A stretch of DNA of 64,000 nt, taken from Patescibacteria group bacterium (GTDB taxonomy: Bacteria > Patescibacteriota > Patescibacteriia > Magasanikbacterales > GWA2-37-8). The position numbers were made by a program, and so were the translations under genes. Below the pieces are notes generated by a model that was given only the letters and a program-made list of their open reading frames with translations, was not told the DNA's origin and did not search any database. This document shows, one piece after another, positions 1-64,000 of this stretch (position 1 is its first letter; the number at the start of each line of letters is the position of its first letter). Where the stretch lies: positions 576,907-640,906 of the forward strand of contig JBAZUP010000001.1 of the NCBI GenBank assembly GCA_041661385.1, read 5' to 3'.

Positions 1-819
1 AGAAAATCCGATCTTGTGAGGAGCGATACCAAAAAAATCATAAAAACTACTGCTCGCAATTTTTGCAATTTTAATTGCTCGCCACTGAAGTAAGTACGGT
101 GCCATAAGGTGGCGGTGTTCGTAATCCGAAGCGCCGAATAAATAAGTAGTCGTATCACCAAAACTGATCAAGACCAGAACCGCAATTGGTTTTCCGTCCA
201 ACATCGCCGTCAGCTGTTTTACGCTCGGTGATTTTAAAATTTCTTCATAATGACGCTTGTCATGCAAGCGGAATCCGTCGCGTTTTCTGGTTTCATTAAT
301 TAGTTGCCAAAAAAATTCAAAATTTTTATCTTCAGAAATGAGAATATTCTTTTTTTCCGCGAGCCGCACATTATATCTGGTTTTTGAATGCATTTTTTCC
401 AGCAATTCTTGCTCGGTCTGCTTTAATTCCAAAATTGTCGTAGCGCGCGGGTTAATATCAATCGTTTTTTTATAAACGCTTTTATCTTCAATGCCGTTTT
501 TGCAGCATGGTTCAAATCTCAAAAAAGAAATACCCTTTTGTTTAAAATATTTTTCTAAGGCCGTAAACACTTCAACAAACCCTGCTTTTACAATTGGCCC
601 CTTTGGACAAAAAAAGTATTCAAATCCAAGTGCTTCATTAAAAATAAACTGGCCGGCACCGCAAACCTTTCCCCCTTCAATAAATTGCAGCCGTTCAATC
701 TTTTTTTCTTCAGAAATTAATATTTCTCCCCAACTCCAGCTTTGGGTAAAAGAACATTGAGACTGGTTTTTCAACCATCCATCCCATTCCGCTTGATTTG
801 TGACAACTTTTATTTCCAT
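1..819 (-). CDS. FemAB-family peptidoglycan interpeptide aminoacyltransferase (N-terminal about 273 aa; C-terminus beyond the window edge)
   Basis: Hand translation of the minus strand from the ATG at 819-817 runs open to position 1 (MEIKVVTNQAEWDGWL...YNVRLAEKK...LLQWRAIKIAK...YDFFGI), which is a FemAB/GNAT-fold signature. It is missing from the ORF track because it lacks an in-window stop. Confidence 0.6.
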   Translation of the reverse strand, partial: MEIKVVTNQAEWDGWLKNQSQCSFTQSWSWGEILISEEKKIERLQFIEGGKVCGAGQFIFNEALGFEYFFCPKGPIVKAGFVEVFTALEKYFKQKGISFLRFEPCCKNGIEDKSVYKKTIDINPRATTILELKQTEQELLEKMHSKTRYNVRLAEKKNILISEDKNFEFFWQLINETRKRDGFRLHDKRHYEEILKSPSVKQLTAMLDGKPIAVLVLISFGDTTTYLFGASDYEHRHLMAPYLLQWRAIKIAKIASSSFYDFFGIAPHKIGFS

Positions 820-822
820 GTT

Positions 823-1509
823 CTAGTTTACCGCTAAATAACTTGCTACCGTGGCAGCGGTTTCGGATCGCAAAACAGTTTTTCCAAGCGACATCGTTTC
901 ACAACCGGCTTTTTTTGCTTCTTCACGCTCACCTTCACTCCAACCACCCTCCGGTCCAACAAATAAAATTATCGAATCACTTTTTTTTGAAGTGCCAAAA
1001 CTTTTTCCTCCCATATCAAAAAAATATTTATTTTTTTCTTTGGAATTTGCCAATACATCCATAAATTCCTCCGGTTCACGAATCACCGGCACACTGCGTC
1101 GCCCGCACTGCTCGGCTGCCTCCTCGCTAATTTTTTGCAAACGATGAATTTGAACTCCAAATTTAATTGAGTGCTGAGTATGAAGAGGTATAATTTCGGT
1201 AACTCCGATTTCAGTCGCCTTTTGAACTATCCATTCAAAATTATCTCTTTTAACAATCGCAGCTGCGAGGATCACTTTTTTGGCCTCTGTTTCATTTTTT
1301 TCTTTTTCCAGCACAACAAAAAATACTTTATTGGGAGTAATTTCACTTATTAAAACCTTAGCTTCTTCACCAGTTTTATTAAATAATTCAACTTGTTCGC
1401 CCTTCTGTAAACGAAGAACTTTGGTCATTTGATGAACGATTTCATGGTCATTAAGCACCCCATCGGCGGCAGTCAGTGGAAAATCTATCAAAAAGCGGTG
1501 AATTCGCAT
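823..1509 (-). CDS. rsmE: 16S rRNA (uracil1498-N3)-methyltransferase RsmE
   Basis: 228 aa with an N-terminal PUA-like region and a C-terminal GPEGGW motif, consistent with the RsmE family. Confidence 0.75.
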   Translation of the reverse strand: MRIHRFLIDFPLTAADGVLNDHEIVHQMTKVLRLQKGEQVELFNKTGEEAKVLISEITPNKVFFVVLEKEKNETEAKKVILAAAIVKRDNFEWIVQKATEIGVTEIIPLHTQHSIKFGVQIHRLQKISEEAAEQCGRRSVPVIREPEEFMDVLANSKEKNKYFFDMGGKSFGTSKKSDSIILFVGPEGGWSEGEREEAKKAGCETMSLGKTVLRSETAATVASYLAVN

Positions 1510-1553
1510 ATTTATAGCTTAAAACACCTCTATTTTACCATTCCCGGCACCGA

Positions 1554-1582
1554 TTGACAAGAATCGGTTTTTAATGTAGAAT
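1554..1582 (+). promoter_or_regulatory. Sigma70-type promoter (TTGACA, 17-nt spacer, TAGAAT) for rpmF-nusB-rnc
   Basis: Reading 'ttgacaagaatcggtttttaatgtagaat' directly, about 50 nt upstream of the rpmF start. Confidence 0.5.
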
Positions 1583-1633
1583 ATTAAAACTTTCGGTAAT
1601 TTCATTACCTTTTTATACATAAATAACACCAAT

Positions 1634-1834
1634 ATGGGTCTTCCAGGACACCGTCGCACATCGGGCGACAAACGCCGCCGTCTCACTCACATCGCTCTCA
1701 CCGAACAAACCATTGGCAAATGCCCAAAATGTGAGAAGCCAATTTTACCGCATCGCGCTTGCGCTTTTTGTGGTACTTATCGTGGCCGCCAGGTTTTGAA
1801 AGTAGACAAAAGACTATCTAAGAAATCAAAGTAA
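1634..1834 (+). CDS. rpmF: 50S ribosomal protein L32
   Basis: 66 aa with a basic N-terminus and the CPKCxxxxxxHRACxxCG zinc-ribbon typical of bL32. Confidence 0.8.
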
Positions 1835-1839
1835 GCATT

Positions 1840-2277
1840 ATGGCGAATAGGCATCTCGCCCGTTCCATAGCCATGCAATCGCTCTTTGAGTGGGATTTCA
1901 AAGGAAACCCCACTGCGATTTTGCCTGCCATTGTGGACCACAATTTAGAAGAATTTGGACCCGGTCTTGAAGAACGGGAATTTGCGAAAAGCATTGTTGA
2001 CGGAGTTATTGATCACCTTGCCGAAATAGATAAACTTGTTTCCAAATTCGCTCCGAGCTGGCCAATCTCCCAGATTACTTTGGTTGACCGTAATATTTTG
2101 CGAATTGGAGTATTCGAACTTAAATTTGATAAAAACATTCCTCCCAAAGTCGCTATTAATGAAGCGATTGAACTGGCAAAAAGTTTTGGCGGTTCAGCTT
2201 CCGGTAAATTTGTTAATGGCGTACTCGGCTCCATGTTCAATGAGATGCAAAAAGAAAATCCTGAAGAAATAAAATAA
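1840..2277 (+). CDS. nusB: Transcription antitermination factor NusB
   Basis: 145 aa; the ARxxAxQxLF N-terminus and overall NusB fold signature are present. Confidence 0.8.
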
Positions 2278-2279
2278 TT

Positions 2280-3047
2280 ATGCCCGTAATCGAACTTCCT
2301 GAAGTTAAAGAAAAGAATTTTTCCAAATTGGAAAAGGATTTTGGCATTACTTTTAAAAACAAAGATTTGCTCGTGCAAGCATTCATTCATCGCTCTTACC
2401 TCAACGAGCACCACGACTTTCCGCTTCCTCACAATGAACGCCTTGAATTTCTTGGTGATGCCGTACTTGAATTGATTGTTACAGAATTTCTTTTTGAACA
2501 ATACGGTAACCCAGAAGGCGAACTCACCAACTGGCGCGCCGCTCTTGTAAACGCCAAAACTCTGGCTTCAATTGCTTATGAGCTTGGCCTTGAACCGTAT
2601 CTTTTTCTAAGCCACGGCGAAGCCAAAGACACTGGAACCAAAGCGCGCGACTATATCATGGCGAATACCATTGAAGCTTTTCTCGGTTCAATTTATCTTG
2701 ATCAGGGCTATACCATAGCTAAACAATTTATCACTCGCTGGGTAATAGTTAAATTACCGGAAATTTTAGAAAACGGTTTGTATTTGGATGCAAAAAGCCG
2801 CCTTCAAGAATCTTCACAAGAATTACTTGGCATAACTCCAACCTATAAAGTTCTGCATGAAGAAGGACCTGATCACAACAAAACTTTTCGAGTCGGGGTT
2901 TATTTTGAAAAAGAATTGATTGCGACCGGTGAAGGAACAAGCAAACAAGAAGCCCAAACTGATGCCGCGGAACAGGCAGTTAAAATAAAAGGATGGAAGG
3001 GTCCGAAAATTTCTATTATAAAAAGAAATAACGGTGATCCGTTATAA
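2280..3047 (+). CDS. rnc: Ribonuclease III
   Basis: The ERLEFLGDAVLELIVTEFLF catalytic signature is present, with a C-terminal dsRBD. Confidence 0.9.
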   Translation: MPVIELPEVKEKNFSKLEKDFGITFKNKDLLVQAFIHRSYLNEHHDFPLPHNERLEFLGDAVLELIVTEFLFEQYGNPEGELTNWRAALVNAKTLASIAYELGLEPYLFLSHGEAKDTGTKARDYIMANTIEAFLGSIYLDQGYTIAKQFITRWVIVKLPEILENGLYLDAKSRLQESSQELLGITPTYKVLHEEGPDHNKTFRVGVYFEKELIATGEGTSKQEAQTDAAEQAVKIKGWKGPKISIIKRNNGDPL

Positions 3048-3052
3048 AAAAC

Positions 3053-3125
3053 GGGTCGGTAGCTCAGCTGGTAGAGCAGAGGCCTCTTAAGCCTAAGGTC
3101 CCGGGTTCGATCCCCGGCCGACCCA
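3053..3125 (+). tRNA. tRNA-Lys (anticodon CTT)
   Basis: Cloverleaf: acceptor GGGTCGG/CCGACCC, T-arm CCGGG-TTCGATC-CCCGG, anticodon loop CTCTTAA. Confidence 0.8.
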
Positions 3126-3169
3126 CATAAAAGAAAACTCCACGTAAGTGGGGTTTTTCTTTTATGTAG

Positions 3170-3400
3170 TTTGTCTGGGAGCGAACAGAAGATGGAAAGA
3201 AACGGAGTTTCTTTCTTGCTGAGGAAAGCCCACGAAAACCCGAAGGTTTTCGTGAAGCGAACGAAGTGAGCGCGTGAGATCCCCAACGACCCACATATAT
3301 GGAAACCCTTTTGTGGGAGGACGAGCGAAGCGAGGACGACGGAGATCCCCGACTCACTCGTGAGATCCCCAATTACAAACATAGCAGATCACATATATTC
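3170..3400 (+). repeat. tRNA-linked conserved element, copy A (about 110-nt structured core plus duplicated tRNA-Lys 3' end and extra GAGATCCCC repeats)
   Basis: The core 'gatggaaagaaac...cccacgaaaacccgaaggttttcgtg...gtgagcgcgtgagatcc' is about 90% identical to copy B at 5861-5965. It is followed by 'gatccccaacgacccacata', a near-copy of the tRNA-Lys T-loop-to-3' end. Confidence 0.7.
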
Positions 3401-3445
3401 TTTTATCCTCTTTTCTCTGTTATAATATCCATTGCAAAGATACAT

Positions 3446-4537
3446 ATGAATAATTATAAAAATAAAATTTCAATTCTCGCTACGTTTATTGTTTTGCTTT
3501 CGTTCGGAAACAATGTAGCGGCAAAAACAATCATTAACCCCGCACCCAAAAAAATTACCAAAGAATTCGTCCGAATTTTTTATTGTCAAAACGGAAAAAA
3601 AGCCAGTGACTCACTCGCAAAAAATTATCGCTCGGTCGATATTATCGCCCCTCAGGCCTATTCAATCACTGCAACCGGCACCCTCATTGGCGGAGTTGAC
3701 CCTAAAATCACTGCCATAGCGACAAAACGCAAAATAAAAATAATGCCGCTTATCGTTAACAAAGGTTTTAGTAGCCGCGCCGCTGCAGATTTTTTTGATG
3801 ATATAGAACACCAACAGTCGGCTGTGAACGCCATGGTGGATGAGGGAATAAAAAATTCTTATTGGGGCTGGCAAGTAGATTTTGAACAAGTAAATATTTC
3901 TTATCAAAAACAATTTTCAGATTTTGTCGCAATACTCGGAGATGCATTGCATAAAAACGGCATGACGGTCAGCGTTGCGGTAATTGCTCAGACCTCTACT
4001 GAACCAACCGACTATAAAGGTGACTATTGGAATAAGTTCATCGGCGTTTATGATTACGCCGCGCTTGCCTCCAGTTCAGATTTCATTAGTCTAATGTCCT
4101 ACGATGACCCGGGTTCGACCGGCCCCGCAACCAGGTACACCTGGCTCAAACAAGTTTTAAATTTTTCTCTCAAATATATTCCTCCAGAAAAAATATCTAT
4201 TGGCATACCATTATACTACTGGCGATGGAATGATTCGACCGGCAAAAGAGTCGGTACTGGTACTTACACGCAGTTATTACAAAAAATGAATCAGTATAAT
4301 ATGAAACGCGGTTATGACCCGAAAGAAGCCGCCTCATATATGCGTTACCGTAGTAATAAAATGACTTACACGATTTGGTATGAAAATAGCAAAAGCGTCG
4401 CAAAAAAAATTGATTTAATCAAAGAAAATGGTTTGCATGGTTTTTCAGCGTGGGCACTTGGGCAAGAAGTGCCAAATTTTCACGAAGCGATTTTTTCAAA
4501 TAAATATTTGGTTGATCGCTCATTGGTGATGCGATAA
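3446..4537 (+). CDS. Secreted glycoside hydrolase family 18-like protein (start at the internal ATG before the signal peptide)
   Basis: Signal peptide MNNYKNKISILATFIVLLSF. A WGWQVDFE motif resembles the GH18 DxxDxDxE catalytic motif. The ORF-track start at 3299 is upstream of the signal peptide and unlikely. Confidence 0.55.
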   Translation: MNNYKNKISILATFIVLLSFGNNVAAKTIINPAPKKITKEFVRIFYCQNGKKASDSLAKNYRSVDIIAPQAYSITATGTLIGGVDPKITAIATKRKIKIMPLIVNKGFSSRAAADFFDDIEHQQSAVNAMVDEGIKNSYWGWQVDFEQVNISYQKQFSDFVAILGDALHKNGMTVSVAVIAQTSTEPTDYKGDYWNKFIGVYDYAALASSSDFISLMSYDDPGSTGPATRYTWLKQVLNFSLKYIPPEKISIGIPLYYWRWNDSTGKRVGTGTYTQLLQKMNQYNMKRGYDPKEAASYMRYRSNKMTYTIWYENSKSVAKKIDLIKENGLHGFSAWALGQEVPNFHEAIFSNKYLVDRSLVMR

Positions 4538-4593
4538 AAAATCACTAGTCTTAACTACTTGCGCGATATTTCTTTATACTGATCCTATTTAGA

Positions 4594-4628
4594 AATAAAA
4601 AAATACAACCTACATGAGGTTGTATTTT
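4594..4628. terminator. Bidirectional rho-independent terminator
   Basis: Hairpin 'aaaaatacaacctacatgaggttgtatttttt' flanked by A/T runs. Confidence 0.6.
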
Positions 4629-4745
4629 TTCAGGTCTCCATCATTATATCCGCAAAATATTGTGAACATAATGATAGTGTGGAGACCTGACAGTACGGTC
4701 TCCACACTTTTTTAGCGTGTGAAGCTATACTGCTAGGCTACTGCC

Positions 4746-5519
4746 CTAGTGACAGCCGAAACAGGCTGACTTGAAGGCCGGGCTCACGTCGATCACGCCG
4801 TTGCCGTGCAGAGACGGAACGGTGCTGGTCAAAACGCCCGTGCAGTAGGTGTAAGGAGCGCAACTGGTGACGAGGCCACCCGAGGTATTCACGAAGCTCG
4901 GATAGCCGCCGGAGACGTAGGCGCCGGTCACGCCAGGGTGACAGAGCTGGCAAGCGTTTCCGTTCGGAGTGAACGGGAAAGCATGCCGGCCGCTGTGCCA
5001 CGCGGGGATGGTACCATCGGCGAGCCTCGCCGGGATGCTGTGACAGGCCGAGCAGGTTGCAGAGCCGGTCGCGTACCACGAAGGCGAAACACCGCCAGAA
5101 GGACCGCCGTAAGCGACGGTATTCTGCACGGGCTCGCCGTCACCACCCTGCATCCAGTAGGAGAAGGTCCCCGCAGGAATGCTGTGGCAGCCCACGTTGG
5201 AGCAGGTCTTGTCGACCGCGTTGAACGTCGGCCGAGGCAGGCTCGGGTTGTAGGCGGTGCTGGTCGAATCGAAGACGAGACGGCCGGCGACCTTGTGGCA
5301 GACGGAGCAGCTGTACCGATCGTGCTTCTGGTGCGCGCCAGTGGGCAGGCACCCCGGATCGCCGTCGAAACAGTCGGCGTGATCGGCCATGAGGGCCTGG
5401 GGGCCGGCGATCGTCGCCGGAGTCGCAGAAGACGCCTCTTCCGCCGGGGCAGTCGCATCGACACCGCAGGCAGACAGCAGGAGCAATGCCATGAGTCCAA
5501 GCGCAGAAAGGAACTTCAT
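4746..5519 (-). CDS. Putative multiheme c-type cytochrome lipoprotein in a compositionally foreign island (about 65% GC)
   Basis: Lipoprotein signal MKFLSALGLMALLLLSAC. Motifs CSVCH, CSACH, CQLCH and CFGCH plus CSNVGCH are present. GC content is far above the flanks. Confidence 0.5.
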   Translation of the reverse strand: MKFLSALGLMALLLLSACGVDATAPAEEASSATPATIAGPQALMADHADCFDGDPGCLPTGAHQKHDRYSCSVCHKVAGRLVFDSTSTAYNPSLPRPTFNAVDKTCSNVGCHSIPAGTFSYWMQGGDGEPVQNTVAYGGPSGGVSPSWYATGSATCSACHSIPARLADGTIPAWHSGRHAFPFTPNGNACQLCHPGVTGAYVSGGYPSFVNTSGGLVTSCAPYTYCTGVLTSTVPSLHGNGVIDVSPAFKSACFGCH

Positions 5520-5524
5520 TCGAA

Positions 5525-5597
5525 CCTCCCAAAAGCGTGTACTTCAACCACCATGGTTGAAGCCGAGCATTATATCATTTTTAGGCCATTTTGTCAA
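5525..5597 (-). promoter_or_regulatory. Perfect consensus sigma70 promoter, palindromic operator and SD for the GC-rich gene
   Basis: On the minus strand: TTGACA (5597-5592), 17 nt, TATAAT (5574-5569), palindrome cttcaaccatggtggttgaag (5562-5542), GGGAGG (5530-5525), ATG at 5519. Confidence 0.55.
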
Positions 5598-5750
5598 TAG
5601 TTTCAAAAAAAGGCCACCTAATGCTATAATCTTGATTTTTCTCTTAAAACATGATAAAGTTGGCATATTCACCGCCCCTATTTTCAAGTGAAATGAGCGA
5701 AATGAATTTATTCATTTCCGAATGAACGAAGAAAATACGGCAGCGCAGCT

Positions 5751-5822
5751 GCCCCTATATTTCAATGGATAGAATAACAGGCTTCGAACCTGTAGATGGG
5801 AGTTCGATCCTCTCTGGGGGCA
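5751..5822 (+). tRNA. tRNA-Arg (anticodon TCG)
   Basis: Acceptor GCCCCTA/TGGGGGC, anticodon stem ACAGG/CCTGT with loop CTTCGAA, T-arm GGGAG-TTCGATC-CTCTC. Confidence 0.75.
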
Positions 5823-5860
5823 CAAAATAAAACTGACCTTTGTGGTCTGTTTTATTTTAT

Positions 5861-6022
5861 CTTGAGGATTGAACTGAAGATGGAAAGAAACGAAGTCTCT
5901 TTCTTGTTGAGGAAAGCCCACGAAAACCCGAAGGTCTTCGTGAAAGCGAACACAGTGAGCGCGTGAGATCCTCTCTGGGGGCACAAAATAAAACTGATCT
6001 TAATGGTCAGTTTTATTTTATT
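5861..6022 (+). repeat. tRNA-linked conserved element, copy B (core plus exact duplicate of tRNA-Arg T-stem 3' strand, acceptor 3' strand and trailer hairpin)
   Basis: 'gatcctctctgggggcacaaaataaaactga' at 5966-5996 repeats the tRNA 3' end and terminator seen at 5805-5838. The core is homologous to copies A and C. Confidence 0.75.
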
Positions 6023-6202
6023 CATATTTGGTAAATTGAGATTAAAAAAATGAAATTTTTTTGAAATATTTCATTAAAAATATTTTTTTATCTCCTTTCA
6101 TCAACAACTAATGATGCTGTGCATAACTTTACCTCTTACTATTTCAATATTTCGTCATTACATATATAATATTATCGAGGTCGAAAACTTTTACATCGAT
6201 GC

Positions 6203-6280
6203 TTGTCATGTAAAATTTTCTCTAATAATATTTCGCGTTAGCGAATTACAATTGTATCCGCTCGGATACAAATGAAGGGA
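6203..6280 (+). promoter_or_regulatory. Promoter (TTGTCA, 17 nt, TAATAT) plus 9-bp inverted-repeat operator (ttgtatccg ctc ggatacaa)
   Basis: Read directly upstream of the small ORF at 6293. The palindrome lies between the promoter and the RBS. Confidence 0.4.
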
Positions 6281-6292
6281 GGTGCCAACCAT

Positions 6293-6379
6293 ATGGCCAA
6301 AAAGAAAAAGAAGGTAGTAAAGCGTAAGAAAGTAGTCGCCAAGAAAAAGAAAAAAGGCGGCAAAAAGAAAAAACGTTAA
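6293..6379 (+). CDS. 28-aa lysine-rich peptide (MAKKKKKVVKRKKVVAKKKKKGGKKKKR)
   Basis: GGGAGG RBS 8 nt upstream, and a rho-independent terminator 'aaaaaatctcctgcaagggagatttttt' immediately after. It is too short for the ORF track. Confidence 0.5.
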   Translation: MAKKKKKVVKRKKVVAKKKKKGGKKKKR

Positions 6380-6427
6380 ATGAAAAAATCTCCTGCAAGG
6401 GAGATTTTTTATTATTGAAATATTACT

Positions 6428-7708
6428 TTAGTTGGTTTTTCTAACCTTTTTACCATTTTCGAGTACGCTAATCTTCCCATAAACTCCATCATACCCCGGA
6501 GTAACATTAACTAGGCCAGAACGCATATTTTTAATGCCTAAAGTAATGTTTTTATCACTTACAATTTTATCAATTTTAGCTAAATCTTCATAAAGTAAAA
6601 CCGAAAATTCGCTACCGAGCTTAAGCAACATATTTCGGTATTCGAGTTCAACTTTTTTACTGGCTTTGCCAACTTCAAACGCGTTGGCAATAATTTCACG
6701 AAGCGGAACAATATATCGATGTGAAATAAACTTGCCCAAAATTTTATTTTCTGACCGATCGGCAAGTTTTTCTATCCGATTTAGAACCCCGACGGTAAGT
6801 TTCTTTTTGCAAACCGGACAAATTTCTTTACAATGAATTGTTTCAGACGGTTTGAGTGATACGTTGCAGGTCTTATGACCATCATGATAATACATCCCCT
6901 CTTCGGGATAAAATTCTATTGTATAAAGAAATTGTTTTTTATCGCCGGATCTAATTTTTTTCCAAAGTGAGTCGTAAGAAACTTCATTTTCATTTTTAAA
7001 AGCGATAACATTTGCCTCTCGGCCTAAATTTTGTAAACTGTGCGCATCTGAATTTGATACTAGGGCAATTTTATCCAGCTTACTAATTCGGCGGTTCATG
7101 GTCGGATCACTAGATAATCCGGTTTCAATAGCAAAAATATTTGGCGTTAATTCTTCAAAACATTCCTCAAGAGAATCATACCCGGATTTTGATCCGAAAA
7201 CTGCATACCATGGCGTCCAAGCATGAGCGGGAATTACTACTATTCTTTTATCAATACCAAGACAAATTTCAACAATGTTTTTTGCGGTAAGTCCCATCAT
7301 CGGCCGCCCGTCAGAACGCAAATTTACCCCATGTTCTTCAAGCTTTTTGTTAAATCTTTCAGCAATTTCTAAGCTGGGCACAAAAATTAAAAGGTGTATT
7401 CGCCTTACCTTATCGCGGTGTTTATAAATACAAGATATTTCTGTGCCAATAATAAATTTAGTTCTACTTTCACTATTTTTTAAACTCAGTAATCCACCCC
7501 CATCTTCCTTTAGCTCTTTTTTTATCAATGAAAACCAACCCGGATGAGTAAAATCCCCGGTCGAAACAATATTGATTCCTTTTTCCTCACATACCTTCGC
7601 TATCTTTGGCAATTCTAAATCTTTAGAACAAGCCCGAGCAAACTTCGAATGTATATGAAGATCAATGATTTTTTCAATCATGCTATGTTTCTTTAACTGA
7701 CTTTGCAA
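6428..7708 (-). CDS. PHP-domain protein, endonuclease Q-like (TIGR00375-type)
   Basis: N-terminal DLHIHS PHP motif, internal CPVCKKK zinc-finger, C-terminal GYDGVYG. Confidence 0.45.
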   Translation of the reverse strand: MQSQLKKHSMIEKIIDLHIHSKFARACSKDLELPKIAKVCEEKGINIVSTGDFTHPGWFSLIKKELKEDGGGLLSLKNSESRTKFIIGTEISCIYKHRDKVRRIHLLIFVPSLEIAERFNKKLEEHGVNLRSDGRPMMGLTAKNIVEICLGIDKRIVVIPAHAWTPWYAVFGSKSGYDSLEECFEELTPNIFAIETGLSSDPTMNRRISKLDKIALVSNSDAHSLQNLGREANVIAFKNENEVSYDSLWKKIRSGDKKQFLYTIEFYPEEGMYYHDGHKTCNVSLKPSETIHCKEICPVCKKKLTVGVLNRIEKLADRSENKILGKFISHRYIVPLREIIANAFEVGKASKKVELEYRNMLLKLGSEFSVLLYEDLAKIDKIVSDKNITLGIKNMRSGLVNVTPGYDGVYGKISVLENGKKVRKTN

Positions 7709-8810
7709 TTACTTTACTTACTCCTTTTTCAAAAACATTTGGCAAAATATTTTCCGCACTGGGTTTTTTGACGAGACCAGCGAGGGCAATTGCGGCGGAA
7801 AGTTTCATTTTGGTAGTAACTTTTTTTATTCTACTATCTAATAAACCACGGAAGATACCCGGGAAGACTAAAACATTATTTATTTGATTTGGAAAATCGC
7901 TGCGCCCGGTTGCGACTACTGCCGCTCCGGCTTTTTTCGCTAGGTCCGGCATGATTTCCGGCGTCGGGTTTGCGAGAGCAAAAATTATTGCCTGTTCATT
8001 CATGGTTTTAATCATTTCAACTGTTAAAACAGCCGGCTTACTTACCCCCACAAACACGTCGGCTTTTACAACCGCCTCTTTCAACCCACCAATTAGATTT
8101 TCTTTATTGGTGACACTCGCTAAAAATACCTTTTCTTCCTCAAGGTCAGTGCGATCTTTTGAAATTATTCCTTTTGAATCTACCATGATTATATTTTTTA
8201 CGCCTCCGTCCAAAAATAATTTTGCGATGGCAGTACCGGCTGCCCCAGCGCCATTTATTGCAACTTTTATTTCATCAATATTTTTTCCAACTACCTTCAA
8301 AGCATTAATTAGCCCTGCGAGAACAACAATCGCGGTGCCGTGTTGGTCGTCGTGAAATACTGGAATATCAAGCATATCTCCAAGACGTTTTTCAATTTCA
8401 AAACAACGCGGCGCGGAAATATCTTCCAAATTAATACCCCCAAACATTGGTGAAATATTTACAATAGTTTTTATAATTTCTCCGGTATCCTGAGTTTTAA
8501 GTGCAATTGGAAAAGCATCGACTCCGGCAAACTCTTTGAGTAAGGCACATTTGCCTTCCATAACCGGTAAACTCGCTTCGGGACCAATATTACCAAGACC
8601 GAGTACGGCACTGCCGTCGGTAATCACTGCGACTAAATTATTCTTTCTGGTTAATTCATATACTTCATTCTTATTTTTTTCGATTACAAGACAAGCTTCG
8701 GCAACGCCCGGAGTATAAGCAAGACTTAAATCTTTTTTATTTTTAATTTTTGCTCTCGAAATTATTTCAATTTTGCCTTTTAATTTTCGGTGATAAGTTA
8801 TTGAGTCCAT
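7683..8810 (-). CDS. NAD(P)-dependent malic enzyme (short form)
   Basis: 375 aa with the malic-enzyme NAD-binding Rossmann region and N-terminal ACT-less core. Confidence 0.75.
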
Positions 8811-8824
8811 AATTGAAATATTTA

Positions 8825-9517
8825 TTATTTAATTATTTCCAACCATTGGTCAGGTATTTGTGACTCCAATTTAATACTTTCTTCACCGGTCGCAGTAACA
8901 AAAGCGAGTGAAGTGGCAGATAACGCCAAAGATTTATCCGGTAACGGTTCCGGCGCTCCATATTTAATATCTCCAACTATCGGATGGCCGATGGCCGAGA
9001 GCTGGGCGCGAATCTGGTGTGAACGGCCCGTGCCAAGCCATATTTTTAATAGTGAATATTTTGAATTACTTTTTACCACTTCATAAGTAAGTTCGGCATC
9101 TTTACTGTCTTTCGTTGGTGAATCGTAAATTTTGACTTTGTTTTTATTTTCGTCTTTTACAATATGATGAATAATAGTTTGCTTAGCCTTCTCCGGCTTC
9201 CCGCAAACTACCGCGTGATAGATTTTTTCCACCGTATGTTCACGAAACTGCTCAGAAAGACGCGCCGCACCTTTGCTGGTTTTACCAAAAATAATTATGC
9301 CGGAAACCGGACGGTCCAAACGATGAATGAGACCAAGAAAAACCTTTCCTGGCTTATGGTATTTATTTTTTAAATAATATCTTACCTGATCGAGCAATGA
9401 CGAATCGCCAGTTTTGTCTTCTTGAACCAAAATACCCGCCGGTTTATAAACGGCGATTAAGTGATTATCTTCGTAGAGTACTTTTAAATCCATGTTAAAC
9501 ACTGCTCCACCGTGCAA
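8825..9517 (-). CDS. RluA-family pseudouridine synthase
   Basis: Catalytic HRLDRPVSG motif. Confidence 0.8.
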   Translation of the reverse strand: MHGGAVFNMDLKVLYEDNHLIAVYKPAGILVQEDKTGDSSLLDQVRYYLKNKYHKPGKVFLGLIHRLDRPVSGIIIFGKTSKGAARLSEQFREHTVEKIYHAVVCGKPEKAKQTIIHHIVKDENKNKVKIYDSPTKDSKDAELTYEVVKSNSKYSLLKIWLGTGRSHQIRAQLSAIGHPIVGDIKYGAPEPLPDKSLALSATSLAFVTATGEESIKLESQIPDQWLEIIK

Positions 9518-10427
9518 AAATGCCGGCTGGCAGCAATCTTTCTCCCTCTTTTTCCTTAATAGTTAATTCCCCCACCTCTACCTTGCCGCCATATGCTTTG
9601 AACAAAGTTTCCAAATTATTTTTGTATGCCAAGGCTGAATAACCGGCCGCATAACCATTGATAAGAAAAAATAGCGGCTGTTTTGATAAGACCTTCTTAC
9701 ATTCTTCGACAAAAGGTAAAAAACTTTTTTCAATTTTCCAGAGCTCACCTTTTGGCCCATGCCCAAATGATGGCGGATCCATAATAATTCCATCGTACAA
9801 CTTCCCACGCTTCACTTCGCGCTGCACAAATCTAAAAGCATCATCTAATATCCAGCGAATCGGTTTATCTTTTAACCCGGAAATTTCCGCATTTTCTCTA
9901 CCCCAACCTATTGCCGCTTTTGAACCGTCGACATGACACACCTCGGCTCCGGCTTTGGCGCAGGCGAGAGTTGCCCCACCCGTATAGCCAAATAGATTCA
10001 AAACTGAAACCGGCCGTCCTGAATTTTTTATTTTTTCTTCCAGCCAAAGCCAATTACCGACTTGTTCCGGAAAAATTCCGGTATGTTTAAATGCCGAAAG
10101 CTTAACCCACATTTTCAATCCGCCAATTTCAACCTGCCACTTTTCCGCAATCTTGCCTTTAGTACTCCAATTGGCGCTTACACTGACACGCTTAAAAAAA
10201 GCATTAGCCTTTTCCCATTCCGCAACCGATAACTTTTTTGGCCACAAGGCCTGCGGGTCGGGCCTCGCAATCAAAACATCGGCATAGCGTTCCAGCTTTT
10301 CGCTTTCGCCGCTATCAACCAGTTCATAATCTTTTCCCGGCTCAGTAGTTATTATTTTATATTCACTCATATTATTTTCCGATATATTCAATATCGCTTT
10401 CATCTGCCCGGCGCAAACCTTCACCAC
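9495..10427 (-). CDS. Class I SAM-dependent rRNA methyltransferase (RlmI/RlmK-like)
   Basis: LNLFGYTGGATLA SAM-binding motif with a PUA-like N-terminus. Confidence 0.65.
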   Translation of the reverse strand: MVKVCAGQMKAILNISENNMSEYKIITTEPGKDYELVDSGESEKLERYADVLIARPDPQALWPKKLSVAEWEKANAFFKRVSVSANWSTKGKIAEKWQVEIGGLKMWVKLSAFKHTGIFPEQVGNWLWLEEKIKNSGRPVSVLNLFGYTGGATLACAKAGAEVCHVDGSKAAIGWGRENAEISGLKDKPIRWILDDAFRFVQREVKRGKLYDGIIMDPPSFGHGPKGELWKIEKSFLPFVEECKKVLSKQPLFFLINGYAAGYSALAYKNNLETLFKAYGGKVEVGELTIKEKEGERLLPAGIFARWSSV

Positions 10428-11100
10428 TATTCATTTCTTCAAACGCTTGGGCGACGAGACCTGGTGTACGGGCAATGATGAAAAAACCATCAATCAAATT
10501 TTGATCAAAACCCATATCAAGCAGTATTGCTGCATTTGCGCCGTCCATGTTCAAAGGCAGTTGTTTCGAAGAGGTTTTGTTTAATTCTTCCTTAATTTTT
10601 AAGGCAAATTTACAATATTTACCAAAAAATCCGTTTTCTTCGGCGATTTTTAAGAGCGCTTCGGCTCGGTTATCTACCTTTAATACTTTATGACCATACC
10701 CTGAAATATAAATCTTTCTTTTCTTAAAACTCGCAAGCAAGGTAGCTAAATCTTTTTCATCAATGTGCTCCACAAAAAATTTTGCGGCTGCGCCAAGCGC
10801 TCCTCCATGCCTTGAACCACCCAAAGCCAAAACACCGGCTGCAACCGAACTATAAAGCGAAGTATTCGTCGACGCAGTAATACGAGTAACTAGCGCCGAA
10901 GCTGAACCAGGCCCATGGTCAATCATCATGGCAACCATTGCGTTCATCATTTTTGTTTCCTTTGCGCTTGGTAATTCGCCTTTTAAGACCAACCAAATAA
11001 CTTCAGTAAAACTTTTCTCAAGCGCAAGTTTTTCCTGACTCTGTCCGCGAATTATCTCTTTACCATCATTGACGTTTGTTATCGCAGTTTTCCATTTCAT
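10372..11100 (-). CDS. Citrate synthase-like domain protein (citryl-CoA lyase / ATP-citrate lyase C-terminal domain-like)
   Basis: GGSRHGGALG resembles the citrate-synthase HGGA active-site motif. Only the small (C-terminal) CS domain is present. Confidence 0.55.
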   Translation of the reverse strand: MKWKTAITNVNDGKEIIRGQSQEKLALEKSFTEVIWLVLKGELPSAKETKMMNAMVAMMIDHGPGSASALVTRITASTNTSLYSSVAAGVLALGGSRHGGALGAAAKFFVEHIDEKDLATLLASFKKRKIYISGYGHKVLKVDNRAEALLKIAEENGFFGKYCKFALKIKEELNKTSSKQLPLNMDGANAAILLDMGFDQNLIDGFFIIARTPGLVAQAFEEMNSGEGLRRADESDIEYIGK

Positions 11101-11121
11101 ATTATTTATATTTAGTTCAAT

Positions 11122-12027
11122 TTATTTATTATAAGGCCTAACCAATTCTACCAAGTCTTCATACTTTTCCGCAATCATTACTCCAGCCGAACGCAGCGCC
11201 GCTTCCTTATCTTTGGCGCCCTGCCCACGCCCGACAATTGCTCCAGCATGACCAATATTCATTCCTTCCGGAAACAATGAGGCAAATTTACCGCCGATAT
11301 ATACAGCAAGCGGTTTAGTATATTCTTTATTTTCGATTAATTTTACAATTTCAAATTCATAACTTCCGCCGTGCTCTCCAAAAATTACAACCGCTTTTGT
11401 CTGTTCATCTTTCTCAAATAACCGAAGTAAATCGGCATAAATTGTACCGACTAATAAATCACCACCCACATGTACTGCCGCACTCTGACCCATGCCCGCT
11501 TGGCGAATTTGCCAGGATAGCTCGTTGGTCATACCACCTGAGCGAGAAATAACTCCAATACTGCCTGGCTTAAATATCTCTTCTACTAATGGACCTCCTA
11601 CCACTCCGATTCTGCCTACCCCTGGAACAATCAAACCAAGCGAACTCGGACCGACAACTTGAATATTTTTTTCTTTAGCGGCGGCAAGAAAATACGCGGT
11701 ATCTTTAATCGGAACGCGTTCAGCCATCACATTAATTAATTTAATATCATTTTTTATTGCTTCCAGCACCGCATCCTTCACCGCGAAAGGCGGAACATAT
11801 ACCGCCGATGTATTTAGTTCCGGAAATTTTTCTTTTGCTTCATCAATCGAATTAAAAATTGGTTTTCCCTCTACTTCTTGCCCGCCTTTTTTTGGTGTGA
11901 CACCACAAACAACTTCCGTATGATAATCAAGCATTGCTTTGGCAGCCTTGGCACCTTCCTTGCCAGTCATGCCTTGTACTATTACCTTAGTTTTTTTTGA
12001 AATTAAAATTGACATATTATTTACCAA
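11122..12027 (-). CDS. Succinyl-CoA synthetase alpha-like subunit (CoA-binding, phosphohistidine GHAGA)
   Basis: SucD-like Rossmann/CoA-ligase motifs; the active-site His is in NIGHAGAIV. Confidence 0.75.
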   Translation of the reverse strand: MVNNMSILISKKTKVIVQGMTGKEGAKAAKAMLDYHTEVVCGVTPKKGGQEVEGKPIFNSIDEAKEKFPELNTSAVYVPPFAVKDAVLEAIKNDIKLINVMAERVPIKDTAYFLAAAKEKNIQVVGPSSLGLIVPGVGRIGVVGGPLVEEIFKPGSIGVISRSGGMTNELSWQIRQAGMGQSAAVHVGGDLLVGTIYADLLRLFEKDEQTKAVVIFGEHGGSYEFEIVKLIENKEYTKPLAVYIGGKFASLFPEGMNIGHAGAIVGRGQGAKDKEAALRSAGVMIAEKYEDLVELVRPYNK

Positions 12028-13162
12028 TCATTTCCGCAAGTACTACCGCGGTCGCGCTCATTGGCGTGTCTTTATCAAAATATTTTAATTTTAAATTATT
12101 ACGCGCAGCACAATCTTCCATGATTTTTTTTCCTTCAGAATCAAATGGCCCGGCGCGGCGCACAACAATCGGATATTTCGGTTTCAGCTCATCGAGCGCA
12201 TCCACAATACCTTGAAATGTTTCTGCGATATTTGTAAAATTTGCAACACCGCCCGCAATCCACAAGCCCCTTAAGCCGGGTTTTGATAAAACAATTTTTA
12301 CCAGATTGTAAACTTTTTCCCGCGGTGGATTACCGGAATATTCCGTATAATTGGCAGGTTTACAACCGGCCTGAATCAAAGCATCCATGTTTGAAATACT
12401 GGCTCCGCCTCCTGAAAAAAGAATTGCCACATCTCCATCCATTTCAATATATTTTCCTGCCGTACCACGGTAATAATTGGCGCCTTCATCAATTTTTGTA
12501 ACCGCTATTTCTCGCTCGGTCGGCAATCGCCCCATCATTGTACGTGGCTCAAACTTTTGCCAGGCATCATGCCTAAAAAAAGCATCTTCATCAAGCGCAA
12601 CCTTGGCATCGGCTGCCACATATTTTCCTTCAGAAGTTAAAATAAGCGGATTAATTTCCATTAATCTTGCATCTTCCGATAAAAAACATTTCCAAAGCGG
12701 CTCTGCGAAAATAAAATTTTCAGTAACTTGCTCAGACCTAATATCTAATGGTATTTTTTTTATTTTTTCCGGCGTAACATCTTCTATATCAATTCCACCG
12801 ACAGCGCTAAATATCATTACCGGCTGTTTGATGTTTGTATCGTAAGTAATAGAAATATATTGTTCGGAAACAATTTGCAGTCGCTCTTCAATTAAAACCG
12901 CGGCTACATACTGACCCAAAATATTGATTCCAAACATTTCTTCAGTTATTTTTTTTGCTTCTTCTTTAGAAGAAGCAAACTTTATACCATTATTTTTTCC
13001 CCGTTTTCCAGATAAAATTTGCGCCTTTACTGCCACTTCTTTAACCCCCAATGATTCATAGGCTGCTTCAGCATTTTCACCACGCCGAACCACCACCCCT
13101 TTCGGGATAGTAATGCCATATTTTTCAAATATTTTTTTTCCTTCCCACTCGTAAAGATTCAT
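12017..13162 (-). CDS. Succinyl-CoA synthetase beta-like subunit (ATP-grasp)
   Basis: SucC-like ATP-grasp N-terminal half plus CoA-ligase C-terminal half; overlaps the alpha-like gene by 11 nt. Confidence 0.75.
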   Translation of the reverse strand: MNLYEWEGKKIFEKYGITIPKGVVVRRGENAEAAYESLGVKEVAVKAQILSGKRGKNNGIKFASSKEEAKKITEEMFGINILGQYVAAVLIEERLQIVSEQYISITYDTNIKQPVMIFSAVGGIDIEDVTPEKIKKIPLDIRSEQVTENFIFAEPLWKCFLSEDARLMEINPLILTSEGKYVAADAKVALDEDAFFRHDAWQKFEPRTMMGRLPTEREIAVTKIDEGANYYRGTAGKYIEMDGDVAILFSGGGASISNMDALIQAGCKPANYTEYSGNPPREKVYNLVKIVLSKPGLRGLWIAGGVANFTNIAETFQGIVDALDELKPKYPIVVRRAGPFDSEGKKIMEDCAARNNLKLKYFDKDTPMSATAVVLAEMIGK

Positions 13163-13177
13163 GCTATTTTGGAAATA

Positions 13178-13576
13178 CTATTTAAAATCCATCCGAAACC
13201 CGAGGCCCACATCTTTAAAACCAAGATTTCGATACCAATCGTGAAGTTCTTTTTTTTCACAACGGCAAGAAAAAACTAATTTATAACAATTTTGCTTTAT
13301 CGCTTCGGCTTTCACATTTTCTACCAGATTTTTTCCAAACCCCTGACCGCGGAATTTTTCATCTACAAATAAATCTTCCATATAACCGAACGGCTCGTCG
13401 TGAAGGTAGTTATACATAATATATAAAAAGACTCGCCCTATTTCTTGTCCGTCTTTTTCCGCGGTAAACTTTACCGCATAACTTCTCTTTTCAATTTCTT
13501 TTTTTATTATCATATTACAAATCTTAACAAAACCCAGACGCCAATTATACCCGTTACAACCACCGCTACCCGCCAC
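13178..13576 (-). CDS. GNAT family N-acetyltransferase
   Basis: RGQGFGKNL acetyl-CoA binding motif. Confidence 0.7.
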   Translation of the reverse strand: MAGSGGCNGYNWRLGFVKICNMIIKKEIEKRSYAVKFTAEKDGQEIGRVFLYIMYNYLHDEPFGYMEDLFVDEKFRGQGFGKNLVENVKAEAIKQNCYKLVFSCRCEKKELHDWYRNLGFKDVGLGFRMDFK

Positions 13577-13905
13577 GGTTCGCTGTTGTTAGTAAGCCAG
13601 TTCCAGACGTCGCCAATTTTATCGGCTATCTTTTTTAAATTTTCATAAACCGCTGAACCTCGTTTTACCACTTCCACCGTAGAACTTACTGCCTGTTCGG
13701 TTTTATTATACGCATCAACTGCAACTCCGGCGGTTGTAGTTGCTACCCTAATCAATTGCCTGGCTTTATTTAGGGTAGTGCTGGTTTGCTCGGCGACATT
13801 ATTCATCTGAGAATTTAGACTGTCGATTTCATCGGTTGGAGCAGCAAAAACTATTAAGGGAGAAAATAATATACTAAACATCGTAACTAACAACAATTTT
13901 TTCAT
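13510..13905 (-). CDS. Hypothetical secreted/membrane protein (signal peptide plus C-terminal TM)
   Basis: N-terminal MKKLLLVTMFSILFSPLIVFA signal and a C-terminal hydrophobic helix. Overlaps the GNAT ORF, so the true start is uncertain. Confidence 0.4.
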   Translation of the reverse strand: MKKLLLVTMFSILFSPLIVFAAPTDEIDSLNSQMNNVAEQTSTTLNKARQLIRVATTTAGVAVDAYNKTEQAVSSTVEVVKRGSAVYENLKKIADKIGDVWNWLTNNSEPWRVAVVVTGIIGVWVLLRFVI

Positions 13906-13908
13906 ATC

Positions 13909-14514
13909 TTATTTCTTTTGCAAAAAATATTCTAAAAAATACTTTTCCTTAACTACCACTTCGTAAAAACTTTTTAATTCAAAATGCTCTGAAAATAACT
14001 GCGCAAATTCATTCCTCTCCCAAAAAGCAAAAAATCTTTTTTCATCAACCCCGCCATCCGAAATATATCGTTGTCCGCGACCCTCTAAAGTACAGACATA
14101 CAAAATACCTTTTTCAGAAAGCAATTGATAAAGTTTTTCTATCACCTTTGGTAAGTCGGTTTTTTTAATATGGAGTAGCGAAGTAACCGCCCAAATTCCA
14201 TCAAACGAATTTGGGGGAAATTTTAAATCCTCAATGTCCATGACTTCGGCTTCAATTTGCTTACTCTTGGCAAGCGCTACCATGCGCTCCGAAAAATCAA
14301 TTGCTTTTACCTTATATCCAAGCTTTTTAAAATGCGCGGCGTGTTCCCCCGGTCCGCAACCTAAGTCCAAAACTCTTTTACCCGATAACAGATCGCTAAA
14401 ATGTTTTACTTCTTCTTTTTGCTCAGAAAATAATGCCCGGTGTTTTATTGCATAACGCTCGGCATTACGATTATAAAATTCTTTGGTAATCTTTTTATAA
14501 TCATCCATATTCAA
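13909..14514 (-). CDS. Class I SAM-dependent methyltransferase
   Basis: VLDLGCGPG motif I. Confidence 0.7.
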   Translation of the reverse strand: MNMDDYKKITKEFYNRNAERYAIKHRALFSEQKEEVKHFSDLLSGKRVLDLGCGPGEHAAHFKKLGYKVKAIDFSERMVALAKSKQIEAEVMDIEDLKFPPNSFDGIWAVTSLLHIKKTDLPKVIEKLYQLLSEKGILYVCTLEGRGQRYISDGGVDEKRFFAFWERNEFAQLFSEHFELKSFYEVVVKEKYFLEYFLQKK

Positions 14515-15500
14515 CTACAAATGATTTCGTACAATACTTTGCCGAGCTTTTGGCTGTCATGCCGAATCAGACTGCGTTTTAAACTATCCCCCTGATCTTT
14601 TTTCACTTCTCTCTGACTGACCAAATTTTTTCTTACTACTTTGTATTTATGTTCAACTAAATTATCTTCAATCGGATATTCTTTTTCCTTGGCGTAGTGC
14701 TGCAAAACTTTTTTTGAAAGATCACCGCGATGAACAACAACAAAATTTGGCGTCCGGCCCGAATAACGGTGCATTTCTGCTACTAAATCCGATGCCTTCA
14801 TGCCGTTCGTTTGACCGTATTTTGTCATTAAATTACTTACGAATATAAACTTAGCTTTACTGCTTGCGATTGCATCTGCAATGCCCGGTACGATAAGGCT
14901 GGCAAGTGTCGTAGTATACAAATCGCCTGGCCCAGCGATAATAAAATCTGCTTTTTTAATGGCATTTACCGCTTCTTTGTTTGCGGCTACTTTTTTTGAT
15001 AAAGTTAAGCGCTTAATTTTGCCATAATTTGTAGATAGCGATGGCTCGTCAATGAGATGCTCACCGCGAATTTTTTTTCCGCTTTCATACTCGGCAACTA
15101 AATGGGTATTTTCTAAAGTAACCGGAATTACCTTGCCCCTTACTCGAAACAATTTTTTTGCCGCTTCAATGGCCAAGAGCTCTGTTCCGGTAATATCCGA
15201 AAGAGCCATCATGATAAAATTTCCCAGCGTATGACCGGTAATACCCTTTCCCTTTCCAAACCGATACATAAATAATTTTCGCAAAATTCCATTTCCATTT
15301 TCAGAAAGAGCGATAATTGATTTTCTGAGATCGCTTAACGGAAGAAGGCCAAACTCATCGCGAATTACAGCGTTGCTGCCGCCATCATCAGTCATGCTGA
15401 CAATAATACTAATTTCAATTTCAGCGTAATCTTTTAGTTTATTTAAAACCACCGTGGTTCCAGTGCCACCACCGATAATTACAACTCTTTTCTTTTGCAT
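14511..15500 (-). CDS. YvcK/CofD-family (UPF0052, gluconeogenesis factor-like) protein
   Basis: N-terminal VVIIGGGTG motif typical of the YvcK/CofD family. Confidence 0.7.
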   Translation of the reverse strand: MQKKRVVIIGGGTGTTVVLNKLKDYAEIEISIIVSMTDDGGSNAVIRDEFGLLPLSDLRKSIIALSENGNGILRKLFMYRFGKGKGITGHTLGNFIMMALSDITGTELLAIEAAKKLFRVRGKVIPVTLENTHLVAEYESGKKIRGEHLIDEPSLSTNYGKIKRLTLSKKVAANKEAVNAIKKADFIIAGPGDLYTTTLASLIVPGIADAIASSKAKFIFVSNLMTKYGQTNGMKASDLVAEMHRYSGRTPNFVVVHRGDLSKKVLQHYAKEKEYPIEDNLVEHKYKVVRKNLVSQREVKKDQGDSLKRSLIRHDSQKLGKVLYEIICS

Positions 15501-15510
15501 ATTGAGAGAA

Positions 15511-16251
15511 TTATTTTTTTCTTTTATCCGCCTCTTCTAGTTCTTCGGGCGTGTTCACTCCAAACCATTCATCGGAATTTTCCAATTCTACAACCTGATG
15601 TTTGACGCCGGTGTCTCTTGCGACCGCGAGCGCCGTCGGTAAGCCATATTCGCCAAGCTTTCTCATTTTTGGCATGGTCGGAAAAATTTTCTCGAACCAG
15701 GCACGATCAAAAATAAAAGTGCCAGTGCTGATTTCTTTAATTTTTTTCTGCTCCTCGGTTAAATATTCCTTTTCAATTATTTCAACCCTGCCATCTTCGT
15801 GCCGTACGATTCTACCTAAATTTTCATAATTCTTCGGCTTGGTTGTAAGCAATGTTAATTTAGCACCGCTACTAAAATGTTTTTCAAAAAGCTTTATTAT
15901 TGTTTCTGGCTCATAAAACGCGCTATCATCTCCCCCCATGACCATGACATTTTTTATTTCCGGCCGCATTTTTTTCATACCGGTAAAAGCGGCATGAGCG
16001 GTTCCCTTTAATTCAACTTGTTCTGCATAACTAACATTACTCCCAAAATAATCCATGATTTTTTCCTTACAAAAACCCACCACCAGACAAATTTGTGAGG
16101 GTTCAAAACCGGCTTTTTTTAGAGTTTTGATACTATATTCAATTATTGGTTTACCGCCAATTTCTCTCATTACTTTCGGTATTTCTACCGATTTTAGCCT
16201 AGTACCTTTGCCAGCCGCAAGAAGTACTACCCCGCATGTTGAATCAATCAT
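15511..16251 (-). CDS. Sugar-phosphate nucleotidyltransferase (NTP_transferase family)
   Basis: LAAGKGTRL pyrophosphorylase signature. Confidence 0.7.
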   Translation of the reverse strand: MIDSTCGVVLLAAGKGTRLKSVEIPKVMREIGGKPIIEYSIKTLKKAGFEPSQICLVVGFCKEKIMDYFGSNVSYAEQVELKGTAHAAFTGMKKMRPEIKNVMVMGGDDSAFYEPETIIKLFEKHFSSGAKLTLLTTKPKNYENLGRIVRHEDGRVEIIEKEYLTEEQKKIKEISTGTFIFDRAWFEKIFPTMPKMRKLGEYGLPTALAVARDTGVKHQVVELENSDEWFGVNTPEELEEADKRKK

Positions 16252-16326
16252 AAATATGCTTAATTTGGCTTATTATAGCCCATAAATAAAAAAACCGCAA
16301 TTGTGATTGCGGTTATATTTTATGTT

Positions 16327-17364
16327 CTACTTTTCAAGTTTTGAGCTATATTTACCTTGTTGGGCAAGACTTGTAAGGTGAGCCCTTTTTTCAAATACCT
16401 TTTGTGCTCCCTTTGCCCTGCTCGCTATTCCCCGCCAATGTGCCAAAGTCGAATTTTGCAGCGCCCGACCAAATGAATAGGTAACTACCCAAGGCAATTT
16501 TTCGTGCAACGCTATCGCATTCATGTTTGCACAAGCTTCTTTTTCTGTTTGACCACCGGATAAAAATACGATTCCCGGCACAATTTTTGGCACTACTTCT
16601 TTTAGGCACGCAACTGTAAGATTTGCGACTTTTTCTACCTTAATTTTTTCCCTACTTTCGCTGCCCGGCACAATCATGTTGGGTTTTAAAAATATAAAAC
16701 GAAGATCAACACCGCGCTTAACTAATTCATCAAAAATACCCCTTAAAGTCCTTACGGTTGATTCATAGCATTCATCTGAATTATGATTTCCAGTTCCCAA
16801 AACTTCCGGCTCAACAATCGGAACAATACCGGCTTCCTGGGCAATTTTCGCATAAGTCGCGAGCAGTTCACCATTTTTTTGAATGCAACGATTGCTTGGC
16901 AAATTTTTCCCAACACTAAATACCGCGCGCCATTTTACAAAAGTCACGCCCAGATCCGCATAATCCTGCATTCTTTCCGCAAGGCCTTCGAGACCTTTGG
17001 TCTGCATTTCGCCGTGTTTGTTTCGCGGCATCGGAGCAAGCCCTTTATCGATTTTACAGCCAATCAAAACCCCTTGTTCTTTTAAAACTTTTCGAAGTAA
17101 CCGACCATCACTGGTGGTTTCGCGCAGTTGTTCATCAAATAAAATGACACCGCTAATGTAATTGGAAAATTTTGGTGAAGTAAAAAGCATTTCACGATAT
17201 GCTTCACGCATTTCTTCAACATTTCGAATATGGTACCGCTCAAAACGTTTTGCAATCGTTTCAATACTTTCATCGGCGGCTAAAATTCCCTTTCCGGCAA
17301 CGAGAATTTGTTTTACGATTTTATTGAGTTTTAGTTTGTCCATAGTTTGTATATTATACAACAT
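16327..17364 (-). CDS. Class I fructose-bisphosphate aldolase
   Basis: GILAADES signature with a Schiff-base lysine region. Confidence 0.8.
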   Translation of the reverse strand: MLYNIQTMDKLKLNKIVKQILVAGKGILAADESIETIAKRFERYHIRNVEEMREAYREMLFTSPKFSNYISGVILFDEQLRETTSDGRLLRKVLKEQGVLIGCKIDKGLAPMPRNKHGEMQTKGLEGLAERMQDYADLGVTFVKWRAVFSVGKNLPSNRCIQKNGELLATYAKIAQEAGIVPIVEPEVLGTGNHNSDECYESTVRTLRGIFDELVKRGVDLRFIFLKPNMIVPGSESREKIKVEKVANLTVACLKEVVPKIVPGIVFLSGGQTEKEACANMNAIALHEKLPWVVTYSFGRALQNSTLAHWRGIASRAKGAQKVFEKRAHLTSLAQQGKYSSKLEK

Positions 17365-17470
17365 TTTAGCGACAAAAAAAAGGAATAAAACAAATAAAGA
17401 AGAAAAGAACTTATATTTACAAAATAAAAAAAATCCCCAGACGGAGATTTTTTATTTAAATATAAATTTT

Positions 17471-20400
17471 TTAAGGTGCCATTGGCGTTCCGGCATCATA
17501 ACGAGCTTTCGCAGGTAGCGTCATGACACGAGTACCGGCTGTTGCGCCAGAAGAATCAATCCAAGGCCAGGTATTTGCGCCGAAGAAACTTGGTGTTGAA
17601 GTAAGGAAATACGATACGCCAACGTTGTGATTTGGGAAGCCTGCGTTCCAATCAAAAATACTTGTATTTACACTGTCCCAATTACCATGTCTCCATAGCT
17701 TATCTACCGCCTTTGTTGAAAAGGTAGCTTGGCGCGCATCCCATGTCGAACCGCCATAATTCATATAGTTTTGAGGTGGATATGGAACACCACCGACAAC
17801 CCGATTCTGCGTTCCGGCCGCAATATTTGCATCATAATCGTCTCCCGAACCCCACACCATCTGACCAATACTCCACACTGAATATCGACCACCTTGCGCT
17901 GGCCCGGTGGCTTCATATACTGCGCCAGCCGGAGGATTAAGTACATTACCAACGAATGCCATTTCCCTTTCCCAACCATCCGTGTTGGCAGCGCGAAGAT
18001 TATTACCGTTTGCGTAATTTGTAGATTTTCCAGGTGAATAATTGCGAAGAAAAGCCATGTACCCGGAATTACCATGTGTAGTATCACCACCAATATTGGC
18101 CGACCAATTTCCCTCAACCAAAAGCATATGTGAAAAAGATTGATGTGAGCCATTTATTGCTCCGTCCATCCAATCACCACCATTTGCCGAAGTATTGTCT
18201 ACGTAGTTATAGGCAAAAACATTTCCCGGACCACAGGCATTAGTCTGCATCGGTTTGTTCATAAATATTGCAATACTGTCGATAACCAAACTATCACTGG
18301 TCGCGGCATTCAAGTTAATACCATAATTTGCACCACCAGAAACCGGACCACCCGTTGTATGATGCGCATACAGCCGTCGAATTTCCGACCGGAATTGATG
18401 TTCCATACGAACATGATCGTCGGTAATACCACCATTTGCTGAACCGTCAGTTTCAACATTTTTAATCCAATCAAAAGCACCAGCATGATAAACGATTGCG
18501 CCGCTTTGCGGACCAGCAAGAGAAAAATCTTCAAGTCCAAAATACCAAATTCCATCTGTGTCACGGCGTGAAACTCGCCACACTTGTGGATACAGCCTAG
18601 TCGTTCCATCGGCCTGACTATAATATGTATAAGCCATTCTGGTCGGTGGATCAAAGGTTAAAGTTGTTCCATTCACCGCGGTAATCTGATGAACCGATGC
18701 GACAGAACGGAATCCATTCGTTGATATCGGACCATGATAAGGTCCATCCGTAAACGGGGCTCGTTTATTATAACCGGCATCAAGTATCGAAACGTAAGAT
18801 AAATCATCGAGTTGATCAAGCTGAATAAGATCGCCGACCGCAAAACCGGTAGCACTCGCCACGGTCACCGACGTCGAACCGACCGCGAGACTTCCTCCTG
18901 CGGCAAGCGTCATTGTAGTTATAGGTACTGTACTCCAATCAGTATCAACGGATGCAATTCCGCCGCCAGCTGTAAAATTAAGTCTGGTGCGACCAGCCCC
19001 AACTGGTCCAGCACCTCTCAAAATTACATAATTTTGTGGAGTTATGCCCCCGATACTGCCGAAAGTTCCAGCCGGCATCAAGACAACTCTAATATTCGTT
19101 GAACTGCCTCGAGCTGAAGCAGCCGCAATTGCTGAATTTATTCCATTAGTCGTCATTTGCCCTGAAGTAAGTGTCGTATCGAGTGTGCCAGTTGGTATTC
19201 CACCCGGAATACCCGGCATCCATTTGAGACCATTAGTAAGAGTCGGCATTGCTGTAATCCACGCCGGCACATCACCGAGCGCATCGCTTGGATTTATCAC
19301 CGCAACACTCGCTGTTCCAGTAACTCCCGAAGCAACAGCATTTATAATATCACTACCTGAACCAACTGCCGCCGGCGCAGTATATAAACCGCTGGTCGCA
19401 TTAATAGTTCCGCCCGCGCCGCCAGCAGTAACACTCCATGCAAAAGTGGTCGTACCGGGCATGCCAATACTAAATTGGTCAGTAGAAGTGGCGGTGAATT
19501 GAGTTGTGCTGTTAATATTTACGCTCACCGATGAAGGTGAAACGGTAACTAATGAAAGTCTTTGGGTGACAGTCGAAGTGACTGTTGAAGTAGCAGATAA
19601 AGAACCGCTGTCAGTCGCAATAATTTGGAATTGATAAACTCCTGACCGATTAAAGGTCGCAACGGTGGTTGAAGCAGCTGTTGAGGTGTTTGCACTAAAA
19701 GTCGGATTGCTTGCGCCGGCCGGTTTTGAAAGAGTGCTCCATGTGAAAGTAAGATTTGCTAGGCCGGCATCGTCAGCAGCAACAACATGAAGAGTTGCGG
19801 TGGTACCGGTCACTGTGGCCGGAGTTGAAGTGACCGAGGAAATAGTTGGAGCGCTGTTTGGCGCAGTAACTGTGACGGTAACTGATGAAGTAACACTAGT
19901 ACCAGCAGCGTTGGTAGCGGTTAAAGTATATGCGGTGGTGGAAATTGGGCTTACCGTGGTAGTTGTAGAACCAGTAACTGTGCCCACACTTTGATTAATA
20001 GAAAGGGCGGTTGCACCGGTCGTTGACCAAGATAAAATCGCCGAGTTGCCACTTGTGATTGATGAAGGCGTCGCTATAAAACTACTAATACTTGGCGCCG
20101 CAACGACAGTTACAGCCGTTGAAGTAGTAACACTTGATCCGGCGGCGTTGGTAGCGGTTAAAATATATGTTCTGGTAGTCGTTGGACTAGTTGAAGTTGT
20201 AGTTTGACCAGTAACTGAACCCACTCCTTGATTAATAGAAAGGCTGGTTGCCCCAGATGTTGTCCAAGAGAGCACAGTCGAATTGCCATTTGTTATTGTA
20301 GAAGAAGAAACCGTAAAACTACTAATACTTGGCGCCGCAACGACAGTAACTGCAACTGAAGAAGTAACGGAACCGGAACCGTTCGTAGCTGTAAGCGTAT

Positions 20401-22024
20401 AAGTTCTTGTTGAAGTTGGAATAGTTGAGGTTGTAATTTGACCAGTAACATCACCAATACTTTGATTAATTGATAATGATGTGGCACCAGTGGTGGTCCA
20501 AGATAAAATAGTTGGACTACTAGAAGTAATAGTTGAGCTTGAAACAGTAAAACTTTGAATAGTTGGTAAAGCCGTAAGAGTAACTGACGCGGTACCAGTA
20601 ACACTTCCCGCAACAGCATTTACCGTATCATTTCCCGGACCAACAGCCGCGGGTGCTAAATATAATCCGGAAGTCGCATTAATAGTTCCACCCGCTCCAC
20701 CAGCGCTAACACTCCAAGCAAAAGTGGTTGTACCCGGCATTGCAAAACCAAACTGATCGGTTGAGGTAACAGTAAACTGCTCATTGGCATTTAGCGAAAC
20801 AGCTGTAGTCGAAGGAGAAACAACAACTGAAGCAACCTGCTGATTTACAGTAAGTGCGACACTTGAAGTGACAGAGAGCGAACCGGCATCGGTGATAGTT
20901 ATTAAAAATTGATAATTTCCAGTCGAACTAAAAGTAGCAACTGTTGTTTTAGAAGCATTTGAATTATTTTGACTAAAAACCGGATTGGTCGAAGAAGCCG
21001 GCTTACTAAGTACGCTCCAGGCATAAGTCAGCGCGCCTTCTCCAGCATCATCCGCGCCAAGAACAGAAAGAGTCGAAGTTGTTCTGGTAACAATTGCCGA
21101 TGAAGAAGTTGCCGAAGTCGCAATTGTTGGAGCTTGGTTGGCTGGTGCTGGAGTGCTTCCGCCACCACCCCCGCCGCCGCCTCCTCCACCACCGCCACCA
21201 CCGCCAAGAATTGGGGTTGGAGTCGGAACGGTTGAAGTTGTGGTAGCAACTGGAACAACCGGAACAAAATCCGAAGTAACTGTAATGCTTAAAGTAGCCT
21301 TAAGCATTTTATTATTAAAAGAATGTACGGTCGCTTTAGCATGAAACGTACCGGTCGCGCTAGGCGCGGTATAAACATCTCCCACCAAACTGCCGGCATT
21401 ATCTTCCACTAAAGACCAAATCGCCGGAACGTCTGCGGCGCCATTAATATTCAACTTTAAAGTAGTAGTACGATTAGGATTAATAAAAATCGGATCGGCG
21501 GTTATCCAAGTCGCGGCGGCCGGAACCGCGTCGATCACATCATATGGCACTTTTTTAAATAACGCCGCAGTAACTTTTTTTACTCCTTTGAAATCGGGAT
21601 AATAGGTATGATAAGTTTCAGAATCAATAAAATGCTGCTTAGTACACTGGCCGGTTACATAATACACTGCCCGGTCTTTTATGCTATTTAATTTAAAAGT
21701 TGTATAAGCTGTAATCGGACAATTCGGCGGCATGACAATGTTTACATCATAGGGAATACTGTCGAGCTTCGCCGCCGCGGTTTTTTTAACGGTGGAAAAA
21801 GATTTAAAATATGAATAGTAAACCTTGGAAGAAGTAAAAAACCGCTTCGTACAGGAGGCGGTTACATAATATACGGCCGGGTCACCGGCTTTTTTATAGG
21901 CAAAATTTTTGGTAAGTGGGCAGGTGGCCGCGCTCGCAGAAAAAGAAAAGAAATATAGAAAAAAAGTACCTAAAAACAGGCTAAATACGACCCCCCATTT
22001 CAGTCGTTTGTTATTCTTTTGCAT
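17471..22024 (-). CDS. Giant secreted surface protein (1517 aa) with Ig-like tandem repeats, a 17-Gly linker and a beta-helix-like C-terminal region
   Basis: N-terminal signal peptide, then repeated 80-90-aa modules ('ATSLSINQ..VTGQ..TYTLTATN', three copies) and 'TFAWSV.AGGAGGTINATSGLY' (two copies). The C-terminus has Gly/Asn-rich beta-helix-like repeats. Confidence 0.6.
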   Translation of the reverse strand: MQKNNKRLKWGVVFSLFLGTFFLYFFSFSASAATCPLTKNFAYKKAGDPAVYYVTASCTKRFFTSSKVYYSYFKSFSTVKKTAAAKLDSIPYDVNIVMPPNCPITAYTTFKLNSIKDRAVYYVTGQCTKQHFIDSETYHTYYPDFKGVKKVTAALFKKVPYDVIDAVPAAATWITADPIFINPNRTTTLKLNINGAADVPAIWSLVEDNAGSLVGDVYTAPSATGTFHAKATVHSFNNKMLKATLSITVTSDFVPVVPVATTTSTVPTPTPILGGGGGGGGGGGGGGGGSTPAPANQAPTIATSATSSSAIVTRTTSTLSVLGADDAGEGALTYAWSVLSKPASSTNPVFSQNNSNASKTTVATFSSTGNYQFLITITDAGSLSVTSSVALTVNQQVASVVVSPSTTAVSLNANEQFTVTSTDQFGFAMPGTTTFAWSVSAGGAGGTINATSGLYLAPAAVGPGNDTVNAVAGSVTGTASVTLTALPTIQSFTVSSSTITSSSPTILSWTTTGATSLSINQSIGDVTGQITTSTIPTSTRTYTLTATNGSGSVTSSVAVTVVAAPSISSFTVSSSTITNGNSTVLSWTTSGATSLSINQGVGSVTGQTTTSTSPTTTRTYILTATNAAGSSVTTSTAVTVVAAPSISSFIATPSSITSGNSAILSWSTTGATALSINQSVGTVTGSTTTTVSPISTTAYTLTATNAAGTSVTSSVTVTVTAPNSAPTISSVTSTPATVTGTTATLHVVAADDAGLANLTFTWSTLSKPAGASNPTFSANTSTAASTTVATFNRSGVYQFQIIATDSGSLSATSTVTSTVTQRLSLVTVSPSSVSVNINSTTQFTATSTDQFSIGMPGTTTFAWSVTAGGAGGTINATSGLYTAPAAVGSGSDIINAVASGVTGTASVAVINPSDALGDVPAWITAMPTLTNGLKWMPGIPGGIPTGTLDTTLTSGQMTTNGINSAIAAASARGSSTNIRVVLMPAGTFGSIGGITPQNYVILRGAGPVGAGRTRLNFTAGGGIASVDTDWSTVPITTMTLAAGGSLAVGSTSVTVASATGFAVGDLIQLDQLDDLSYVSILDAGYNKRAPFTDGPYHGPISTNGFRSVASVHQITAVNGTTLTFDPPTRMAYTYYSQADGTTRLYPQVWRVSRRDTDGIWYFGLEDFSLAGPQSGAIVYHAGAFDWIKNVETDGSANGGITDDHVRMEHQFRSEIRRLYAHHTTGGPVSGGANYGINLNAATSDSLVIDSIAIFMNKPMQTNACGPGNVFAYNYVDNTSANGGDWMDGAINGSHQSFSHMLLVEGNWSANIGGDTTHGNSGYMAFLRNYSPGKSTNYANGNNLRAANTDGWEREMAFVGNVLNPPAGAVYEATGPAQGGRYSVWSIGQMVWGSGDDYDANIAAGTQNRVVGGVPYPPQNYMNYGGSTWDARQATFSTKAVDKLWRHGNWDSVNTSIFDWNAGFPNHNVGVSYFLTSTPSFFGANTWPWIDSSGATAGTRVMTLPAKARYDAGTPMAP

Positions 22025-22089
22025 AGCATTTTAAGGATACTATTATACAAAATAAATGAATTTTTTACAATATTTTGGACAAAAAAAAG

Positions 22090-22213
<124 letters not shown>

Positions 22214-22299
22214 CTTTTCAATTTTCAATATAGTTTTTTCCGTAACAATCAAATTCAAATAGGGTACTTTCGGTTGCATTCTACACCACTAAAAGTATA

Positions 22300-25825
<3,526 letters not shown>

Positions 25826-26109
25826 ACGAAAACATATAAATATGCTTTCATTGCAATTTTCTTTATTGTGCTTACTTACTTTTACTCGTTATTTATCATG
25901 TAACCGCTCTGCAAGCGAATTACATGTTTGACTTTTGTTAATTGCATTGTGTAGTCCGACATTTTTCTTACTACAGAAAAATTCGGTACCTACATACCCT
26001 ATTTGAATTTGATTGCTATATTGCTATTGAGTTGTCAACGTGCTTTCCGGAATCATCCAAACGAAGATGGTGAAAAATTTTCACTGCTATCGTCTGACTA
26101 ATTCATTTG

Positions 26110-26422
26110 AGAAAAAAAGAGAACCGCGCAAAGCGGCTCTCAGCAAAAAATTTGCTTGTCAACCGTTTGGATACTTCGAGTAAGAATTTGTAGTAATGTG
26201 TAACATTGCTGTTAAGTTACTGAACTTACCCAGAGGTCCAAATGGTTGCGATTGCACCAAATCGTTGGACGTGGTCCCTAATTTATTAGGGATAATCGTG
26301 AGCTAGATTTTATCAAAAAAAATTCACCCTGTCAAGGGCGATTATGTGGATAACTAAGAGAAAAAAACACGATTATTACTTTCGACAAAAAGCATTATAT
26401 CACAAATAGTCCTTTTTGTCAA
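26110..26422 (-). ncRNA. Candidate independent small-RNA transcription unit (promoter to terminator, no credible ORF)
   Basis: On the minus strand: TTGACA (26422-26417), 17 nt, TATAAT (26399-26394). A second TTGACA, 17 nt, TAAAAT lies about 90 nt downstream. The unit has nested stem-loops and ends at the terminator gagagccgctttgcgcggttctc + TTTTTTT (about 26140-26110). Confidence 0.35.
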
Positions 26423-26440
26423 GATATTTGGCTAATCTTA

Positions 26441-26470
26441 AACAAAATCCGGTCACCTGTTGGTGACCGG
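26441..26470. terminator. Bidirectional terminator hairpin (ccggtcacc tgtt ggtgaccgg) flanked by A/T runs
   Basis: Perfect 9-bp stem, with T-tracts on both strands. Confidence 0.55.
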
Positions 26471-26481
26471 AAAAAATTTAT

Positions 26482-26826
26482 TTAAACTTCATCTTCATCA
26501 TCGTCTTTGTATATATCATCATTATCTTTTAATACCACGCTCACTTCTTCCTTCTCAAGCTCCGCATCTTCGGAGTCGGCGAGGGTTTCGGTTTTGTAAG
26601 CAGTCCACCTGGCGCGCAAATCATCTTTCAAACCTTCAGAGTCTTCTTCCAAATCTATTTCACCAAGATCAAGATGGTCTTCTACCACATCATCTATTAA
26701 TTCGTCCCAAAGTTCTTTGGAGGCAATTCCCTGATCACGGGCAAGATCGGCGACTTCCGAATATAATTGTTCGACGGTAAGAGTTTTTATAGACATATTT
26801 TTTTGCGAAATCATTCCGCGCAACAT
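26482..26826 (-). CDS. Hypothetical highly acidic protein
   Basis: 114-aa ORF rich in D/E. No recognisable domain. Followed by the bidirectional terminator. Confidence 0.4.
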   Translation of the reverse strand: MLRGMISQKNMSIKTLTVEQLYSEVADLARDQGIASKELWDELIDDVVEDHLDLGEIDLEEDSEGLKDDLRARWTAYKTETLADSEDAELEKEEVSVVLKDNDDIYKDDDEDEV

Positions 26827-26858
26827 CCTTTGAAGCGCGGCGAATTTAAAAAATTAAT

Positions 26859-27128
26859 TTATTCACTTAATATTACAATGCAACTGCCACCCTTGTCTAT
26901 GGCTTTTTCCACAAGCGGATGGGTTTTTAGAAAATCTCGAGTAACTTTACTTAGCACTCCCCGGCCGATGCCATAAACAATTTCAACGCTTAATTCTTTT
27001 TTGAGATAATTCTCGTGCAAAAACTGATCAATCTGATTTTCTATTTCGTGCGGGTCGCGTCCGTGCAAATCCAGTTTTGGGGCGCCCTGCCTTATTTCAC
27101 CGGCAAATTTTCTTATTTCGGAAGTCAT
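26859..27128 (-). CDS. Smr-domain protein
   Basis: LDLHGRDPHEIENQ Smr signature. Confidence 0.7.
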   Translation of the reverse strand: MTSEIRKFAGEIRQGAPKLDLHGRDPHEIENQIDQFLHENYLKKELSVEIVYGIGRGVLSKVTRDFLKTHPLVEKAIDKGGSCIVILSE

Positions 27129-27130
27129 AT

Positions 27131-27727
27131 TTAAAAACCAATTTGAGCTAATATTTTATTAAACCAGCCCCGGGCGTAAACTTTTTTAAGCTCCTGATTT
27201 AATTCCGGGAAAGTTTTAACTCCGTCAAAATGATTGCGTTGAGAGAGGACAATTATTTTTGAACCTAATTCGTTGGAAAAAAATTCCCGATTTTTTAAAG
27301 GCACGAGCGGATCATTATCGGAAAAAAATGCCACAGAATTACGTAATTGCTTTTTGATCTTACCCGCATCAAGCGGCGTTTTAATCCACTGCTCCGCAGC
27401 TTTGGCTTCAAAGCCTTCCAGCTTTACAAACGGAGCTACTAAATATGCGCCTCCTGCGACTGTACTCTCCGGCAAGCTTTGCAAAAATCGCAAAATAGCC
27501 TGACAGCCCACGCTGTGACCAATAAAAAAAGTATTTTCGTCTACTGCCCCAATTGTCTTTTGCAAATATGGAATCCATTCTTCAATTTTGGGCTTGGTCG
27601 GATTTGGCAACTCCGGCGCGATTACTTCACAGCCGTTTTTTTCCAATTCCTTTTTCAGCCAAGGGAACCAGTACATTTGGGGGTGACTGGCCCAGCCGTG
27701 AACGATGATAAATTTTTTGGGAGACAT
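27131..27727 (-). CDS. Alpha/beta hydrolase, RBBP9/YdeN-family serine hydrolase
   Basis: IVHGW N-terminus and GHSVGC nucleophile elbow. Confidence 0.65.
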   Translation of the reverse strand: MSPKKFIIVHGWASHPQMYWFPWLKKELEKNGCEVIAPELPNPTKPKIEEWIPYLQKTIGAVDENTFFIGHSVGCQAILRFLQSLPESTVAGGAYLVAPFVKLEGFEAKAAEQWIKTPLDAGKIKKQLRNSVAFFSDNDPLVPLKNREFFSNELGSKIIVLSQRNHFDGVKTFPELNQELKKVYARGWFNKILAQIGF

Positions 27728-27728
27728 A

Positions 27729-28079
27729 TTAATGATTCGAAAACGCGAACAATATTAATGATACTACACCTAAGGCAATGCCAGCAATTTGAATATAATT
27801 AAAAGTTTCTTTAAAAATGAAGAAACCAATAATGAGAAAACCAATGATACTTAAAAAACTCCAAACTATTGAGGTAATAATAAGTTGCTCGCGTAAAAGA
27901 GTTGGTATATAGAAAACACCCGAACAAATATAACCAACGACAGACATTACAAACCGCCATGACTCCCGGTTCTCGGACCAAGATTTTGCAAAATAGTCAC
28001 CAGTAATAACTCCCGTTGCGCTAAGCAAAATTAAAATAAAAACGGGAAGACGCGAAGTTAGGCTGAGAAATAATTCCAT
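27729..28079 (-). CDS. Small four-TM membrane protein (SMR/DMT-like)
   Basis: 116 aa with four predicted helices and a charged residue in TM1. Weak resemblance to EmrE-type transporters. Confidence 0.4.
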   Translation of the reverse strand: MELFLSLTSRLPVFILILLSATGVITGDYFAKSWSENRESWRFVMSVVGYICSGVFYIPTLLREQLIITSIVWSFLSIIGFLIIGFFIFKETFNYIQIAGIALGVVSLILFAFSNH

Positions 28080-28083
28080 ATTG

Positions 28084-28167
28084 TGCCGTGGGAGAGACTC
28101 GAACTCTCAATCCCTTGCGGGAACCAGCTCCTAAGGCTGGCGTGTCTACCAATTTCACCACCACGGC
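28084..28167 (-). tRNA. tRNA-Leu (anticodon TAG), long variable arm
   Basis: Reverse complement GCCGTGGTGGTGAAATTGGTAGACACGCCAGCCTTAGGAGCTGGT...GAGTTCGAGTCTCTCCCACGGCA. Confidence 0.8.
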
Positions 28168-28734
28168 TTTATTGTCGCCCTATTTAATCACCTTATCAAC
28201 AAAAAATCAACCATTCCACTCTCGCTATCGCCCGCCTGCAACGCTTTGCGTAGCAATGCGGGCAGGCTCAATCAATTTATTCATTTCTTTTTATTCAATA
28301 TTCCCTAACCCTACGCGGGCGGCGGTTACTTTCATAATTGAAAGTAACCAAAGCTTTTGGGGAAACCGTCGATATAACCACTCGCTTGCGAAAGCTCGGG
28401 ATATCGACGTCCCCAACCCCCTTATTGGACGAACGTTGGCCAATTGCCAATTCGCGACCGAGCATTTGTGGAACGAGAGCGAAATGGCCGACGAAATTAG
28501 ATTTTTTCAATGCGAGTATGAACCTTTGAAAAAATCGTTTTATTTCGCCGTGACATTTGCCGAGTGGAACAACTGCGAGGCAATTTTGGGGGCACCCCTT
28601 TTGTTGCCAAAAGGGGTGTGAAAGAATTTTGTTTGAGCGACAGTGAGAAAGAGTCTGTATGATTGACAAATCGCTTAATTCCTGCTAGGTTGCAAGTAGC
28701 ACCTTCATAATTCAAACCCCACAAAGGAGTCGTT

Positions 28735-29064
28735 ATGTCTACTGCTGACAAACTGCTGAACGCGACCGATAATGAAGCAAGCGGCAAGCTGATAATTCCT
28801 AAGGCAGAGTTCCTGTGGCGATACGTTTCGGGATCAAAAGATCTTGAAAAAATCGGCTGGCATTACGAATATAGTGTTGCAATAAAAGATGGGCTGAAAA
28901 TCGGCCTGGGACCTAGGATTGTCAGAAACGCTTACCTGATATTCAGCATCTATTACGACAGAAAGGAGGTCTTTTACGGATCCTACGACCGGATAAATAC
29001 CTACCTACCCGGAGACTGGGAAAAGATTCTAGACAGACTATACCAAGAAGCTATTAACAACTAA
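28735..29064 (+). CDS. Hypothetical protein (109 aa)
   Basis: AAAGGAG RBS 7 nt upstream, a TTGACA-17-TAGGTT promoter, and a downstream bidirectional terminator. No recognisable domain. Confidence 0.5.
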   Translation: MSTADKLLNATDNEASGKLIIPKAEFLWRYVSGSKDLEKIGWHYEYSVAIKDGLKIGLGPRIVRNAYLIFSIYYDRKEVFYGSYDRINTYLPGDWEKILDRLYQEAINN

Positions 29065-29259
29065 TAGGGTGCACACGCCTTAACCTAATTCTGCCACGAC
29101 AATTGAGGCGACGGCAAAAGTTAATGAACGTGCCAAGTGGGGTCTGTAGGTGAGACTCGGCATATTGCCGCGAAGTGTTGAGTCTGCGGAGTTAGTATTA
29201 ATTCGCGGCCTCAACAAAAAAGCACTCTAGACGAGTGCTTTTTTGTTTTAAATTTTTAT

Positions 29260-31464
29260 TTATGGTCTGTGTCCACCGCGAAAGCCGCCGCCTGGGCCGC
29301 CGCGCCTTGGGGCGGGTCGGTCAAAGGCAGGCTGATCGACATAGCCGGCTGGCTTGTCGAGGAGCTGTCTAATGCTTAGATTAATGCGGCCAAGATTATC
29401 AATTTCTCTTACGAGAACTTTTACCTTGTCGCCAATTTTGAGCACGTCACTCGGGCGATTGGTTCTGGTCCAAGCAATTTCGGAAACATGTACCAGGCCG
29501 TCTTGTCCGGGAAGAATATTAATGAAAGCGCCGAAATCTTCAAGGCGAGCAACGGTACCGTCATAAATTTCTCCAGCCGTAACTTCATGAGTCAATTGTT
29601 TTACCCAAGCAACGGCTTTTTCCATACCTTCAGCATTAACCGAAGTAATAATTACTCGGCCGTCATCTTCGATATCCATTTGCACTCCGGTTTCAGCAAT
29701 AATCTTGTTAATCATCTTGCCGCCAGGACCAATGACATCGCGGATCTTATCTGGATTAATATTAACTGTAATAATGCGCGGAGCATATTGAGACATTTCC
29801 TTGCGCGGCTCAGCGATAACAGCATGCATAGCAGCCAATATCTTGAGACGAGCTTCTTTCGATTGAGCGAAAGTTTGATCAACAATATCCCAAGTTAAAC
29901 CGTGAGTTTTGGTATCCATTTGCATAGCAGTAATACCATCACGGGTACCGGTAATTTTGAAGTCCATGCCGCCTGGACCGTCTTCAATATCTTGTAAATC
30001 AGTAATAACTTTCCATTTGCTGCCGCTAGTTGCAAGACCCATCGCAACACCGGCGACCGCCTTTTTTAAAGGAACACCGGCATCCATAAGAGCGAGTGTG
30101 GAACCGCAAGTGGAAGCCATTGAGGAAGAACCATTTGAACCAAAAACCTCAGATACAACGCGAACCGCATATGGGAAAGATAAGGCATCAGGAAGAACCG
30201 GCTCGATAGCGCGTTCCGCAAGAGCACCGTGACCGATGGATCGATTGCCCGGACCGCGCAGTGGCCCCGTTTCGCCATAGGTGGCTGGGGTATCACTATA
30301 GTGGTGCATGTAGCGCTTGGTACCTTCTTCTTCCATGGTATCAAGAGTTTGCACATCGCCCGGAGAACCCAAAGTAACAACCGACAAAACCTGAGTGTCG
30401 CCACGCATAAAGAGTCCTGAACCATGAGTGCGAGGGAGTAAACTGGTTTCAATGTGTAAAGGACGAATTTCAGTGATTGATCGGCCATCTAGGCGCTTAT
30501 CACTATCAATGATTGCCTCGGAAATGTGTTCCTCGACATAAATTTTTACTCGGCCAAGCACAACCGATTTTATTGAATCTTCAACTTCTTTCGCTTCAAG
30601 CATTTCTTTTATTGCAACTTCAAATCTTTCAACGACTGCAATTCGCTCGGCGCGGCCTTTTTTAACCGTATCAAAAATCCAATCTTTAACATGGCTCGCT
30701 ACCAACTCTTTAGCAATTTTTTCAACTTCTCTAAGTTTGGTTTCGTGCTCAGTAAGATTAGCGTGAAGATCAACTTTCTTTTGTCCAACTTCACTCTGGA
30801 TTTTTTTAATGAATTCAATAACTTCCGCTAAATTTTCGGCACCAAATTTCATTGCTTTCAAAATTTCCGCTTCTGGAACATCTTTACAAGCCGCTTCTAC
30901 CATAATTAATTTTTCTGGAGTACCGGCAACTACGATATCAGCGTCACCTGCTCCACGTTCGGCGAAAGAAGGATTAATTTTCCATTCACCATTTACTCTG
31001 CCGACGCGCACTCCGCCAATTGGGCCGTTCCAAGGAATGGACGACATTGAGAGTACGATTGAAGCGGCAATGAGAGCAGGAATCTGTGGATCATTTTCAC
31101 CATCATATGAAAGAGCGGTTAAAATAACCTGCACTTCATTACGCATTGTTTCATCAAACAATGGGCGGATTGAACGGTCTACTAACCGACCCGACAAAAT
31201 CGCGTCTTCAGTTGGCCGACCTTCACGCTTAATAAATCGGCTGCCTTTGATTTTACCAGCAGCGTAGAGTTTTTCTTCAAAGTTCACCATGAGCGGAAAA
31301 AAATCTATCCCGTCGCGGGTTTTTTTACTTCGAACCACCGAAGCTAAAAGCACTGTGTCGCCATAGCGCACCGTGCATGAAGCGTTGGTTTGCAACGCAA
31401 ATTTCCCAGTCTCTACTGACAGGGTTCTTCCGGCCCATTGCATGGACCAATTCTTAACATCCAT
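29260..31464 (-). CDS. pnp: Polyribonucleotide nucleotidyltransferase (PNPase)
   Basis: Two RNase PH domains, KH and S1 domains, and a Gly/Arg-rich C-terminal tail. Confidence 0.9.
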   Translation of the reverse strand: MDVKNWSMQWAGRTLSVETGKFALQTNASCTVRYGDTVLLASVVRSKKTRDGIDFFPLMVNFEEKLYAAGKIKGSRFIKREGRPTEDAILSGRLVDRSIRPLFDETMRNEVQVILTALSYDGENDPQIPALIAASIVLSMSSIPWNGPIGGVRVGRVNGEWKINPSFAERGAGDADIVVAGTPEKLIMVEAACKDVPEAEILKAMKFGAENLAEVIEFIKKIQSEVGQKKVDLHANLTEHETKLREVEKIAKELVASHVKDWIFDTVKKGRAERIAVVERFEVAIKEMLEAKEVEDSIKSVVLGRVKIYVEEHISEAIIDSDKRLDGRSITEIRPLHIETSLLPRTHGSGLFMRGDTQVLSVVTLGSPGDVQTLDTMEEEGTKRYMHHYSDTPATYGETGPLRGPGNRSIGHGALAERAIEPVLPDALSFPYAVRVVSEVFGSNGSSSMASTCGSTLALMDAGVPLKKAVAGVAMGLATSGSKWKVITDLQDIEDGPGGMDFKITGTRDGITAMQMDTKTHGLTWDIVDQTFAQSKEARLKILAAMHAVIAEPRKEMSQYAPRIITVNINPDKIRDVIGPGGKMINKIIAETGVQMDIEDDGRVIITSVNAEGMEKAVAWVKQLTHEVTAGEIYDGTVARLEDFGAFINILPGQDGLVHVSEIAWTRTNRPSDVLKIGDKVKVLVREIDNLGRINLSIRQLLDKPAGYVDQPAFDRPAPRRGGPGGGFRGGHRP

Positions 31465-31564
31465 AGATGTTCCTTTCGCGAAGATGATGTGGGAGCTTCA
31501 GACCTCAAAAAAAGGTCTTTGTGTCCCCGCACCAACTTCATTAATATATTAAAAACCTAAAACA

Positions 31565-32134
31565 CTAAACGCGTGGCTTAATATTCTTGGGTTTTAATAC
31601 ATACCTCCGGTCTTGAATAAGAAACTTTCCTTTGTCCGATGAAAGATCCATAAAATCATCGGCCGCTTCAATAAGTTTGGCTGAGGCGGTGTTGCCAAAT
31701 GCGGCAACTTCTACCTGCTTACCTTGATTTTGTAAATATTCTACCAACGGCACATAATCGCCATCACCGCTCACGATAACAATCGCATCAAGACTTGGTG
31801 AAAGACGGATCGCATCGACAGTAATACCGACATCCCAATCGCCCTTTTTTTCACCGCCATAAAATATCTGCAATTGCTTTTCTTTGGTTTCAATACCGAG
31901 ATTATACAGAGCGTCAAAAAATGGCTGTTCTTCTTTGCCTTCAGTACTAATCACATAGGCAATGGCCCGGATTAATTTCCGGCCCGCCGTGACTTCTTCG
32001 ACAATATTGCCAAAATTTACCTTCTGGCCAAAAAGATTTTTGGCACTGTAATACATGTTCTGAACATCAATAAACACCCCGACCCGTTGATCGGAGTGTT
32101 TTAAAGGATGATTTTTATTAGGCTGCTGCTTCAT
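31565..32134 (-). CDS. NYN/LabA-like domain protein
   Basis: [10 protein letters not shown] ... DVGITVDAI ... [14 protein letters not shown] nuclease-fold motifs. Confidence 0.65.
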
Positions 32135-32486
32135 TTTCTTTGGCGAGGATAGCGGCCTCGTCTTCCATTATTTCGTCTTCTACCACACCGGCGTTTACAC
32201 CAGGTTTGGTGATAACACGGCTGGCTTTAATTTTGAGTTTTTTTACTAACGCATCGTAAGAGGTTGGATCTTCACGTTTAATAAAACGCATAAGACTGCG
32301 GCGGGAACTAACCTTGCGTAAGAGACCGCGGCGGGATGAGTGATCCTTTGGGTGCTCTTTAAGGTGGCCGCTGAGCTCTTCAATTTCGGCGGTGAGGATA
32401 GCGATTTGGACTTCAGACGAACCGGTATCTCCGGCGTGAGTCTGAAATTTTTTGATTATCGCCTGTTTTTTCTTTGTTTCCATCAT
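32118..32486 (-). CDS. rpsO: 30S ribosomal protein S15 (with an acidic C-terminal extension of about 35 aa)
   Basis: [17 protein letters not shown]...[23 protein letters not shown] matches the uS15 core. Shows the classical rpsO-pnp neighbourhood. Confidence 0.8.
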
Positions 32487-32640
32487 ACATGCATAGATGT
32501 TACCAAGCTAAGCAAGGGCATGTCCTTGGTAGTTTGGTCTCTATTTGCCCCCCGCTGAAAAGCGGAGATAGAGAAATATTATTGGTTGAGTATAGCAAAA
32601 GACTCTATTTTTGTCAATCTCCCAAGAGTCCCTTAGCCGA
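32487..32640 (-). promoter_or_regulatory. rpsO promoter (TTGACA, 17 nt, TATACT) and structured leader (nested hairpins), likely S15 autoregulatory element
   Basis: On the minus strand: ttgacaaaaatagagtcttttgctatact, then TCTCTATCT-CCGC-TTTTCA-GCGG-GGGGCAA-ATAGAGA and ACCAAG...CTTGGT stems before the ATG. Confidence 0.4.
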
Positions 32641-32657
32641 AGATACCTTGTGGCAAT

Positions 32658-33014
32658 TTATTTAGACAACTGACTGAATACATAATTAGTAATTGCGTAG
32701 GCGCCGATGGTAATAATAAGACCCCAGATTGCGGAACTCAATGTCTCTTTGGCTTTGGATACAAGTTCCTCATTTCCGCGAGCGGTCATCCAGCGGATGC
32801 CGGCCATTGTTATTAACCCAAAAAAAACAAACCCAATCAAGCCAAGTACTGCGCTTATTGAAGCCTCAACTATTGAATAGACACTACTACCCGCGCCGGT
32901 GTCATACTGCGCTTTATTTGCTGCCGGATTTAAACCGTAGCTAACTGCCAAAACCGGCTTAACGGAAATTAATAAAAATGATAGTACTCCCAATAATAAA
33001 ATTTTTCTTTTCAT
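32658..33014 (-). CDS. TrbC/VirB2-like pilin-family small membrane protein (dispersed paralog)
   Basis: Signal peptide, then TM - RWMTARGNEE - TM, the same architecture and motif as the array at 35.0-39.9 kb. Confidence 0.55.
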   Translation of the reverse strand: MKRKILLLGVLSFLLISVKPVLAVSYGLNPAANKAQYDTGAGSSVYSIVEASISAVLGLIGFVFFGLITMAGIRWMTARGNEELVSKAKETLSSAIWGLIITIGAYAITNYVFSQLSK

Positions 33015-33064
33015 ACCTTGCTTTTTCGGTAAAAATTAAGTAACATAGGTGTGTTTTTCAAAAT

Positions 33065-33136
33065 GACCTTGTAGTTCAATGGATAGAACAGCAGCCTTCT
33101 AAGCTGCGGATCTAGGTTCGATTCCTAGCAGGGTCA
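33065..33136 (+). tRNA. tRNA-Arg (anticodon TCT)
   Basis: Acceptor GACCTTG/CAGGGTC, anticodon stem GCAGC/GCTGC with loop CTTCTAA, T-arm CTAGG-TTCGATT-CCTAG, followed by a terminator hairpin. Confidence 0.75.
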
Positions 33137-33253
33137 CAATAAAATGCGTCTTTAAGACGCTTTTATTATAGCAAAGATTGTATTTGTTGTCATTCAGTGA
33201 ATCGCAGTAAAAAAATACCCTGATATAAATCAGGGTATTTTAAATTTTCAATA

Positions 33254-33634
33254 TTACTGCGCGGAAGCTGGTGTGCCAATATTAACCGGTGCCACCTCAA
33301 TAATCTTATTGGAAGTCGGATTATACATATAAGCTTTTCTCGCACTTGTATAAATAAGCACCTTATCTCCGACACTCGCGTTATTAAAAAATGGTTGCTC
33401 TTTTTTTAATTTTTCCGGATCAGTAACGGTGGCTACGGTTGGAGTTTCACCGGACGGCAAAACAATAAGCTTCGAAACCTTATCGATAAGTTGTTGAGTC
33501 GATTCTTGAGCCGCCCTTTGAGGATCCTGCTTTAAAGTTGCCGTCTGACGATAAAAATAGACTGTCGTTGCACCTAAAATCAGCACTAAAACAACAAGGG
33601 TCAGAAGAAAGATTTTATTTTTGCCCTGCTCCAT
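33254..33634 (-). CDS. Hypothetical membrane-anchored protein
   Basis: N-terminal TM (IFLLTLVVLVLILGATTVYF). No recognisable domain. Confidence 0.4.
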   Translation of the reverse strand: MEQGKNKIFLLTLVVLVLILGATTVYFYRQTATLKQDPQRAAQESTQQLIDKVSKLIVLPSGETPTVATVTDPEKLKKEQPFFNNASVGDKVLIYTSARKAYMYNPTSNKIIEVAPVNIGTPASAQ

Positions 33635-33794
33635 ATTTTTCTATTTAATAAATGAGAGGTAGAGCCATTATATCACACTTTTTTAATGCTTCAAACTCCG
33701 GAAAAATGATTTTGTTGAAGTATGATATGCAATTTTAATTTGCAGAAATCCGTTTTAAAGCTAAAAACTCGCTTACAAAAATAAAAATCAGAAC

Positions 33795-33870
33795 TGGGGT
33801 GGCCTACGGGAATCGAACCCGTACTGCGAGATCCACAATCTCGCGTGCTAACCGCTACACCAAGACCACC
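33795..33870 (-). tRNA. tRNA-His (anticodon GTG) with encoded G-1 and CCA
   Basis: Reverse complement G-GTGGTCT...GTGT-AGCGGTTA-GCAC...CGAGA-TTGTGGA-TCTCG...ACGGG-TTCGATT-CCCGT-AGGCCAC-C-CCA. Confidence 0.7.
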
Positions 33871-33916
33871 CCACTTCTGACTTTTTAGTTACGCCATTAT
33901 AAACTACTTTTTACAA

Positions 33917-35047
33917 TTAATCAAGCCTTTGCTCCGAAATTGACCGATAAAGGTAATTTACTATCTCTTCATTACCGGACCGGAATTTTATCTTTTCATT
34001 TGCCATCAATATTTTTTTGCCATCTTCACCATCAATTACATCTTTTACCTTTTTTATAATTAATTCTGAATCCGTAAAATACCAACCCAGACCATTTTTT
34101 ACCACAAATTCCATTGTACCTTTTTCTTGCCCAAAAATAAAATGCGTAATAAGCAAAGGTTTCTGTAATAATAACGACTCATAAATAACCCCCGCGCCGG
34201 CCTTTGTAATAACCAAATCTGCTGCTCCCATCAACTCTGAAAGATTATCTACCCATCCCATTATCTTTGCTTCACTGTTATATTTTTGTTTTATACTGTG
34301 AAAGTTCTTCGCTTGACGCTTGTTAGTTCCACATACCGCAACCACTTCAGCGTTAATTTTATTTTTCAAAATCAGTTCGAATATTTTTTCTCCTTTTGGC
34401 AAACCATTTGCCCCACCAATCATCAAAATTATTTTTTTTCTTTCATTAATTTGATATTTATTTTTTACTTTCGCAACTTCCTCTGCCAATAAAATTTTTG
34501 TCGGGTGATTTACAATTTGATGAAATACAACTACCTTCTCCGGACTTACACCATTTGCCAATGCGATTTGTTTGGCAGCATCTGAATAAACAATATAGTG
34601 AAGGTTTTTATTATAAAACCAGATCGGCGAAACACTAAACGGATCAGTCACGATAATATATATCGGAATATCCATTTTTAAATCTTTTAAGGCGGAGCTA
34701 ATCGGTGAAACTAAAAAGTGCGTAGAAACAACCCCGCTCGGTTTATCAACCACCAGCCTGGCTTTAATTAAGGATTTTAAAAATAAATTAGTTAAAAAAT
34801 TTTCTAATTTTACTACTAACCTGCTGTTGTTTATAGTATAAATTACAGCATAAATCCAGGTTAAATTTTGTACCAGGAGAACATAACCGTTTTCAATAAT
34901 TAACCGAAAAAAAACTGAGGCCTGGTCGGCCATGTCAATTAATTTAGTCTCAGTTCCCGGATAAAGCCTTTTTAAATCCGATGCTAAGGCCTCCGCTGGA
35001 GCCTTATGTCCCCCTCCGGATTTGGCATAATATAGCCAAATTTTCAT
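33917..35047 (-). CDS. GT28-family glycosyltransferase (MGDG synthase/UgtP-like diacylglycerol glycosyltransferase)
   Basis: N-terminal SGGGH motif and a C-terminal MurG-like GT-B domain (ITKAGAGVIYESL). Confidence 0.6.
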   Translation of the reverse strand: MKIWLYYAKSGGGHKAPAEALASDLKRLYPGTETKLIDMADQASVFFRLIIENGYVLLVQNLTWIYAVIYTINNSRLVVKLENFLTNLFLKSLIKARLVVDKPSGVVSTHFLVSPISSALKDLKMDIPIYIIVTDPFSVSPIWFYNKNLHYIVYSDAAKQIALANGVSPEKVVVFHQIVNHPTKILLAEEVAKVKNKYQINERKKIILMIGGANGLPKGEKIFELILKNKINAEVVAVCGTNKRQAKNFHSIKQKYNSEAKIMGWVDNLSELMGAADLVITKAGAGVIYESLLLQKPLLITHFIFGQEKGTMEFVVKNGLGWYFTDSELIIKKVKDVIDGEDGKKILMANEKIKFRSGNEEIVNYLYRSISEQRLD

Positions 35048-35048
35048 A

Positions 35049-35504
35049 CTATTTATTAAGTGCCCTGTTCACAACATCATCAAGTGTTTGTCCGCCGCTG
35101 CCGGCATTGGTACCTAAATTTCTGCCGAGCGCCAAATTGGTTATCAAAATAGTTATTCCGTAAGCACTAATAATAATTAACAGACCAATAGTAGAATTTG
35201 CAATAGTTTTTTTTGATGAAGCAATTTGCTCGTCATTTCCCTGCGCCGTCATCCATTTGAAACCCGCAAACGCAATTAGCACAAATAAAACGGTACCGAC
35301 CAGAGATAAAAGCAATCTAATCATTTGTGAGGCGATTAGTCTTGGGTCTTTTGGTTCACTAAATCCAGCTCCAGTAGTTCCACCGGCGTGTCCAAGCTGA
35401 TTAAAAGATTCTGTGAGCCATCCTTGAGCGCTGGCTTTTGGTACCAATAGGAACAATGCTAACCATAGAACGGTTGTTATTAGAATTGTTTTCTTAAAAT
35501 TCAT
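35049..35504 (-). CDS. TrbC/VirB2-like pilin paralog 1 (FKWMTAQGNDEQI)
   Basis: Signal peptide, hydrophilic spacer, TM1, WMTAQGN-E loop, TM2, and a Gly/Asn-rich tail. Confidence 0.55.
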   Translation of the reverse strand: MNFKKTILITTVLWLALFLLVPKASAQGWLTESFNQLGHAGGTTGAGFSEPKDPRLIASQMIRLLLSLVGTVLFVLIAFAGFKWMTAQGNDEQIASSKKTIANSTIGLLIIISAYGITILITNLALGRNLGTNAGSGGQTLDDVVNRALNK

Positions 35505-35510
35505 ATGATT

Positions 35511-35903
35511 TTAAAATGATGTCGCTTGAGCAGTGTAAATCATGACAAAAGCAGTGATGCTATAAGCTGCGACGACTACAACCATACCAATTGTAGCGGT
35601 AGTAATAATATTTTTGGCTTTAGCTACTTGTTCTTCATTGCCCTGCGCAGTCATCCAAAGAAAACCAGAATAAACCATTAGAGCAAAGAAGATTGTACCA
35701 ACAAATGTTAAAACTATTTTAATTATCCGTCCGATTGTTTCAGAAAGGGTATATTGAGTTGTGTTTATACTAAAACCAGCATATCTCGCAATATTTTGCG
35801 CCGTTCCATTGTATCCTACCCCGATGTCTGGCGCGGCGAAAACCGGCACAATAAAAAATAATGAAATCATTAATGACAGAAAAAGGAAAAATTTATTTTT
35901 CAT
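35511..35903 (-). CDS. TrbC/VirB2-like pilin paralog 2 (FLWMTAQGNEEQV)
   Basis: Same architecture as paralog 1; 130 aa. Confidence 0.55.
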   Translation of the reverse strand: MKNKFFLFLSLMISLFFIVPVFAAPDIGVGYNGTAQNIARYAGFSINTTQYTLSETIGRIIKIVLTFVGTIFFALMVYSGFLWMTAQGNEEQVAKAKNIITTATIGMVVVVAAYSITAFVMIYTAQATSF

Positions 35904-35915
35904 ATTACATTAATT

Positions 35916-36416
35916 CTATGGAGCTGTCATACAACAAATCAAACTACTTGGGCAATCTGTTCCGGGCGCTTCAATTTCGAAATTCAGAGTACAGGAAGAT
36001 TTACATGTTCCACCATATTGACCTGTACAAGAAACGGATGTGTCACCGGTTGAACTGCTAATTCTTCCAGTTACAAAAGCGGTTATTGCATAGGCCGCCA
36101 TAACAACAACTAAACCAATTACGGCCTGTTGTATCATGCTTTTTGCATGGGATACTTTTTCTTCATTACCCTGCGCAGTCATCCAGGTAATTCCCGCCCA
36201 GACCGTTAACACCAAAAAAATTGTTCCAACTAACGATAACAGTCCGCTTATTACTGTTCCGACCGACATACTAAGATCGCCAGACAGTCCAACTTTACTT
36301 CCTTCGCCAACGGCAGATTTTAAATTATTTAATCCGTTTGTTAAAGGCGCGGCCTCAACAAAATTTTGAACTAGAAACAAACTACCGAGAGCCGCAATTA
36401 TTAAAACTTTTTTCAT
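35916..36416 (-). CDS. TrbC/VirB2-like pilin paralog 3 with a Cys-rich C-terminal tail (probable start at the internal MKKVLIIAAL)
   Basis: ITWMTAQGNEEKV motif and tail ...SCTGQYGGTCKSSCTLNFEIEAPGTDCPSSLICC. The ORF-track start at 36614 overlaps the upstream paralog. Confidence 0.5.
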   Translation of the reverse strand: MKKVLIIAALGSLFLVQNFVEAAPLTNGLNNLKSAVGEGSKVGLSGDLSMSVGTVISGLLSLVGTIFLVLTVWAGITWMTAQGNEEKVSHAKSMIQQAVIGLVVVMAAYAITAFVTGRISSSTGDTSVSCTGQYGGTCKSSCTLNFEIEAPGTDCPSSLICCMTAP

Positions 36417-36423
36417 ATAAAAA

Positions 36424-36975
36424 TTATTGACAAACACAAGTTGCAGAACCGTCTGCATCAACACAACTACCCGCTGTGTTGGACGCTGTAGTACAACTGC
36501 TATTAGTAACTCTGTTCGCACAAACCGCCTCACTACCGGAATTACAAACTGCCTGACTTGAGTTTCCCGTTTGTAAATTTGAAAAAATGAAATTTGTAAT
36601 TGCGTACGCAGCAAGAATCACAATAATTCCAATTGCTGCTGACTCGATGGTTTCTTTTGACTTGTCAATTTTTTCACTATTACCTCGCGCCGTCATCCAA
36701 TTAAAACCCGCATACAAAATCAAAAGGAAAAATACGATTCCAATTATCGACAAGACAATTTGAACAACCGAGCCAACCAACTCTGGTATAGCGTTTGGTC
36801 CGGCCTCAACTTCAGCAACCTTGGATGGCAAATAACAATCTTTTTTCCCCGAATCATTACAAGTCGCTTCTTGAGTCGCTTTCGTGCCATAATCAACGGC
36901 ATAACTATCTAAAGCCAATGAAAACCCGCCAAGCAAGACCAGAGCTAATAAGATTTTTCCAAAATTCTTTTTCAT
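36424..36975 (-). CDS. TrbC/VirB2-like pilin paralog 4 with a Cys-rich C-terminal tail (probable start at the internal MKKNFGKILL)
   Basis: FNWMTARGNSEKI motif and tail CNSGSEAVCANRVTNSSCTTASNTAGSCVDADGSATCVCQ. Confidence 0.5.
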   Translation of the reverse strand: MKKNFGKILLALVLLGGFSLALDSYAVDYGTKATQEATCNDSGKKDCYLPSKVAEVEAGPNAIPELVGSVVQIVLSIIGIVFFLLILYAGFNWMTARGNSEKIDKSKETIESAAIGIIVILAAYAITNFIFSNLQTGNSSQAVCNSGSEAVCANRVTNSSCTTASNTAGSCVDADGSATCVCQ

Positions 36976-37033
36976 ATATATTTTATCGAAATCGCGTCGT
37001 GAATCATTGATTGCTGCATTTTCAAACCCGCTT

Positions 37034-37435
37034 CTAATATGTTGCATTAACCAAATTCGTAATCACAAAATATGTAATCGAATATGAAACTAAAATTACC
37101 GCGAGTCCGATTACCCCGGTATATATTCGTCTTTTCGCTTGACTTACTTTTTCGTCGTTACCGGCCGAAGTCATCCATTCATATCCACCATACAACATTA
37201 TAACCAAAAAAATAATACCCACCATGCTGAGTGCAAGGCGGATCGTTTTGGCGGTAGTTATGCGAACATCCGTATCGGCAAAACCTGCAGTGCGCGGATA
37301 ACCAACACCAAGCGGATCAGCGCTGCCGGTCAGTAAAGATTGAGCAGAAACCGGCTGAAGATATACAGCTGCTCCGAATACAACCAAAAAAAGACCGATA
37401 ATTAGTCCCGTTATATTTTTATTTCGTAAATTCAT
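37034..37435 (-). CDS. TrbC/VirB2-like pilin paralog 5 (YEWMTSAGNDEKV)
   Basis: Same architecture; 133 aa. Confidence 0.55.
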   Translation of the reverse strand: MNLRNKNITGLIIGLFLVVFGAAVYLQPVSAQSLLTGSADPLGVGYPRTAGFADTDVRITTAKTIRLALSMVGIIFLVIMLYGGYEWMTSAGNDEKVSQAKRRIYTGVIGLAVILVSYSITYFVITNLVNATY

Positions 37436-37514
37436 AGCAGTTGTGTTTTCTATCTGCTAAAAGACACAATCCACTACCCAATCCGCGCAATTGCGCGGAT
37501 TGGGAGTTGATCTA

Positions 37515-37895
37515 CTAAGCTGTAGCTGTAACCAATTGATTGACGACAAAGTTTGCAAGACCGTAAGCTGATAGAATTATAGCGAGACCGATAACGGCCG
37601 CGATCATAATTTTCTTAGCTGTACCGACTTGTTCGTCGTTACCACCTGCAGTCATCCAAAGGAAGCCTGCGTAAAGCATCAATACTACTGTTACGATACC
37701 AAGGAACGCCATGGCGGCGCGAATGATTCTGGCGACAGTCGTACGGATGTCGGTTGTTGATAATCCGAGAGCCGGAGTAAGTTCACTGGTATTCAATAGC
37801 TCTGTTGGTGTGAGAGATTGAGCTAAAGCTGGGGTGAAAGTGAACAAGTTCAAACCGACCGCGAATATTGTTGCTAGTTTCTGAAAAGTTTTCAC
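37515..37895 (-). CDS. TrbC/VirB2-like pilin paralog 6 (FLWMTAGGNDEQV); probable GTG start after a GGAGG RBS
   Basis: The signal peptide begins at VKTFQKLATIFAVG. The upstream part of the 166-aa ORF-track frame has no signal-peptide character. Confidence 0.5.
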   Translation of the reverse strand: MKTFQKLATIFAVGLNLFTFTPALAQSLTPTELLNTSELTPALGLSTTDIRTTVARIIRAAMAFLGIVTVVLMLYAGFLWMTAGGNDEQVGTAKKIMIAAVIGLAIILSAYGLANFVVNQLVTATA

Positions 37896-38052
37896 AATTT
37901 CACCTCCCTTCCAAAATAGTTTTCTGACATATTTTATATTTTGACTCCTTCTCTGTCCATCACAAGCAGTTATACTTTTTAGTGAACTAAAACGTATAAT
38001 CCGCTTCCCAACCATGGTTTTATCAAAGGTTGGGAGCAGTTTAATTTTATTT

Positions 38053-38439
38053 TTATGGAGCAGTCGTGGCTGTCACTAATGAATTAATGACAAAATTCGC
38101 AATACCATACGCGGACAAAATAATTGCGAGACCGATGATGCCGGAGAAGATCCATTTTTTGGCTTCGCCGACTTTTTCATCGTTACCGCCAGCAGTCATC
38201 CAGGTGAAACCTCCGATAAGAATGATTACTACAGCGATTATACCAAGCATTCCCATGGCAACGCGAATTATGCGAGCAATGGTAATACGGATATCTGAGT
38301 CAGAAAGACCGGTAGCTGTTTGAATTCCTGTTGGCATTAATTCTGAACTTTGCAAAACAGTTTGCGCGAGTACTGGACTTGCTGCCAGCATGGTGGAACC
38401 CATTGCAATTACCGTGACAAATTTTTGTATTTTATTCAT
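38053..38439 (-). CDS. TrbC/VirB2-like pilin paralog 7 (FTWMTAGGNDEKV)
   Basis: Same architecture; 128 aa. Confidence 0.55.
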   Translation of the reverse strand: MNKIQKFVTVIAMGSTMLAASPVLAQTVLQSSELMPTGIQTATGLSDSDIRITIARIIRVAMGMLGIIAVVIILIGGFTWMTAGGNDEKVGEAKKWIFSGIIGLAIILSAYGIANFVINSLVTATTAP

Positions 38440-38534
38440 AGTTTCACCCCCTTTCGACTTTGAAATTTCGACATACTATATAAATCGACTGCGTATATTA
38501 TATCACACCTCGTTTTCAGGTGCAATTTATTAGC

Positions 38535-38924
38535 CTAAACCGATCCAGTAGACAATACTGTGGTCAATGTATTTACCAAAATATAGCTAGAAAGCACTAA
38601 TACTACACCAATTATTGCCCACAACATCGTGCTAGTACCTTTCTCAACTTTCTCAGTATTCCCAGCCGATGTCATCCATTGAAAACCACCCCAAATCAGC
38701 ATTAAAAGCGCGAGCGACCCCAAGATTCCAAGCGCTCCTTTAATGATTGTTCCGATGATAACAGTTGCATCAACTTTACTGCCAAGTGGATTATCAAGGC
38801 AAACATCCCCCACTTTTGGTACATAACCGGTTTTAGGATTTGCCACACAGGTTGCTGCTGAAACTGAAGAAAAATTCATAAACAGAACAAGTCCCGACAT
38901 TAATAACAATAAAGCTTTTTTCAT
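38535..38924 (-). CDS. TrbC/VirB2-like pilin paralog 8 (FQWMTSAGNTEKV)
   Basis: Same architecture; 129 aa. Confidence 0.55.
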   Translation of the reverse strand: MKKALLLLMSGLVLFMNFSSVSAATCVANPKTGYVPKVGDVCLDNPLGSKVDATVIIGTIIKGALGILGSLALLMLIWGGFQWMTSAGNTEKVEKGTSTMLWAIIGVVLVLSSYILVNTLTTVLSTGSV

Positions 38925-38934
38925 ATTAAACTTA

Positions 38935-39333
38935 CTACTTCAATTTCAAAAACACAAAATCAATTGCCATATAACTTACAGACATTACCGAAACCCCTAG
39001 CGCCGCCCAAATAATTATATTCTTGGCTGTCGTAATTTTTTCAGAATTTCCACTGGCTGTCATCCAAATTACACCGCCATAAACTACGAGCAAAAACATT
39101 ATCGCCCCCATAAACATCATGAGAGCTTTAATTGCAAGACCGATTATCTCTTGCCCGCTTAAAATTTTATTTTCTTTATTTTTTGGAAGTTGATTTAATG
39201 CTTGCGCATCAGCTTTTATTTTAGTCATCACTTTTTCGGCATCTTGATTTGAAGTGGCAGCCCCCGCAAATGCCGGTGAAAAAATCGCCAGCGAACAAAT
39301 AAACAATAAAATAATTTTTTTTAATTTATTCAT
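38935..39333 (-). CDS. TrbC/VirB2-like pilin paralog 9 (VIWMTASGNSEKI)
   Basis: Same architecture; 132 aa. Confidence 0.55.
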   Translation of the reverse strand: MNKLKKIILLFICSLAIFSPAFAGAATSNQDAEKVMTKIKADAQALNQLPKNKENKILSGQEIIGLAIKALMMFMGAIMFLLVVYGGVIWMTASGNSEKITTAKNIIIWAALGVSVMSVSYMAIDFVFLKLK

Positions 39334-39337
39334 ACAA

Positions 39338-39943
39338 CTACTGATTTAATTTAAACTGCGTTTCAATACCTACCGCATTACCGACAAAAATTACAATTGC
39401 ATAACCGCCGAAAGCGATGATTAGACCCAGCACTGCCGCGACAATAATACCCTTACCCTGCGCGACTTTTTCGGCATTTCCTTGCGAAAGGATCAATACA
39501 AAACCACCATAAACAAAATACAATAAAGTAACACCGCCAATAATACCAAATAAATAACGAATGATGTTAAACATTAAAATTAAAAAAACCGTTATGTCTC
39601 TGCATTCACCAACTACATTTGTTTCGTTTACACACGCCGGAAGAAATGCCCCCCATTTTTGTCCTACGGTTTTATCGGGCGCTGTAGCTGTAGTGTTAGC
39701 TAAATTATTTTTTGCACTTACGCAATCATTTACTGTCGTCATCCAAGCACAACTGGTGTATTTTGCATTTTGAGAATTGTTAAAATCACAAACGTCTTGA
39801 GTTGCCACATCTAAACAGGTGGTGTCAACTGCATTTTTTCCAACACAGAAACATTGGGCAGCTGCATTTGCTTCTTTTTTGAAAATAAAAACAGAAACAA
39901 GAATTAGCGCTCCAAATATAAATATCTGTGTATTTTTTTTCAC
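39338..39943 (-). CDS. TrbC/VirB2-like pilin paralog 10 with a Cys-rich N-terminal domain (divergent loop LSQGNAEKV)
   Basis: Signal peptide, an 8-Cys region of about 100 aa, then the TM - SQGNAEKV - TM core. Confidence 0.45.
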   Translation of the reverse strand: MKKNTQIFIFGALILVSVFIFKKEANAAAQCFCVGKNAVDTTCLDVATQDVCDFNNSQNAKYTSCAWMTTVNDCVSAKNNLANTTATAPDKTVGQKWGAFLPACVNETNVVGECRDITVFLILMFNIIRYLFGIIGGVTLLYFVYGGFVLILSQGNAEKVAQGKGIIVAAVLGLIIAFGGYAIVIFVGNAVGIETQFKLNQ

Positions 39944-39947
39944 AAAA

Positions 39948-41372
39948 TTATTTTGCTTTTATGTAAGTCTGATTTACTTTTGAGGCGGCGCGATGCAATA
40001 TTTCTTCTCGTGTTTTTGCCAAATCTTTATCATCAGGAACAGGCTGAAGCCACTCTGTGAACATTGTTTGTATCGCCTTATCGGCAGCTTCAAAATCTCT
40101 TCCTTGATACCAGTTCTCTGCCGTTAACACCTGCGAAACAAAAGGAGCAAGATCGGGATTTTGTTTTTGTTCAGCTAAATAAATACGCAAAGCAGTCGGA
40201 CGTTTTGTCAGTTCTAAATATTGTTTTGCGGCCGGTGAATGAGCAATAAAATCAATAAAACCCCACGCTTCATTTGAATGTTTAGATTTGGCTGTTACCG
40301 TTTGCAACCAATAATTTGCAGTATTAACAGCGGCACCTTCGGAAAGCTGGAGCATCGGAATAACTGAAAAATTTAGCTGTGGCGCACGGCTTTTAATAAT
40401 CGGAAACTCATAACTATACCCGAAGAAAAATGCCGTTTGTCCATTTACAAAACTATCAAGCGCGTTCGGCATTGAATCATTCCAAGTGTAAGTATCACGA
40501 AGCGGATTAGCAAAATCGGTATAAAAATTCATTATTTGGGTTGATGGCAATTCATCACCGGAAAAAGCCTGAGGCTTTGAATCAAAAACTGCAAAATTGT
40601 TCTGAACAAATGGTATTTTGCTTTGCGCGAATAATATGTACAACAAATCACTGCTCGCCGGAATATTTTTTCCGGTACCAAATGCCGCTCCGGCCTGTAA
40701 AATTTTTCCACTCGCCTTATCAAATTTAGTCAGTATTTTCACATCTGCTTGAAATTCTTCCCAAGTTTTTGGGGCCTCTGGAATTCCAGCCCGATCTAGT
40801 AAATCTTTGTTATAATAAATTCCCATGACATCTAGGGATAGTGGCAAGCCATAAATATTTTCTTTTACTTTGTCCTTTCTTATTGCATCTTTATAAACCG
40901 TCTGAACATATTCAGATTTAAGTTTAATAACATTAATCATTGCTTTCGGATTTGAAAACACATTTACGGTAGTACTAAAATTATTTTTTGTTTCAACCAG
41001 TGTCGTATCAGTTATTGTCGGTGGCATCGGTTGGAGCCGATCGATATATTTTCCAAGCGACCGCGCGTTTACAGAAATAATATCTGGCCCCTTATCATCC
41101 GCCAAGGCTTCAACAAAACGATTATAAATTTCATCGGACCGAAGCTGACGAACATTAATGGTGATAAATTTGCGATTGGCAGTATAAGCGCTAGCAAGGG
41201 CTTGAATTTTTTCAACATCATCAAATACCGTCCAATACTCCAAGACAAATGGCTTGGTGGCGGCCTGTTGCTGAAGAGAAAGCCCCTTACAACCAAAACC
41301 AGTCAAGATTAAAAGCGAACCGGCGGCCGTGAGGCCAAGGATTTTAATGAATTTTTTAGAAAAATTTTTCAC
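39948..41372 (-). CDS. Extracellular solute-binding lipoprotein (ABC transporter SBP family 1-like)
   Basis: Lipobox LTGFGC and a periplasmic binding-protein fold of about 450 aa. Confidence 0.55.
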   Translation of the reverse strand: MKNFSKKFIKILGLTAAGSLLILTGFGCKGLSLQQQAATKPFVLEYWTVFDDVEKIQALASAYTANRKFITINVRQLRSDEIYNRFVEALADDKGPDIISVNARSLGKYIDRLQPMPPTITDTTLVETKNNFSTTVNVFSNPKAMINVIKLKSEYVQTVYKDAIRKDKVKENIYGLPLSLDVMGIYYNKDLLDRAGIPEAPKTWEEFQADVKILTKFDKASGKILQAGAAFGTGKNIPASSDLLYILFAQSKIPFVQNNFAVFDSKPQAFSGDELPSTQIMNFYTDFANPLRDTYTWNDSMPNALDSFVNGQTAFFFGYSYEFPIIKSRAPQLNFSVIPMLQLSEGAAVNTANYWLQTVTAKSKHSNEAWGFIDFIAHSPAAKQYLELTKRPTALRIYLAEQKQNPDLAPFVSQVLTAENWYQGRDFEAADKAIQTMFTEWLQPVPDDKDLAKTREEILHRAASKVNQTYIKAK

Positions 41373-41378
41373 AATTTT

Positions 41379-42299
41379 CTAAATTACGCTTTTTAAAAAT
41401 TTTCTAAACTCAGCAGAAAGATTTTTATCACGCAGTGCGAAATCTACATTTGCTTTCAAATACCCAAGTTTGGAGCCGGTATCATAATAAACACCCTCTA
41501 CTTTACGCGCGTAAACATTTCTTTTTTGTAAAAGTTTAAAAATCGCATCAACCAGCCATAATTCGCCGCCTTTTCCTAATTTGGTTGTTTCAAGCGCTTC
41601 AAAAATATCCGGAGTTAACACATACCCGCCAAGACTCGCGAGGCGTGACGGAGCTTTTTCCGGACCCGGCTTTTCAACAATCCCCTTAACTTTCAAAACT
41701 CCATCTTCAACTTCTTTCCCATCAATAATACCATATTTACCGGTTCCTTCATCATTTACTTCGTACGCAGTTAAAACCGGATCACCGTACTTTTCAAAAG
41801 TTTCGATCAGTTGCGCCAATTGCGGTTTTTTGGGAGTGTAAAAAAATTCATCGCCCCACATCACCGCGAAAGGTTCATCTCCCACGATATCTTTGGCGCA
41901 CAATACCGGGGTTCCATTACCGTACGGACCTCGCTGACGGATAAAAATAAAATTCGCGAGATCGGCAATTTTCTTTACCTCTTCGGCCATTTCTTCCTTT
42001 CCTTGTTTTTTAAGTAAATTTACTAATTCGTAATTTGGACTAAAATGATCTTCCACGGCGCGCTTGCTGGGACCCGTTACCAAAATAATATCGGTTATTC
42101 CCGACCGCACCGCGTCTTCTACTACATATTGAATAATAGGTTTATCTACTACCGGCAGCATTTCTTTGGGCTGGGCTTTGGTGGCGGGTAAAAAACGAGT
42201 TCCAAGGCCGGCAACTGGAATTACTAACTTCTTAACTTTCGACATATTTTTCAGGGTCTTAACTCCTTTTACTTTGCTTTCAGTATAACAAATTACCAA
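41379..42299 (-). CDS. galU: UTP--glucose-1-phosphate uridylyltransferase
   Basis: VIPVAGLGTRFLPATKAQPKEMLPVVDKP signature. Confidence 0.85.
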   Translation of the reverse strand: MVICYTESKVKGVKTLKNMSKVKKLVIPVAGLGTRFLPATKAQPKEMLPVVDKPIIQYVVEDAVRSGITDIILVTGPSKRAVEDHFSPNYELVNLLKKQGKEEMAEEVKKIADLANFIFIRQRGPYGNGTPVLCAKDIVGDEPFAVMWGDEFFYTPKKPQLAQLIETFEKYGDPVLTAYEVNDEGTGKYGIIDGKEVEDGVLKVKGIVEKPGPEKAPSRLASLGGYVLTPDIFEALETTKLGKGGELWLVDAIFKLLQKRNVYARKVEGVYYDTGSKLGYLKANVDFALRDKNLSAEFRKFLKSVI

Positions 42300-42317
42300 G
42301 ACTATTTCAATTTAAAA

Positions 42318-45300
42318 CTACAAAACCGGACCGTTCAGCTTACAATCAACAGTACAAGATTCTCCGGGCTGTCCATTTCTTGCAGAGCCCAGATCACACT
42401 CTTCGGTCGGCGCTACGAGTCCGTCTCCGCAAACCGATACGCAATGGGTTGTTGCTTTTACAAAGCCATTCAAAGTAAGTTTGAAATTTGATTGAGTAGT
42501 ATGGCGTTCCGCGTGATAAAACGCGATTTCATAAGCGCCGTTCACAGTCAAACCAAGAGTTGTTGCCATTGCGGCATTCAGGGTTACACTTCCATTTACG
42601 CGCGGGTGTAAACCACCGATATCTAATGCAAGCTTTCCATTGATAAAGACCCATACATCATCATCGCCTGAAAAACTTAAAACCTCACCACCCTTATATG
42701 TAAACCAATAATGAATTTCTGTCGTGAAAGCGAAGTTGTGATTTAAGCCACCGCCTACTGGCGACATACCCCAAGAAGCAGGGGTTGGAATTGGATCTAA
42801 AGGAAAGAAGCCAAGTTGGGTAGTATTTGTTGTATTGCCAAGCGGAGTCAAACTACTGTCATATTCATATGTTACCGGGCTACTGTTAATCAAATTTAGG
42901 GTTATTGAATCATTAATAGTTTTATTTACACCCGGGGTATCAACATACCACTGCGCAAATTGTGAAGCTCCAGTTAACTGGGTTCCACAACCGTTGGATG
43001 GGTTCGCTGTAGAGCGTAAAAATACCGGATTACCACTTACAAGCTGATTTTGAATCAACCCGAGTGACGCCTGGCCGCAACCATAACTTTCAAAATCTGC
43101 ATGACCACCAGTTTCCCCGGCACCCTTAAAATCACGTAAAGTCATCGGTACGTTTAAAGTGCTCGGTGGAGTTTCTGTTATGTTTGTACAAGTTATACCG
43201 GTAATAGTTTCCGAAGTACAAGTTGCCGAACAACCGTCATTTGAAATTAAATTTCCGTCGTCACACTGTTCACCGGGTTCAATAATTCCATCGCCACAAA
43301 TCGCAATACAGGTACCACTGGTACAATTTGGACCACCACCACCCGACGAAGAAATTGTGACATTGGTGGCCCCGGTTACCGATCCAGAAACAGCTGATAC
43401 AACTGCGGTGCCCACCGACCCTGGCGGGGTATAAAGTCCAGCGGCAGAAATTGTGCCGTTAGTACTTGACCAAGTAAAGACTGGTGGCGGAACCATGCCA
43501 TTCCCAAATTGATCAGTTGAAGTTGCGGTGAATTGCTGAGGTGAACCACCCGCAACAACCGTAGGCGAAATCGGCATCACATCGATCACCGACAAAATCC
43601 GATCAACTGTTATTGATACAGCTGGTGAAGTTACGGTATTTCCGCTTTGATCCCGAATTACTACCTGGAATTGATAGGAACCGGCCGCATAAAAAGTAAC
43701 TCCATTATTTTTTGCCGCGTTGGTATTGTTGGTAACACTAAAAGTTGGATCGGGCGCCCCACTAGGTTTAGAAGTGATATTCCATGTATAGGTGAGACTT
43801 GTTTCGCCGCCGTCATCAGCTCCTAAAACTGAAAGGGTACTCGTTGTTTTTGTTACCGTCGAAGGATTTGCAGCTGCCGGAGTCGCGATAGTTGGCGCTT
43901 GAGAGCCTGGTCCGGCACTTTTAATTTCTACTCCGGCCATATTATAACCACCGGTAGCCGGCGCAGTTCTTGAAAAAACTACATTGCCTGAACTGGCAGT
44001 CGGACTTGTAATTTCTTGAACCCAAACTTGCTCGCTATTGCCGGTATTCCAATTATCAAGAAGTGTTTGAGTAAAAGTTGTAGCACTGCCGTTATAATTA
44101 ATATCCCAACCAGCGGCAAAAACTAATGACTTGGCGCTCGACGCGTTAATCGTCAAAGAAGCTGTTGAACCACTTGAGCCGTTAGACCTGTTAAACGTAC
44201 CCTGGGTTGTTGCGGCACCATCTAAAATCATAATTTTCAGAAAATCACGAGTCGCAGATGTAGAAAGTCGCGTTCGCACATTAGTCAAATTAGCACTTGG
44301 CACACCTTTATAAATAGCCACCGAACTCCCGCTCTGAACATTTGCAACCGAGCCAATTCTGGTCCATGTCAGTGTTCCGCCGCTTATTGTTGTATTGCTA
44401 AGACTAATACTTGCTGAGGTTCTGCTGGCGCCTATAAAAGCTAATACCAACTGATTGGCATTAACACTATAAACATCACTGGTCGGATTATCGCCAGTTA
44501 CTTTGGTTAAAGTTGTCGCAACAGTTGGTGCGGTCGCCGCGGCAGTAACTGACACCGTGACAGTTCCAGTAATACCACCCGAAGTAGCGCTAACTATTTT
44601 TGTTCCGATATCATTTGGCGTATAAAGACCGCCGGAAGTAATTGAACCTAAGTCCGCAGACCAGCTATAAGTAATGGGCGATGTTATCGGCTGGCCAAAC
44701 TGATCCATGGCTGTTGCGGCAAATTGTTGCGTTAAATCGACTCCCATTGTTACTGGAGACGGCGATACTGTCACTCCCGTTAAAGTCTGATTAACTGTTA
44801 CCGATAGTACTGGTGAAACAACTGAAAGCGAGTTTGCATCAGTGATTGTAACTTGAAATTGATAAGTCCCGGCCATTGAATATGTGACTGTAGTATTTTT
44901 TGCGGCATTAGAATTATTGAGATTAAAAACTGGATCAGCTGCTCCGCCGGGTTTTGAAATAATACTCCAGGTATATCGAAGATTCGCTTCACCGCCATCA
45001 TCATGTCCCAAAACTGAAAGAGCGCCCGTGGTACCACTTACAGACGCAGGAGTTGATATTGGCAATGAAGCAATCGTTGGTAAGGCGTTACCGTTACTGG
45101 TAATTGTAACAGACGCGAGAGCTATTACGCCGCCACTCACCGCGAGTACCGTTGCCGAACCGGCGGAATCTGGCGCGGTATAAAGCCCATTGGCGGAAAT
45201 TTTTCCATTTACGTCTCCACCGAGTACGCTCCAAACGATATTTTTTATGGTCGCATTCGCCGGCAATGCCGTTGCCGTAAATTGCTGAGAAGTATTCGCC

Positions 45301-46667
45301 GGAATTGTCGCGCTAGCCGGAGTAATATCAATACTTAAAACCGGAACAAAATCATCCGTTGTGCTAGTTGAACGAACTTCCTCCCAGCTAATTAAATTAT
45401 ATGATGACCCGACTGGAAAACCGGCCGGCGGACGGTAGGTAAGATTAGCATCGTAAAAATAATTAGTATTCTCAAAACCAGAACACACTGAACCACATCC
45501 TAAATATTTCATTCCACCGGCATAACTACCCACTCTTGATCCGTAAAAATTTTGAGTACTAATAATATTTTTTGTGCTGGCACCGACCTCTAAATATTTT
45601 GGTCTAAATATTGAACCGTTTACCGTAACCATCGCGGCATTAACTTCCATCGGATCAGGAATGTTGTAAGGAAAAACTATATTCTGATTAGTCATAAGAC
45701 CAATCACATTAGTTCCATCTTTGGCCAAATATACTAAGTTCCCATTTACAATCATGTCGTTATTAATTGTCGCAACCGTCGCCCGACCCTTCACCACGCC
45801 ATTTACCCAAACTGTGTCATCAACAAAAATATAACTACTGGTTGGAATTTGATAATTTGTTACTGGACCAAAATCTACCGCATCATAACAGGCATCGGAA
45901 TAACAAGTCGGCGCAGAAATAACTTTTGATACATCAACCGTACCATCATTTTTAAATGATAATTGATAACCATAAGCTCCGGAAGCCGGCAGATATGGCC
46001 AAACCAATCCGTTTGCCTGAGATTTAGTTTTTATTTCCTCCAATTTTACCTGCACACTAGCCAAATCTTTTACTGGCACTGGGTATAGCCAATAACTTCT
46101 CGGACCACCCGTTCCGGAAATTTCTATCGCGCTTGAAAGCGGCGCGTCACTTACCCCATCAAAATATATTCTCCCATTAGAGTGAGTCTTGCCATGGATA
46201 TAAGCAGTTGAGGAAAAAATTATATCGCTATCTATCAAAAATGCGTAATCGGATATTGCCGGAAAACCCAGACGAATTTTTAACGTGCGCTTCGAGTCCG
46301 GCTGACTTGCGAGCCAGCCAGTTGAATACATTGTTACAATTGTCGAACCTCCTTCTGGCGGAACAATTGTTAAGGTGTAATAACCAATTGTTTTACCTTC
46401 TTTATTTTTATATTCATGCGTATATGGCCCGGGCACCCCAGTTCCGTCCTGATAATCCTCTTTGTTGTGCGCAAGATGCCAACGATAATAAGCAATTCCT
46501 GACTCAGCAATTTGCAAAGCTTGCTCACGATTTTTCTTATATATCGAAGCGCGATTTTCAGAAACCGCATAAGAAATTAACCCAAGAATCGCAAAAAGAC
46601 TTGCTCCTCCGAGCACAATGACAATAATTAGAACGTTTCCTTTAATACCTAATTTTGATTTAAACAT
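42318..46667 (-). CDS. Giant cell-surface protein (1449 aa): N-terminal TM anchor, Ig-like repeats, Myxococcus-type Cys-rich repeats, C-terminal fibro-slime domain
   Basis: CGDGIIEPGEQCDDGNLISNDGCSATC and CGDGLVAPTEECDLG match the myxo Cys-repeat pattern. GDDDVWVFINGKLALDIGGLH matches the fibro-slime/PA14-like motif. Shares Ig-like repeats (TSTLSVLGADDGGE..LTYTW) with the 17471-22024 protein. Confidence 0.65.
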   Translation of the reverse strand: MFKSKLGIKGNVLIIVIVLGGASLFAILGLISYAVSENRASIYKKNREQALQIAESGIAYYRWHLAHNKEDYQDGTGVPGPYTHEYKNKEGKTIGYYTLTIVPPEGGSTIVTMYSTGWLASQPDSKRTLKIRLGFPAISDYAFLIDSDIIFSSTAYIHGKTHSNGRIYFDGVSDAPLSSAIEISGTGGPRSYWLYPVPVKDLASVQVKLEEIKTKSQANGLVWPYLPASGAYGYQLSFKNDGTVDVSKVISAPTCYSDACYDAVDFGPVTNYQIPTSSYIFVDDTVWVNGVVKGRATVATINNDMIVNGNLVYLAKDGTNVIGLMTNQNIVFPYNIPDPMEVNAAMVTVNGSIFRPKYLEVGASTKNIISTQNFYGSRVGSYAGGMKYLGCGSVCSGFENTNYFYDANLTYRPPAGFPVGSSYNLISWEEVRSTSTTDDFVPVLSIDITPASATIPANTSQQFTATALPANATIKNIVWSVLGGDVNGKISANGLYTAPDSAGSATVLAVSGGVIALASVTITSNGNALPTIASLPISTPASVSGTTGALSVLGHDDGGEANLRYTWSIISKPGGAADPVFNLNNSNAAKNTTVTYSMAGTYQFQVTITDANSLSVVSPVLSVTVNQTLTGVTVSPSPVTMGVDLTQQFAATAMDQFGQPITSPITYSWSADLGSITSGGLYTPNDIGTKIVSATSGGITGTVTVSVTAAATAPTVATTLTKVTGDNPTSDVYSVNANQLVLAFIGASRTSASISLSNTTISGGTLTWTRIGSVANVQSGSSVAIYKGVPSANLTNVRTRLSTSATRDFLKIMILDGAATTQGTFNRSNGSSGSTASLTINASSAKSLVFAAGWDINYNGSATTFTQTLLDNWNTGNSEQVWVQEITSPTASSGNVVFSRTAPATGGYNMAGVEIKSAGPGSQAPTIATPAAANPSTVTKTTSTLSVLGADDGGETSLTYTWNITSKPSGAPDPTFSVTNNTNAAKNNGVTFYAAGSYQFQVVIRDQSGNTVTSPAVSITVDRILSVIDVMPISPTVVAGGSPQQFTATSTDQFGNGMVPPPVFTWSSTNGTISAAGLYTPPGSVGTAVVSAVSGSVTGATNVTISSSGGGGPNCTSGTCIAICGDGIIEPGEQCDDGNLISNDGCSATCTSETITGITCTNITETPPSTLNVPMTLRDFKGAGETGGHADFESYGCGQASLGLIQNQLVSGNPVFLRSTANPSNGCGTQLTGASQFAQWYVDTPGVNKTINDSITLNLINSSPVTYEYDSSLTPLGNTTNTTQLGFFPLDPIPTPASWGMSPVGGGLNHNFAFTTEIHYWFTYKGGEVLSFSGDDDVWVFINGKLALDIGGLHPRVNGSVTLNAAMATTLGLTVNGAYEIAFYHAERHTTQSNFKLTLNGFVKATTHCVSVCGDGLVAPTEECDLGSARNGQPGESCTVDCKLNGPVL

Positions 46668-46685
46668 ATTAATTTTTTATTACGT

Positions 46686-47291
46686 TCAATTATCCTTTAA
46701 ATTTCTAATAACCGCTTTCGATTCGGTCGTAAAAGAATTCGGTGAGTTTAACGGATTTTTATCAATCGTAACTTTAATGCCAACCATTTTTATATTACCA
46801 AGTTCAACCGGCTGAACAAGCGGACTTTCGCTTCCTGTGTAAGCCGCATCATAATAAGTAAATATTGTTGTAGTCGGAACTACGCTGTGTAACATTTCCG
46901 TTATTACTTCCGTGCCCACATCGTAAACTAACGGATTGCCGCTTGGTTCAATAGTACCTTTTTTTAATAATGTTCCATCTAAAAAATATCTGACCCGATC
47001 GCGGGTTGCTTTGGCACCAGGATTTGAAAAAAAGATTATTTCCGTACTGCTCGCTTCCGCGATTGGATATGAGCCGATGCTCGAATAAGTAGCCCCGCGA
47101 ATTTCATTTACAAAATCATCCAAAACCTTACGGGTCTCACTTTGAGTCGACAGCTGTTCGGTAATTACATCCCCTTTTCTTGGAAACATGAATATAAACA
47201 ACTCCACCGCTGCTCCGGAAATTAACGTAAAAATAGCGATTGAAACAACTATCTCAATTAAAGTAACTCCTTTGTAGTTTACTCGAACCAT
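46686..47291 (-). CDS. Type IV pilin / pseudopilin (prepilin N-terminal GVTLIEIVV)
   Basis: Class III signal: basic leader, G, VTLIE, then a hydrophobic helix. Confidence 0.7.
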   Translation of the reverse strand: MVRVNYKGVTLIEIVVSIAIFTLISGAAVELFIFMFPRKGDVITEQLSTQSETRKVLDDFVNEIRGATYSSIGSYPIAEASSTEIIFFSNPGAKATRDRVRYFLDGTLLKKGTIEPSGNPLVYDVGTEVITEMLHSVVPTTTIFTYYDAAYTGSESPLVQPVELGNIKMVGIKVTIDKNPLNSPNSFTTESKAVIRNLKDN

Positions 47292-47293
47292 AT

Positions 47294-49108
47294 TTATATA
47301 CTTCTATACAGAACCACTGTTGAACTTGATTGGCCGCTAACATCGACAGAGGAAGACGTCGTATCATAACCAACTGCCGAAACATCTAAGGTATAAGTTC
47401 CGGAAGATATTCCGCTATAAAATACCTGTCCGGGCGGGGTACAACCACTTGTAAAGGTCATAGCAAAATCGGAAAAAATCGGCGTAAAATTCTGATCAGC
47501 AGTGCTAAGAAAAACCTTATACCTAAAATATCGATAGGTTTGTCCGCCAGTATTAACGGTCGTAGTTACACTCGAATAATAAGTAGACGCTGTGCCGTCT
47601 GGACCGACAAAATTATTTATCGCCGGGTCAGTACTGCTGTTACTCATCGCTAATTGCAACAATATCGAATCGCTTCCGGTTTCGATCGGCTGAGATTCTG
47701 AAGTATATAAAACATTTAACAAATTAACTTTTTTACCAATATCAAAAATAGCGGATTCAAGATAACCGCCCCCTACATATTGACCCGCGAACTTAGCTAA
47801 AGAAATATTTCCGGGTGAAGTAAGAGTGTCAATCATTGAGTCGCCCGCATATATATTTGGAAATGATTCGGAATAATTTTCTGAACTAATCCCTCCTGAC
47901 CAATCAGTTTGTGACAAATTTCCATAATTTGTTTTTAAAGTTCCATTAAATCCGGCTTTACTCAATTTAACAGTCGCATCTGATAGCGGTAAATTATTAC
48001 TATTATCTAATACTTTTACTAAAAGTGAGTTTGAAACATGCGGCGACAAAACCAACGTTAAATCTTGGTGGCCGCCCGCAACAATTTCAATTGGCGTAAT
48101 TGGAATCGAGCCGGCCAAATCGTGGCCTCCTAAAACTGAAAAATTATATAAATCAAACTCCAAATCATTTACGTTCAAACTTCCATCCGCTCCGGTTTGT
48201 AAATTTTGCGAATATTTATACACTCCCGGTGTTCCAATTAATTTATTTCCATTCATTACAAAAGATGTGCTCCCGACCGGTTCACAAGATTCATTAATGG
48301 TATGAACGGTTAAAGAACTTAGTTGATCAATTGAAAAAAAAGTATCAGAAATTTGTTGAGTTGAAACCGTTATTGGCAGCTTGGTGGGGTTTGGATTAAG
48401 AGTACTTGTAGCGGAAGTATAATCGCTTGAAAAGCCTTGTTTATCCACAGTAATACTGTAAGCCATCGTACCAGTTGGAGTATCAATAACGCGCAAATAC
48501 CCATCTTTATCCGTGACATCATCAATAACGATATTCGGATCCGTCTTGGTGTTAACGAGGTGAACTTTAGCATCGGCCACCGGATTATTATGAGAATCAG
48601 TTACATAAATAAATATCGCGCCATTTACAGAATTACCTTCCAAATCTTTTGGTGGAATTATTGTGCTTACAGTTGCCTCAGTCGGGTGCTGGCAACTTAT
48701 GCAAGCAGCCGTAATTTCAACCAACTTATAGTCGGCCGGCGCGAGGTCGTTTGGAGTCCCGCCGAGCGTTCCGTCAAATGGATCATCAATACTTCTAACC
48801 ACGATAGTTACTAAAAATGGAATACCGTTTCGATAAGTTGTTGTAGTGTGAGGAAGCACGCCAACCGGCAATCCATTTATAATACCAACATTATTAAAAG
48901 AAAGATTGCGAGCAACCTCTAAATATTCATCAAGCAAGGCGGTTTCAATAATATTGATACGCGATTTATAAACCGCTTTTATTACCATTTGAAAGGCGCC
49001 ATAAACTCCAACTGCAAACAACGCAAAAACAGCGGTCGATACAATGACTTCAATTAGAGTAAAGCCTGCGCTCCCTTTTAAATTTTTCATGGCGGTATTA
49101 TACCACAA
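47294..49108 (-). CDS. Large type IV pilin-like protein (604 aa; prepilin N-terminal GFTLIEVIV)
   Basis: Class III signal peptide, then a large beta-rich globular region. Confidence 0.65.
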   Translation of the reverse strand: MWYNTAMKNLKGSAGFTLIEVIVSTAVFALFAVGVYGAFQMVIKAVYKSRINIIETALLDEYLEVARNLSFNNVGIINGLPVGVLPHTTTTYRNGIPFLVTIVVRSIDDPFDGTLGGTPNDLAPADYKLVEITAACISCQHPTEATVSTIIPPKDLEGNSVNGAIFIYVTDSHNNPVADAKVHLVNTKTDPNIVIDDVTDKDGYLRVIDTPTGTMAYSITVDKQGFSSDYTSATSTLNPNPTKLPITVSTQQISDTFFSIDQLSSLTVHTINESCEPVGSTSFVMNGNKLIGTPGVYKYSQNLQTGADGSLNVNDLEFDLYNFSVLGGHDLAGSIPITPIEIVAGGHQDLTLVLSPHVSNSLLVKVLDNSNNLPLSDATVKLSKAGFNGTLKTNYGNLSQTDWSGGISSENYSESFPNIYAGDSMIDTLTSPGNISLAKFAGQYVGGGYLESAIFDIGKKVNLLNVLYTSESQPIETGSDSILLQLAMSNSSTDPAINNFVGPDGTASTYYSSVTTTVNTGGQTYRYFRYKVFLSTADQNFTPIFSDFAMTFTSGCTPPGQVFYSGISSGTYTLDVSAVGYDTTSSSVDVSGQSSSTVVLYRSI

Positions 49109-49178
49109 ATTACTTTCCCCTTACACCTCGTGACCCTTGATTTAGGTTGTTTTTCGTGCTATCATGCTTGTACTTTTC

Positions 49179-49260
49179 GCCCGGGTGGTGAAATTGGTAG
49201 ACACAAGAGACTTAAAATCTCTCGCCGCAAGGCATACCGGTTCGATTCCGGTCCCGGGCA
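49179..49260 (+). tRNA. tRNA-Leu (anticodon TAA), long variable arm
   Basis: GCCCGGGTGGTGAAATTGGTAGACAC-AAGAGA-CTTAAAA-TCTCT...ACCGG-TTCGATT-CCGGT-CCCGGGC-A, followed by a perfect terminator hairpin at 49265-49300. Confidence 0.8.
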
Positions 49261-49300
49261 CATAATAAACACGGCCAGCATATGAAGCTGGCCGTGTTTA

Positions 49301-49450
49301 TTACATATTGGTCGGAATCGAACGGAAAGGGTTTGGGAAAACTGCTCGGCAGTTTACCCGCTATTGCCGGGGTGAGCCCACGAGAGGGCGGAAGTCATTT
49401 CGTGGGAGCGAGTGAAACGAGCGACGTTTGATTCCTCCCGGGCTAACTCA
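49301..49450 (+). repeat. tRNA-linked conserved element, copy C (diverged core plus partial duplicate of the tRNA-Leu T-loop and 3' end)
   Basis: 'gcccacgagagggcggaagtcatttcgtgggagcgagtgaaacgagcgacgtttgattcctcccgggc' parallels the cores and junctions of copies A and B. The T-loop GATTCC and acceptor strand CCCGGGC are repeated. Confidence 0.55.
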
Positions 49451-50269
49451 CTAAGTCTCAATTTCCAAAACGAGAGGTAAATGGTCGGAAATATTAAGGT
49501 TCGGCGCCTCAAAGCTTTTCACGGTTATTTCCGGTGAAACGAAGACAAAATCCGCATAATATTGTTTCACCCGATTCGGATATTGAGAGTGATTAAGAGC
49601 GCTTCTAGTGCTCTTAATTTTGTAATCTGTTATTAAATTTTTTAAACCTGACTCTTCAATAATTTTTACACTTTTTGTTCCCGGCATCAGATTAAAATCT
49701 CCTCCCAATATTTTCAACCCAGGTTGATTTTTTAAAACTTTACAGATATTTTTAGACTGACTAAGCCGGTCCTTAGTATCAAGTTTTTCTCCCGGATGGC
49801 TAATACCGTGGAAATTGTTCATCCAGATTTTTTTACCATTTATATTTACACAAAAAAATTGGATGATTCTTTCATATTCTTCCGGGTCGTCAGCGGCACC
49901 CTTATTTACATCCGCAACACCTGCTTTTTCTACCGTAATTCCTTTTTTTACAAAATAAGCGAGCCCCATCGGAAAAATTTTTCCGTCTTCTGTTTTTAAA
50001 TAGCTTGATCCGTCAAATTTTCCTTCAAAGCCAGGCAACATTGTTTTTAATTGTGAAAATGAATTCGAAGAACCTTCACCAACCAATTGTTCGAATTCTT
50101 TTCCTACTGGTCTTAAACCCTCGAGCCCGCCAAAACTTAAGTTGGCCTCCCCATCGGAAACCTCAGAAAAACAAAAAATATCCGTGCTAACCGAATTCTC
50201 GATTACGTATTCGCGGAAAAGTTTTTCTACCTTTCCAAACCAGGTATTTAGGTAAATTATTTTTAACAT
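49451..50269 (-). CDS. Endonuclease/exonuclease/phosphatase (EEP) family protein
   Basis: ILGGDFNLMP and SDHLPL motifs. Confidence 0.6.
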   Translation of the reverse strand: MLKIIYLNTWFGKVEKLFREYVIENSVSTDIFCFSEVSDGEANLSFGGLEGLRPVGKEFEQLVGEGSSNSFSQLKTMLPGFEGKFDGSSYLKTEDGKIFPMGLAYFVKKGITVEKAGVADVNKGAADDPEEYERIIQFFCVNINGKKIWMNNFHGISHPGEKLDTKDRLSQSKNICKVLKNQPGLKILGGDFNLMPGTKSVKIIEESGLKNLITDYKIKSTRSALNHSQYPNRVKQYYADFVFVSPEITVKSFEAPNLNISDHLPLVLEIET

Positions 50270-50338
50270 AAATTTTTACACCTGGACTAGTATATAGAAT
50301 ATTGAGAAAAATATCAAAACCTGCTAGAATCCCCGCAT

Positions 50339-51370
50339 ATGATAGAAGAAAAAATGGATGAAGACCGACTCGTTGAACCTCACGCTGAAAAGGATGAAGT
50401 GGTTTTAGATTTAACCTTGCGCCCCCAGCATTTGGCCGATTTTGTTGGCCAAGAACAACTTAAACAAAATCTGCTTATTTCTATTCAAGCGGCTAAAAAG
50501 CGCAATGAAACCCTAGAACATGTGATGCTTGCCGGTAACCCCGGGCTCGGTAAAACCACTCTCGCAAATATCATTGCCCGTGAAATGGGATCCTCCATTA
50601 AAACCACTTCGGGCCCGGCTCTCGAAAAAGTTGGAGACCTTGCCGCTATTCTTTCCAATCTGCAAACTGGCGAAGTTTTATTTATCGATGAAATTCATCG
50701 AATGAATAAATCGATTGAAGAAGTACTTTATCCGGCTCTCGAAGATTACTCACTTGATATTATTCTCGGCAAAGGTCCGGCCGCTCGCACTATTCGATTA
50801 CCTTTAAATAAATTTACTTTGATTGGAGCTACCACTAAACTTGGTATGATTTCTAATCCGCTTCGCGATCGCTTCGGCCACACTTTCCACCTCAATTTTT
50901 ATGAACCTTCCGATATTGAAAAAATTATCAAACGCAATGCCGCGATTCTTGGAGTTTCTATTGATGAAGAATCTACCAAACTAATTTCTTCCCGCGCCCG
51001 CCGTACCCCCCGCATCGCCAACCGTCTTCTAAAACGCATCCGCGATGTTGCCGAAGTAAATGGCGATGGAAAAATTGATACCAAAATAACCAATACTTCT
51101 TTTGCCATGCTTGGCATTGATGAGTTTGGCTTAGACGATATCGATCGCCGTTTGCTTACGGCCGTAATCGAAAAGTTTTCGGGCGGACCGGTCGGACTAA
51201 ACACCATTGCCGCCTCGATTGCCGAGGAAATGGATGCGATTGAAACTATTTACGAACCCTACCTAATGCAAATGGGATTTTTAGAACGCACTCCGCGCGG
51301 TCGAAAAGCCACCACCCTCGCCTACACCCATCTCGGTTTCCCAACTCCCAAAGTTCAAACCTTATTATAA
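50339..51370 (+). CDS. ruvB: Holliday junction branch migration helicase RuvB
   Basis: Walker A GNPGLGKTTLA, sensor motifs and a winged-helix C-terminus. Confidence 0.9.
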   Translation: MIEEKMDEDRLVEPHAEKDEVVLDLTLRPQHLADFVGQEQLKQNLLISIQAAKKRNETLEHVMLAGNPGLGKTTLANIIAREMGSSIKTTSGPALEKVGDLAAILSNLQTGEVLFIDEIHRMNKSIEEVLYPALEDYSLDIILGKGPAARTIRLPLNKFTLIGATTKLGMISNPLRDRFGHTFHLNFYEPSDIEKIIKRNAAILGVSIDEESTKLISSRARRTPRIANRLLKRIRDVAEVNGDGKIDTKITNTSFAMLGIDEFGLDDIDRRLLTAVIEKFSGGPVGLNTIAASIAEEMDAIETIYEPYLMQMGFLERTPRGRKATTLAYTHLGFPTPKVQTLL

Positions 51371-51399
51371 ACTAAAACCCCGACTTTACGTCGGGGTTT

Positions 51400-54234
51400 T
51401 TATTTTACAATTACTTGCAAAGTACGCTCTTCAACTCTTCCATCCTTATCCTTCATCAGTCCGCGCAACCGATAGTTGCCGGCACTCGGAACTTTTTTCC
51501 AAATGAAGAATGTTTTTCCGTCCGCGTATGGATCATTATGATTAATAGTATAAATTAGTCTTTCATTTTGTCCGTCGGTACTTAAATAAACCTGAATATT
51601 TTCAATCATATCCCAGCGATACGGAGTCACACTAAACGGCCGCGGAAACTCGGCAACAGTAAGAGAAAGCGGTGTTGCGTCCGTCCATTCAAAACTAGCC
51701 GGATCAGGCGCTACATTAAGTAAAAATATAACCTCCTGCGATGTACTGTTTCCTTGGTCGTCAGAAACAATAACCTTAAGCTTGTGTTCTCCAGCACGAT
51801 AATTTGTAAGTTGAAGTGTAGTATCAAACGGATACGAATTTATTGTAGCAAGCGTAGTACCATCTACCATGTAAGCCACCTCCGACACCCCCCGCGGAGC
51901 GCTTACCTTAATTACGACCGGCATTTCTCGCGATGAAATCGCCTGCGATGGCAAAGGATTATAAATAGATAGGGTCGGAGCAAATTCATTAGTTTGAATA
52001 TTGTCATATTCGGTCGGTGGTTCTGAAAAAGAAATTGCCGTACCCGATGTTGATTGTCGCATGGCCCATTCTTGAACACCTTGTTCCCAAGCTTCATACT
52101 GCGGATCATCAGCTGGATTTGTCGGTGCCGGCCCTCTCGGATCATCTTTGTTTACATAATGCAAAATATCGTGCGGCAAAACAAATGTTTTCATGACGAT
52201 TAAATTTTCCGGTGTTGTTGATACGGCGATGCGACCGGTCATACTATCAATTGGCAAAGTCACTCCACCATCACTGCCTCGAAGTACCGGTTTGGTCGCG
52301 TCATTAATTGGCGGTTCTGGAAACCTTTCGGGAGTTGTTGATGCCAAAGCTTTTTTCATAAATTGATTCCAAATTGTACCGGCAAGCAAACTTCCACCGC
52401 CAAGCATCGGCGAAGGTTTTGTGTTTCCAACCCAAACACCGACCGCGAGTGTCGGCACATAGCCCATTGTCCAGGCATCTTTATTATCTTGAGTCGTACC
52501 AGTTTTTGCAGCGACCGGCCGGTCTCCCAAAACTAAAGTGCTGTTCGCGCCAAAAACATATTTCCTAGCTTCATTGTCAGAGAGAACACTACTAATCAAA
52601 GCGGCAAGTTCCGGCTTTACAGCCTCGGTACCCGGATCTTCTGTCCATTTATATAAAGTATTATTTTGATAATCAGTTACCTCTAAAATACTAACCGGCG
52701 CATGATAGACACCATTGTCGGCAAGGGTGGCATAAGCATTCGTGTGCTCAAGCGGACTGACTTCAGCACCACCTAAAACCAAACTTAAACCATAATCGCC
52801 GGTAAAAGTCGTATAACCGAAACGCTTCGCAAAATCAATTGTTTCCATTGAACCAACAAGATACATTGTTTTCACCGCCGGAATATTTAATGAACCCTGC
52901 AAGGCCTTTCTGAGTGTTACTAAACCGCGTTCTTTTCCGTCATAATCTTTTGGCGTATAAGTTTTGCCGTCGCGAGAATCAAAATTTGTTTTTACATCAT
53001 ATAAAACAGTTTCCGGAGTGAACCCTTTTTCAAATGCCGCCGTATAAACAAATGGCTTAAATGATGAGCCGGGTTGGCGCCGGCCAAGTACTGCAACATT
53101 AAACTGACCGTCAATTTCTTCATTATTAAAATCACGCGATCCGACCATGGTCAGAATCTGCGACGTCTTGGGGTCGATAGCAATCAGCGCGGCATTATTC
53201 GCTTTGGCAGTTTTTACATATTTATCACCTTGCTCTTTAACAATTTTTTCCGCCATGATTTGCTTATCATAATCAAGGGTTGTAATTACCTTTAACCCGC
53301 CCGTATCAATAGTATTTTCACCAAACTGATCGGCCAATAATTTTTTTACATACAAAACAAAATGCGGCGCGTCAAAAATACCGTTATTGCGATAAATGCG
53401 GAGCGCCTGTTCTTGAGCGGCTTTTTTTTGTTCTTCATTTATATAACCCTGTTCATTCATCAGCCGCAACACCAAATCTCGGCGGTTGCGAAGTGAATTT
53501 ACATCACTAAGATAACGGCTCGGCGCTTGTATCAGCGCGGCCAAAGTCGCGGACTCCGCCAAATTTAAATCTTTAGAGCTTTTATGAAAATAACTTTGTG
53601 AAGCCGCTTCAATACCATAATTTGTAGAGCCATAGGGAATATCGTTCAAATACAATTTAATAATCTCTTCTTTGGAATATTTCTTTTCGAGCTGTAATGC
53701 CAAAATCGCTTCTTTAATTTTACGGAAGTAGCTGTGCTCATTGCCAATGATGGTATTTTTAATTAATTGCTGGGTAAGCGTTGAAGCTCCGCCGCCGCCG
53801 CTTTTTCGGCCCAAAAAATTATTAACCGCCGCCCGGATAATACTCATGATTTTTACTCCGCTATGATTGTAAAAATCTTTATCTTCAATAGCAACTGTAG
53901 CCTGAACCGCGGCCGGAGCGATTTGGTCTAACTCTACGACTGTTCGTTTTTGATTTTGGTAAACCTCATATAACAAATGCTCACCGGTGCGGTCATAAAT
54001 CTTAGTACTTTGAATTACTTGCCGGTCCTTCAAATTATTCGGGTCGGGCAAATCACGACTAACCCAAATTACGACTCCGGTACCGACGATAAAACAAATT
54101 GCTACTCCCAATAACCCAAACTTTAATAAAGTAGACAACGAAAAAACGCGCGGTTTTTTGGGCCGCTCAGGTTTACCATCCTTTACATCGCCATAGACGC
54201 GAGTATTCCGGATTTTCAATTGGGAGATCGGCAT
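51400..54234 (-). CDS. Class A penicillin-binding protein (GT51 transglycosylase + transpeptidase) with a C-terminal extension of about 300 aa
   Basis: N-terminal TM, GT51 motifs, and SxxK/SxN/KTG-type transpeptidase motifs (KTGTTQD). Confidence 0.8.
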   Translation of the reverse strand: MPISQLKIRNTRVYGDVKDGKPERPKKPRVFSLSTLLKFGLLGVAICFIVGTGVVIWVSRDLPDPNNLKDRQVIQSTKIYDRTGEHLLYEVYQNQKRTVVELDQIAPAAVQATVAIEDKDFYNHSGVKIMSIIRAAVNNFLGRKSGGGGASTLTQQLIKNTIIGNEHSYFRKIKEAILALQLEKKYSKEEIIKLYLNDIPYGSTNYGIEAASQSYFHKSSKDLNLAESATLAALIQAPSRYLSDVNSLRNRRDLVLRLMNEQGYINEEQKKAAQEQALRIYRNNGIFDAPHFVLYVKKLLADQFGENTIDTGGLKVITTLDYDKQIMAEKIVKEQGDKYVKTAKANNAALIAIDPKTSQILTMVGSRDFNNEEIDGQFNVAVLGRRQPGSSFKPFVYTAAFEKGFTPETVLYDVKTNFDSRDGKTYTPKDYDGKERGLVTLRKALQGSLNIPAVKTMYLVGSMETIDFAKRFGYTTFTGDYGLSLVLGGAEVSPLEHTNAYATLADNGVYHAPVSILEVTDYQNNTLYKWTEDPGTEAVKPELAALISSVLSDNEARKYVFGANSTLVLGDRPVAAKTGTTQDNKDAWTMGYVPTLAVGVWVGNTKPSPMLGGGSLLAGTIWNQFMKKALASTTPERFPEPPINDATKPVLRGSDGGVTLPIDSMTGRIAVSTTPENLIVMKTFVLPHDILHYVNKDDPRGPAPTNPADDPQYEAWEQGVQEWAMRQSTSGTAISFSEPPTEYDNIQTNEFAPTLSIYNPLPSQAISSREMPVVIKVSAPRGVSEVAYMVDGTTLATINSYPFDTTLQLTNYRAGEHKLKVIVSDDQGNSTSQEVIFLLNVAPDPASFEWTDATPLSLTVAEFPRPFSVTPYRWDMIENIQVYLSTDGQNERLIYTINHNDPYADGKTFFIWKKVPSAGNYRLRGLMKDKDGRVEERTLQVIVK

Positions 54235-54239
54235 AAATT

Positions 54240-54320
54240 AAAATTTCCAAACCCCAATTTCCAATTACCAATTATTCGATTGACTTTGGTTATTGGGGAT
54301 TGGGGATTGGTCATTGGGAT
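54240..54320. repeat. Large imperfect palindrome (ccccaatttccaattaccaatta ... tggttattggggattggggattgg) in the divergent promoter region
   Basis: Read directly. Lies between the PBP1A start (minus strand) and the 3D-domain gene (plus strand). Confidence 0.6.
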
Positions 54321-54476
54321 TTAACATTTCATAAGTATACTCTACCCTTTTTGTCTTGACAATTCCACCCCTCCTTGATATACTCAGCCAGTTCAAATAC
54401 CCCATCAGGTATTTTTTCATTCCGGTGGAAAACGTAAATTTTTGGCTAATTTCAGCCAAACGTTAAAAATTAAATT

Positions 54477-54989
54477 GTGAATCCAAATCTAACTCAAAAC
54501 AATTATTCTCGCTTAAAAAATACCCTCAATTTAATCGCCGGGGCGATGTTGGTGTTCAATTTTTTGAATCCACACCTTGCTACCGCCCAAATTACTCAAG
54601 CTTCCGAAGTTCTTGAACCAACTATTAGCATAGAACCGGGCAGCCGTCTAAATCGACAAGCTGTGAAACCGAGAATTATTAAGGGCGTGATTACCGCTTA
54701 TACTTCTACCGCCGACCAAACCGATTCCAACCCTTTAATTACCGCTTCCGGAAAAAAAGTAAATGAATATACTATTGCGGGAAATGGCTTGCCGTTTGGT
54801 ACCGTCATAAAAATCCCTTCTTTATTTGGAGATAAGAAATTTATCGTAACCGATCGCATGAACAGTCGCTATGGATTCGGCCGGTTCGATATCTGGCTCA
54901 ACGCTTCCCGGGCTGAAGCACTAAAATTTGGCGTTAAAAAAGTCACCATAGAAATTTATTATCAAGAAACAGAACTAGCAGTAAAATAA
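54477..54989 (+). CDS. 3D-domain protein (MltA/YuiC-like cell-wall-binding/lytic domain) with N-terminal TM
   Basis: VITAYTS.ADQTDSNP...FIVTDRMNSRYGFGRFDIWL matches the 3D domain pattern. Confidence 0.6.
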   Translation: MNPNLTQNNYSRLKNTLNLIAGAMLVFNFLNPHLATAQITQASEVLEPTISIEPGSRLNRQAVKPRIIKGVITAYTSTADQTDSNPLITASGKKVNEYTIAGNGLPFGTVIKIPSLFGDKKFIVTDRMNSRYGFGRFDIWLNASRAEALKFGVKKVTIEIYYQETELAVK

Positions 54990-55030
54990 TTATTAGAAAA
55001 ACCGCCTTAAATGGCGGTTTTTTATTTAAA

Positions 55031-55381
55031 TTATTGAGGAAGAAACGCCCTAATCACTGTTTGAACAATACTATAAGAAAGAAATATTACGATCAATCCA
55101 ATAATTCCGTTCAACAACGTCTTTTTCGCTTTTTGAATATTTTCTTCCTTGCCGCCGGAAAATAAAAATGCTGCGCCGGCCTGAAGAATCACGAGCAAAA
55201 AAATTATTCCCACAAACCCAAGTGCGGTGCGGATTAATCTCGCGACGGTCATAATAATATCCGTATTAGCGAGACCGATAATATCCGCGGCATTATTCGC
55301 GCCTTTTTGTATAGCTGTCGCCCCATGGGCGGCATTTATTTTTTCCGTTGCCGTTACTACTGTTGAAGTTGTATCAATCAT
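55031..55381 (-). CDS. Divergent TrbC/VirB2-like small membrane protein (dispersed paralog without the WMTA motif)
   Basis: Two hydrophobic helices flanking FLFSGGKEENIQKAKK. Resembles the array members but has no obvious signal peptide. Confidence 0.35.
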   Translation of the reverse strand: MIDTTSTVVTATEKINAAHGATAIQKGANNAADIIGLANTDIIMTVARLIRTALGFVGIIFLLVILQAGAAFLFSGGKEENIQKAKKTLLNGIIGLIVIFLSYSIVQTVIRAFLPQ

Positions 55382-55485
55382 ATCTACTCACCTTAGCGCA
55401 TAACTAAGAATTATTCAAGACTTAATAATTATTAAAAAAATAAGGGCGCGACCTAATATCGGTCGCGCCCGGGTGCTGAATGTCT

Positions 55486-55656
55486 TCAGCGCTGTGCGGC
55501 GTTGCCTTGCGGCAACAGACAGTGGTTGTAAACTTCCAGGAATTCGAAGCCGTTCCGATTGAACACCCGCCCGCAAATCGGACACTGCATGTGGTTGCCT
55601 CCCGGATCACGGAAGGTGTGATTGCACGGAAGACTGATCAAACGCCGCTCCTCCAT
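55486..55656 (-). CDS. Small GC-rich Cys/His-containing (possible zinc-ribbon) protein, 56 aa (MEERRLISLPCNHTFRDPGGNHMQCPICGRVFNRNGFEFLEVYNHCLLPQGNAAQR)
   Basis: GGAGAGG RBS 5 nt upstream and a strong terminator hairpin GGGCGCGACC/GGTCGCGCCC + T-tract downstream. Local GC is about 57%. Below the ORF-track size cutoff. Confidence 0.4.
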   Translation of the reverse strand: MEERRLISLPCNHTFRDPGGNHMQCPICGRVFNRNGFEFLEVYNHCLLPQGNAAQR

Positions 55657-55733
55657 TTACCTCTCCTTTCGGGACCGGCATGGTCCAGACATTTCAACAC
55701 CCTAGCATTATTTTGAAGATATTTCAAGTCTTA

Positions 55734-57245
55734 TTAATCCGCCTTCGCCCTAAACTGCAAAGCCTCGGCTAGATGTTCAATTTTTATATCTTGTGAACCA
55801 GCGAGGTCCGCAATCGTCCGGCTTAATTTCAAAACCCGGTTATATCCGCGCGCCGACAAATGTAATTTCTCAACCGCCCCCCGAAGCAATTCAATCGATG
55901 CCTCGTCTAATTTACAAAATTCTTTTATTTCCTTATTCCCCATTTCACTATTGGTCCTCACATCTTTTCCTTTAAATCTTCCGTTTTGAATTTCTCGCGC
56001 CGCCTCTACTCTTTCCCGTACCTTGGCCGAGCCTTCTGCCAAATTTTCAGTTGAAAGTTTTTCAAACTGCACCCGCGGTACTTCTACATGCAAATCAATC
56101 CGGTCTAAGAGTGGCCCGCTAATTTTTTTCTGGTAACGGTCGAGCTGGCTCTGTGAACAAACGCACGGCTGGGTCGGATCGCTTTTGAATCCGCACGGAC
56201 AAGGGTTTTGGCTCGCAACCAAAATAAATCGCGCCGGAAAAGTCCAAGTGCCATTCGCACGCGACACCGTCACAATCCCGTCTTCCAGCGGTTGGCGCAA
56301 ACTTTCAATTACAAATCTTGGAAACTCGGGGAACTCATCGAGAAACAAAACGCCACGATGTGCCATAGAAATTTCTCCCGGCCTGGGAATCCGTCCCCCA
56401 CCGACCAAAGCCACTCCCGATGCCGTGTGGTGCGGAGCGCGAAAAGGCCGCTCGCTCACATATGATGATTCCAAAAGTCCGGCAACGGAATATATTTTAG
56501 TTACTTCCAAAATTTCCTCATTAGTCAAACGAGGAAGGATAGACGGCAAGGTTCTAGCAAGTAATGTTTTTCCAGATCCCGGCGGCCCGCTCATCAAAAT
56601 ATTATGACTGCCGCTCGCCGCAATTTCGAGCGCGCGCTTTGCGAACTCCTGTCCTTTTACATAGGCAAGATCAGCGGCATATTCTTCGTTCGAAAAAAGA
56701 ATTTTCGTTTCCGGAGTATAAGGAACAATCTGTTCAACACCGGATAAATGATTCATCAGTTGTCGTAAATTTTTTACCGGATAAATCGTGAGTTCACCGA
56801 CCAGGGCTGCTTCTGGCGCATCCTGTTCCGGAACAAAAAAATGTATAAACCCGCTTTCACGAGCGTACAATGCAAGTGATAACACCCCGGAAACATGCCG
56901 CACTTGCCCGTCCAATGATAACTCACCCACAATCATTGTTTCCTCAAGATTAAGCTTGATTTCTTCGGCGAGCGACACAATGCCGGCCGCCATTGCCAAG
57001 TCATAAATCGCACCTACCTTTGGCGTATCGGCAGGCGCGAGGTTAACCAAAATTCGAAAATTAAACGGATAAGAATAGTCCGAATTTTTCAAAGCAGCAT
57101 AAAGCCGGTCCTTTGCTTCTTTTATCGACGGGTCCGGCAGTCCGACTATATTAAAATTTGTTTGCCCCTTATGGATATCCACTTCCACCGTTACCGGCAC
57201 GCAATTCAAACCGATCACTGTCGCGGAAGCAAATTTAATAAACAT
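55734..57245 (-). CDS. YifB/ComM-family Mg-chelatase-like AAA+ ATPase
   Basis: Walker A SGPPGSGKT, an N-terminal Lon-like domain and a C-terminal ChlI domain. Confidence 0.85.
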   Translation of the reverse strand: MFIKFASATVIGLNCVPVTVEVDIHKGQTNFNIVGLPDPSIKEAKDRLYAALKNSDYSYPFNFRILVNLAPADTPKVGAIYDLAMAAGIVSLAEEIKLNLEETMIVGELSLDGQVRHVSGVLSLALYARESGFIHFFVPEQDAPEAALVGELTIYPVKNLRQLMNHLSGVEQIVPYTPETKILFSNEEYAADLAYVKGQEFAKRALEIAASGSHNILMSGPPGSGKTLLARTLPSILPRLTNEEILEVTKIYSVAGLLESSYVSERPFRAPHHTASGVALVGGGRIPRPGEISMAHRGVLFLDEFPEFPRFVIESLRQPLEDGIVTVSRANGTWTFPARFILVASQNPCPCGFKSDPTQPCVCSQSQLDRYQKKISGPLLDRIDLHVEVPRVQFEKLSTENLAEGSAKVRERVEAAREIQNGRFKGKDVRTNSEMGNKEIKEFCKLDEASIELLRGAVEKLHLSARGYNRVLKLSRTIADLAGSQDIKIEHLAEALQFRAKAD

Positions 57246-57305
57246 AAATCTATTAATTAAAAAACGAGAACATTTCAGCTCTCGTTTAGTTCAAAGTATT
57301 ATTTT

Positions 57306-57785
57306 TCATGTTTTTGTATTTTCCTGTTTCAATGAAGAAAAGTATAACACAAAACCAACAACAATGAAAATATCCGCGAGGTTGATAACACCGTTAAAGA
57401 TCCGAATGTAATCAATTGTATGGTTATAAACCAATCGATCTGCTAAATTTGAAAATGCGCCCACCAAAATTAAAACCAAACCAAATTTTAAACGTCTATC
57501 TTTGCCATCCGATGGCGTTTTTTCATTTAAGTAAAAAAAGTACAAAACTGCGGCAATAATAAATACCGTAAGCGCTACCACAACAAATTTCGGCATCACA
57601 ATACCAAACGCAATTCCTTTATTATAAAAAGGCTCCCAACCAAAATTCTTCCCAATAAGCAGCGGCTGAATCCAGTTGTGCGCCGCTTGCCATTTTAAAA
57701 ATCGGTCAGAAATTAAAAAAACCCCGCCAAGCAGTACATACCTGAACAGGGTTTTAAAATACATATTTTTATACTTCCTGAACAA
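57306..57785 (-). CDS. lspA: Lipoprotein signal peptidase II
   Basis: NKGIAFG and FNLADIFI aspartyl-peptidase motifs, with four TM helices. Confidence 0.75.
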   Translation of the reverse strand: MFRKYKNMYFKTLFRYVLLGGVFLISDRFLKWQAAHNWIQPLLIGKNFGWEPFYNKGIAFGIVMPKFVVVALTVFIIAAVLYFFYLNEKTPSDGKDRRLKFGLVLILVGAFSNLADRLVYNHTIDYIRIFNGVINLADIFIVVGFVLYFSSLKQENTKT

Positions 57786-58194
57786 TCGTCTTCTTACAGC
57801 TGATACAGGCGCTTGAAGTTGGCCTGGCCATCAATCTTTTCTCTTCAATCGTTTTTTTGCAGTATTTACAAACTCCATATTCACCTTCTTCAATCCGATC
57901 TAATGACGCTTCTACATCGCGAAATGATTTTTGCAAATCACTTTCGATTGAAAGGTTTGCTTCATAGTCCGCAACTTCAAGTGCGTTGTCTTCTTCACTG
58001 TTACCATAGTCAGGAAACTTCGCTTCTTTATCTTCTGAATCTTCACTGGTGCTATATTTAGCAAGTTCTTTTTCAAGGCGCGCTTTATCAGCGATCAAAA
58101 TGGCTTTCATCTTTTCAATGAACCCCTCGCTAAATTTACTATTGGCCGTTTTGGTCATAAAATCTTTAAATATACGAACCCTATTTAATAGCAA
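57769..58194 (-). CDS. DksA/TraR-family C4 zinc-finger regulator
   Basis: CKYCKKTIEEKRLMARPTSSACISCK C4 finger preceded by a coiled-coil. Confidence 0.7.
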   Translation of the reverse strand: MLLNRVRIFKDFMTKTANSKFSEGFIEKMKAILIADKARLEKELAKYSTSEDSEDKEAKFPDYGNSEEDNALEVADYEANLSIESDLQKSFRDVEASLDRIEEGEYGVCKYCKKTIEEKRLMARPTSSACISCKKTIVQEV

Positions 58195-58659
58195 GTATTC
58201 TACTCTTTAATTAATACAGTGTCAATCTTCAGCCTAAAATTAAAAAAAGATCTTAAGCAAAAAAAAACGGCGATAAAGCCATAGTTTTTAATTTATGCTC
58301 TCGCCGTTAATAGTTCTGTCGGGCGAGATGCATCCACCCGGAGGTGAATACTGTCATACACCGTGACAGCGTTAATATCTCCAACCGCTTGAAGGCATTT
58401 CCTCGGGGGTTCTAGAAAGCAAGCTTTCAGGACCCAAAATTTGAGGTTGCCACACAAGGAGATGGATTTGCCGCTGCTTTTCTCTATATTTGAGAGCAAC
58501 TGTAAATCCAGCTTTTATCCCTGAAACAAGGTAGTTGAATGAAATGTCCAAGTTGTCTATCAAAGAACAACATATTTAGTATAGCATATTTAAACGGTTT
58601 TGTCAAGACCCGAGGTTTTACGCTAAGATTAGCTTAAATATGCCCAAAAACGACCTTAA

Positions 58660-58870
58660 ATCTTAAATTCTTTGTCTATACTAGCCTATACAAACAGTAT
58701 TTAGGCTAAGATTAAATAAAAAGCTAACTACTGCTAAATAATTTATCCCCACATATGGTGACTTTTCCACACCTTTATCCACAGTTTGTCTATAATAGTG
58801 TATACAAACAAAACTATATGGCTAAATTCAGCCATTTAAAGTTTGTATAGACTATCTTGTACTTTTGATA
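58660..58870. repeat. Three copies (two direct, one inverted) of a 25-bp TTGTCTATA..TATACAAAC motif, plus smaller repeats, upstream of the LTD protein gene
   Basis: ttgtctatactagcctatacaaaca (about 58673), ttgtctataatagtgtatacaaaca (about 58786), and the inverted tttgtatagactatcttgtac (about 58841). Confidence 0.55.
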
Positions 58871-58901
58871 AACGGCCATATGTTGGCAGGAATGAGCATT
58901 T

Positions 58902-61457
58902 TTGCTATACTTCTGCACATATTTACTATACACAAAAATTATGAGGAGGGTACAAGCTTTACTGCCGGCTATTATTATACTTGGCGGTTTTTTATTTATC
59001 TCGCCTATCTCGGCCAAAGTCTTGATAAGTAAGATTCAGGTCTCGGGGGTTTCAACTACTGATGAATTTATTGAGCTATATAATTATGCTAGTTCCAGCG
59101 CCAATCTTACCAACTGGAGCCTGACCAAACAGACGGCAGGCGGAACTCAAAGCAAGCTTATTTCTAGCTTTCCGTCTTCCGCTATAATTAGCCCTTTTTC
59201 ATATTTTTTGGTAGCTCACCGCGACTATTCACCAATAAACAGCGTTCTTTCCGATCTTTCTTACTCAAATGCTTCATATAGCCTCGCCGCCAACAATAGC
59301 CTACTTTTGGCAAATTCCGACGGCGAGATGATAGATGAGGTTAGCTGGGGATCTGTTTCAACCACAATAGGAAGCCCAACCCCAAACCCAGAGAGCAGTA
59401 AAAGTCTGGTCCGTCTGCCGAACGACGTTACTGGAAATTACTTGGATACCGACAACAGCCTGAATGACTTCACTGAACTTGATAGTCAACCGTTCAATCT
59501 GACATCCCCTTCCCGACCATTTTTCGAAATTTCTGATCCATCTCAACTCACTACTCCGGAAACCCCGACATCGTCTTCAGCAGAAAATATTATAACGACG
59601 ACAACCACAGATTGGTCGGTGTTACGACTAAACGAAATAATGCCAAACCCAACTGACGGCGATGAGTGGGTTGAAATTTATAATCCATCTTTAAATGAAA
59701 TTAATTTAGACGGTGGAACTTTGTGCGACAATCGAGCAAGTGACACTTGTACAATATTAAATTTGAATGGAATAATTTCTGGACAAACATGGAAAACTTT
59801 TCTTTTGTCAGGAAGCAAACTAAATAATGACGGCGACACCGTAATTTTAAAAAATGCTGCCGGCGAAATTATTGATGAGATAAAATATTCTGAAACAAAT
59901 ATTCCCGCCAAAGGAAATTCCTTAGCTCGAAGTATTAGTGGCGGCGGAGTTTGGGAAATTTCTACAACTCCAACCCAAAATTTTGAAAACATAATTACCT
60001 TACCATTTTTGCCAACCACTATTTTATCAACTGGTGGCTCAAATGGTTCTTACTTATGGAACGCGCCTCTTCTTAATATCAAAAAAACCAGTCCCTCAAC
60101 GACCCAAATTGATAAAATTTTCTTACTTTGGAATGTTAGCTACCCAAAAAACATTTATATTAATTCTACAACTTTATTTTCATCGAATTTGTCTGCTGAT
60201 CCAAGGGGTGGAGAAATTATGTATTCATGGAATTTCGGTGATGGAACGTCTTCAGACGGTTCCATGGTCTACCATGCCTTTACCAGTTCCGGCATTTTTA
60301 CAGTTACTATTCATGGTACTAGCACCCAGGGCACAATTGGAACAAAAACTTTAAATATAAAGGTTAACAACAATTTAGCCAATAATAATGCCGTCTACAT
60401 AAGCGGTGTTTCTCCGAGACCAGATAGTGAAAATGATGAGTGGATTAGTATTGGGGGTTTTGCAACGAGCGCTGTCGATTTAGGGAATTGGAAAATAGGT
60501 ACGGAAAATGAAAAGTGGTATTCTTTGCCAATAAAAACTGTGCTCAAACCATTTGGCATACTTAAATTTTACAAATCTGTCACAAAACTTGCCCTAAATA
60601 ACGCCGGTGGCAGCGTGCTACTAGCAAATTCCCTGGGAGAGATCGTAGATATTTTGAATTTTGGCAAAGGAAAAATTGGTGAAGTGTATACTCACGATGC
60701 AACAGATATTGTTTCTTCAACTTTTTTTACATCGGTGGCGCCGGAAGTTAAAACAACCAGTACCTTTGGTTCAAATAAATATTATTCTAACCTTGTTTTA
60801 GCTGACGCCCGCAGCTTACCGATCAAATCAAAAACAACTCTAACCGGAACAGTAGTTTCTTTGCCGAATCATCCTTACGTAAATTATTTTTATATCAATG
60901 ATGAATCCGGCGGAATGCAAATATATTCTTACAAGAAATCATTTCCGATATTGAAGCTTGGCGACCAGATAAAAGTTTACGGAGAAATTAGTTCTCTGCA
61001 AGGTCGGCCACGCTTGCGCATTTCTTCGGCCAGCGCAATTACTAAATTACCTTCGAAAATAATTTTGCAACCAGAACAAAAAAATATTATTGATGTTGAT
61101 GAAAATGATTTTGGTCGATTGCTTTCACTTACCGGAGAAATTACGGATTTAAATAATGCTTCGTTTTTTTTAGACGACACTTCGGCGGAAGCAAAAGTTA
61201 ATTTGCCATTAAAATCTAATATAAACAAAAAAGATTTAAGCTTAAAAACAAAAATTCGGGTAACTGGTATTGTCGAACAAAGCGCAAGCGGTTGGAATAT
61301 TACCCCGCGCACCAGCGAAGACATTTCTCAGCTAGATGTCGATCAAAAACCGATTTCGGCTACAACCCCGACTACCAAAGTAGCGGTCGGAACCGGGGGC
61401 GGCCTATTTCTTGTGGGTCTTGCCGCCGCAATTAAAAAATGGATATTAAAAAAATAG
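58902..61457 (+). CDS. Surface protein with lamin-tail domains (LTD), a PKD domain and a C-terminal TM anchor
   Basis: LTD motifs (FIELYN, LNEIMPNPTDGDEWVEIYN, SPRPDSENDEWISI), PKD YSWNFGDGTSSDG, signal peptide and a C-terminal hydrophobic segment. Confidence 0.65.
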   Translation: MLYFCTYLLYTKIMRRVQALLPAIIILGGFLFISPISAKVLISKIQVSGVSTTDEFIELYNYASSSANLTNWSLTKQTAGGTQSKLISSFPSSAIISPFSYFLVAHRDYSPINSVLSDLSYSNASYSLAANNSLLLANSDGEMIDEVSWGSVSTTIGSPTPNPESSKSLVRLPNDVTGNYLDTDNSLNDFTELDSQPFNLTSPSRPFFEISDPSQLTTPETPTSSSAENIITTTTTDWSVLRLNEIMPNPTDGDEWVEIYNPSLNEINLDGGTLCDNRASDTCTILNLNGIISGQTWKTFLLSGSKLNNDGDTVILKNAAGEIIDEIKYSETNIPAKGNSLARSISGGGVWEISTTPTQNFENIITLPFLPTTILSTGGSNGSYLWNAPLLNIKKTSPSTTQIDKIFLLWNVSYPKNIYINSTTLFSSNLSADPRGGEIMYSWNFGDGTSSDGSMVYHAFTSSGIFTVTIHGTSTQGTIGTKTLNIKVNNNLANNNAVYISGVSPRPDSENDEWISIGGFATSAVDLGNWKIGTENEKWYSLPIKTVLKPFGILKFYKSVTKLALNNAGGSVLLANSLGEIVDILNFGKGKIGEVYTHDATDIVSSTFFTSVAPEVKTTSTFGSNKYYSNLVLADARSLPIKSKTTLTGTVVSLPNHPYVNYFYINDESGGMQIYSYKKSFPILKLGDQIKVYGEISSLQGRPRLRISSASAITKLPSKIILQPEQKNIIDVDENDFGRLLSLTGEITDLNNASFFLDDTSAEAKVNLPLKSNINKKDLSLKTKIRVTGIVEQSASGWNITPRTSEDISQLDVDQKPISATTPTTKVAVGTGGGLFLVGLAAAIKKWILKK

Positions 61458-61486
61458 GCTAAAACAAGCCTATTTTGAGCGAATCT

Positions 61487-61909
61487 TTATTTAATACTCA
61501 TAAATATTGCTCCCGTGGTAATAAGTACGGCACCAAGCCCGCTTTTCCAGGTAAGTTGTTCACCGAGAAACAAAATCGCTAAAATAAGCACAAATACCAC
61601 ACTTAATCGATCGAGGGCGGCAACACCAGAAGCTGGACCGGTTCTCAGGGCGAAAAAATAAAAAAGCCACGAAATTGCCCCAGAAATACCGGAAAAAACA
61701 ATAAAAAGCAGGGCTTTATTATCAATTGTATTTAAAAGCTTTGCTTTTCCAAGCGACAAGGAAACAATTACCAGAAATGTCGCCATAATTACAGCCCGTA
61801 CCGTTGTTGCAAGCGTAGAATCAAGCTTACTGATGCCAATTTTGCCAAAAATTCCTACTGCAGCTGCGGCTACCGCCGAAAGCAATGCATATAATATCCA
61901 GGTAGGCAT
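61487..61909 (-). CDS. EamA-domain small transporter
   Basis: Four TM helices, 140 aa, single EamA-like repeat. Confidence 0.55.
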   Translation of the reverse strand: MPTWILYALLSAVAAAAVGIFGKIGISKLDSTLATTVRAVIMATFLVIVSLSLGKAKLLNTIDNKALLFIVFSGISGAISWLFYFFALRTGPASGVAALDRLSVVFVLILAILFLGEQLTWKSGLGAVLITTGAIFMSIK

Positions 61910-61912
61910 ATT

Positions 61913-62512
61913 TTAATAATCAATTATGACTTTTGCCTCTACCATCGCCCGATAGTGTTCGGGCCTGATACGCTTCAAATATTCAATAACTTTTCCCCTA
62001 ACCGGCGCAAACTTTATGCCGTTCGCCTTCGCAAAAGCGATAATTTTTTGTGACGCTTCTTCCATTTCAGTTTTGTCTTTTACCAGCAATTCTATTTCTC
62101 CGACCTTATAAACAAATTCCGGATATCTTACTTCATCGAGGTCAATAATAAAACCATCTTTAGTATATTTTTGCCGAGTGGTTGTACAAACACAAAATTT
62201 CGCAAAGCCATTTTCATTTAACACCTGTTCAAACCTGCCTTCTTCCGGTAAATTCAATAACTTTCTAATTTGGCTTTCATCTTCCATTTCTTCATACTGT
62301 TCAGCCGATCTGGTAATCACTTCACTCATCGGCACCTTTAGCTCCGGCCGCCCATCGCGAAATCGCAACCAATGATCGCGGGCGGTAAGCAAATAATCTG
62401 TGGTATCATAATAAACATCGGTAAAAGTTTTTTTGCCGACAAACTCCGCACCTTCAGCAAGGAGAGCGATATCACTTTCATCAATTATGAATTTTTTCTC
62501 AACTTCAATCAT
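61913..62512 (-). CDS. CYTH-domain (triphosphate tunnel metalloenzyme) protein
   Basis: N-terminal EVEKKF (ExExK) signature. Confidence 0.65.
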   Translation of the reverse strand: MIEVEKKFIIDESDIALLAEGAEFVGKKTFTDVYYDTTDYLLTARDHWLRFRDGRPELKVPMSEVITRSAEQYEEMEDESQIRKLLNLPEEGRFEQVLNENGFAKFCVCTTTRQKYTKDGFIIDLDEVRYPEFVYKVGEIELLVKDKTEMEEASQKIIAFAKANGIKFAPVRGKVIEYLKRIRPEHYRAMVEAKVIIDY

Positions 62513-62635
62513 TTTATTTTGCTTTTCTTAATCTTATAACAAAATCGTTCGATTGTATAGTATTTATATTTGTTTACCAATATTGACCAACTTTCAATTT
62601 TTTGCTATACTGAAGCCTCGTTGAAATATTTATTT

Positions 62636-64000
62636 ATGGCGACAACTTCCGGCAACGTCATTGTCCGTTTTGACAAAACATCATTTAAATACGATCATGC
62701 TCGGCCCATTCTAGATGAGGCGTCTTTTTCAGTTCGTGAAAATACCAAAGTCACCATCATGGGACAAAATGGCGCCGGCAAAAGCACAATTTTTAAACTT
62801 ATCACCGGCGAACTAAAACCTGACAACGGCGGAATTCATCTTGGCCTTGGCGCTTCAATCGCAATCGCGACCCAGGTAATGAAGCGTGAAAATTTGGAAA
62901 AAACCGTGGAAGAATTTTTTGCGCAAACCTTCAGTGAAAAAAAATACGATCTCCCGAAACGGATAAATAATATTCTGGAAGTAGTTCATCTCAAAGCTCC
63001 GCTCACAAAAAAAATAAAACAATTTTCCGGTGGCCAACAAGCTCGACTTTTGCTCGCTTATGCCCTCATTCAGCAGCCGGACATACTACTCCTTGATGAA
63101 CCAACAAATAATCTTGATGCTGATGGCATTGAGCATTTAACCCGGTTTTTGATGGATTATCCAAAGACCTGCCTAGTTATTTCTCACGACGCCAACTTTT
63201 TAAATGCATTCACTGAAGGCGTTTTATACCTAGATTCCTACACTCACAAAATGGAACAGTATGTCGGTGACTACTACGAAGCACTTGGCGAAATTGAAGC
63301 TCAAATTGAGCGTGAACGCGCGAAGAATGCTCAGCTGAAAAAAAGCATTCAGGATCGCAAGGATAAAATCAACTTTTTCGCTCACAAAGGCGGCAAGATG
63401 CGAAAACTTGCGAGCAAACTAAAAGACCAGGTAGAAGAAGCTGAAGAAAATATGGTTGATGAGCGTCAAGAAGATAAAACTATAAATGATTTTATTATTC
63501 CGGCACAGACCGATACGGTGGGTGCGGTAGTTGAAATAAAATCCGTCGGAATTATGGTTGATCATGAGCCGGTCCGGAAAAAACTTATTGCCCCGATTGA
63601 AGTCCGCAAAAAACAAAAACTTTTAATAAAAGGACCAAACGGTATTGGTAAAAGTACCTTCCTCGCCGCCCTCGCCACCCACGAAGAAAAAGGGGCGATA
63701 ATGAGTAAAGATGTTCGGGTCGGTTATTACCGCCAGGATTTTTCCGGTCTTAATTTTGACCAAACCGCTTATCAAGCGCTTGAAGAAATGATGCCGGAAC
63801 CCTGGAACCAAGAAATTTATGCAACTGCCGCCCAGTTTTTGCTTTCTTCGGAAATATTAAAAAATAAAGTCGGATCATTGTCCGAGGGCCAAAAGGGTTT
63901 ACTATGTTATGCCCGCTTTGTTTTACAAAAACCGGGATTATTAATTCTCGACGAACCAACCAACCATATAAACTTCCGCCATCTGCCAATTATCGGCAAG
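62636..64000 (+). CDS. ABC-F family ATPase (two ABC domains; C-terminus beyond the window edge)
   Basis: Walker A GQNGAGKST and GPNGIGKST, and signatures FSGGQQARL and LSEGQKG. Open to the window end and absent from the ORF track. Confidence 0.8.
   Translation, partial: MATTSGNVIVRFDKTSFKYDHARPILDEASFSVRENTKVTIMGQNGAGKSTIFKLITGELKPDNGGIHLGLGASIAIATQVMKRENLEKTVEEFFAQTFSEKKYDLPKRINNILEVVHLKAPLTKKIKQFSGGQQARLLLAYALIQQPDILLLDEPTNNLDADGIEHLTRFLMDYPKTCLVISHDANFLNAFTEGVLYLDSYTHKMEQYVGDYYEALGEIEAQIERERAKNAQLKKSIQDRKDKINFFAHKGGKMRKLASKLKDQVEEAEENMVDERQEDKTINDFIIPAQTDTVGAVVEIKSVGIMVDHEPVRKKLIAPIEVRKKQKLLIKGPNGIGKSTFLAALATHEEKGAIMSKDVRVGYYRQDFSGLNFDQTAYQALEEMMPEPWNQEIYATAAQFLLSSEILKNKVGSLSEGQKGLLCYARFVLQKPGLLILDEPTNHINFRHLPIIGK

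Follow-up and report, generated by a model that had tools for sequence, protein, structure and literature searches.

Three adjacent genes of an ultrasmall Magasanikbacteria-class Patescibacterium raise the question of how a giant adhesin is displayed by the cell. Two of them encode type IV prepilins and the third a 1449-aa protein with fibro-slime and Cys-rich domains. The initial annotation had proposed that the pilins present or anchor the adhesin, within a 15-kb block of cell-surface genes. We analysed the surrounding stretch of 64,000 nucleotides (the window) and asked how the adhesin is related to the pilins, and whether the block is a single system.

Organization of the locus

All genes of the block are carried on the minus strand, and the coordinates and the gene and domain names of the initial annotation were all confirmed. 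The features are as follows.

32658-33014, minus strand: eleventh T4SS_pilin paralogue, outside the block (PF18895, 27.4 bits)
33795-33869: tRNA-His, one block boundary
33917-35047, minus strand: GT28-type glycolipid glycosyltransferase (MGDG_synth 48.3 bits, cut-off 25; Glyco_tran_28_C 47.2 bits, cut-off 22)
35049-39943, minus strand: ten tandem VirB2/TrbC-like 'T4SS_pilin' paralogues (PF18895, 24.9-47.7 bits)
39948-41372, minus strand: family-1 solute-binding protein (SBP_bac_8 80.3 bits, SBP_bac_1 78.2 bits)
41379-42299, minus strand: GalU, UTP-glucose-1-phosphate uridylyltransferase (TIGR01099 331 bits, cut-off 326.8)
42318-46667, minus strand: 1449-aa protein, third gene of the trio (Big_2, two K319L-like PKD, two DUF4215, fibro-slime, PA14)
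42318-43343, minus strand: its distal lectin-like head, residues 1109-1449 plus stop codon (TIGR02148, TIGR02232, DUF4215, PA14)
43344-45368, minus strand: its stalk, residues 434-1108 (Big_2 and K319L-like PKD matches)
45369-46667, minus strand: its predicted ComZ/GspK-like tip-pilin module, residues 1-433 (homologues, AF2, Foldseek)
46686-47291, minus strand: small type IV prepilin, 201 aa, G/VTLIE, second gene of the trio (N_methyl, TIGR02532)
47294-49108, minus strand: modular type IV prepilin, 604 aa, first gene of the trio (N_methyl, TIGR02532, CarboxypepD_reg)
49179-49261: tRNA-Leu, the other block boundary

Intergenic gaps are at most 95 nt each across the whole block, and exactly 2 nt and then 18 nt among the trio genes. 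A scan of the intergenic gaps found no terminator-like site on the coding strand between block genes; the promoter/terminator scan of the block was no different from that of shuffled sequence. The 1449-aa ORF is not an assembly artefact, because it recurs in an independent assembly and four orthologues of 1445-1457 aa exist. Neighbours in the window include a ComM-like Mg-chelatase, RuvB, an EEP nuclease-family protein and an LTD-PKD-OB protein.

Two prepilins precede the 1449-aa protein

The larger prepilin carries a class III signal (G/FTLIE) and matched N_methyl (27.1 bits; cut-off 21.2), TIGR02532 (23.3 bits; cut-off 16.3) and, in two stretches, CarboxypepD_reg (48.6 bits). The 604-aa ORF opens with TTG; the gene and its motif stand as annotated, but its length is probably 598 aa, starting at an ATG six codons in (49090), which agrees with P0146, an identical database entry. 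An AF2 model (pLDDT 85.3) predicted a helix (residues 12-61), a sheet (82-145) and then a chain of Ig/CnaB-like beta-sandwiches, for which the best Foldseek matches were the CnaB-type pilus proteins TIE, PitA, SpaA and BcpA. We found 667 homologues, and the best 120 of these 667 are mostly ~597 aa long. Weak gspJ/gspI-type matches were confined to the N-terminal helix and fell far under cut-off (TIGR01711: 22.7 bits against 64.85). The 201-aa prepilin passed the same N_methyl and TIGR02532 cut-offs with 26.1 and 18.3 bits, and a homologue of ~205 aa sits between the other two trio genes in nearly all related loci.

The N-terminus of the 1449-aa protein resembles a tip pilin

Residues 1-433 of the 1449-aa protein had 980 homologues; the best 120 stand alone and are 440-491 aa long. 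The region belongs to a large family of Patescibacteria that lacks annotation (2,215 cluster representatives at 50% identity) and whose usual form stands alone at ~455 aa; we refer to it as the cap family. The AF2 model of this region (pLDDT 84.6, pTM 0.79) begins with helix alpha1 (5-67) and a four-strand sheet, continues with a solenoid (143-404) and closes with a last strand (424-431), so that a beta-solenoid is predicted to be inserted between the pilin sheet and its last strand. When the model was compared with the PDB by Foldseek, ComZ (6QVI) was the top and sole strong match (E 2.7e-9; global TM-scores low at 0.27-0.30, rmsd high), followed by ice-binding beta-solenoids. A cap-family profile run against PDB sequences recovered neither ComZ nor GspK.

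The signal of the cap module is non-canonical (KG/NVLII, without Glu5). Among the homologues, Gly at -1, ahead of the hydrophobic stretch, is nearly invariant and Glu is missing at +5; the Asn at +1 of the module is uncommon in prepilins. The PilX_N profile scored 11.1 bits, under its cut-off of 25.5. As modelled, residues 1-433 are a ComZ/GspK-like pilin subunit. Since the adhesin itself supplies this subunit with its first 433 residues, the 1449-aa protein is most likely a modular tip pilin with an adhesin grafted onto its C-terminus, and the proposal that the pilins present or anchor a separate adhesin was not supported. The graft begins where the short homologues end, 1-3 residues past an NLISWEEV motif.

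A stalk and a lectin-like head form the C-terminal extension

The stalk consists, in order, of Big_2, PKD, Big_2, an unassigned domain of ~200 aa, PKD and Big_2. Its PKD-Big_2 pair is duplicated (46% identity in the internal repeat) and recurs in a 1517-aa protein of the window (17471-22024) at 45-48% identity. In the head, a fibro-slime (PA14-like) domain lies between two Cys-rich DUF4215/myxo repeats. The domain searches bore out the annotated fibro-slime domain, the two myxo-type Cys repeats and both prepilin motifs above curated cut-offs; on the 1449-aa protein, Fibro_Slime (TIGR02148) reached 96.7 bits (cut-off 45), myxo_disulf_rpt (TIGR02232) 58.4 bits (cut-off 20.8), DUF4215 55.8 bits in two stretches (cut-off 27) and PA14 27.9 bits (cut-off 24). 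A sequence search recovered no solved fibro-slime structure.

Apart from this genome, the ~1,000-aa graft was found only in four metagenomic relatives (61-78% identity). Between orthologues, the stalk is the least conserved section (39-79%), and within the extension the head is conserved best (67-85% for fibro-slime, 77-85% for the first DUF4215), to the same degree as the pilin core. Cap-family members elsewhere carry Laminin_G_3, beta-propeller, fn3 or Fib_succ_major modules. The combination of fibro-slime and Cys repeats, described at first as unusual, is indeed rare, with five orthologues known, but it is one case of the general habit of the cap family to carry lectin-like or adhesion modules.

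The trio is conserved, and its neighbours are separable

A lack of co-localisation in related genomes had been set beforehand as a possible refutation of the annotation; the genes proved to be co-localised. Among 69 related species loci with enough upstream sequence, an automatic count gave the complete trio in 66; in two of the three misses (L008 and L029) the gene listing shows both pilins, raising the count to ~68 of 69. The three-gene unit is real, with the cap gene almost always third, after the two prepilin genes, and it is nearly universal in several Patescibacteria classes. No gene for PilB, C, D, M, N, O or T or for a major pilin was found within the 64-kb window, so the link to a pilus rests here on homologous loci of other lineages. 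One of these reads pilB-pilC-[trio]-pilM-pilN-pilO (L072), and in another (L079) the trio adjoins a major pilin, PilM, PilC and PilB. In these other lineages the trio lies within pilB-pilC...pilM-pilO, without GalU, the solute-binding protein or the array.

In Magasanikbacteria, the order pilin-pilin-cap-GalU-SBP-VirB2 array-GT28 recurs, with GalU directly downstream of the cap gene. Of 60 loci that extend far enough downstream, ~38 keep these genes in the same order and orientation, at protein identities of only 39-49%. The order of genes over the 15 kb is kept across Magasanikbacteria, yet it splits into separable modules.

All annotated neighbours were recovered by profile scores. GalU probably starts at an internal ATG near 42245. 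The solute-binding protein has a signal peptide and a Cys and is a probable lipoprotein on these sequence features; with no ABC permease gene next to it, it is an orphan, and in some relatives (L029-L052) it is embedded inside the array. Eight of the ten array genes exceeded the PF18895 cut-off (26.6) and two were slightly under it at 24.9 bits; every paralogue combines a Sec signal with a variable exposed part, two TM helices and a WMTAxGNxEKV loop. Neither virB4 nor any other T4SS gene was found within the 64-kb window. The GT28 protein resembles MGDG or diglucosyl-DAG synthases (NF010135: 129 bits, well under the cut-off of 500), and its position is conserved while its strand varies, being opposite in many relatives.

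Discussion

Our findings make it likely that the genes from 49108 to 42318 encode the minor-pilin complex (priming and tip) of a type IV pilus, with a glycan-binding adhesin displayed by the cap. Prepilin peptidase would process the ~598-aa prepilin, which bears an Ig-like stalk, and the 201-aa prepilin, and both would assemble with the third, GspK/ComZ-like subunit. Because Glu5 is missing and a bulky beta-solenoid is present, this subunit could be placed only at the very tip, by analogy with ComZ and GspK. Sequence and orthologues show that in this clade the cap subunit is extended exactly at its C-terminus by ~1,000 residues, a presumably flexible Big_2/PKD stalk with a disulfide-braced fibro-slime/PA14 lectin-like head. 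Pilus extension may present the head tens of nanometres from the cell, where it would bind a polysaccharide of a host cell or of particulate matter, and retraction would then draw the cell onto its target. In the model the extension exits at the pilin-domain end of the cap and not at the distal solenoid end, which makes the geometry at the tip uncertain and counts against this reading.

The predicted cap is a recognisable relative of the known 'modular pilin' adhesins, with the addition of a ~1,000-residue stalk that ends in a lectin-like head. In modular pilins an effector module is joined by a linker to the pilin module's C-terminus for display at the tip, as in PilB (vWA) and PilC (lectin) of Streptococcus sanguinis (PMC8179133). 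The census of Raynaud et al. (2021) lists pilin+PF13620, of which the 604-aa pilin is a case, and pilin+PA14 within the 15 commonest architectures, with CPR represented (PMC8179133). That census demanded a recognisable IPR012902 N-methyl motif, which the 1449-aa protein lacks, so it would escape it. The carrier of the adhesin, moreover, is a ComZ-like cap already holding a solenoid insertion, so that the protein is modular twice over.

Other relatives share parts of this design. ComZ of Thermus thermophilus is a GspK-like tip pilin with a solenoid inserted before the last strand and ice-binding-like relatives (PMC6561018). Like the cap, it combines a pilin helix and sheet with such a solenoid, has a non-canonical signal and is encoded among minor pilins; it differs in length (554 aa against ~455 aa for the cap family), has no detectable sequence similarity to that family and lacks the 1,000-aa adhesin. 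Unlike the Thermus host of ComZ, Patescibacteria have no outer membrane. The GspK-GspI-GspJ set, like the PilX/FimU-PilVWX core minor pilins, is also a three-gene set capped by a large Glu5-less subunit, but GspK inserts an alpha-domain instead of a solenoid, and the trio of the relatives stands among T4P genes (PilM, PilO, MshEN-PilB), not T2SS genes. [quoted passage not shown] They too are patescibacterial minor pilins and the largest in their loci; their accessory domains are a beta-jelly roll and a seven-bladed propeller, far shorter than the multi-domain extension described here, and no ComZ-like solenoid is reported for them (PMC11623550 never mentions ComZ). In Fibrobacter succinogenes, fibro-slime proteins are implicated, along with type IV pilins, in cellulose adhesion (PMC4668043). 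They are likewise large surface proteins and have the TIGR02148 (PA14-like) domain, but are separate outer-membrane or extracellular proteins with no pilin fusion.

A separate adhesin, held non-covalently by a short two-pilin fibre in the manner of PilY1, would fit the tight packing of the three genes, and minor pilins that present PilY1-type adhesins are known (cited in PMC11623550 and PMC8179133). We nevertheless regard it as very improbable, as the 1449-aa protein has its own predicted pilin-like alpha1 helix and sheet, has no PilY1-type propeller or other docking domain, and its first 433 residues form a conserved stand-alone family at the same gene position even without the adhesin part. 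Hardly more probable is an ordinary membrane-anchored adhesin with a mere signal-anchor helix and pilin neighbours by coincidence. The PilX_N score under threshold and the missing canonical G-F-T-L-I-E motif would agree with this, and large Ig-rich surface proteins such as the 1517-aa protein are common in CPR; against it stand the near-universal trio inside T4P operons, the ComZ-like fold, a helix of ~60 residues in place of a 20-residue anchor, and the conserved Gly at -1.

It is possible, if clearly less likely than a tip adhesin, that the trio serves primarily as DNA receptor at the tip of a competence (DNA-uptake) pilus, like ComZ/PilA2 in Thermus, the extension doing no more than tethering this DNA-capturing tip to cells or polysaccharide matrices in which extracellular DNA is retained; the two readings overlap and are compatible. 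The sole strong structural relative is a DNA-binding competence pilin, Patescibacteria rely on scavenged nucleotides, and the ComM-like, RuvB, EEP nuclease-family and LTD-PKD-OB proteins are encoded in the window. A similar fold does not carry its ligand over, however, and without a sequence-level alignment there is no way to locate ComZ's DNA-binding lysines on the cap. The DNA-related neighbours are housekeeping genes that are not kept beside the trio in distant lineages, and T4P-2 pilin mutants of TM7x, pilX2 included, had no competence defect (PMC11623550). It is unlikely that all genes of the 15-kb block work together as one system. GalU and GT28 could glycosylate the pilins or make a glycolipid that the filament requires, or the solute-binding and VirB2-like proteins could aid the pilus in host contact; the conserved order, the short gaps free of terminator-like sites and the interleaving of SBP and array genes agree with this. 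Yet the trio occurs without these neighbours outside Magasanikbacteria, many relatives have GT28 the other way round, GalU and glycolipid synthases are envelope enzymes of a general kind, and the promoter/terminator scan gave no signal above shuffled sequence. The synteny of the annotated cell-surface block is conserved, but a single system is not demonstrated. We regard GalU, the solute-binding protein, the array and GT28 as lineage-specific conserved neighbours that serve other envelope functions, not as demonstrated parts of the machine.

VirB2-like arrays of Patescibacteria are already published, in the available part of the preprint as 2-11 divergent PF18895/TrbC-like tandem genes with an average identity of 25% and a maximum of 54% (bioRxiv 10.1101/2025.01.22.634366). 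The array described here, with 10 + 1 genes, a mean pairwise identity of 30% and a maximum of 54.8%, is close to these values; in the same part of that source we found no mention of a fixed place beside a minor-pilin trio, GalU and SBP. The eleventh paralogue lies beyond tRNA-His and tRNA-Arg, and relatives hold a T4SS_pilin copy at the same site, just before S15.

A co-oriented block of cell-surface genes

The genes between 33917 and 49108 all lie on the minus strand with intergenic gaps of at most 95 nt, and the run is flanked by tRNA-His (33795-33869) and tRNA-Leu (49179-49261). The initial annotation had described a nearly contiguous minus-strand block; curated models bore out every gene and domain that it called there, and its 2-nt and 18-nt gaps between the last three genes were exact. 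A scan of the block returned 59 promoter-like sites (45.5±5.3 in shuffled sequence) and 19 terminator-like sites (16.7±4.1 in shuffled sequence), so that both counts matched the shuffled controls. We rejected a tRNA-bounded genomic island, as the same order, including the flanking S15, NYN, PNPase and RuvB genes, is kept across the lineage.

Features of the block and its surroundings (coordinates, strand, description)
32658-33014, -, eleventh T4SS_pilin (PF18895) copy, outside the block
33917-35047, -, GT28 gene; MGDG_synth (PF06925) 48.3 bits, Glyco_tran_28_C (PF04101) 47.2 bits
35049-39943, -, VirB2-like array of ten tandem T4SS_pilin (PF18895) genes; eight above 26.6 bits, two at 24.9
39948-41372, -, solute-binding protein (SBP), family 1
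41379-42299, -, GalU; TIGR01099 331 bits (cut-off 326.8), full model length
42318-46667, -, 1449-aa giant protein
46686-47291, -, 201-aa prepilin; G/VTLIE; PF07963 26.1 bits, TIGR02532 18.3 bits
47294-49108, -, 604-aa prepilin; G/FTLIE; PF07963 27.1 bits, TIGR02532 23.3 bits
49451-50269, -, EEP-family nuclease/phosphatase
50339-51370, +, RuvB
55734-57245, -, ComM-like Mg-chelatase ATPase
58902-61457, +, secreted protein of 851 aa; three lamin-tail domains, one PKD domain, OB fold

Two prepilins and a third protein without the prepilin motif

Prepilins were recognised by a glycine at -1, a hydrophobic residue at +1, a glutamate at +5 and a hydrophobic helix, with cut-offs of 21.2 bits for PF07963 and 16.3 bits for TIGR02532. 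The 604-aa and the 201-aa protein both carry such a class III signal peptide and pass both models, in agreement with the two prepilin signals read from the sequence in the initial annotation. The 604-aa ORF probably starts six codons downstream, which would give the 598 aa of P0146, an identical protein in the database. The structure prediction that had been proposed for this protein yielded a model (pLDDT 85.3) in which a pilin head leads into a row of CnaB/Ig-like sandwiches. A search of PDB sequences with the 201-aa pilin gave no informative match.

The 1449-aa protein matched neither PF07963 nor TIGR02532 and lacks the prepilin motif. Its N-terminus reads KG/NVLIIVIV, without Glu5, and PilX_N (PF14341) reached 11.1 bits (E 0.42, residues 34-59 only), below the threshold of 25.5; one homologue, P0111, has a precomputed PF14341 match. 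Throughout the family described below, the glycine before the hydrophobic segment is nearly invariant and no glutamate occurs at +5. A glycine at -1 without Glu5 characterises cap subunits, GspK and PilX among them.

A ComZ-like module belongs to a large unannotated family

With residues 1-433 of the giant protein as query we retrieved 980 proteins. The best 120 of these are 440-491 aa long with 42-49% identity; they are unnamed or 'hypothetical' in their sources, and all but one are without a Pfam domain. An exhaustive profile search extended the family to 2,215 cluster representatives at 50% identity, 372 of them below 1e-30, and relatives are encoded in at least 470 species-level genomes. 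The family is without a model in Pfam and NCBIfam. The homologues come almost exclusively from metagenome-assembled genomes of Candidatus Magasanikbacteria and other Patescibacteria, and P0123, which is partial but identical to the giant protein, is itself labelled Candidatus Magasanikbacteria. The short homologues stop 1-3 residues past an NLISWEEV motif and the window protein continues exactly there; the giant protein therefore consists of a conserved ~455-aa module and a C-terminal graft of ~1,016 aa.

An AlphaFold2 model of the module (pLDDT 84.6, pTM 0.79) comprises a 63-residue N-terminal helix (residues 5-67), a four-stranded sheet (82-134), a beta-solenoid (143-404) and a final strand (424-431). 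In a Foldseek search of the PDB, its sole strong match was ComZ of Thermus thermophilus (6QVI; E 2.7e-9, probability 1.0), with ice-binding beta-solenoids next; the global TM-score between module and ComZ is low (~0.3). A profile built from 47 family members found no ComZ or GspK chain among PDB sequences at E up to 10. In ComZ, a solenoid interrupts a GspK-like pilin domain ahead of its final strand, the nearest relatives of this solenoid are ice-binding proteins, and ComZ has been argued to be able to sit at the pilus tip only (PMC6561018). The predicted module has the corresponding parts of a ComZ-like tip pilin, namely a long alpha1, a pilin sheet and a solenoid before the last strand, in addition to the match to 6QVI.

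Family members carry diverse additional domains. C-terminal add-ons include three Fib_succ_major and five fn3 domains in the 1774-aa P0309; fn3 also occurs in P0343 and Big_2 in P0127. Insertions contain Laminin_G_3 (P0298 and P0291) or a DUF5122 beta-propeller (P0341), and four further proteins (P0326, P0346, P0368, P0351) have large insertions without a Pfam match. As these add-ons differ between members, the ComZ-like family behaves as a carrier of interchangeable adhesion modules.

The C-terminal extension forms a stalk and a lectin-like head

The fibro-slime domain and the myxo Cys repeats named in the initial annotation were both recovered well above their cut-offs: TIGR02148 scored 96.7 bits (cut-off 45) at residues 1310-1398, where it overlaps a PA14 match of 27.9 bits (cut-off 24), and the Cys-rich repeats scored 58.4 bits with TIGR02232 (cut-off 20.8) and 55.8 bits with DUF4215 (PF13948; cut-off 27). 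Two DUF4215 stretches flank the fibro-slime domain. The protein also contains Big_2 and two K319L-type PKD domains in the stalk; the PKD-Big_2 pair is duplicated within it at 46% identity. The same module pair is present in a 1517-aa giant surface protein with a Sec-type signal (17471-22024, minus strand) at 45-48%, pointing to the shuffling of domains between surface proteins encoded in the same genome.

Extended caps are absent from all 80 species representatives, in which the cap measures 426-500 aa. The full architecture is found in four metagenomic orthologues of 1445-1457 aa (P0121, 78% identity; P0124, 68%; P0122, 67%; P0125, 61%), and the two that were looked up, P0121 and P0124, have the same gene order as the window. 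When the orthologues are compared, conservation of the fibro-slime domain (67-85%) and of the first Cys repeat (77-85%) is similar to that of the pilin core (67-81%), and the stalk domains are more divergent (39-79%). We rejected a fusion created by misassembly or a frameshift: the 1449-aa ORF recurs in an independent assembly, the four orthologues have nearly the same length, and the junction falls exactly at the C-terminus of the family. Nor did we find support for a recent horizontal acquisition of the extension, whose GC3 is 0.342 compared with 0.31-0.38 in neighbouring genes, in line with the genome; the 1517-aa protein that shares its stalk modules does so at only 45-48%.

The PA14/fibro-slime head may bind carbohydrate, as its family annotation suggests together with the literature on Fibrobacter, in which fibro-slime proteins act with pilins in cellulose adhesion (PMC4668043). 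A search of PDB sequences with the head returned no solved fibro-slime homologue. Its sole match was that of the first Cys-rich repeat (residues 1122-1160; within 42321-43343) to human pappalysin-1/pappalysin-2 (PAPP-A; E ~5e-4).

The trio is conserved and linked to type IV pilus operons in relatives

We examined 80 species-level and six metagenomic loci, whose ORFs were labelled by BLASTP against the window proteins. Co-localisation in related genomes, the check that had been set for the genes of the block, was evident for the trio: the order large prepilin, ~205-aa prepilin, ComZ-like gene was complete in 66 of the 69 loci with enough upstream sequence by automatic count, and inspection of the genes revealed both pilins in two of the three exceptions (L008, L029), giving ~68/69. 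These loci were drawn from Magasanik-, Paceibacter-, Gottesman-, Doudna-, Kuenen- and Staskawicz-bacteria, with identities of 32-49%. Between lineages, the length of the large first prepilin ranges from ~430 to 1151 aa (L057, L062, L068, L071-L073, L075, L085). In locus L072 it measures 938 aa and holds a Laminin_G_3 lectin domain, so that both large members of the trio are module carriers.

In L072 the trio lies between pilB (T2SSE and MshEN domains) and pilC (T2SSF) on one side and pilM (PilM_2), a pilN-sized gene and pilO on the other; L079 has the order 150-aa major pilin, PilM, trio, PilC (T2SSF), PilB (T2SSE). Other pilins together with assembly machinery, the setting of a minor-pilin operon, are thus found in homologous loci and not in the window, where Pfam scans of the larger ORFs returned no type IV pilus machinery gene, PilD included. 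We tie the trio to the type IV pilus because distant lineages embed it in type IV pilus operons.

GalU, solute-binding protein, VirB2-like array and glycosyltransferase

Nine of the 11 T4SS_pilin paralogues score 27.4-47.7 bits and two score 24.9 (cut-off 26.6), and all have a WMTAxGNxEKV loop between two hydrophobic segments. Pairwise identity in the array averages 30% with a maximum of 54.8%, values in keeping with published Patescibacteria VirB2 arrays (2-11 genes, average 25%, maximum 54%; bioRxiv 10.1101/2025.01.22.634366). Pfam scans of the larger ORFs in the window found no VirB4- or VirB6-type domain, and a type IV secretion system was not recognisable within it. Three paralogues (35916-36413, 36424-36975 and 39338-39943, minus strand) have extra Cys-rich segments, two as C-terminal tails (7-8 Cys) and one as an N-terminal region, which suggests that some members of the array expose knobs stabilised by disulfides.

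The GT28 gene passes the superfamily domains and fails the diglucosyl-diacylglycerol synthase equivalog NF010135 (129 bits, cut-off 500); we therefore describe its product as a GT28 glycolipid-type transferase. Judged from sequence, GalU and this transferase, which resembles MGDG/diglucosyl-DAG synthases, plausibly make a glucolipid.

The order cap, GalU, SBP, VirB2-like array, GT28, one VirB2-like gene, S15, NYN, PNPase is retained in Magasanikbacteria-type loci (~38 of the 60 loci with enough downstream sequence) and absent in more distant lineages. GT28 is co-oriented with the array in the window, L005 and L021 and inverted in most other Magasanikbacteria loci (L001, L003, L007 and others); this points to a local inversion of a gene whose position is kept. 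In one sub-lineage (L029-L052, e.g. L031, L035, L044) the SBP gene is interleaved with VirB2-like array genes, and some array ORFs of 300-590 aa are VirB2-like modules fused to large extra domains.

Discussion

Our findings show a conserved trio of genes, linked to pilus machinery in relatives, for two genuine prepilins and a cap protein with the ComZ fold; in the window clade, the cap continues into an Ig-like stalk and then a conserved fibro-slime/PA14 head, which Cys-rich repeats brace. A type IV pilus tip complex whose cap displays a glycan-binding adhesin is the most likely explanation. By analogy with GspI-J-K and ComZ-PilA2, the three proteins would form a priming and tip complex with the cap at the pilus apex; the head could then bind polysaccharide on a host cell or particle, and pilus retraction would pull the cell to its target. 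Patescibacteria have no outer membrane, and therefore no secretin would limit the size of so bulky a tip. Precedents exist for several of these elements. In TM7x, both PilX1 and PilX2 combine a non-canonical signal with a lectin-like domain at the C-terminus, and host binding requires PilX2 (PMC11623550). The modular pilins of S. sanguinis are well described, and in a pilin census pilin+PF13620 and pilin+PA14 were among the commonest architectures, with CPR representatives included (PMC8179133).

A role of the conserved ComZ-like module as competence receptor, which is compatible with the tip-adhesin model, seems to us possible but rather unlikely. The DNA-related genes that flank the trio could be tied to DNA uptake or could be coincidental. 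We give little credence to the whole 15-kb block being a single system. Its order is kept among Magasanikbacteria-type loci; because this order is missing in distant lineages, the strand of GT28 varies and the promoter and terminator counts matched shuffled sequence, we read the block as a lineage-specific conserved synteny of several envelope modules. Similarly improbable, in our judgement, is a broader proposal in two parts. The unannotated ComZ-like solenoid protein would cap and prime type IV pili throughout Patescibacteria and act as their DNA receptor as well, serving as an evolutionary docking platform for host-specific lectins grafted by each lineage and, in the window clade, coupling glycan-mediated host docking to DNA capture at one tip. 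In Magasanikbacteria, the trio, GalU, the orphan SBP, the VirB2-like array and the glycolipid glycosyltransferase would together form a single host-interaction supercluster joining type IV pili to an essential T4SS-like apparatus.

A tip complex with an adhesive cap is an extension of known principles (modular pilins, ComZ, TM7x PilX) and no new principle; modular pilins, a ComZ-type cap, PilX-type adhesins in Patescibacteria and VirB2 arrays are all known components. What is new is the assignment of a large, hitherto unannotated protein family of Patescibacteria to a ComZ-like type and to the fixed third place in a minor-pilin trio, the doubly modular cap with its inserted solenoid and grafted 1,000-aa lectin stalk, and the fixed position of the tip trio beside GalU, SBP and VirB2 array in Magasanikbacteria. 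A full-text literature search for 'ComZ' with 'candidate phyla radiation' yielded no paper that appeared related by its title and abstract. A pilin census based on the N-methyl motif would miss proteins of this family altogether. The trio assigns a probable role, that of the third, capping member of a minor-pilin set, to a 'hypothetical' family of ~2,200 clusters, whose variable insertions and extensions (PA14/fibro-slime, Laminin_G, propeller, Fib_succ_major, fn3) could mark what each lineage binds. The locus offers a concrete candidate for a host- or substrate-recognition molecule, a putative pilus-tip lectin with a conserved head and a variable stalk, as a target for glycan-array, pull-down and cryo-ET studies and as a marker for host prediction.

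Further observations

The window also contains a 23S/5S rRNA locus and housekeeping genes. The 23S rRNA match (22309-25821, minus strand) covers 3,513 nt compared with a 2,925-nt model, which implies ~590 nt of inserted sequence, and the 5S rRNA (22098-22204, minus strand) follows directly; no 16S gene was found within the window. The 23S insertions could be introns or expansion segments, both often reported in CPR. Genes of the ATP-citrate-lyase/citryl-CoA type adjoin malic enzyme at 7683-13162 (minus strand), with ATP-grasp_2+Citrate_bind, CoA_binding+Ligase_CoA and a 242-aa Citrate_synt C-terminal fragment; such a citrate-lyase-type carbon-metabolism set is unexpected in a reduced Patescibacteria genome. 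A GH18 (chitinase-like) glycoside hydrolase at 3299-4537 (plus strand) may be relevant to polysaccharides that the organism encounters. Many GTDB-representative genomes with a clearly patescibacterial locus (L007, L012, L013, L036 and others) are titled 'uncultured Gammaproteobacteria', 'Pseudomonadales' or 'Saccharibacteria' bacterium, which appear to be placeholder or wrong taxon labels.

Follow-up and report, generated by a model that had tools for sequence, protein, structure and literature searches.

Tandem arrays of two to 11 genes encoding VirB2-like pilins have already been described in Patescibacteria, where they are most abundant in Microgenomatia and Saccharimonadia and where their members share a mean identity of 25%, with a maximum of 54% (Quinonero-Coronel et al. 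2025, PMC12102498). In the Figure S9 legend of the same study the arrays are scored as 'near virB4', and the T4SS of Patescibacteria is reportedly related to the MPF-FATA type, the monoderm conjugation type of the Mycoplasma ICE (PMC12102498). A six-gene array in Ca. Southlakia epibionticum ML1 is essential (Wang et al. 2023, PMC10633639). Tandem virB2 paralogs are also found in the effector T4SSs of Bartonella and Anaplasma, with a proposed role in host-range or immune adaptation (as cited in PMC12102498). Reviews covering these bacteria report that no such pilus has been observed in a Patescibacterium.

We analyzed a 64-kb stretch of DNA (the window) from the genome of an ultrasmall, Magasanikbacteria-like bacterium. 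The ORF listing of the window contains ten consecutive minus-strand ORFs at 35049–39943, the same tandem array that a sequence-only reading of this DNA had described; the start of each array gene was picked so that its ORF gains a signal peptide. Two dispersed copies lie beyond the array, at 32658 and 55031. Ten of the 12 paralogs pass the gathering cutoff of the Pfam family PF18895 (T4SS_pilin; 26.6 bits), and the other two fall short by 1.7 bits: eight array genes score 28.6–47.7 bits, g9 and g10 reach 24.9 bits each, and the dispersed copies score 27.4 bits (32658) and 35.3 bits (55031). On these profile scores, 12 PF18895 matches in 64 kb are not due to chance. Matches to the TrbC/VirB2 family PF04956 were sub-threshold and involved three paralogs (E 0.002–0.055; best score 18.8 bits versus a cutoff of 27.9), with those of g7 and g8 covering most of the profile. 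In NCBIfam, 11 of the 12 paralogs matched NF045849, the 'Mbov_0395 family pilin-like conjugal transfer protein' of Mycoplasma ICE, over the hairpin (best E 9.4e-9), with no score reaching the curated 40-bit cutoff. The assignment to a pilin family, proposed earlier from the letters alone, was borne out by these searches.

Every paralog except that at 55031 starts with an MKK-type n-region and a hydrophobic core; these lead to an A-x-A-type cleavage site that places Ala at −1, beyond which lie two hydrophobic stretches of ~30 residues each. The loop between these stretches conforms to W-M-T-[AS]-x-G-N-x-E-x-[VI] in nine of the ten array genes and in the 32658 copy. The shared architecture that had been claimed for the ten genes therefore holds for the signal peptide and both helices throughout the array, and for the loop in all members except g10, which has VLILSQGNAEKV. 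Similarly, both dispersed genes are genuine PF18895 matches, with the qualification that the 55031 protein has no signal peptide and has the loop variant AFLFSGGKEENI. Identity among the paralogs averages 39% in the hairpin core and 17% in the N-segments, in agreement with the strong N-terminal diversification noted before.

The window contains a further instance of the known Patescibacteria VirB2-like arrays. Like the published arrays, this one belongs to PF18895, is organized in tandem, and is found in a monoderm CPR host with no relaxase context; its divergence is similar (mean pairwise identity of 29% and a maximum of 55%, for g6/g7, versus 25% and 54%), and its ten copies fall within the range of 2–11. 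Unlike the published arrays, it occurs in a Magasanikbacteria-like (ABY1-type) genome at least 34–45 kb from any T4SS ATPase, it has a conserved galU-SBP-array context, and its relatives have up to 14 copies. The papers cited here on such arrays say nothing of a conserved gene order, of a candidate major subunit or of position-specific ectodomains.

The array proteins resemble the TrbC/VirB2/TraA pilins of diderm bacteria (PF04956; F, RP4 and Ti pili) in having a signal peptide, a two-helix hairpin and a short polar loop, in their expected topology (termini outside, loop cytoplasmic and later facing the lumen), and in the sub-threshold match that, at E 0.002, extends over nearly the whole TrbC model. 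By contrast, they score below the Pfam cutoff, have no adjacent VirB3–B11 module, come from a monoderm host, and are encoded as numerous paralogs, of which some bear grafted Cys-rich domains. VirB2 and TraA carry a long leader, whereas the array leaders are of normal length (22–31 aa). The virB2 arrays of Bartonella and Anaplasma likewise comprise several diverged copies in tandem with variable surface-exposed parts; however, those arrays are parts of complete virB operons in intracellular pathogens that are diderm, whereas in the set described here positions are conserved across species and some members have extra domains. The Mycoplasma Mbov_0395-family protein is encoded by a single gene within an ICE and is not known to occur as an array. 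As an analogy only, type IV pili combine an abundant plain subunit, with a hairpin after its gene, and several low-abundance subunits, some of which have grafted extra domains; the protein family is unrelated, and a Pfam search of the array genes did not find the N-methyl prepilin motif (PF07963). Genes for true T4P-type pilins form a separate locus at 46686–49108.

The first gene of the array, g10 (39338–39943; 201 aa), encodes a ~100-aa N-terminal ectodomain with eight Cys ahead of a PF18895-like hairpin; its orthologs, defined as reciprocal best hits, occupy the first position in relatives, and 82% of them have at least four Cys in the N-terminal part. The second gene, g9 (38935–39333; 132 aa), has orthologs in the second position that usually carry a Cys-rich N-domain, which is missing here. 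The third, g8 (38535–38924; 129 aa), has the highest PF18895 score of the array (47.7 bits), two Cys in its N-segment, and a position that is kept in relatives. These are followed by g7 (38053–38439; 128 aa; PF18895 41 bits, PF04956 E 0.002), which is plain and Cys-free, by g6 (37515–37895; 126 aa), which has a GTG start and a strong Shine-Dalgarno (SD) site (GGAAGGGAGGTG), and by g5 (37034–37435; 133 aa). The g4 product (36424–36975; 183 aa; 39.7 bits) has eight Cys, two in the N-segment and six in the C-terminal tail, and that of g3 (35916–36416; 166 aa; 34.2 bits) consists of the hairpin and a C-terminal tail with six Cys; Cys-rich C-tails are found in 56% of g4 orthologs and 67% of g3 orthologs. 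The extensions of g10, g4 and g3 had all been recognized as Cys-rich in the sequence-only reading. The last two genes are plain paralogs: g2 (35511–35903; 130 aa; 30.2 bits), whose position is kept in relatives, and g1 (35049–35504; 151 aa; 28.6 bits), which has a Gly/Asn-rich C-tail. Five of the nine junctions are only 4–12 nt long, indicating that the genes are tightly coupled.

One member stands apart from the others in its conservation and expression signals. Among orthologs, identity in the hairpin core is 76–86% for g7, as compared to 35–69% for the other paralogs. In relatives, 76% of g7-type genes are preceded by an SD-like motif versus 0–29% of other types, a hairpin lies 3' of 57% versus 2–36%, and the 70 nt 3' of the gene have a median of −22.6 kcal/mol versus −7.4 to −18.3 kcal/mol. 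In the window, the g8/g7 intergenic region (38440–38534, minus strand) has a weak hairpin (fold z −1.2), an extended −10-like element (TGATATAAT) and a GGGGGTG Shine-Dalgarno site, and two stable RNA hairpins follow g7 (37965–38035, minus strand; dG −28.2 kcal/mol, z −5.3). Since g7 is the best conserved member, with an SD before it and a strong hairpin after it in most relatives, it is likely to be the major subunit, with its expression level read from these sequence signals. Judged by their identity, g6 is a recent duplicate of g7 (55% at the amino acid level, and 71% over 230 nt), and g5, which is 47% identical to g7, is another duplicate from the g7 lineage.

The array is surrounded by housekeeping genes (GalU, S15, PNPase and tRNAs), supporting the earlier view that the locus is not a conjugation module. 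The galU gene (UTP-glucose-1-phosphate uridylyltransferase; 41379–42245, minus strand; TIGR01099 331 bits versus a cutoff of 326.8) is conserved two genes upstream of the array: of 80 related loci, 52 carry a galU homolog, which is upstream on the same strand in 51. As reported before, VirB4, VirB6 and VirD4 are missing from the window, and we found none of them within 10 kb beyond either end; the flanks of 80 related arrays likewise contain no Walker-A ATPase of VirB4 size. Because T4SS genes are absent from the window, its flanks and the flanks of related arrays, it is purely by inference that we tie the array to a T4SS.

Our best explanation is that these VirB2-like "T4SS pilin" paralogs form an operon-like array on the chromosome of a Magasanikbacteria-like member of the Patescibacteria and encode a fixed set of subunits for a filament or conduit built mainly from g7 by a T4SS encoded elsewhere; we hold it, taken as a whole, with slightly better than even confidence. 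Each paralog would be exported by Sec and cut by signal peptidase I at the A-x-A site. A cleaved signal peptide followed by two helices predicts that both termini of the mature membrane α-helical hairpin are outside, and that the conserved W-M-T-A-x-G-N-x-E-K loop faces the cytoplasm in the membrane form. The sequence-only reading had treated a cytoplasmic loop as evidence against a pilin; this was mistaken, since the VirB2 model itself predicts one. Comparative evidence suggests an anciently diverged set with a division of labor. The plain, conserved g7 would be highly expressed from its SD and promoter-like site, with a stabilizing or attenuating hairpin downstream, and g6 and g5 would be its local duplicates; the genes before g7 (g10, g9 and g8) would provide N-terminal ectodomains held by disulfides, and those after it would provide Cys-rich C-terminal tails (g4 and g3) or further variants (g2, g1 and the 32658 copy). 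By homology, the T4SS would polymerize mainly g7 into a surface filament or a cell-wall-spanning conduit, in which the hairpin forms the shaft with its loop toward the lumen, and the variable termini and grafted domains are exposed for host-cell contact.

An unlikely but credible alternative is that the PF18895 hairpin is a T4SS-independent, two-helix membrane anchor, possibly hetero-oligomeric, that polymerizes no pilus and displays small domains rich in disulfides at the cell surface, where relatives would display giant adhesins. Such an anchor would act with a sugar-binding lipoprotein from the same transcript to attach to the host or to capture nutrients, and a gene for an orphan solute-binding lipoprotein (39948–41372, minus strand; SBP_bac_8 E 2.7e-22, SBP_bac_1 E 1.5e-21; lipobox LTGFGC) does lie 4 nt upstream of g10, with which it is probably co-transcribed. 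Its homolog is directly upstream of the array in 57 of the 80 related loci, its NCBIfam matches to carbohydrate SBPs are weak, and no ABC permease gene was seen near it in the window and flanks. The lack of any T4SS gene linked to the array, here or at the related loci, also favors an anchor, as do the N-terminal ectodomains of up to ~350 aa in g10/g9-type orthologs. Relatives also encode fusion proteins of 690 to >3,400 aa that begin with the PF18895 module, whose C-terminus must therefore be extracellular; both of the fusions that were scanned have Ig-like (Big_5) domains, and the larger also has TIG and LamG domains. Such giant fusions are as compatible with a membrane anchor as with a pilin. 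An AlphaFold2 (AF2) model of g7 consists of two long helices (mean pLDDT 77). Fold searches retrieved nothing more specific than generic helical hairpins, their top matches including no pilin, and a PDB sequence search gave no match. However, the predicted helices, at 36–40 residues, exceed what a simple anchor needs, and the sequences are remotely similar to families of conjugative pilins, namely TrbC and the pilin-like protein of Mycoplasma ICE. Moreover, the family sits within an essential T4SS cluster in Saccharibacteria, and a plain conserved member with high-expression signals suits a polymer subunit better than a cargo-free anchor.

The sequence-only reading had proposed a variable pilin repertoire for antigenic or host-range variation, with read-through of hairpins tuning the expression of individual paralogs. 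The same speculation exists in the literature on Patescibacteria VirB2 arrays, and the exposed N-segments and tails do diverge far more than the core, both among paralogs and among orthologs (6–36% versus 35–86%). Arrays were present at all 80 related loci, with copy numbers of 2–14 and lineage-specific duplications of the g7/g6, g2 and g4 classes. Comparison with these loci nonetheless changed our interpretation. Paralog order and identity are collinear by reciprocal best hits across ~25 related species, and position-specific traits are kept, namely the Cys-rich N-domains on the first genes and the Cys-rich C-tails on g4/g3, which argues against shuffling. We found no long identical stretches, simple repeats or invertible elements in the array that could serve as substrates for recombination or phase variation, and the locus is identical in two other metagenome assemblies (100%) and has two mismatches in 20 kb in a third. 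Nor do hairpins separate the genes, as had been claimed: stable ones are confined to two of the nine junctions (g7/g6, z −5.3; g6/g5, z −7.1), and in relatives strong hairpins mark the g7-type gene rather than every gap. The g5/g4 junction had no hairpin in the fold z-score test, and the five short junctions leave no room for one. The 28-bp perfect palindrome reported near 37460 exists, at 37477–37504 (CCCAATCCGCGCAATTGCGCGGATTGGG); as RNA it folds into a 12-bp hairpin after g6 (dG −36.3 kcal/mol), next to which there is no U-tract. We therefore consider a fast-varying repertoire improbable; the array looks like one main subunit with conserved accessory subunits.

That the proteins are soluble effectors secreted by Sec, as the signal peptides might suggest and as the homologous TM7x genes were annotated early on (putative effectors, or a 'Sec secreted array'), is hardly credible, because two ~30-residue hydrophobic helices dominate the mature proteins and what these resemble in Pfam and NCBIfam are pilin-like membrane proteins.

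The dispersed copy at 32658–33014 (minus strand) is a reciprocal best hit of the last array member in the nearest relatives and, by this orthology, is the eleventh member of the conserved series. The copy at 55031–55381 (minus strand) is a divergent PF18895 protein with its own upstream terminator and start region; only two codons of in-frame space precede its start. Between the 32658 copy and g1 are a glycosyltransferase (GT) gene, a 126-aa ORF and two tRNAs. The first of these encodes a GT28/UgtP-like glycolipid glycosyltransferase (33917–35047, minus strand; Pfam MGDG_synth and Glyco_tran_28_C; NCBIfam diglucosyl-DAG synthase E 1.9e-37, below cutoff). It begins 1 nt past g1, and so lies between the array and its usual last member; in relatives this gene is weakly conserved and is often on the opposite strand.

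We identified ten consecutive minus-strand genes at 35049–39943, encoding proteins of 126–201 aa, in an ORF listing that covered 32–41.5 kb. We refer to these genes as g1–g10, with g10 transcribed first and g1 last. The gene count and size range given by the sequence-only reading held after three ORFs were trimmed to the start that yields a signal peptide (g3 at 36416, g4 at 36975 and g6 at 37895); the g6 start is a GTG, with GGAAGGGAGGTG just 5' of it. In alignment and hydropathy, the proteins share a layout in which an MKK-type signal peptide, with Ala as residue −1, precedes a variable hydrophilic segment and two helices joined by a loop with the consensus W-M-T-[AS]-x-G-N-x-E-x-[VI]. This architecture, also described by the sequence-only reading, applies to the array, except that the loop departs from the consensus in g10; of the two dispersed paralogs, d32658 (32658–33014) and d55031 (55031–55381), the latter departs from the loop consensus and lacks a signal peptide. 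An AlphaFold2 model of mature g7, computed with the 12 paralogs as the input alignment, consists of antiparallel helices at residues 22–57 and 62–101, with a mean pLDDT of 77 and 10-residue block means of 87–92 across residues 31–90. Divergence among the paralogs differs by region, with a mean identity of 39% for the hairpin core vs 17% for the N-segments, in agreement with the strong N-terminal diversification noted earlier. Cys counts likewise bore out the three Cys-rich extensions.

Whole-protein Pfam scores for eight of the ten array genes (g1–g8, 28.6–47.7 bits) exceeded the 26.6-bit gathering cutoff of the PF18895 (T4SS_pilin) family, with g9 and g10 slightly under it at 24.9 bits each. 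The dispersed genes d32658 (27.4 bits) and d55031 (35.3 bits) were also above the cutoff, as expected from their earlier designation as paralogs. We conclude that the array genes are members of the PF18895 family. The proposal that they are TrbC/VirB2-type pilins is supported to the extent that 10 of the 12 paralogs exceed the PF18895 cutoff, but no array gene reached the gathering cutoff of the TrbC/VirB2 family itself (PF04956, 27.9 bits). The best PF04956 scores were those of g7 (18.8 bits, E 0.002) and g8 (18.4 bits), whose sub-threshold matches cover most of the profile; a third paralog matched more weakly, and the remaining array genes had no match. The NCBIfam model NF045849 (Mbov_0395 family pilin-like conjugal transfer protein) was matched by 11 of the 12 paralogs, with a best E-value of 9.4e-9 and all scores below the curated cutoff of 40 bits (26.5 bits for g1), and these matches reflect remote similarity only. 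NF045849 is a Mycoplasma-ICE family, and this similarity fits the reported kinship of Patescibacteria T4SSs with the monoderm MPF-FATA type (PMC12102498). No array gene matched PF07963 (N_methyl, prepilin motif G|FTLIE) in Pfam, ruling out type IV pilin identity. Chance ORFs are ruled out by the 12 independent Pfam matches and by conservation in 80 genomes. A sequence-profile search of the PDB returned only spurious matches to Smoothened transmembrane helices (E > 0.5).

Tandem arrays of this kind have been described in Patescibacteria. A PF18895 and PF04956 search across 3,035 Patescibacteria genomes found VirB2 arrays of 2–11 genes with a mean identity of 25% and a maximum of 54% (Quinonero-Coronel et al., 2025; PMC12102498), and the window array resembles these in its tandem arrangement and low pairwise identity (10 genes; mean 29%, maximum 55%). 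The authors of that study speculated on adaptation to different hosts. A pilin series within the T4SS cluster of Southlakia epibionticum is essential (Wang et al., 2023; PMC10633639); this is the single species in which such arrays have been tested, and no pilus has been observed. A 2025 T4SS review regards this Southlakia array, with its six sequence-divergent VirB2-like pilins, as unique for the T4SS of a monoderm, and a pilus as no more than a possibility. Hence, the window locus adds one more case to a documented type of array and is not a new system.

The genomic setting of the window array differs from that of the published arrays, which were scored 'near virB4' (Fig. S9 legend, PMC12102498), within about 20 genes. 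Pfam annotation revealed no VirB4/VirD4-type ATPase or VirB6-like protein among window ORFs of at least 600 aa, and no VirB4, VirD4 or VirB6 in the 10 kb beyond either window end (precomputed annotation), so that the absence of these genes claimed by the sequence-only reading extends to the 10-kb flanks. The flanking regions of the 80 related loci were covered by a Walker-A screen and, for ten selected large ORFs, by Pfam; neither a T4SS ATPase nor VirB6 was found, and the large Walker-A ORFs there encode only FtsH and a lectin-domain protein. The window instead encodes housekeeping functions (PNPase, S15, GalU, PBP1a, RuvB, 23S/5S rRNA and tRNAs) and typical CPR surface proteins.

We compared the array with 80 related loci from a one-genome-per-species collection, using an HMM built from the 12 paralogs; contigs were scanned with five closer paralogs as the query. 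All 80 loci contain PF18895-like ORFs, in numbers ranging from 2 to 14 and mostly between 6 and 12. One locus (L038, DAOOSC010000008.1) has 14 such genes and three others (L029, L037 and L078) have 12, exceeding the 2–11 range published for arrays near virB4 (PMC12102498). Reciprocal best hits recovered the series g10-g9-g8-g7-(g6)-g4-g3-g2-g1-d32658, in order, in ~25 species whose PNPase is 70–80% identical to that of the window. In more distant genomes, the array still begins with g10-g8-g7, and its tail varies through local duplications. The window genes g6 and g5 arose as local duplicates of g7; d32658, usually the last array member, is cut off from the window array by a gene for a glycosyltransferase, two tRNAs and a small ORF. 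The array itself is 100% identical over 3.9-kb and 4.5-kb contigs in two other metagenome assemblies, and a third assembly has 2 mismatches in 20 kb. The closest array relatives are labelled Candidatus Magasanikbacteria, Uhrbacteria, Falkowbacteria or 'Patescibacteria group'. We also observed dozens of CPR MAGs with Magasanikbacteria-like gene content (L005–L009 and many others) whose record title is 'uncultured Gammaproteobacteria bacterium', together with single records named 'Acutalibacteraceae' and 'Candidatus Udaeobacter'; these public records look mislabelled.

The collinear positions differ in the character of their proteins. Proteins of the g10 and g9 types carry a Cys-rich N-terminal ectodomain, with at least four Cys in about 81% of orthologs, g4- and g3-type proteins have Cys-rich C-tails in 56–67% of orthologs, and proteins of the g7 type are short and contain no Cys. 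In every class, orthologs share only 6–36% identity over the exposed N-segments and C-tails. The hairpin and loop, by comparison, are 76–86% identical among g7-type orthologs vs 35–69% for other types, making g7 the best-conserved member of the set. The g7 gene also carries expression signals. A Shine-Dalgarno (SD) sequence is obvious in the window for g7 and g6 alone; among relatives, 76% of g7-type genes have an SD-like motif 5' of them vs 0–29% of other types. The 70 nt 3' of g7-type genes have a median folding energy of −22.6 kcal/mol vs −7.4 to −18.3 kcal/mol for other types, with medians of −7.4 to −9.5 kcal/mol for g10, g9, g8, g4, g3, g2 and d32658. The combination of conservation, Shine-Dalgarno motif and 3' fold is therefore the signature expected of a highly expressed major subunit, and g7 is likely to be the gene for such a subunit within the operon. 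We did not rely on the extended −10 promoter motif as a g7 marker; its enrichment 5' of g7-type genes is weak (16–22% vs 0–10% for other in-array types), and it also precedes 19–31% of separate d32658 genes.

We narrowly favor a model in which the array proteins form a T4SS-assembled filament or conduit, composed mainly of g7 together with accessory subunits. The proteins would be exported by Sec, cut by signal peptidase, and held in the membrane as a hairpin with both termini outside and the WMTAxGNxEK loop in the cytoplasm. They would then be assembled, probably by a T4SS encoded elsewhere, into a filament or wall-spanning conduit in which g7 is the main component and accessory subunits serve as decoration, with N- or C-terminal domains that would contact the host. 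The sequence-only reading had treated a loop on the cytoplasmic side as refuting pilin identity; this was mistaken, since the VirB2 model predicts a cytoplasmic loop. Monoderm T4SSs normally lack a pilin.

In six relatives (L047, L046, L056, L066, L074 and L077), the PF18895-like hairpin forms the N-terminus of proteins of 690 to >3,400 aa. Pfam confirmed PF18895 in two fusions from L047 (L047:7814–9943 and L047:9947–20341); both contain Ig-like (Big_5) domains, and the larger also contains TIG and Laminin_G_3 (ConA-like lectin) domains. The hairpin is N-terminal to these large domain proteins, and the C-terminus therefore lies outside the cell. The fusion genes form an adjacent pair just 3' of hisS and a signal peptidase I (Peptidase_S26) gene; the window has no fusion gene of this type, and we found no published mention of hairpin–giant protein fusions.

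The array is also linked to an SBP_bac_1/8 lipoprotein gene (SBP; 39948–41372, minus strand), whose stop codon is 4 nt from the g10 start in the window, and which lies directly 5' of the array in 57 of the 80 related loci. The galU gene (41379–42245, minus strand) is upstream in 52 of the 80, and this conservation spans several CPR lineages. The SBP appears to be an orphan, because neither an ABC permease nor an ATPase partner was found near the array. As an unlikely alternative, the array and the SBP would together serve as an anchor or display system that needs no T4SS. Under this alternative, the Magasanikbacteria-type PF18895 array would be a heteromeric surface filament or anchor lattice, with g7 as the major subunit, that grips host cells and harvests host glycans with a co-transcribed SBP; its accessory subunits would bear domains rich in disulfides or, among relatives, giant adhesins of the Ig/TIG/lectin type. 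If this improbable reading were true, 'VirB2-like pilins' would be a free-standing modular surface-display system and not part of a T4SS.

On the other side of the array, a GT28 glycosyltransferase gene (33917–35047; UgtP-like, that is, diglucosyl-diacylglycerol synthase-like) starts 1 nt past g1, such that the array is bracketed by UDP-glucose (galU) and glycolipid (GT28) genes. Solved conjugative pili contain stoichiometric lipid, and a glycolipid link to the array proteins is therefore conceivable; poor conservation of the GT28 gene in relatives counts against it.

The sequence-only reading had proposed a variable repertoire of pilin-like subunits, with intergenic hairpins allowing differential read-through. 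Stable RNA hairpins are present only 3' of g7 (z −5.3) and g6 (z −7.1); the hairpin after g8 is weak, there is none after g5, and the other junctions span 4–12 nt. The reported 28-bp perfect palindrome exists, at 37477–37504 rather than ~37460. We found no long identical DNA stretches, simple or tandem repeats, SSRs or invertible elements in the array, which rules out phase variation or gene conversion driven by such sequences and argues against a variation repertoire, an explanation we consider quite doubtful. The probability that the array encodes soluble effectors is negligible.

The papers on Patescibacteria VirB2-like arrays that we consulted do not mention separation from virB4, linkage to galU-SBP, or a fixed major-plus-accessory organization, and these are modest but testable additions. 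The window array and its 80 relatives suggest that the arrays are fixed multi-subunit kits, each combining a probable major subunit with accessory subunits that bear domains and with a linked binding lipoprotein; in this lineage, the arrays lie away from T4SS genes. The locus bears on the biology of CPR episymbiosis, and its organization names targets: a subunit for tagging and cryo-ET, candidate adhesin subunits, and dependence on VirB4.

A type IV pilus-like cluster at 42318–49108 is distinct from the array and syntenic with it in closer relatives (19–24 of 80 loci). Pfam identified two N-methyl prepilin genes in this cluster, at 46686–47291 (201 aa) and 47294–49108 (604 aa, with CarboxypepD_reg domains). 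The cluster also encodes a 1,449-aa protein (42318–46667) with a hydrophobic N-terminus and Big_2, PKD, DUF4215 and PA14 domains. Repeated segments of the latter are shared with a 1,517-aa surface protein (17471–22024) that has a 17-glycine run, repeated PKD-like modules and a C-terminal region without a family match. An 851-aa secreted protein (58902–61457) combines an OB-fold (tRNA_anti-codon) and a PKD domain with three Lamin-tail domains (LTD); another LTD protein is encoded just past the window end (L084:1966–4452).

The dispersed paralog d55031 neighbors comM, lspA and a DksA/TraR-type zinc-finger gene. Upstream of it are a small CxxC...CxxC zinc-ribbon-like ORF and a GC-rich hairpin that resembles a terminator, GGGCGCGACC...GGTCGCGCCC with a T-run after it (55400–55700 region). 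In a GC-rich stretch at 4738–5600 (0.49 vs about 0.40), long ORFs on the two strands overlap. Public annotation calls a 248-aa protein in this stretch; Pfam gave no match for the protein, and no Rfam family matched. The 23S rRNA match (22098–25821) spans 3,513 nt vs 2,925 nt for the model, indicating ~590 nt of insertions. The 5S gene adjoins the 23S gene and the rRNA genes are unlinked, because the window contains no 16S rRNA; 23S insertions and unlinked rRNA genes are both common in CPR genomes.
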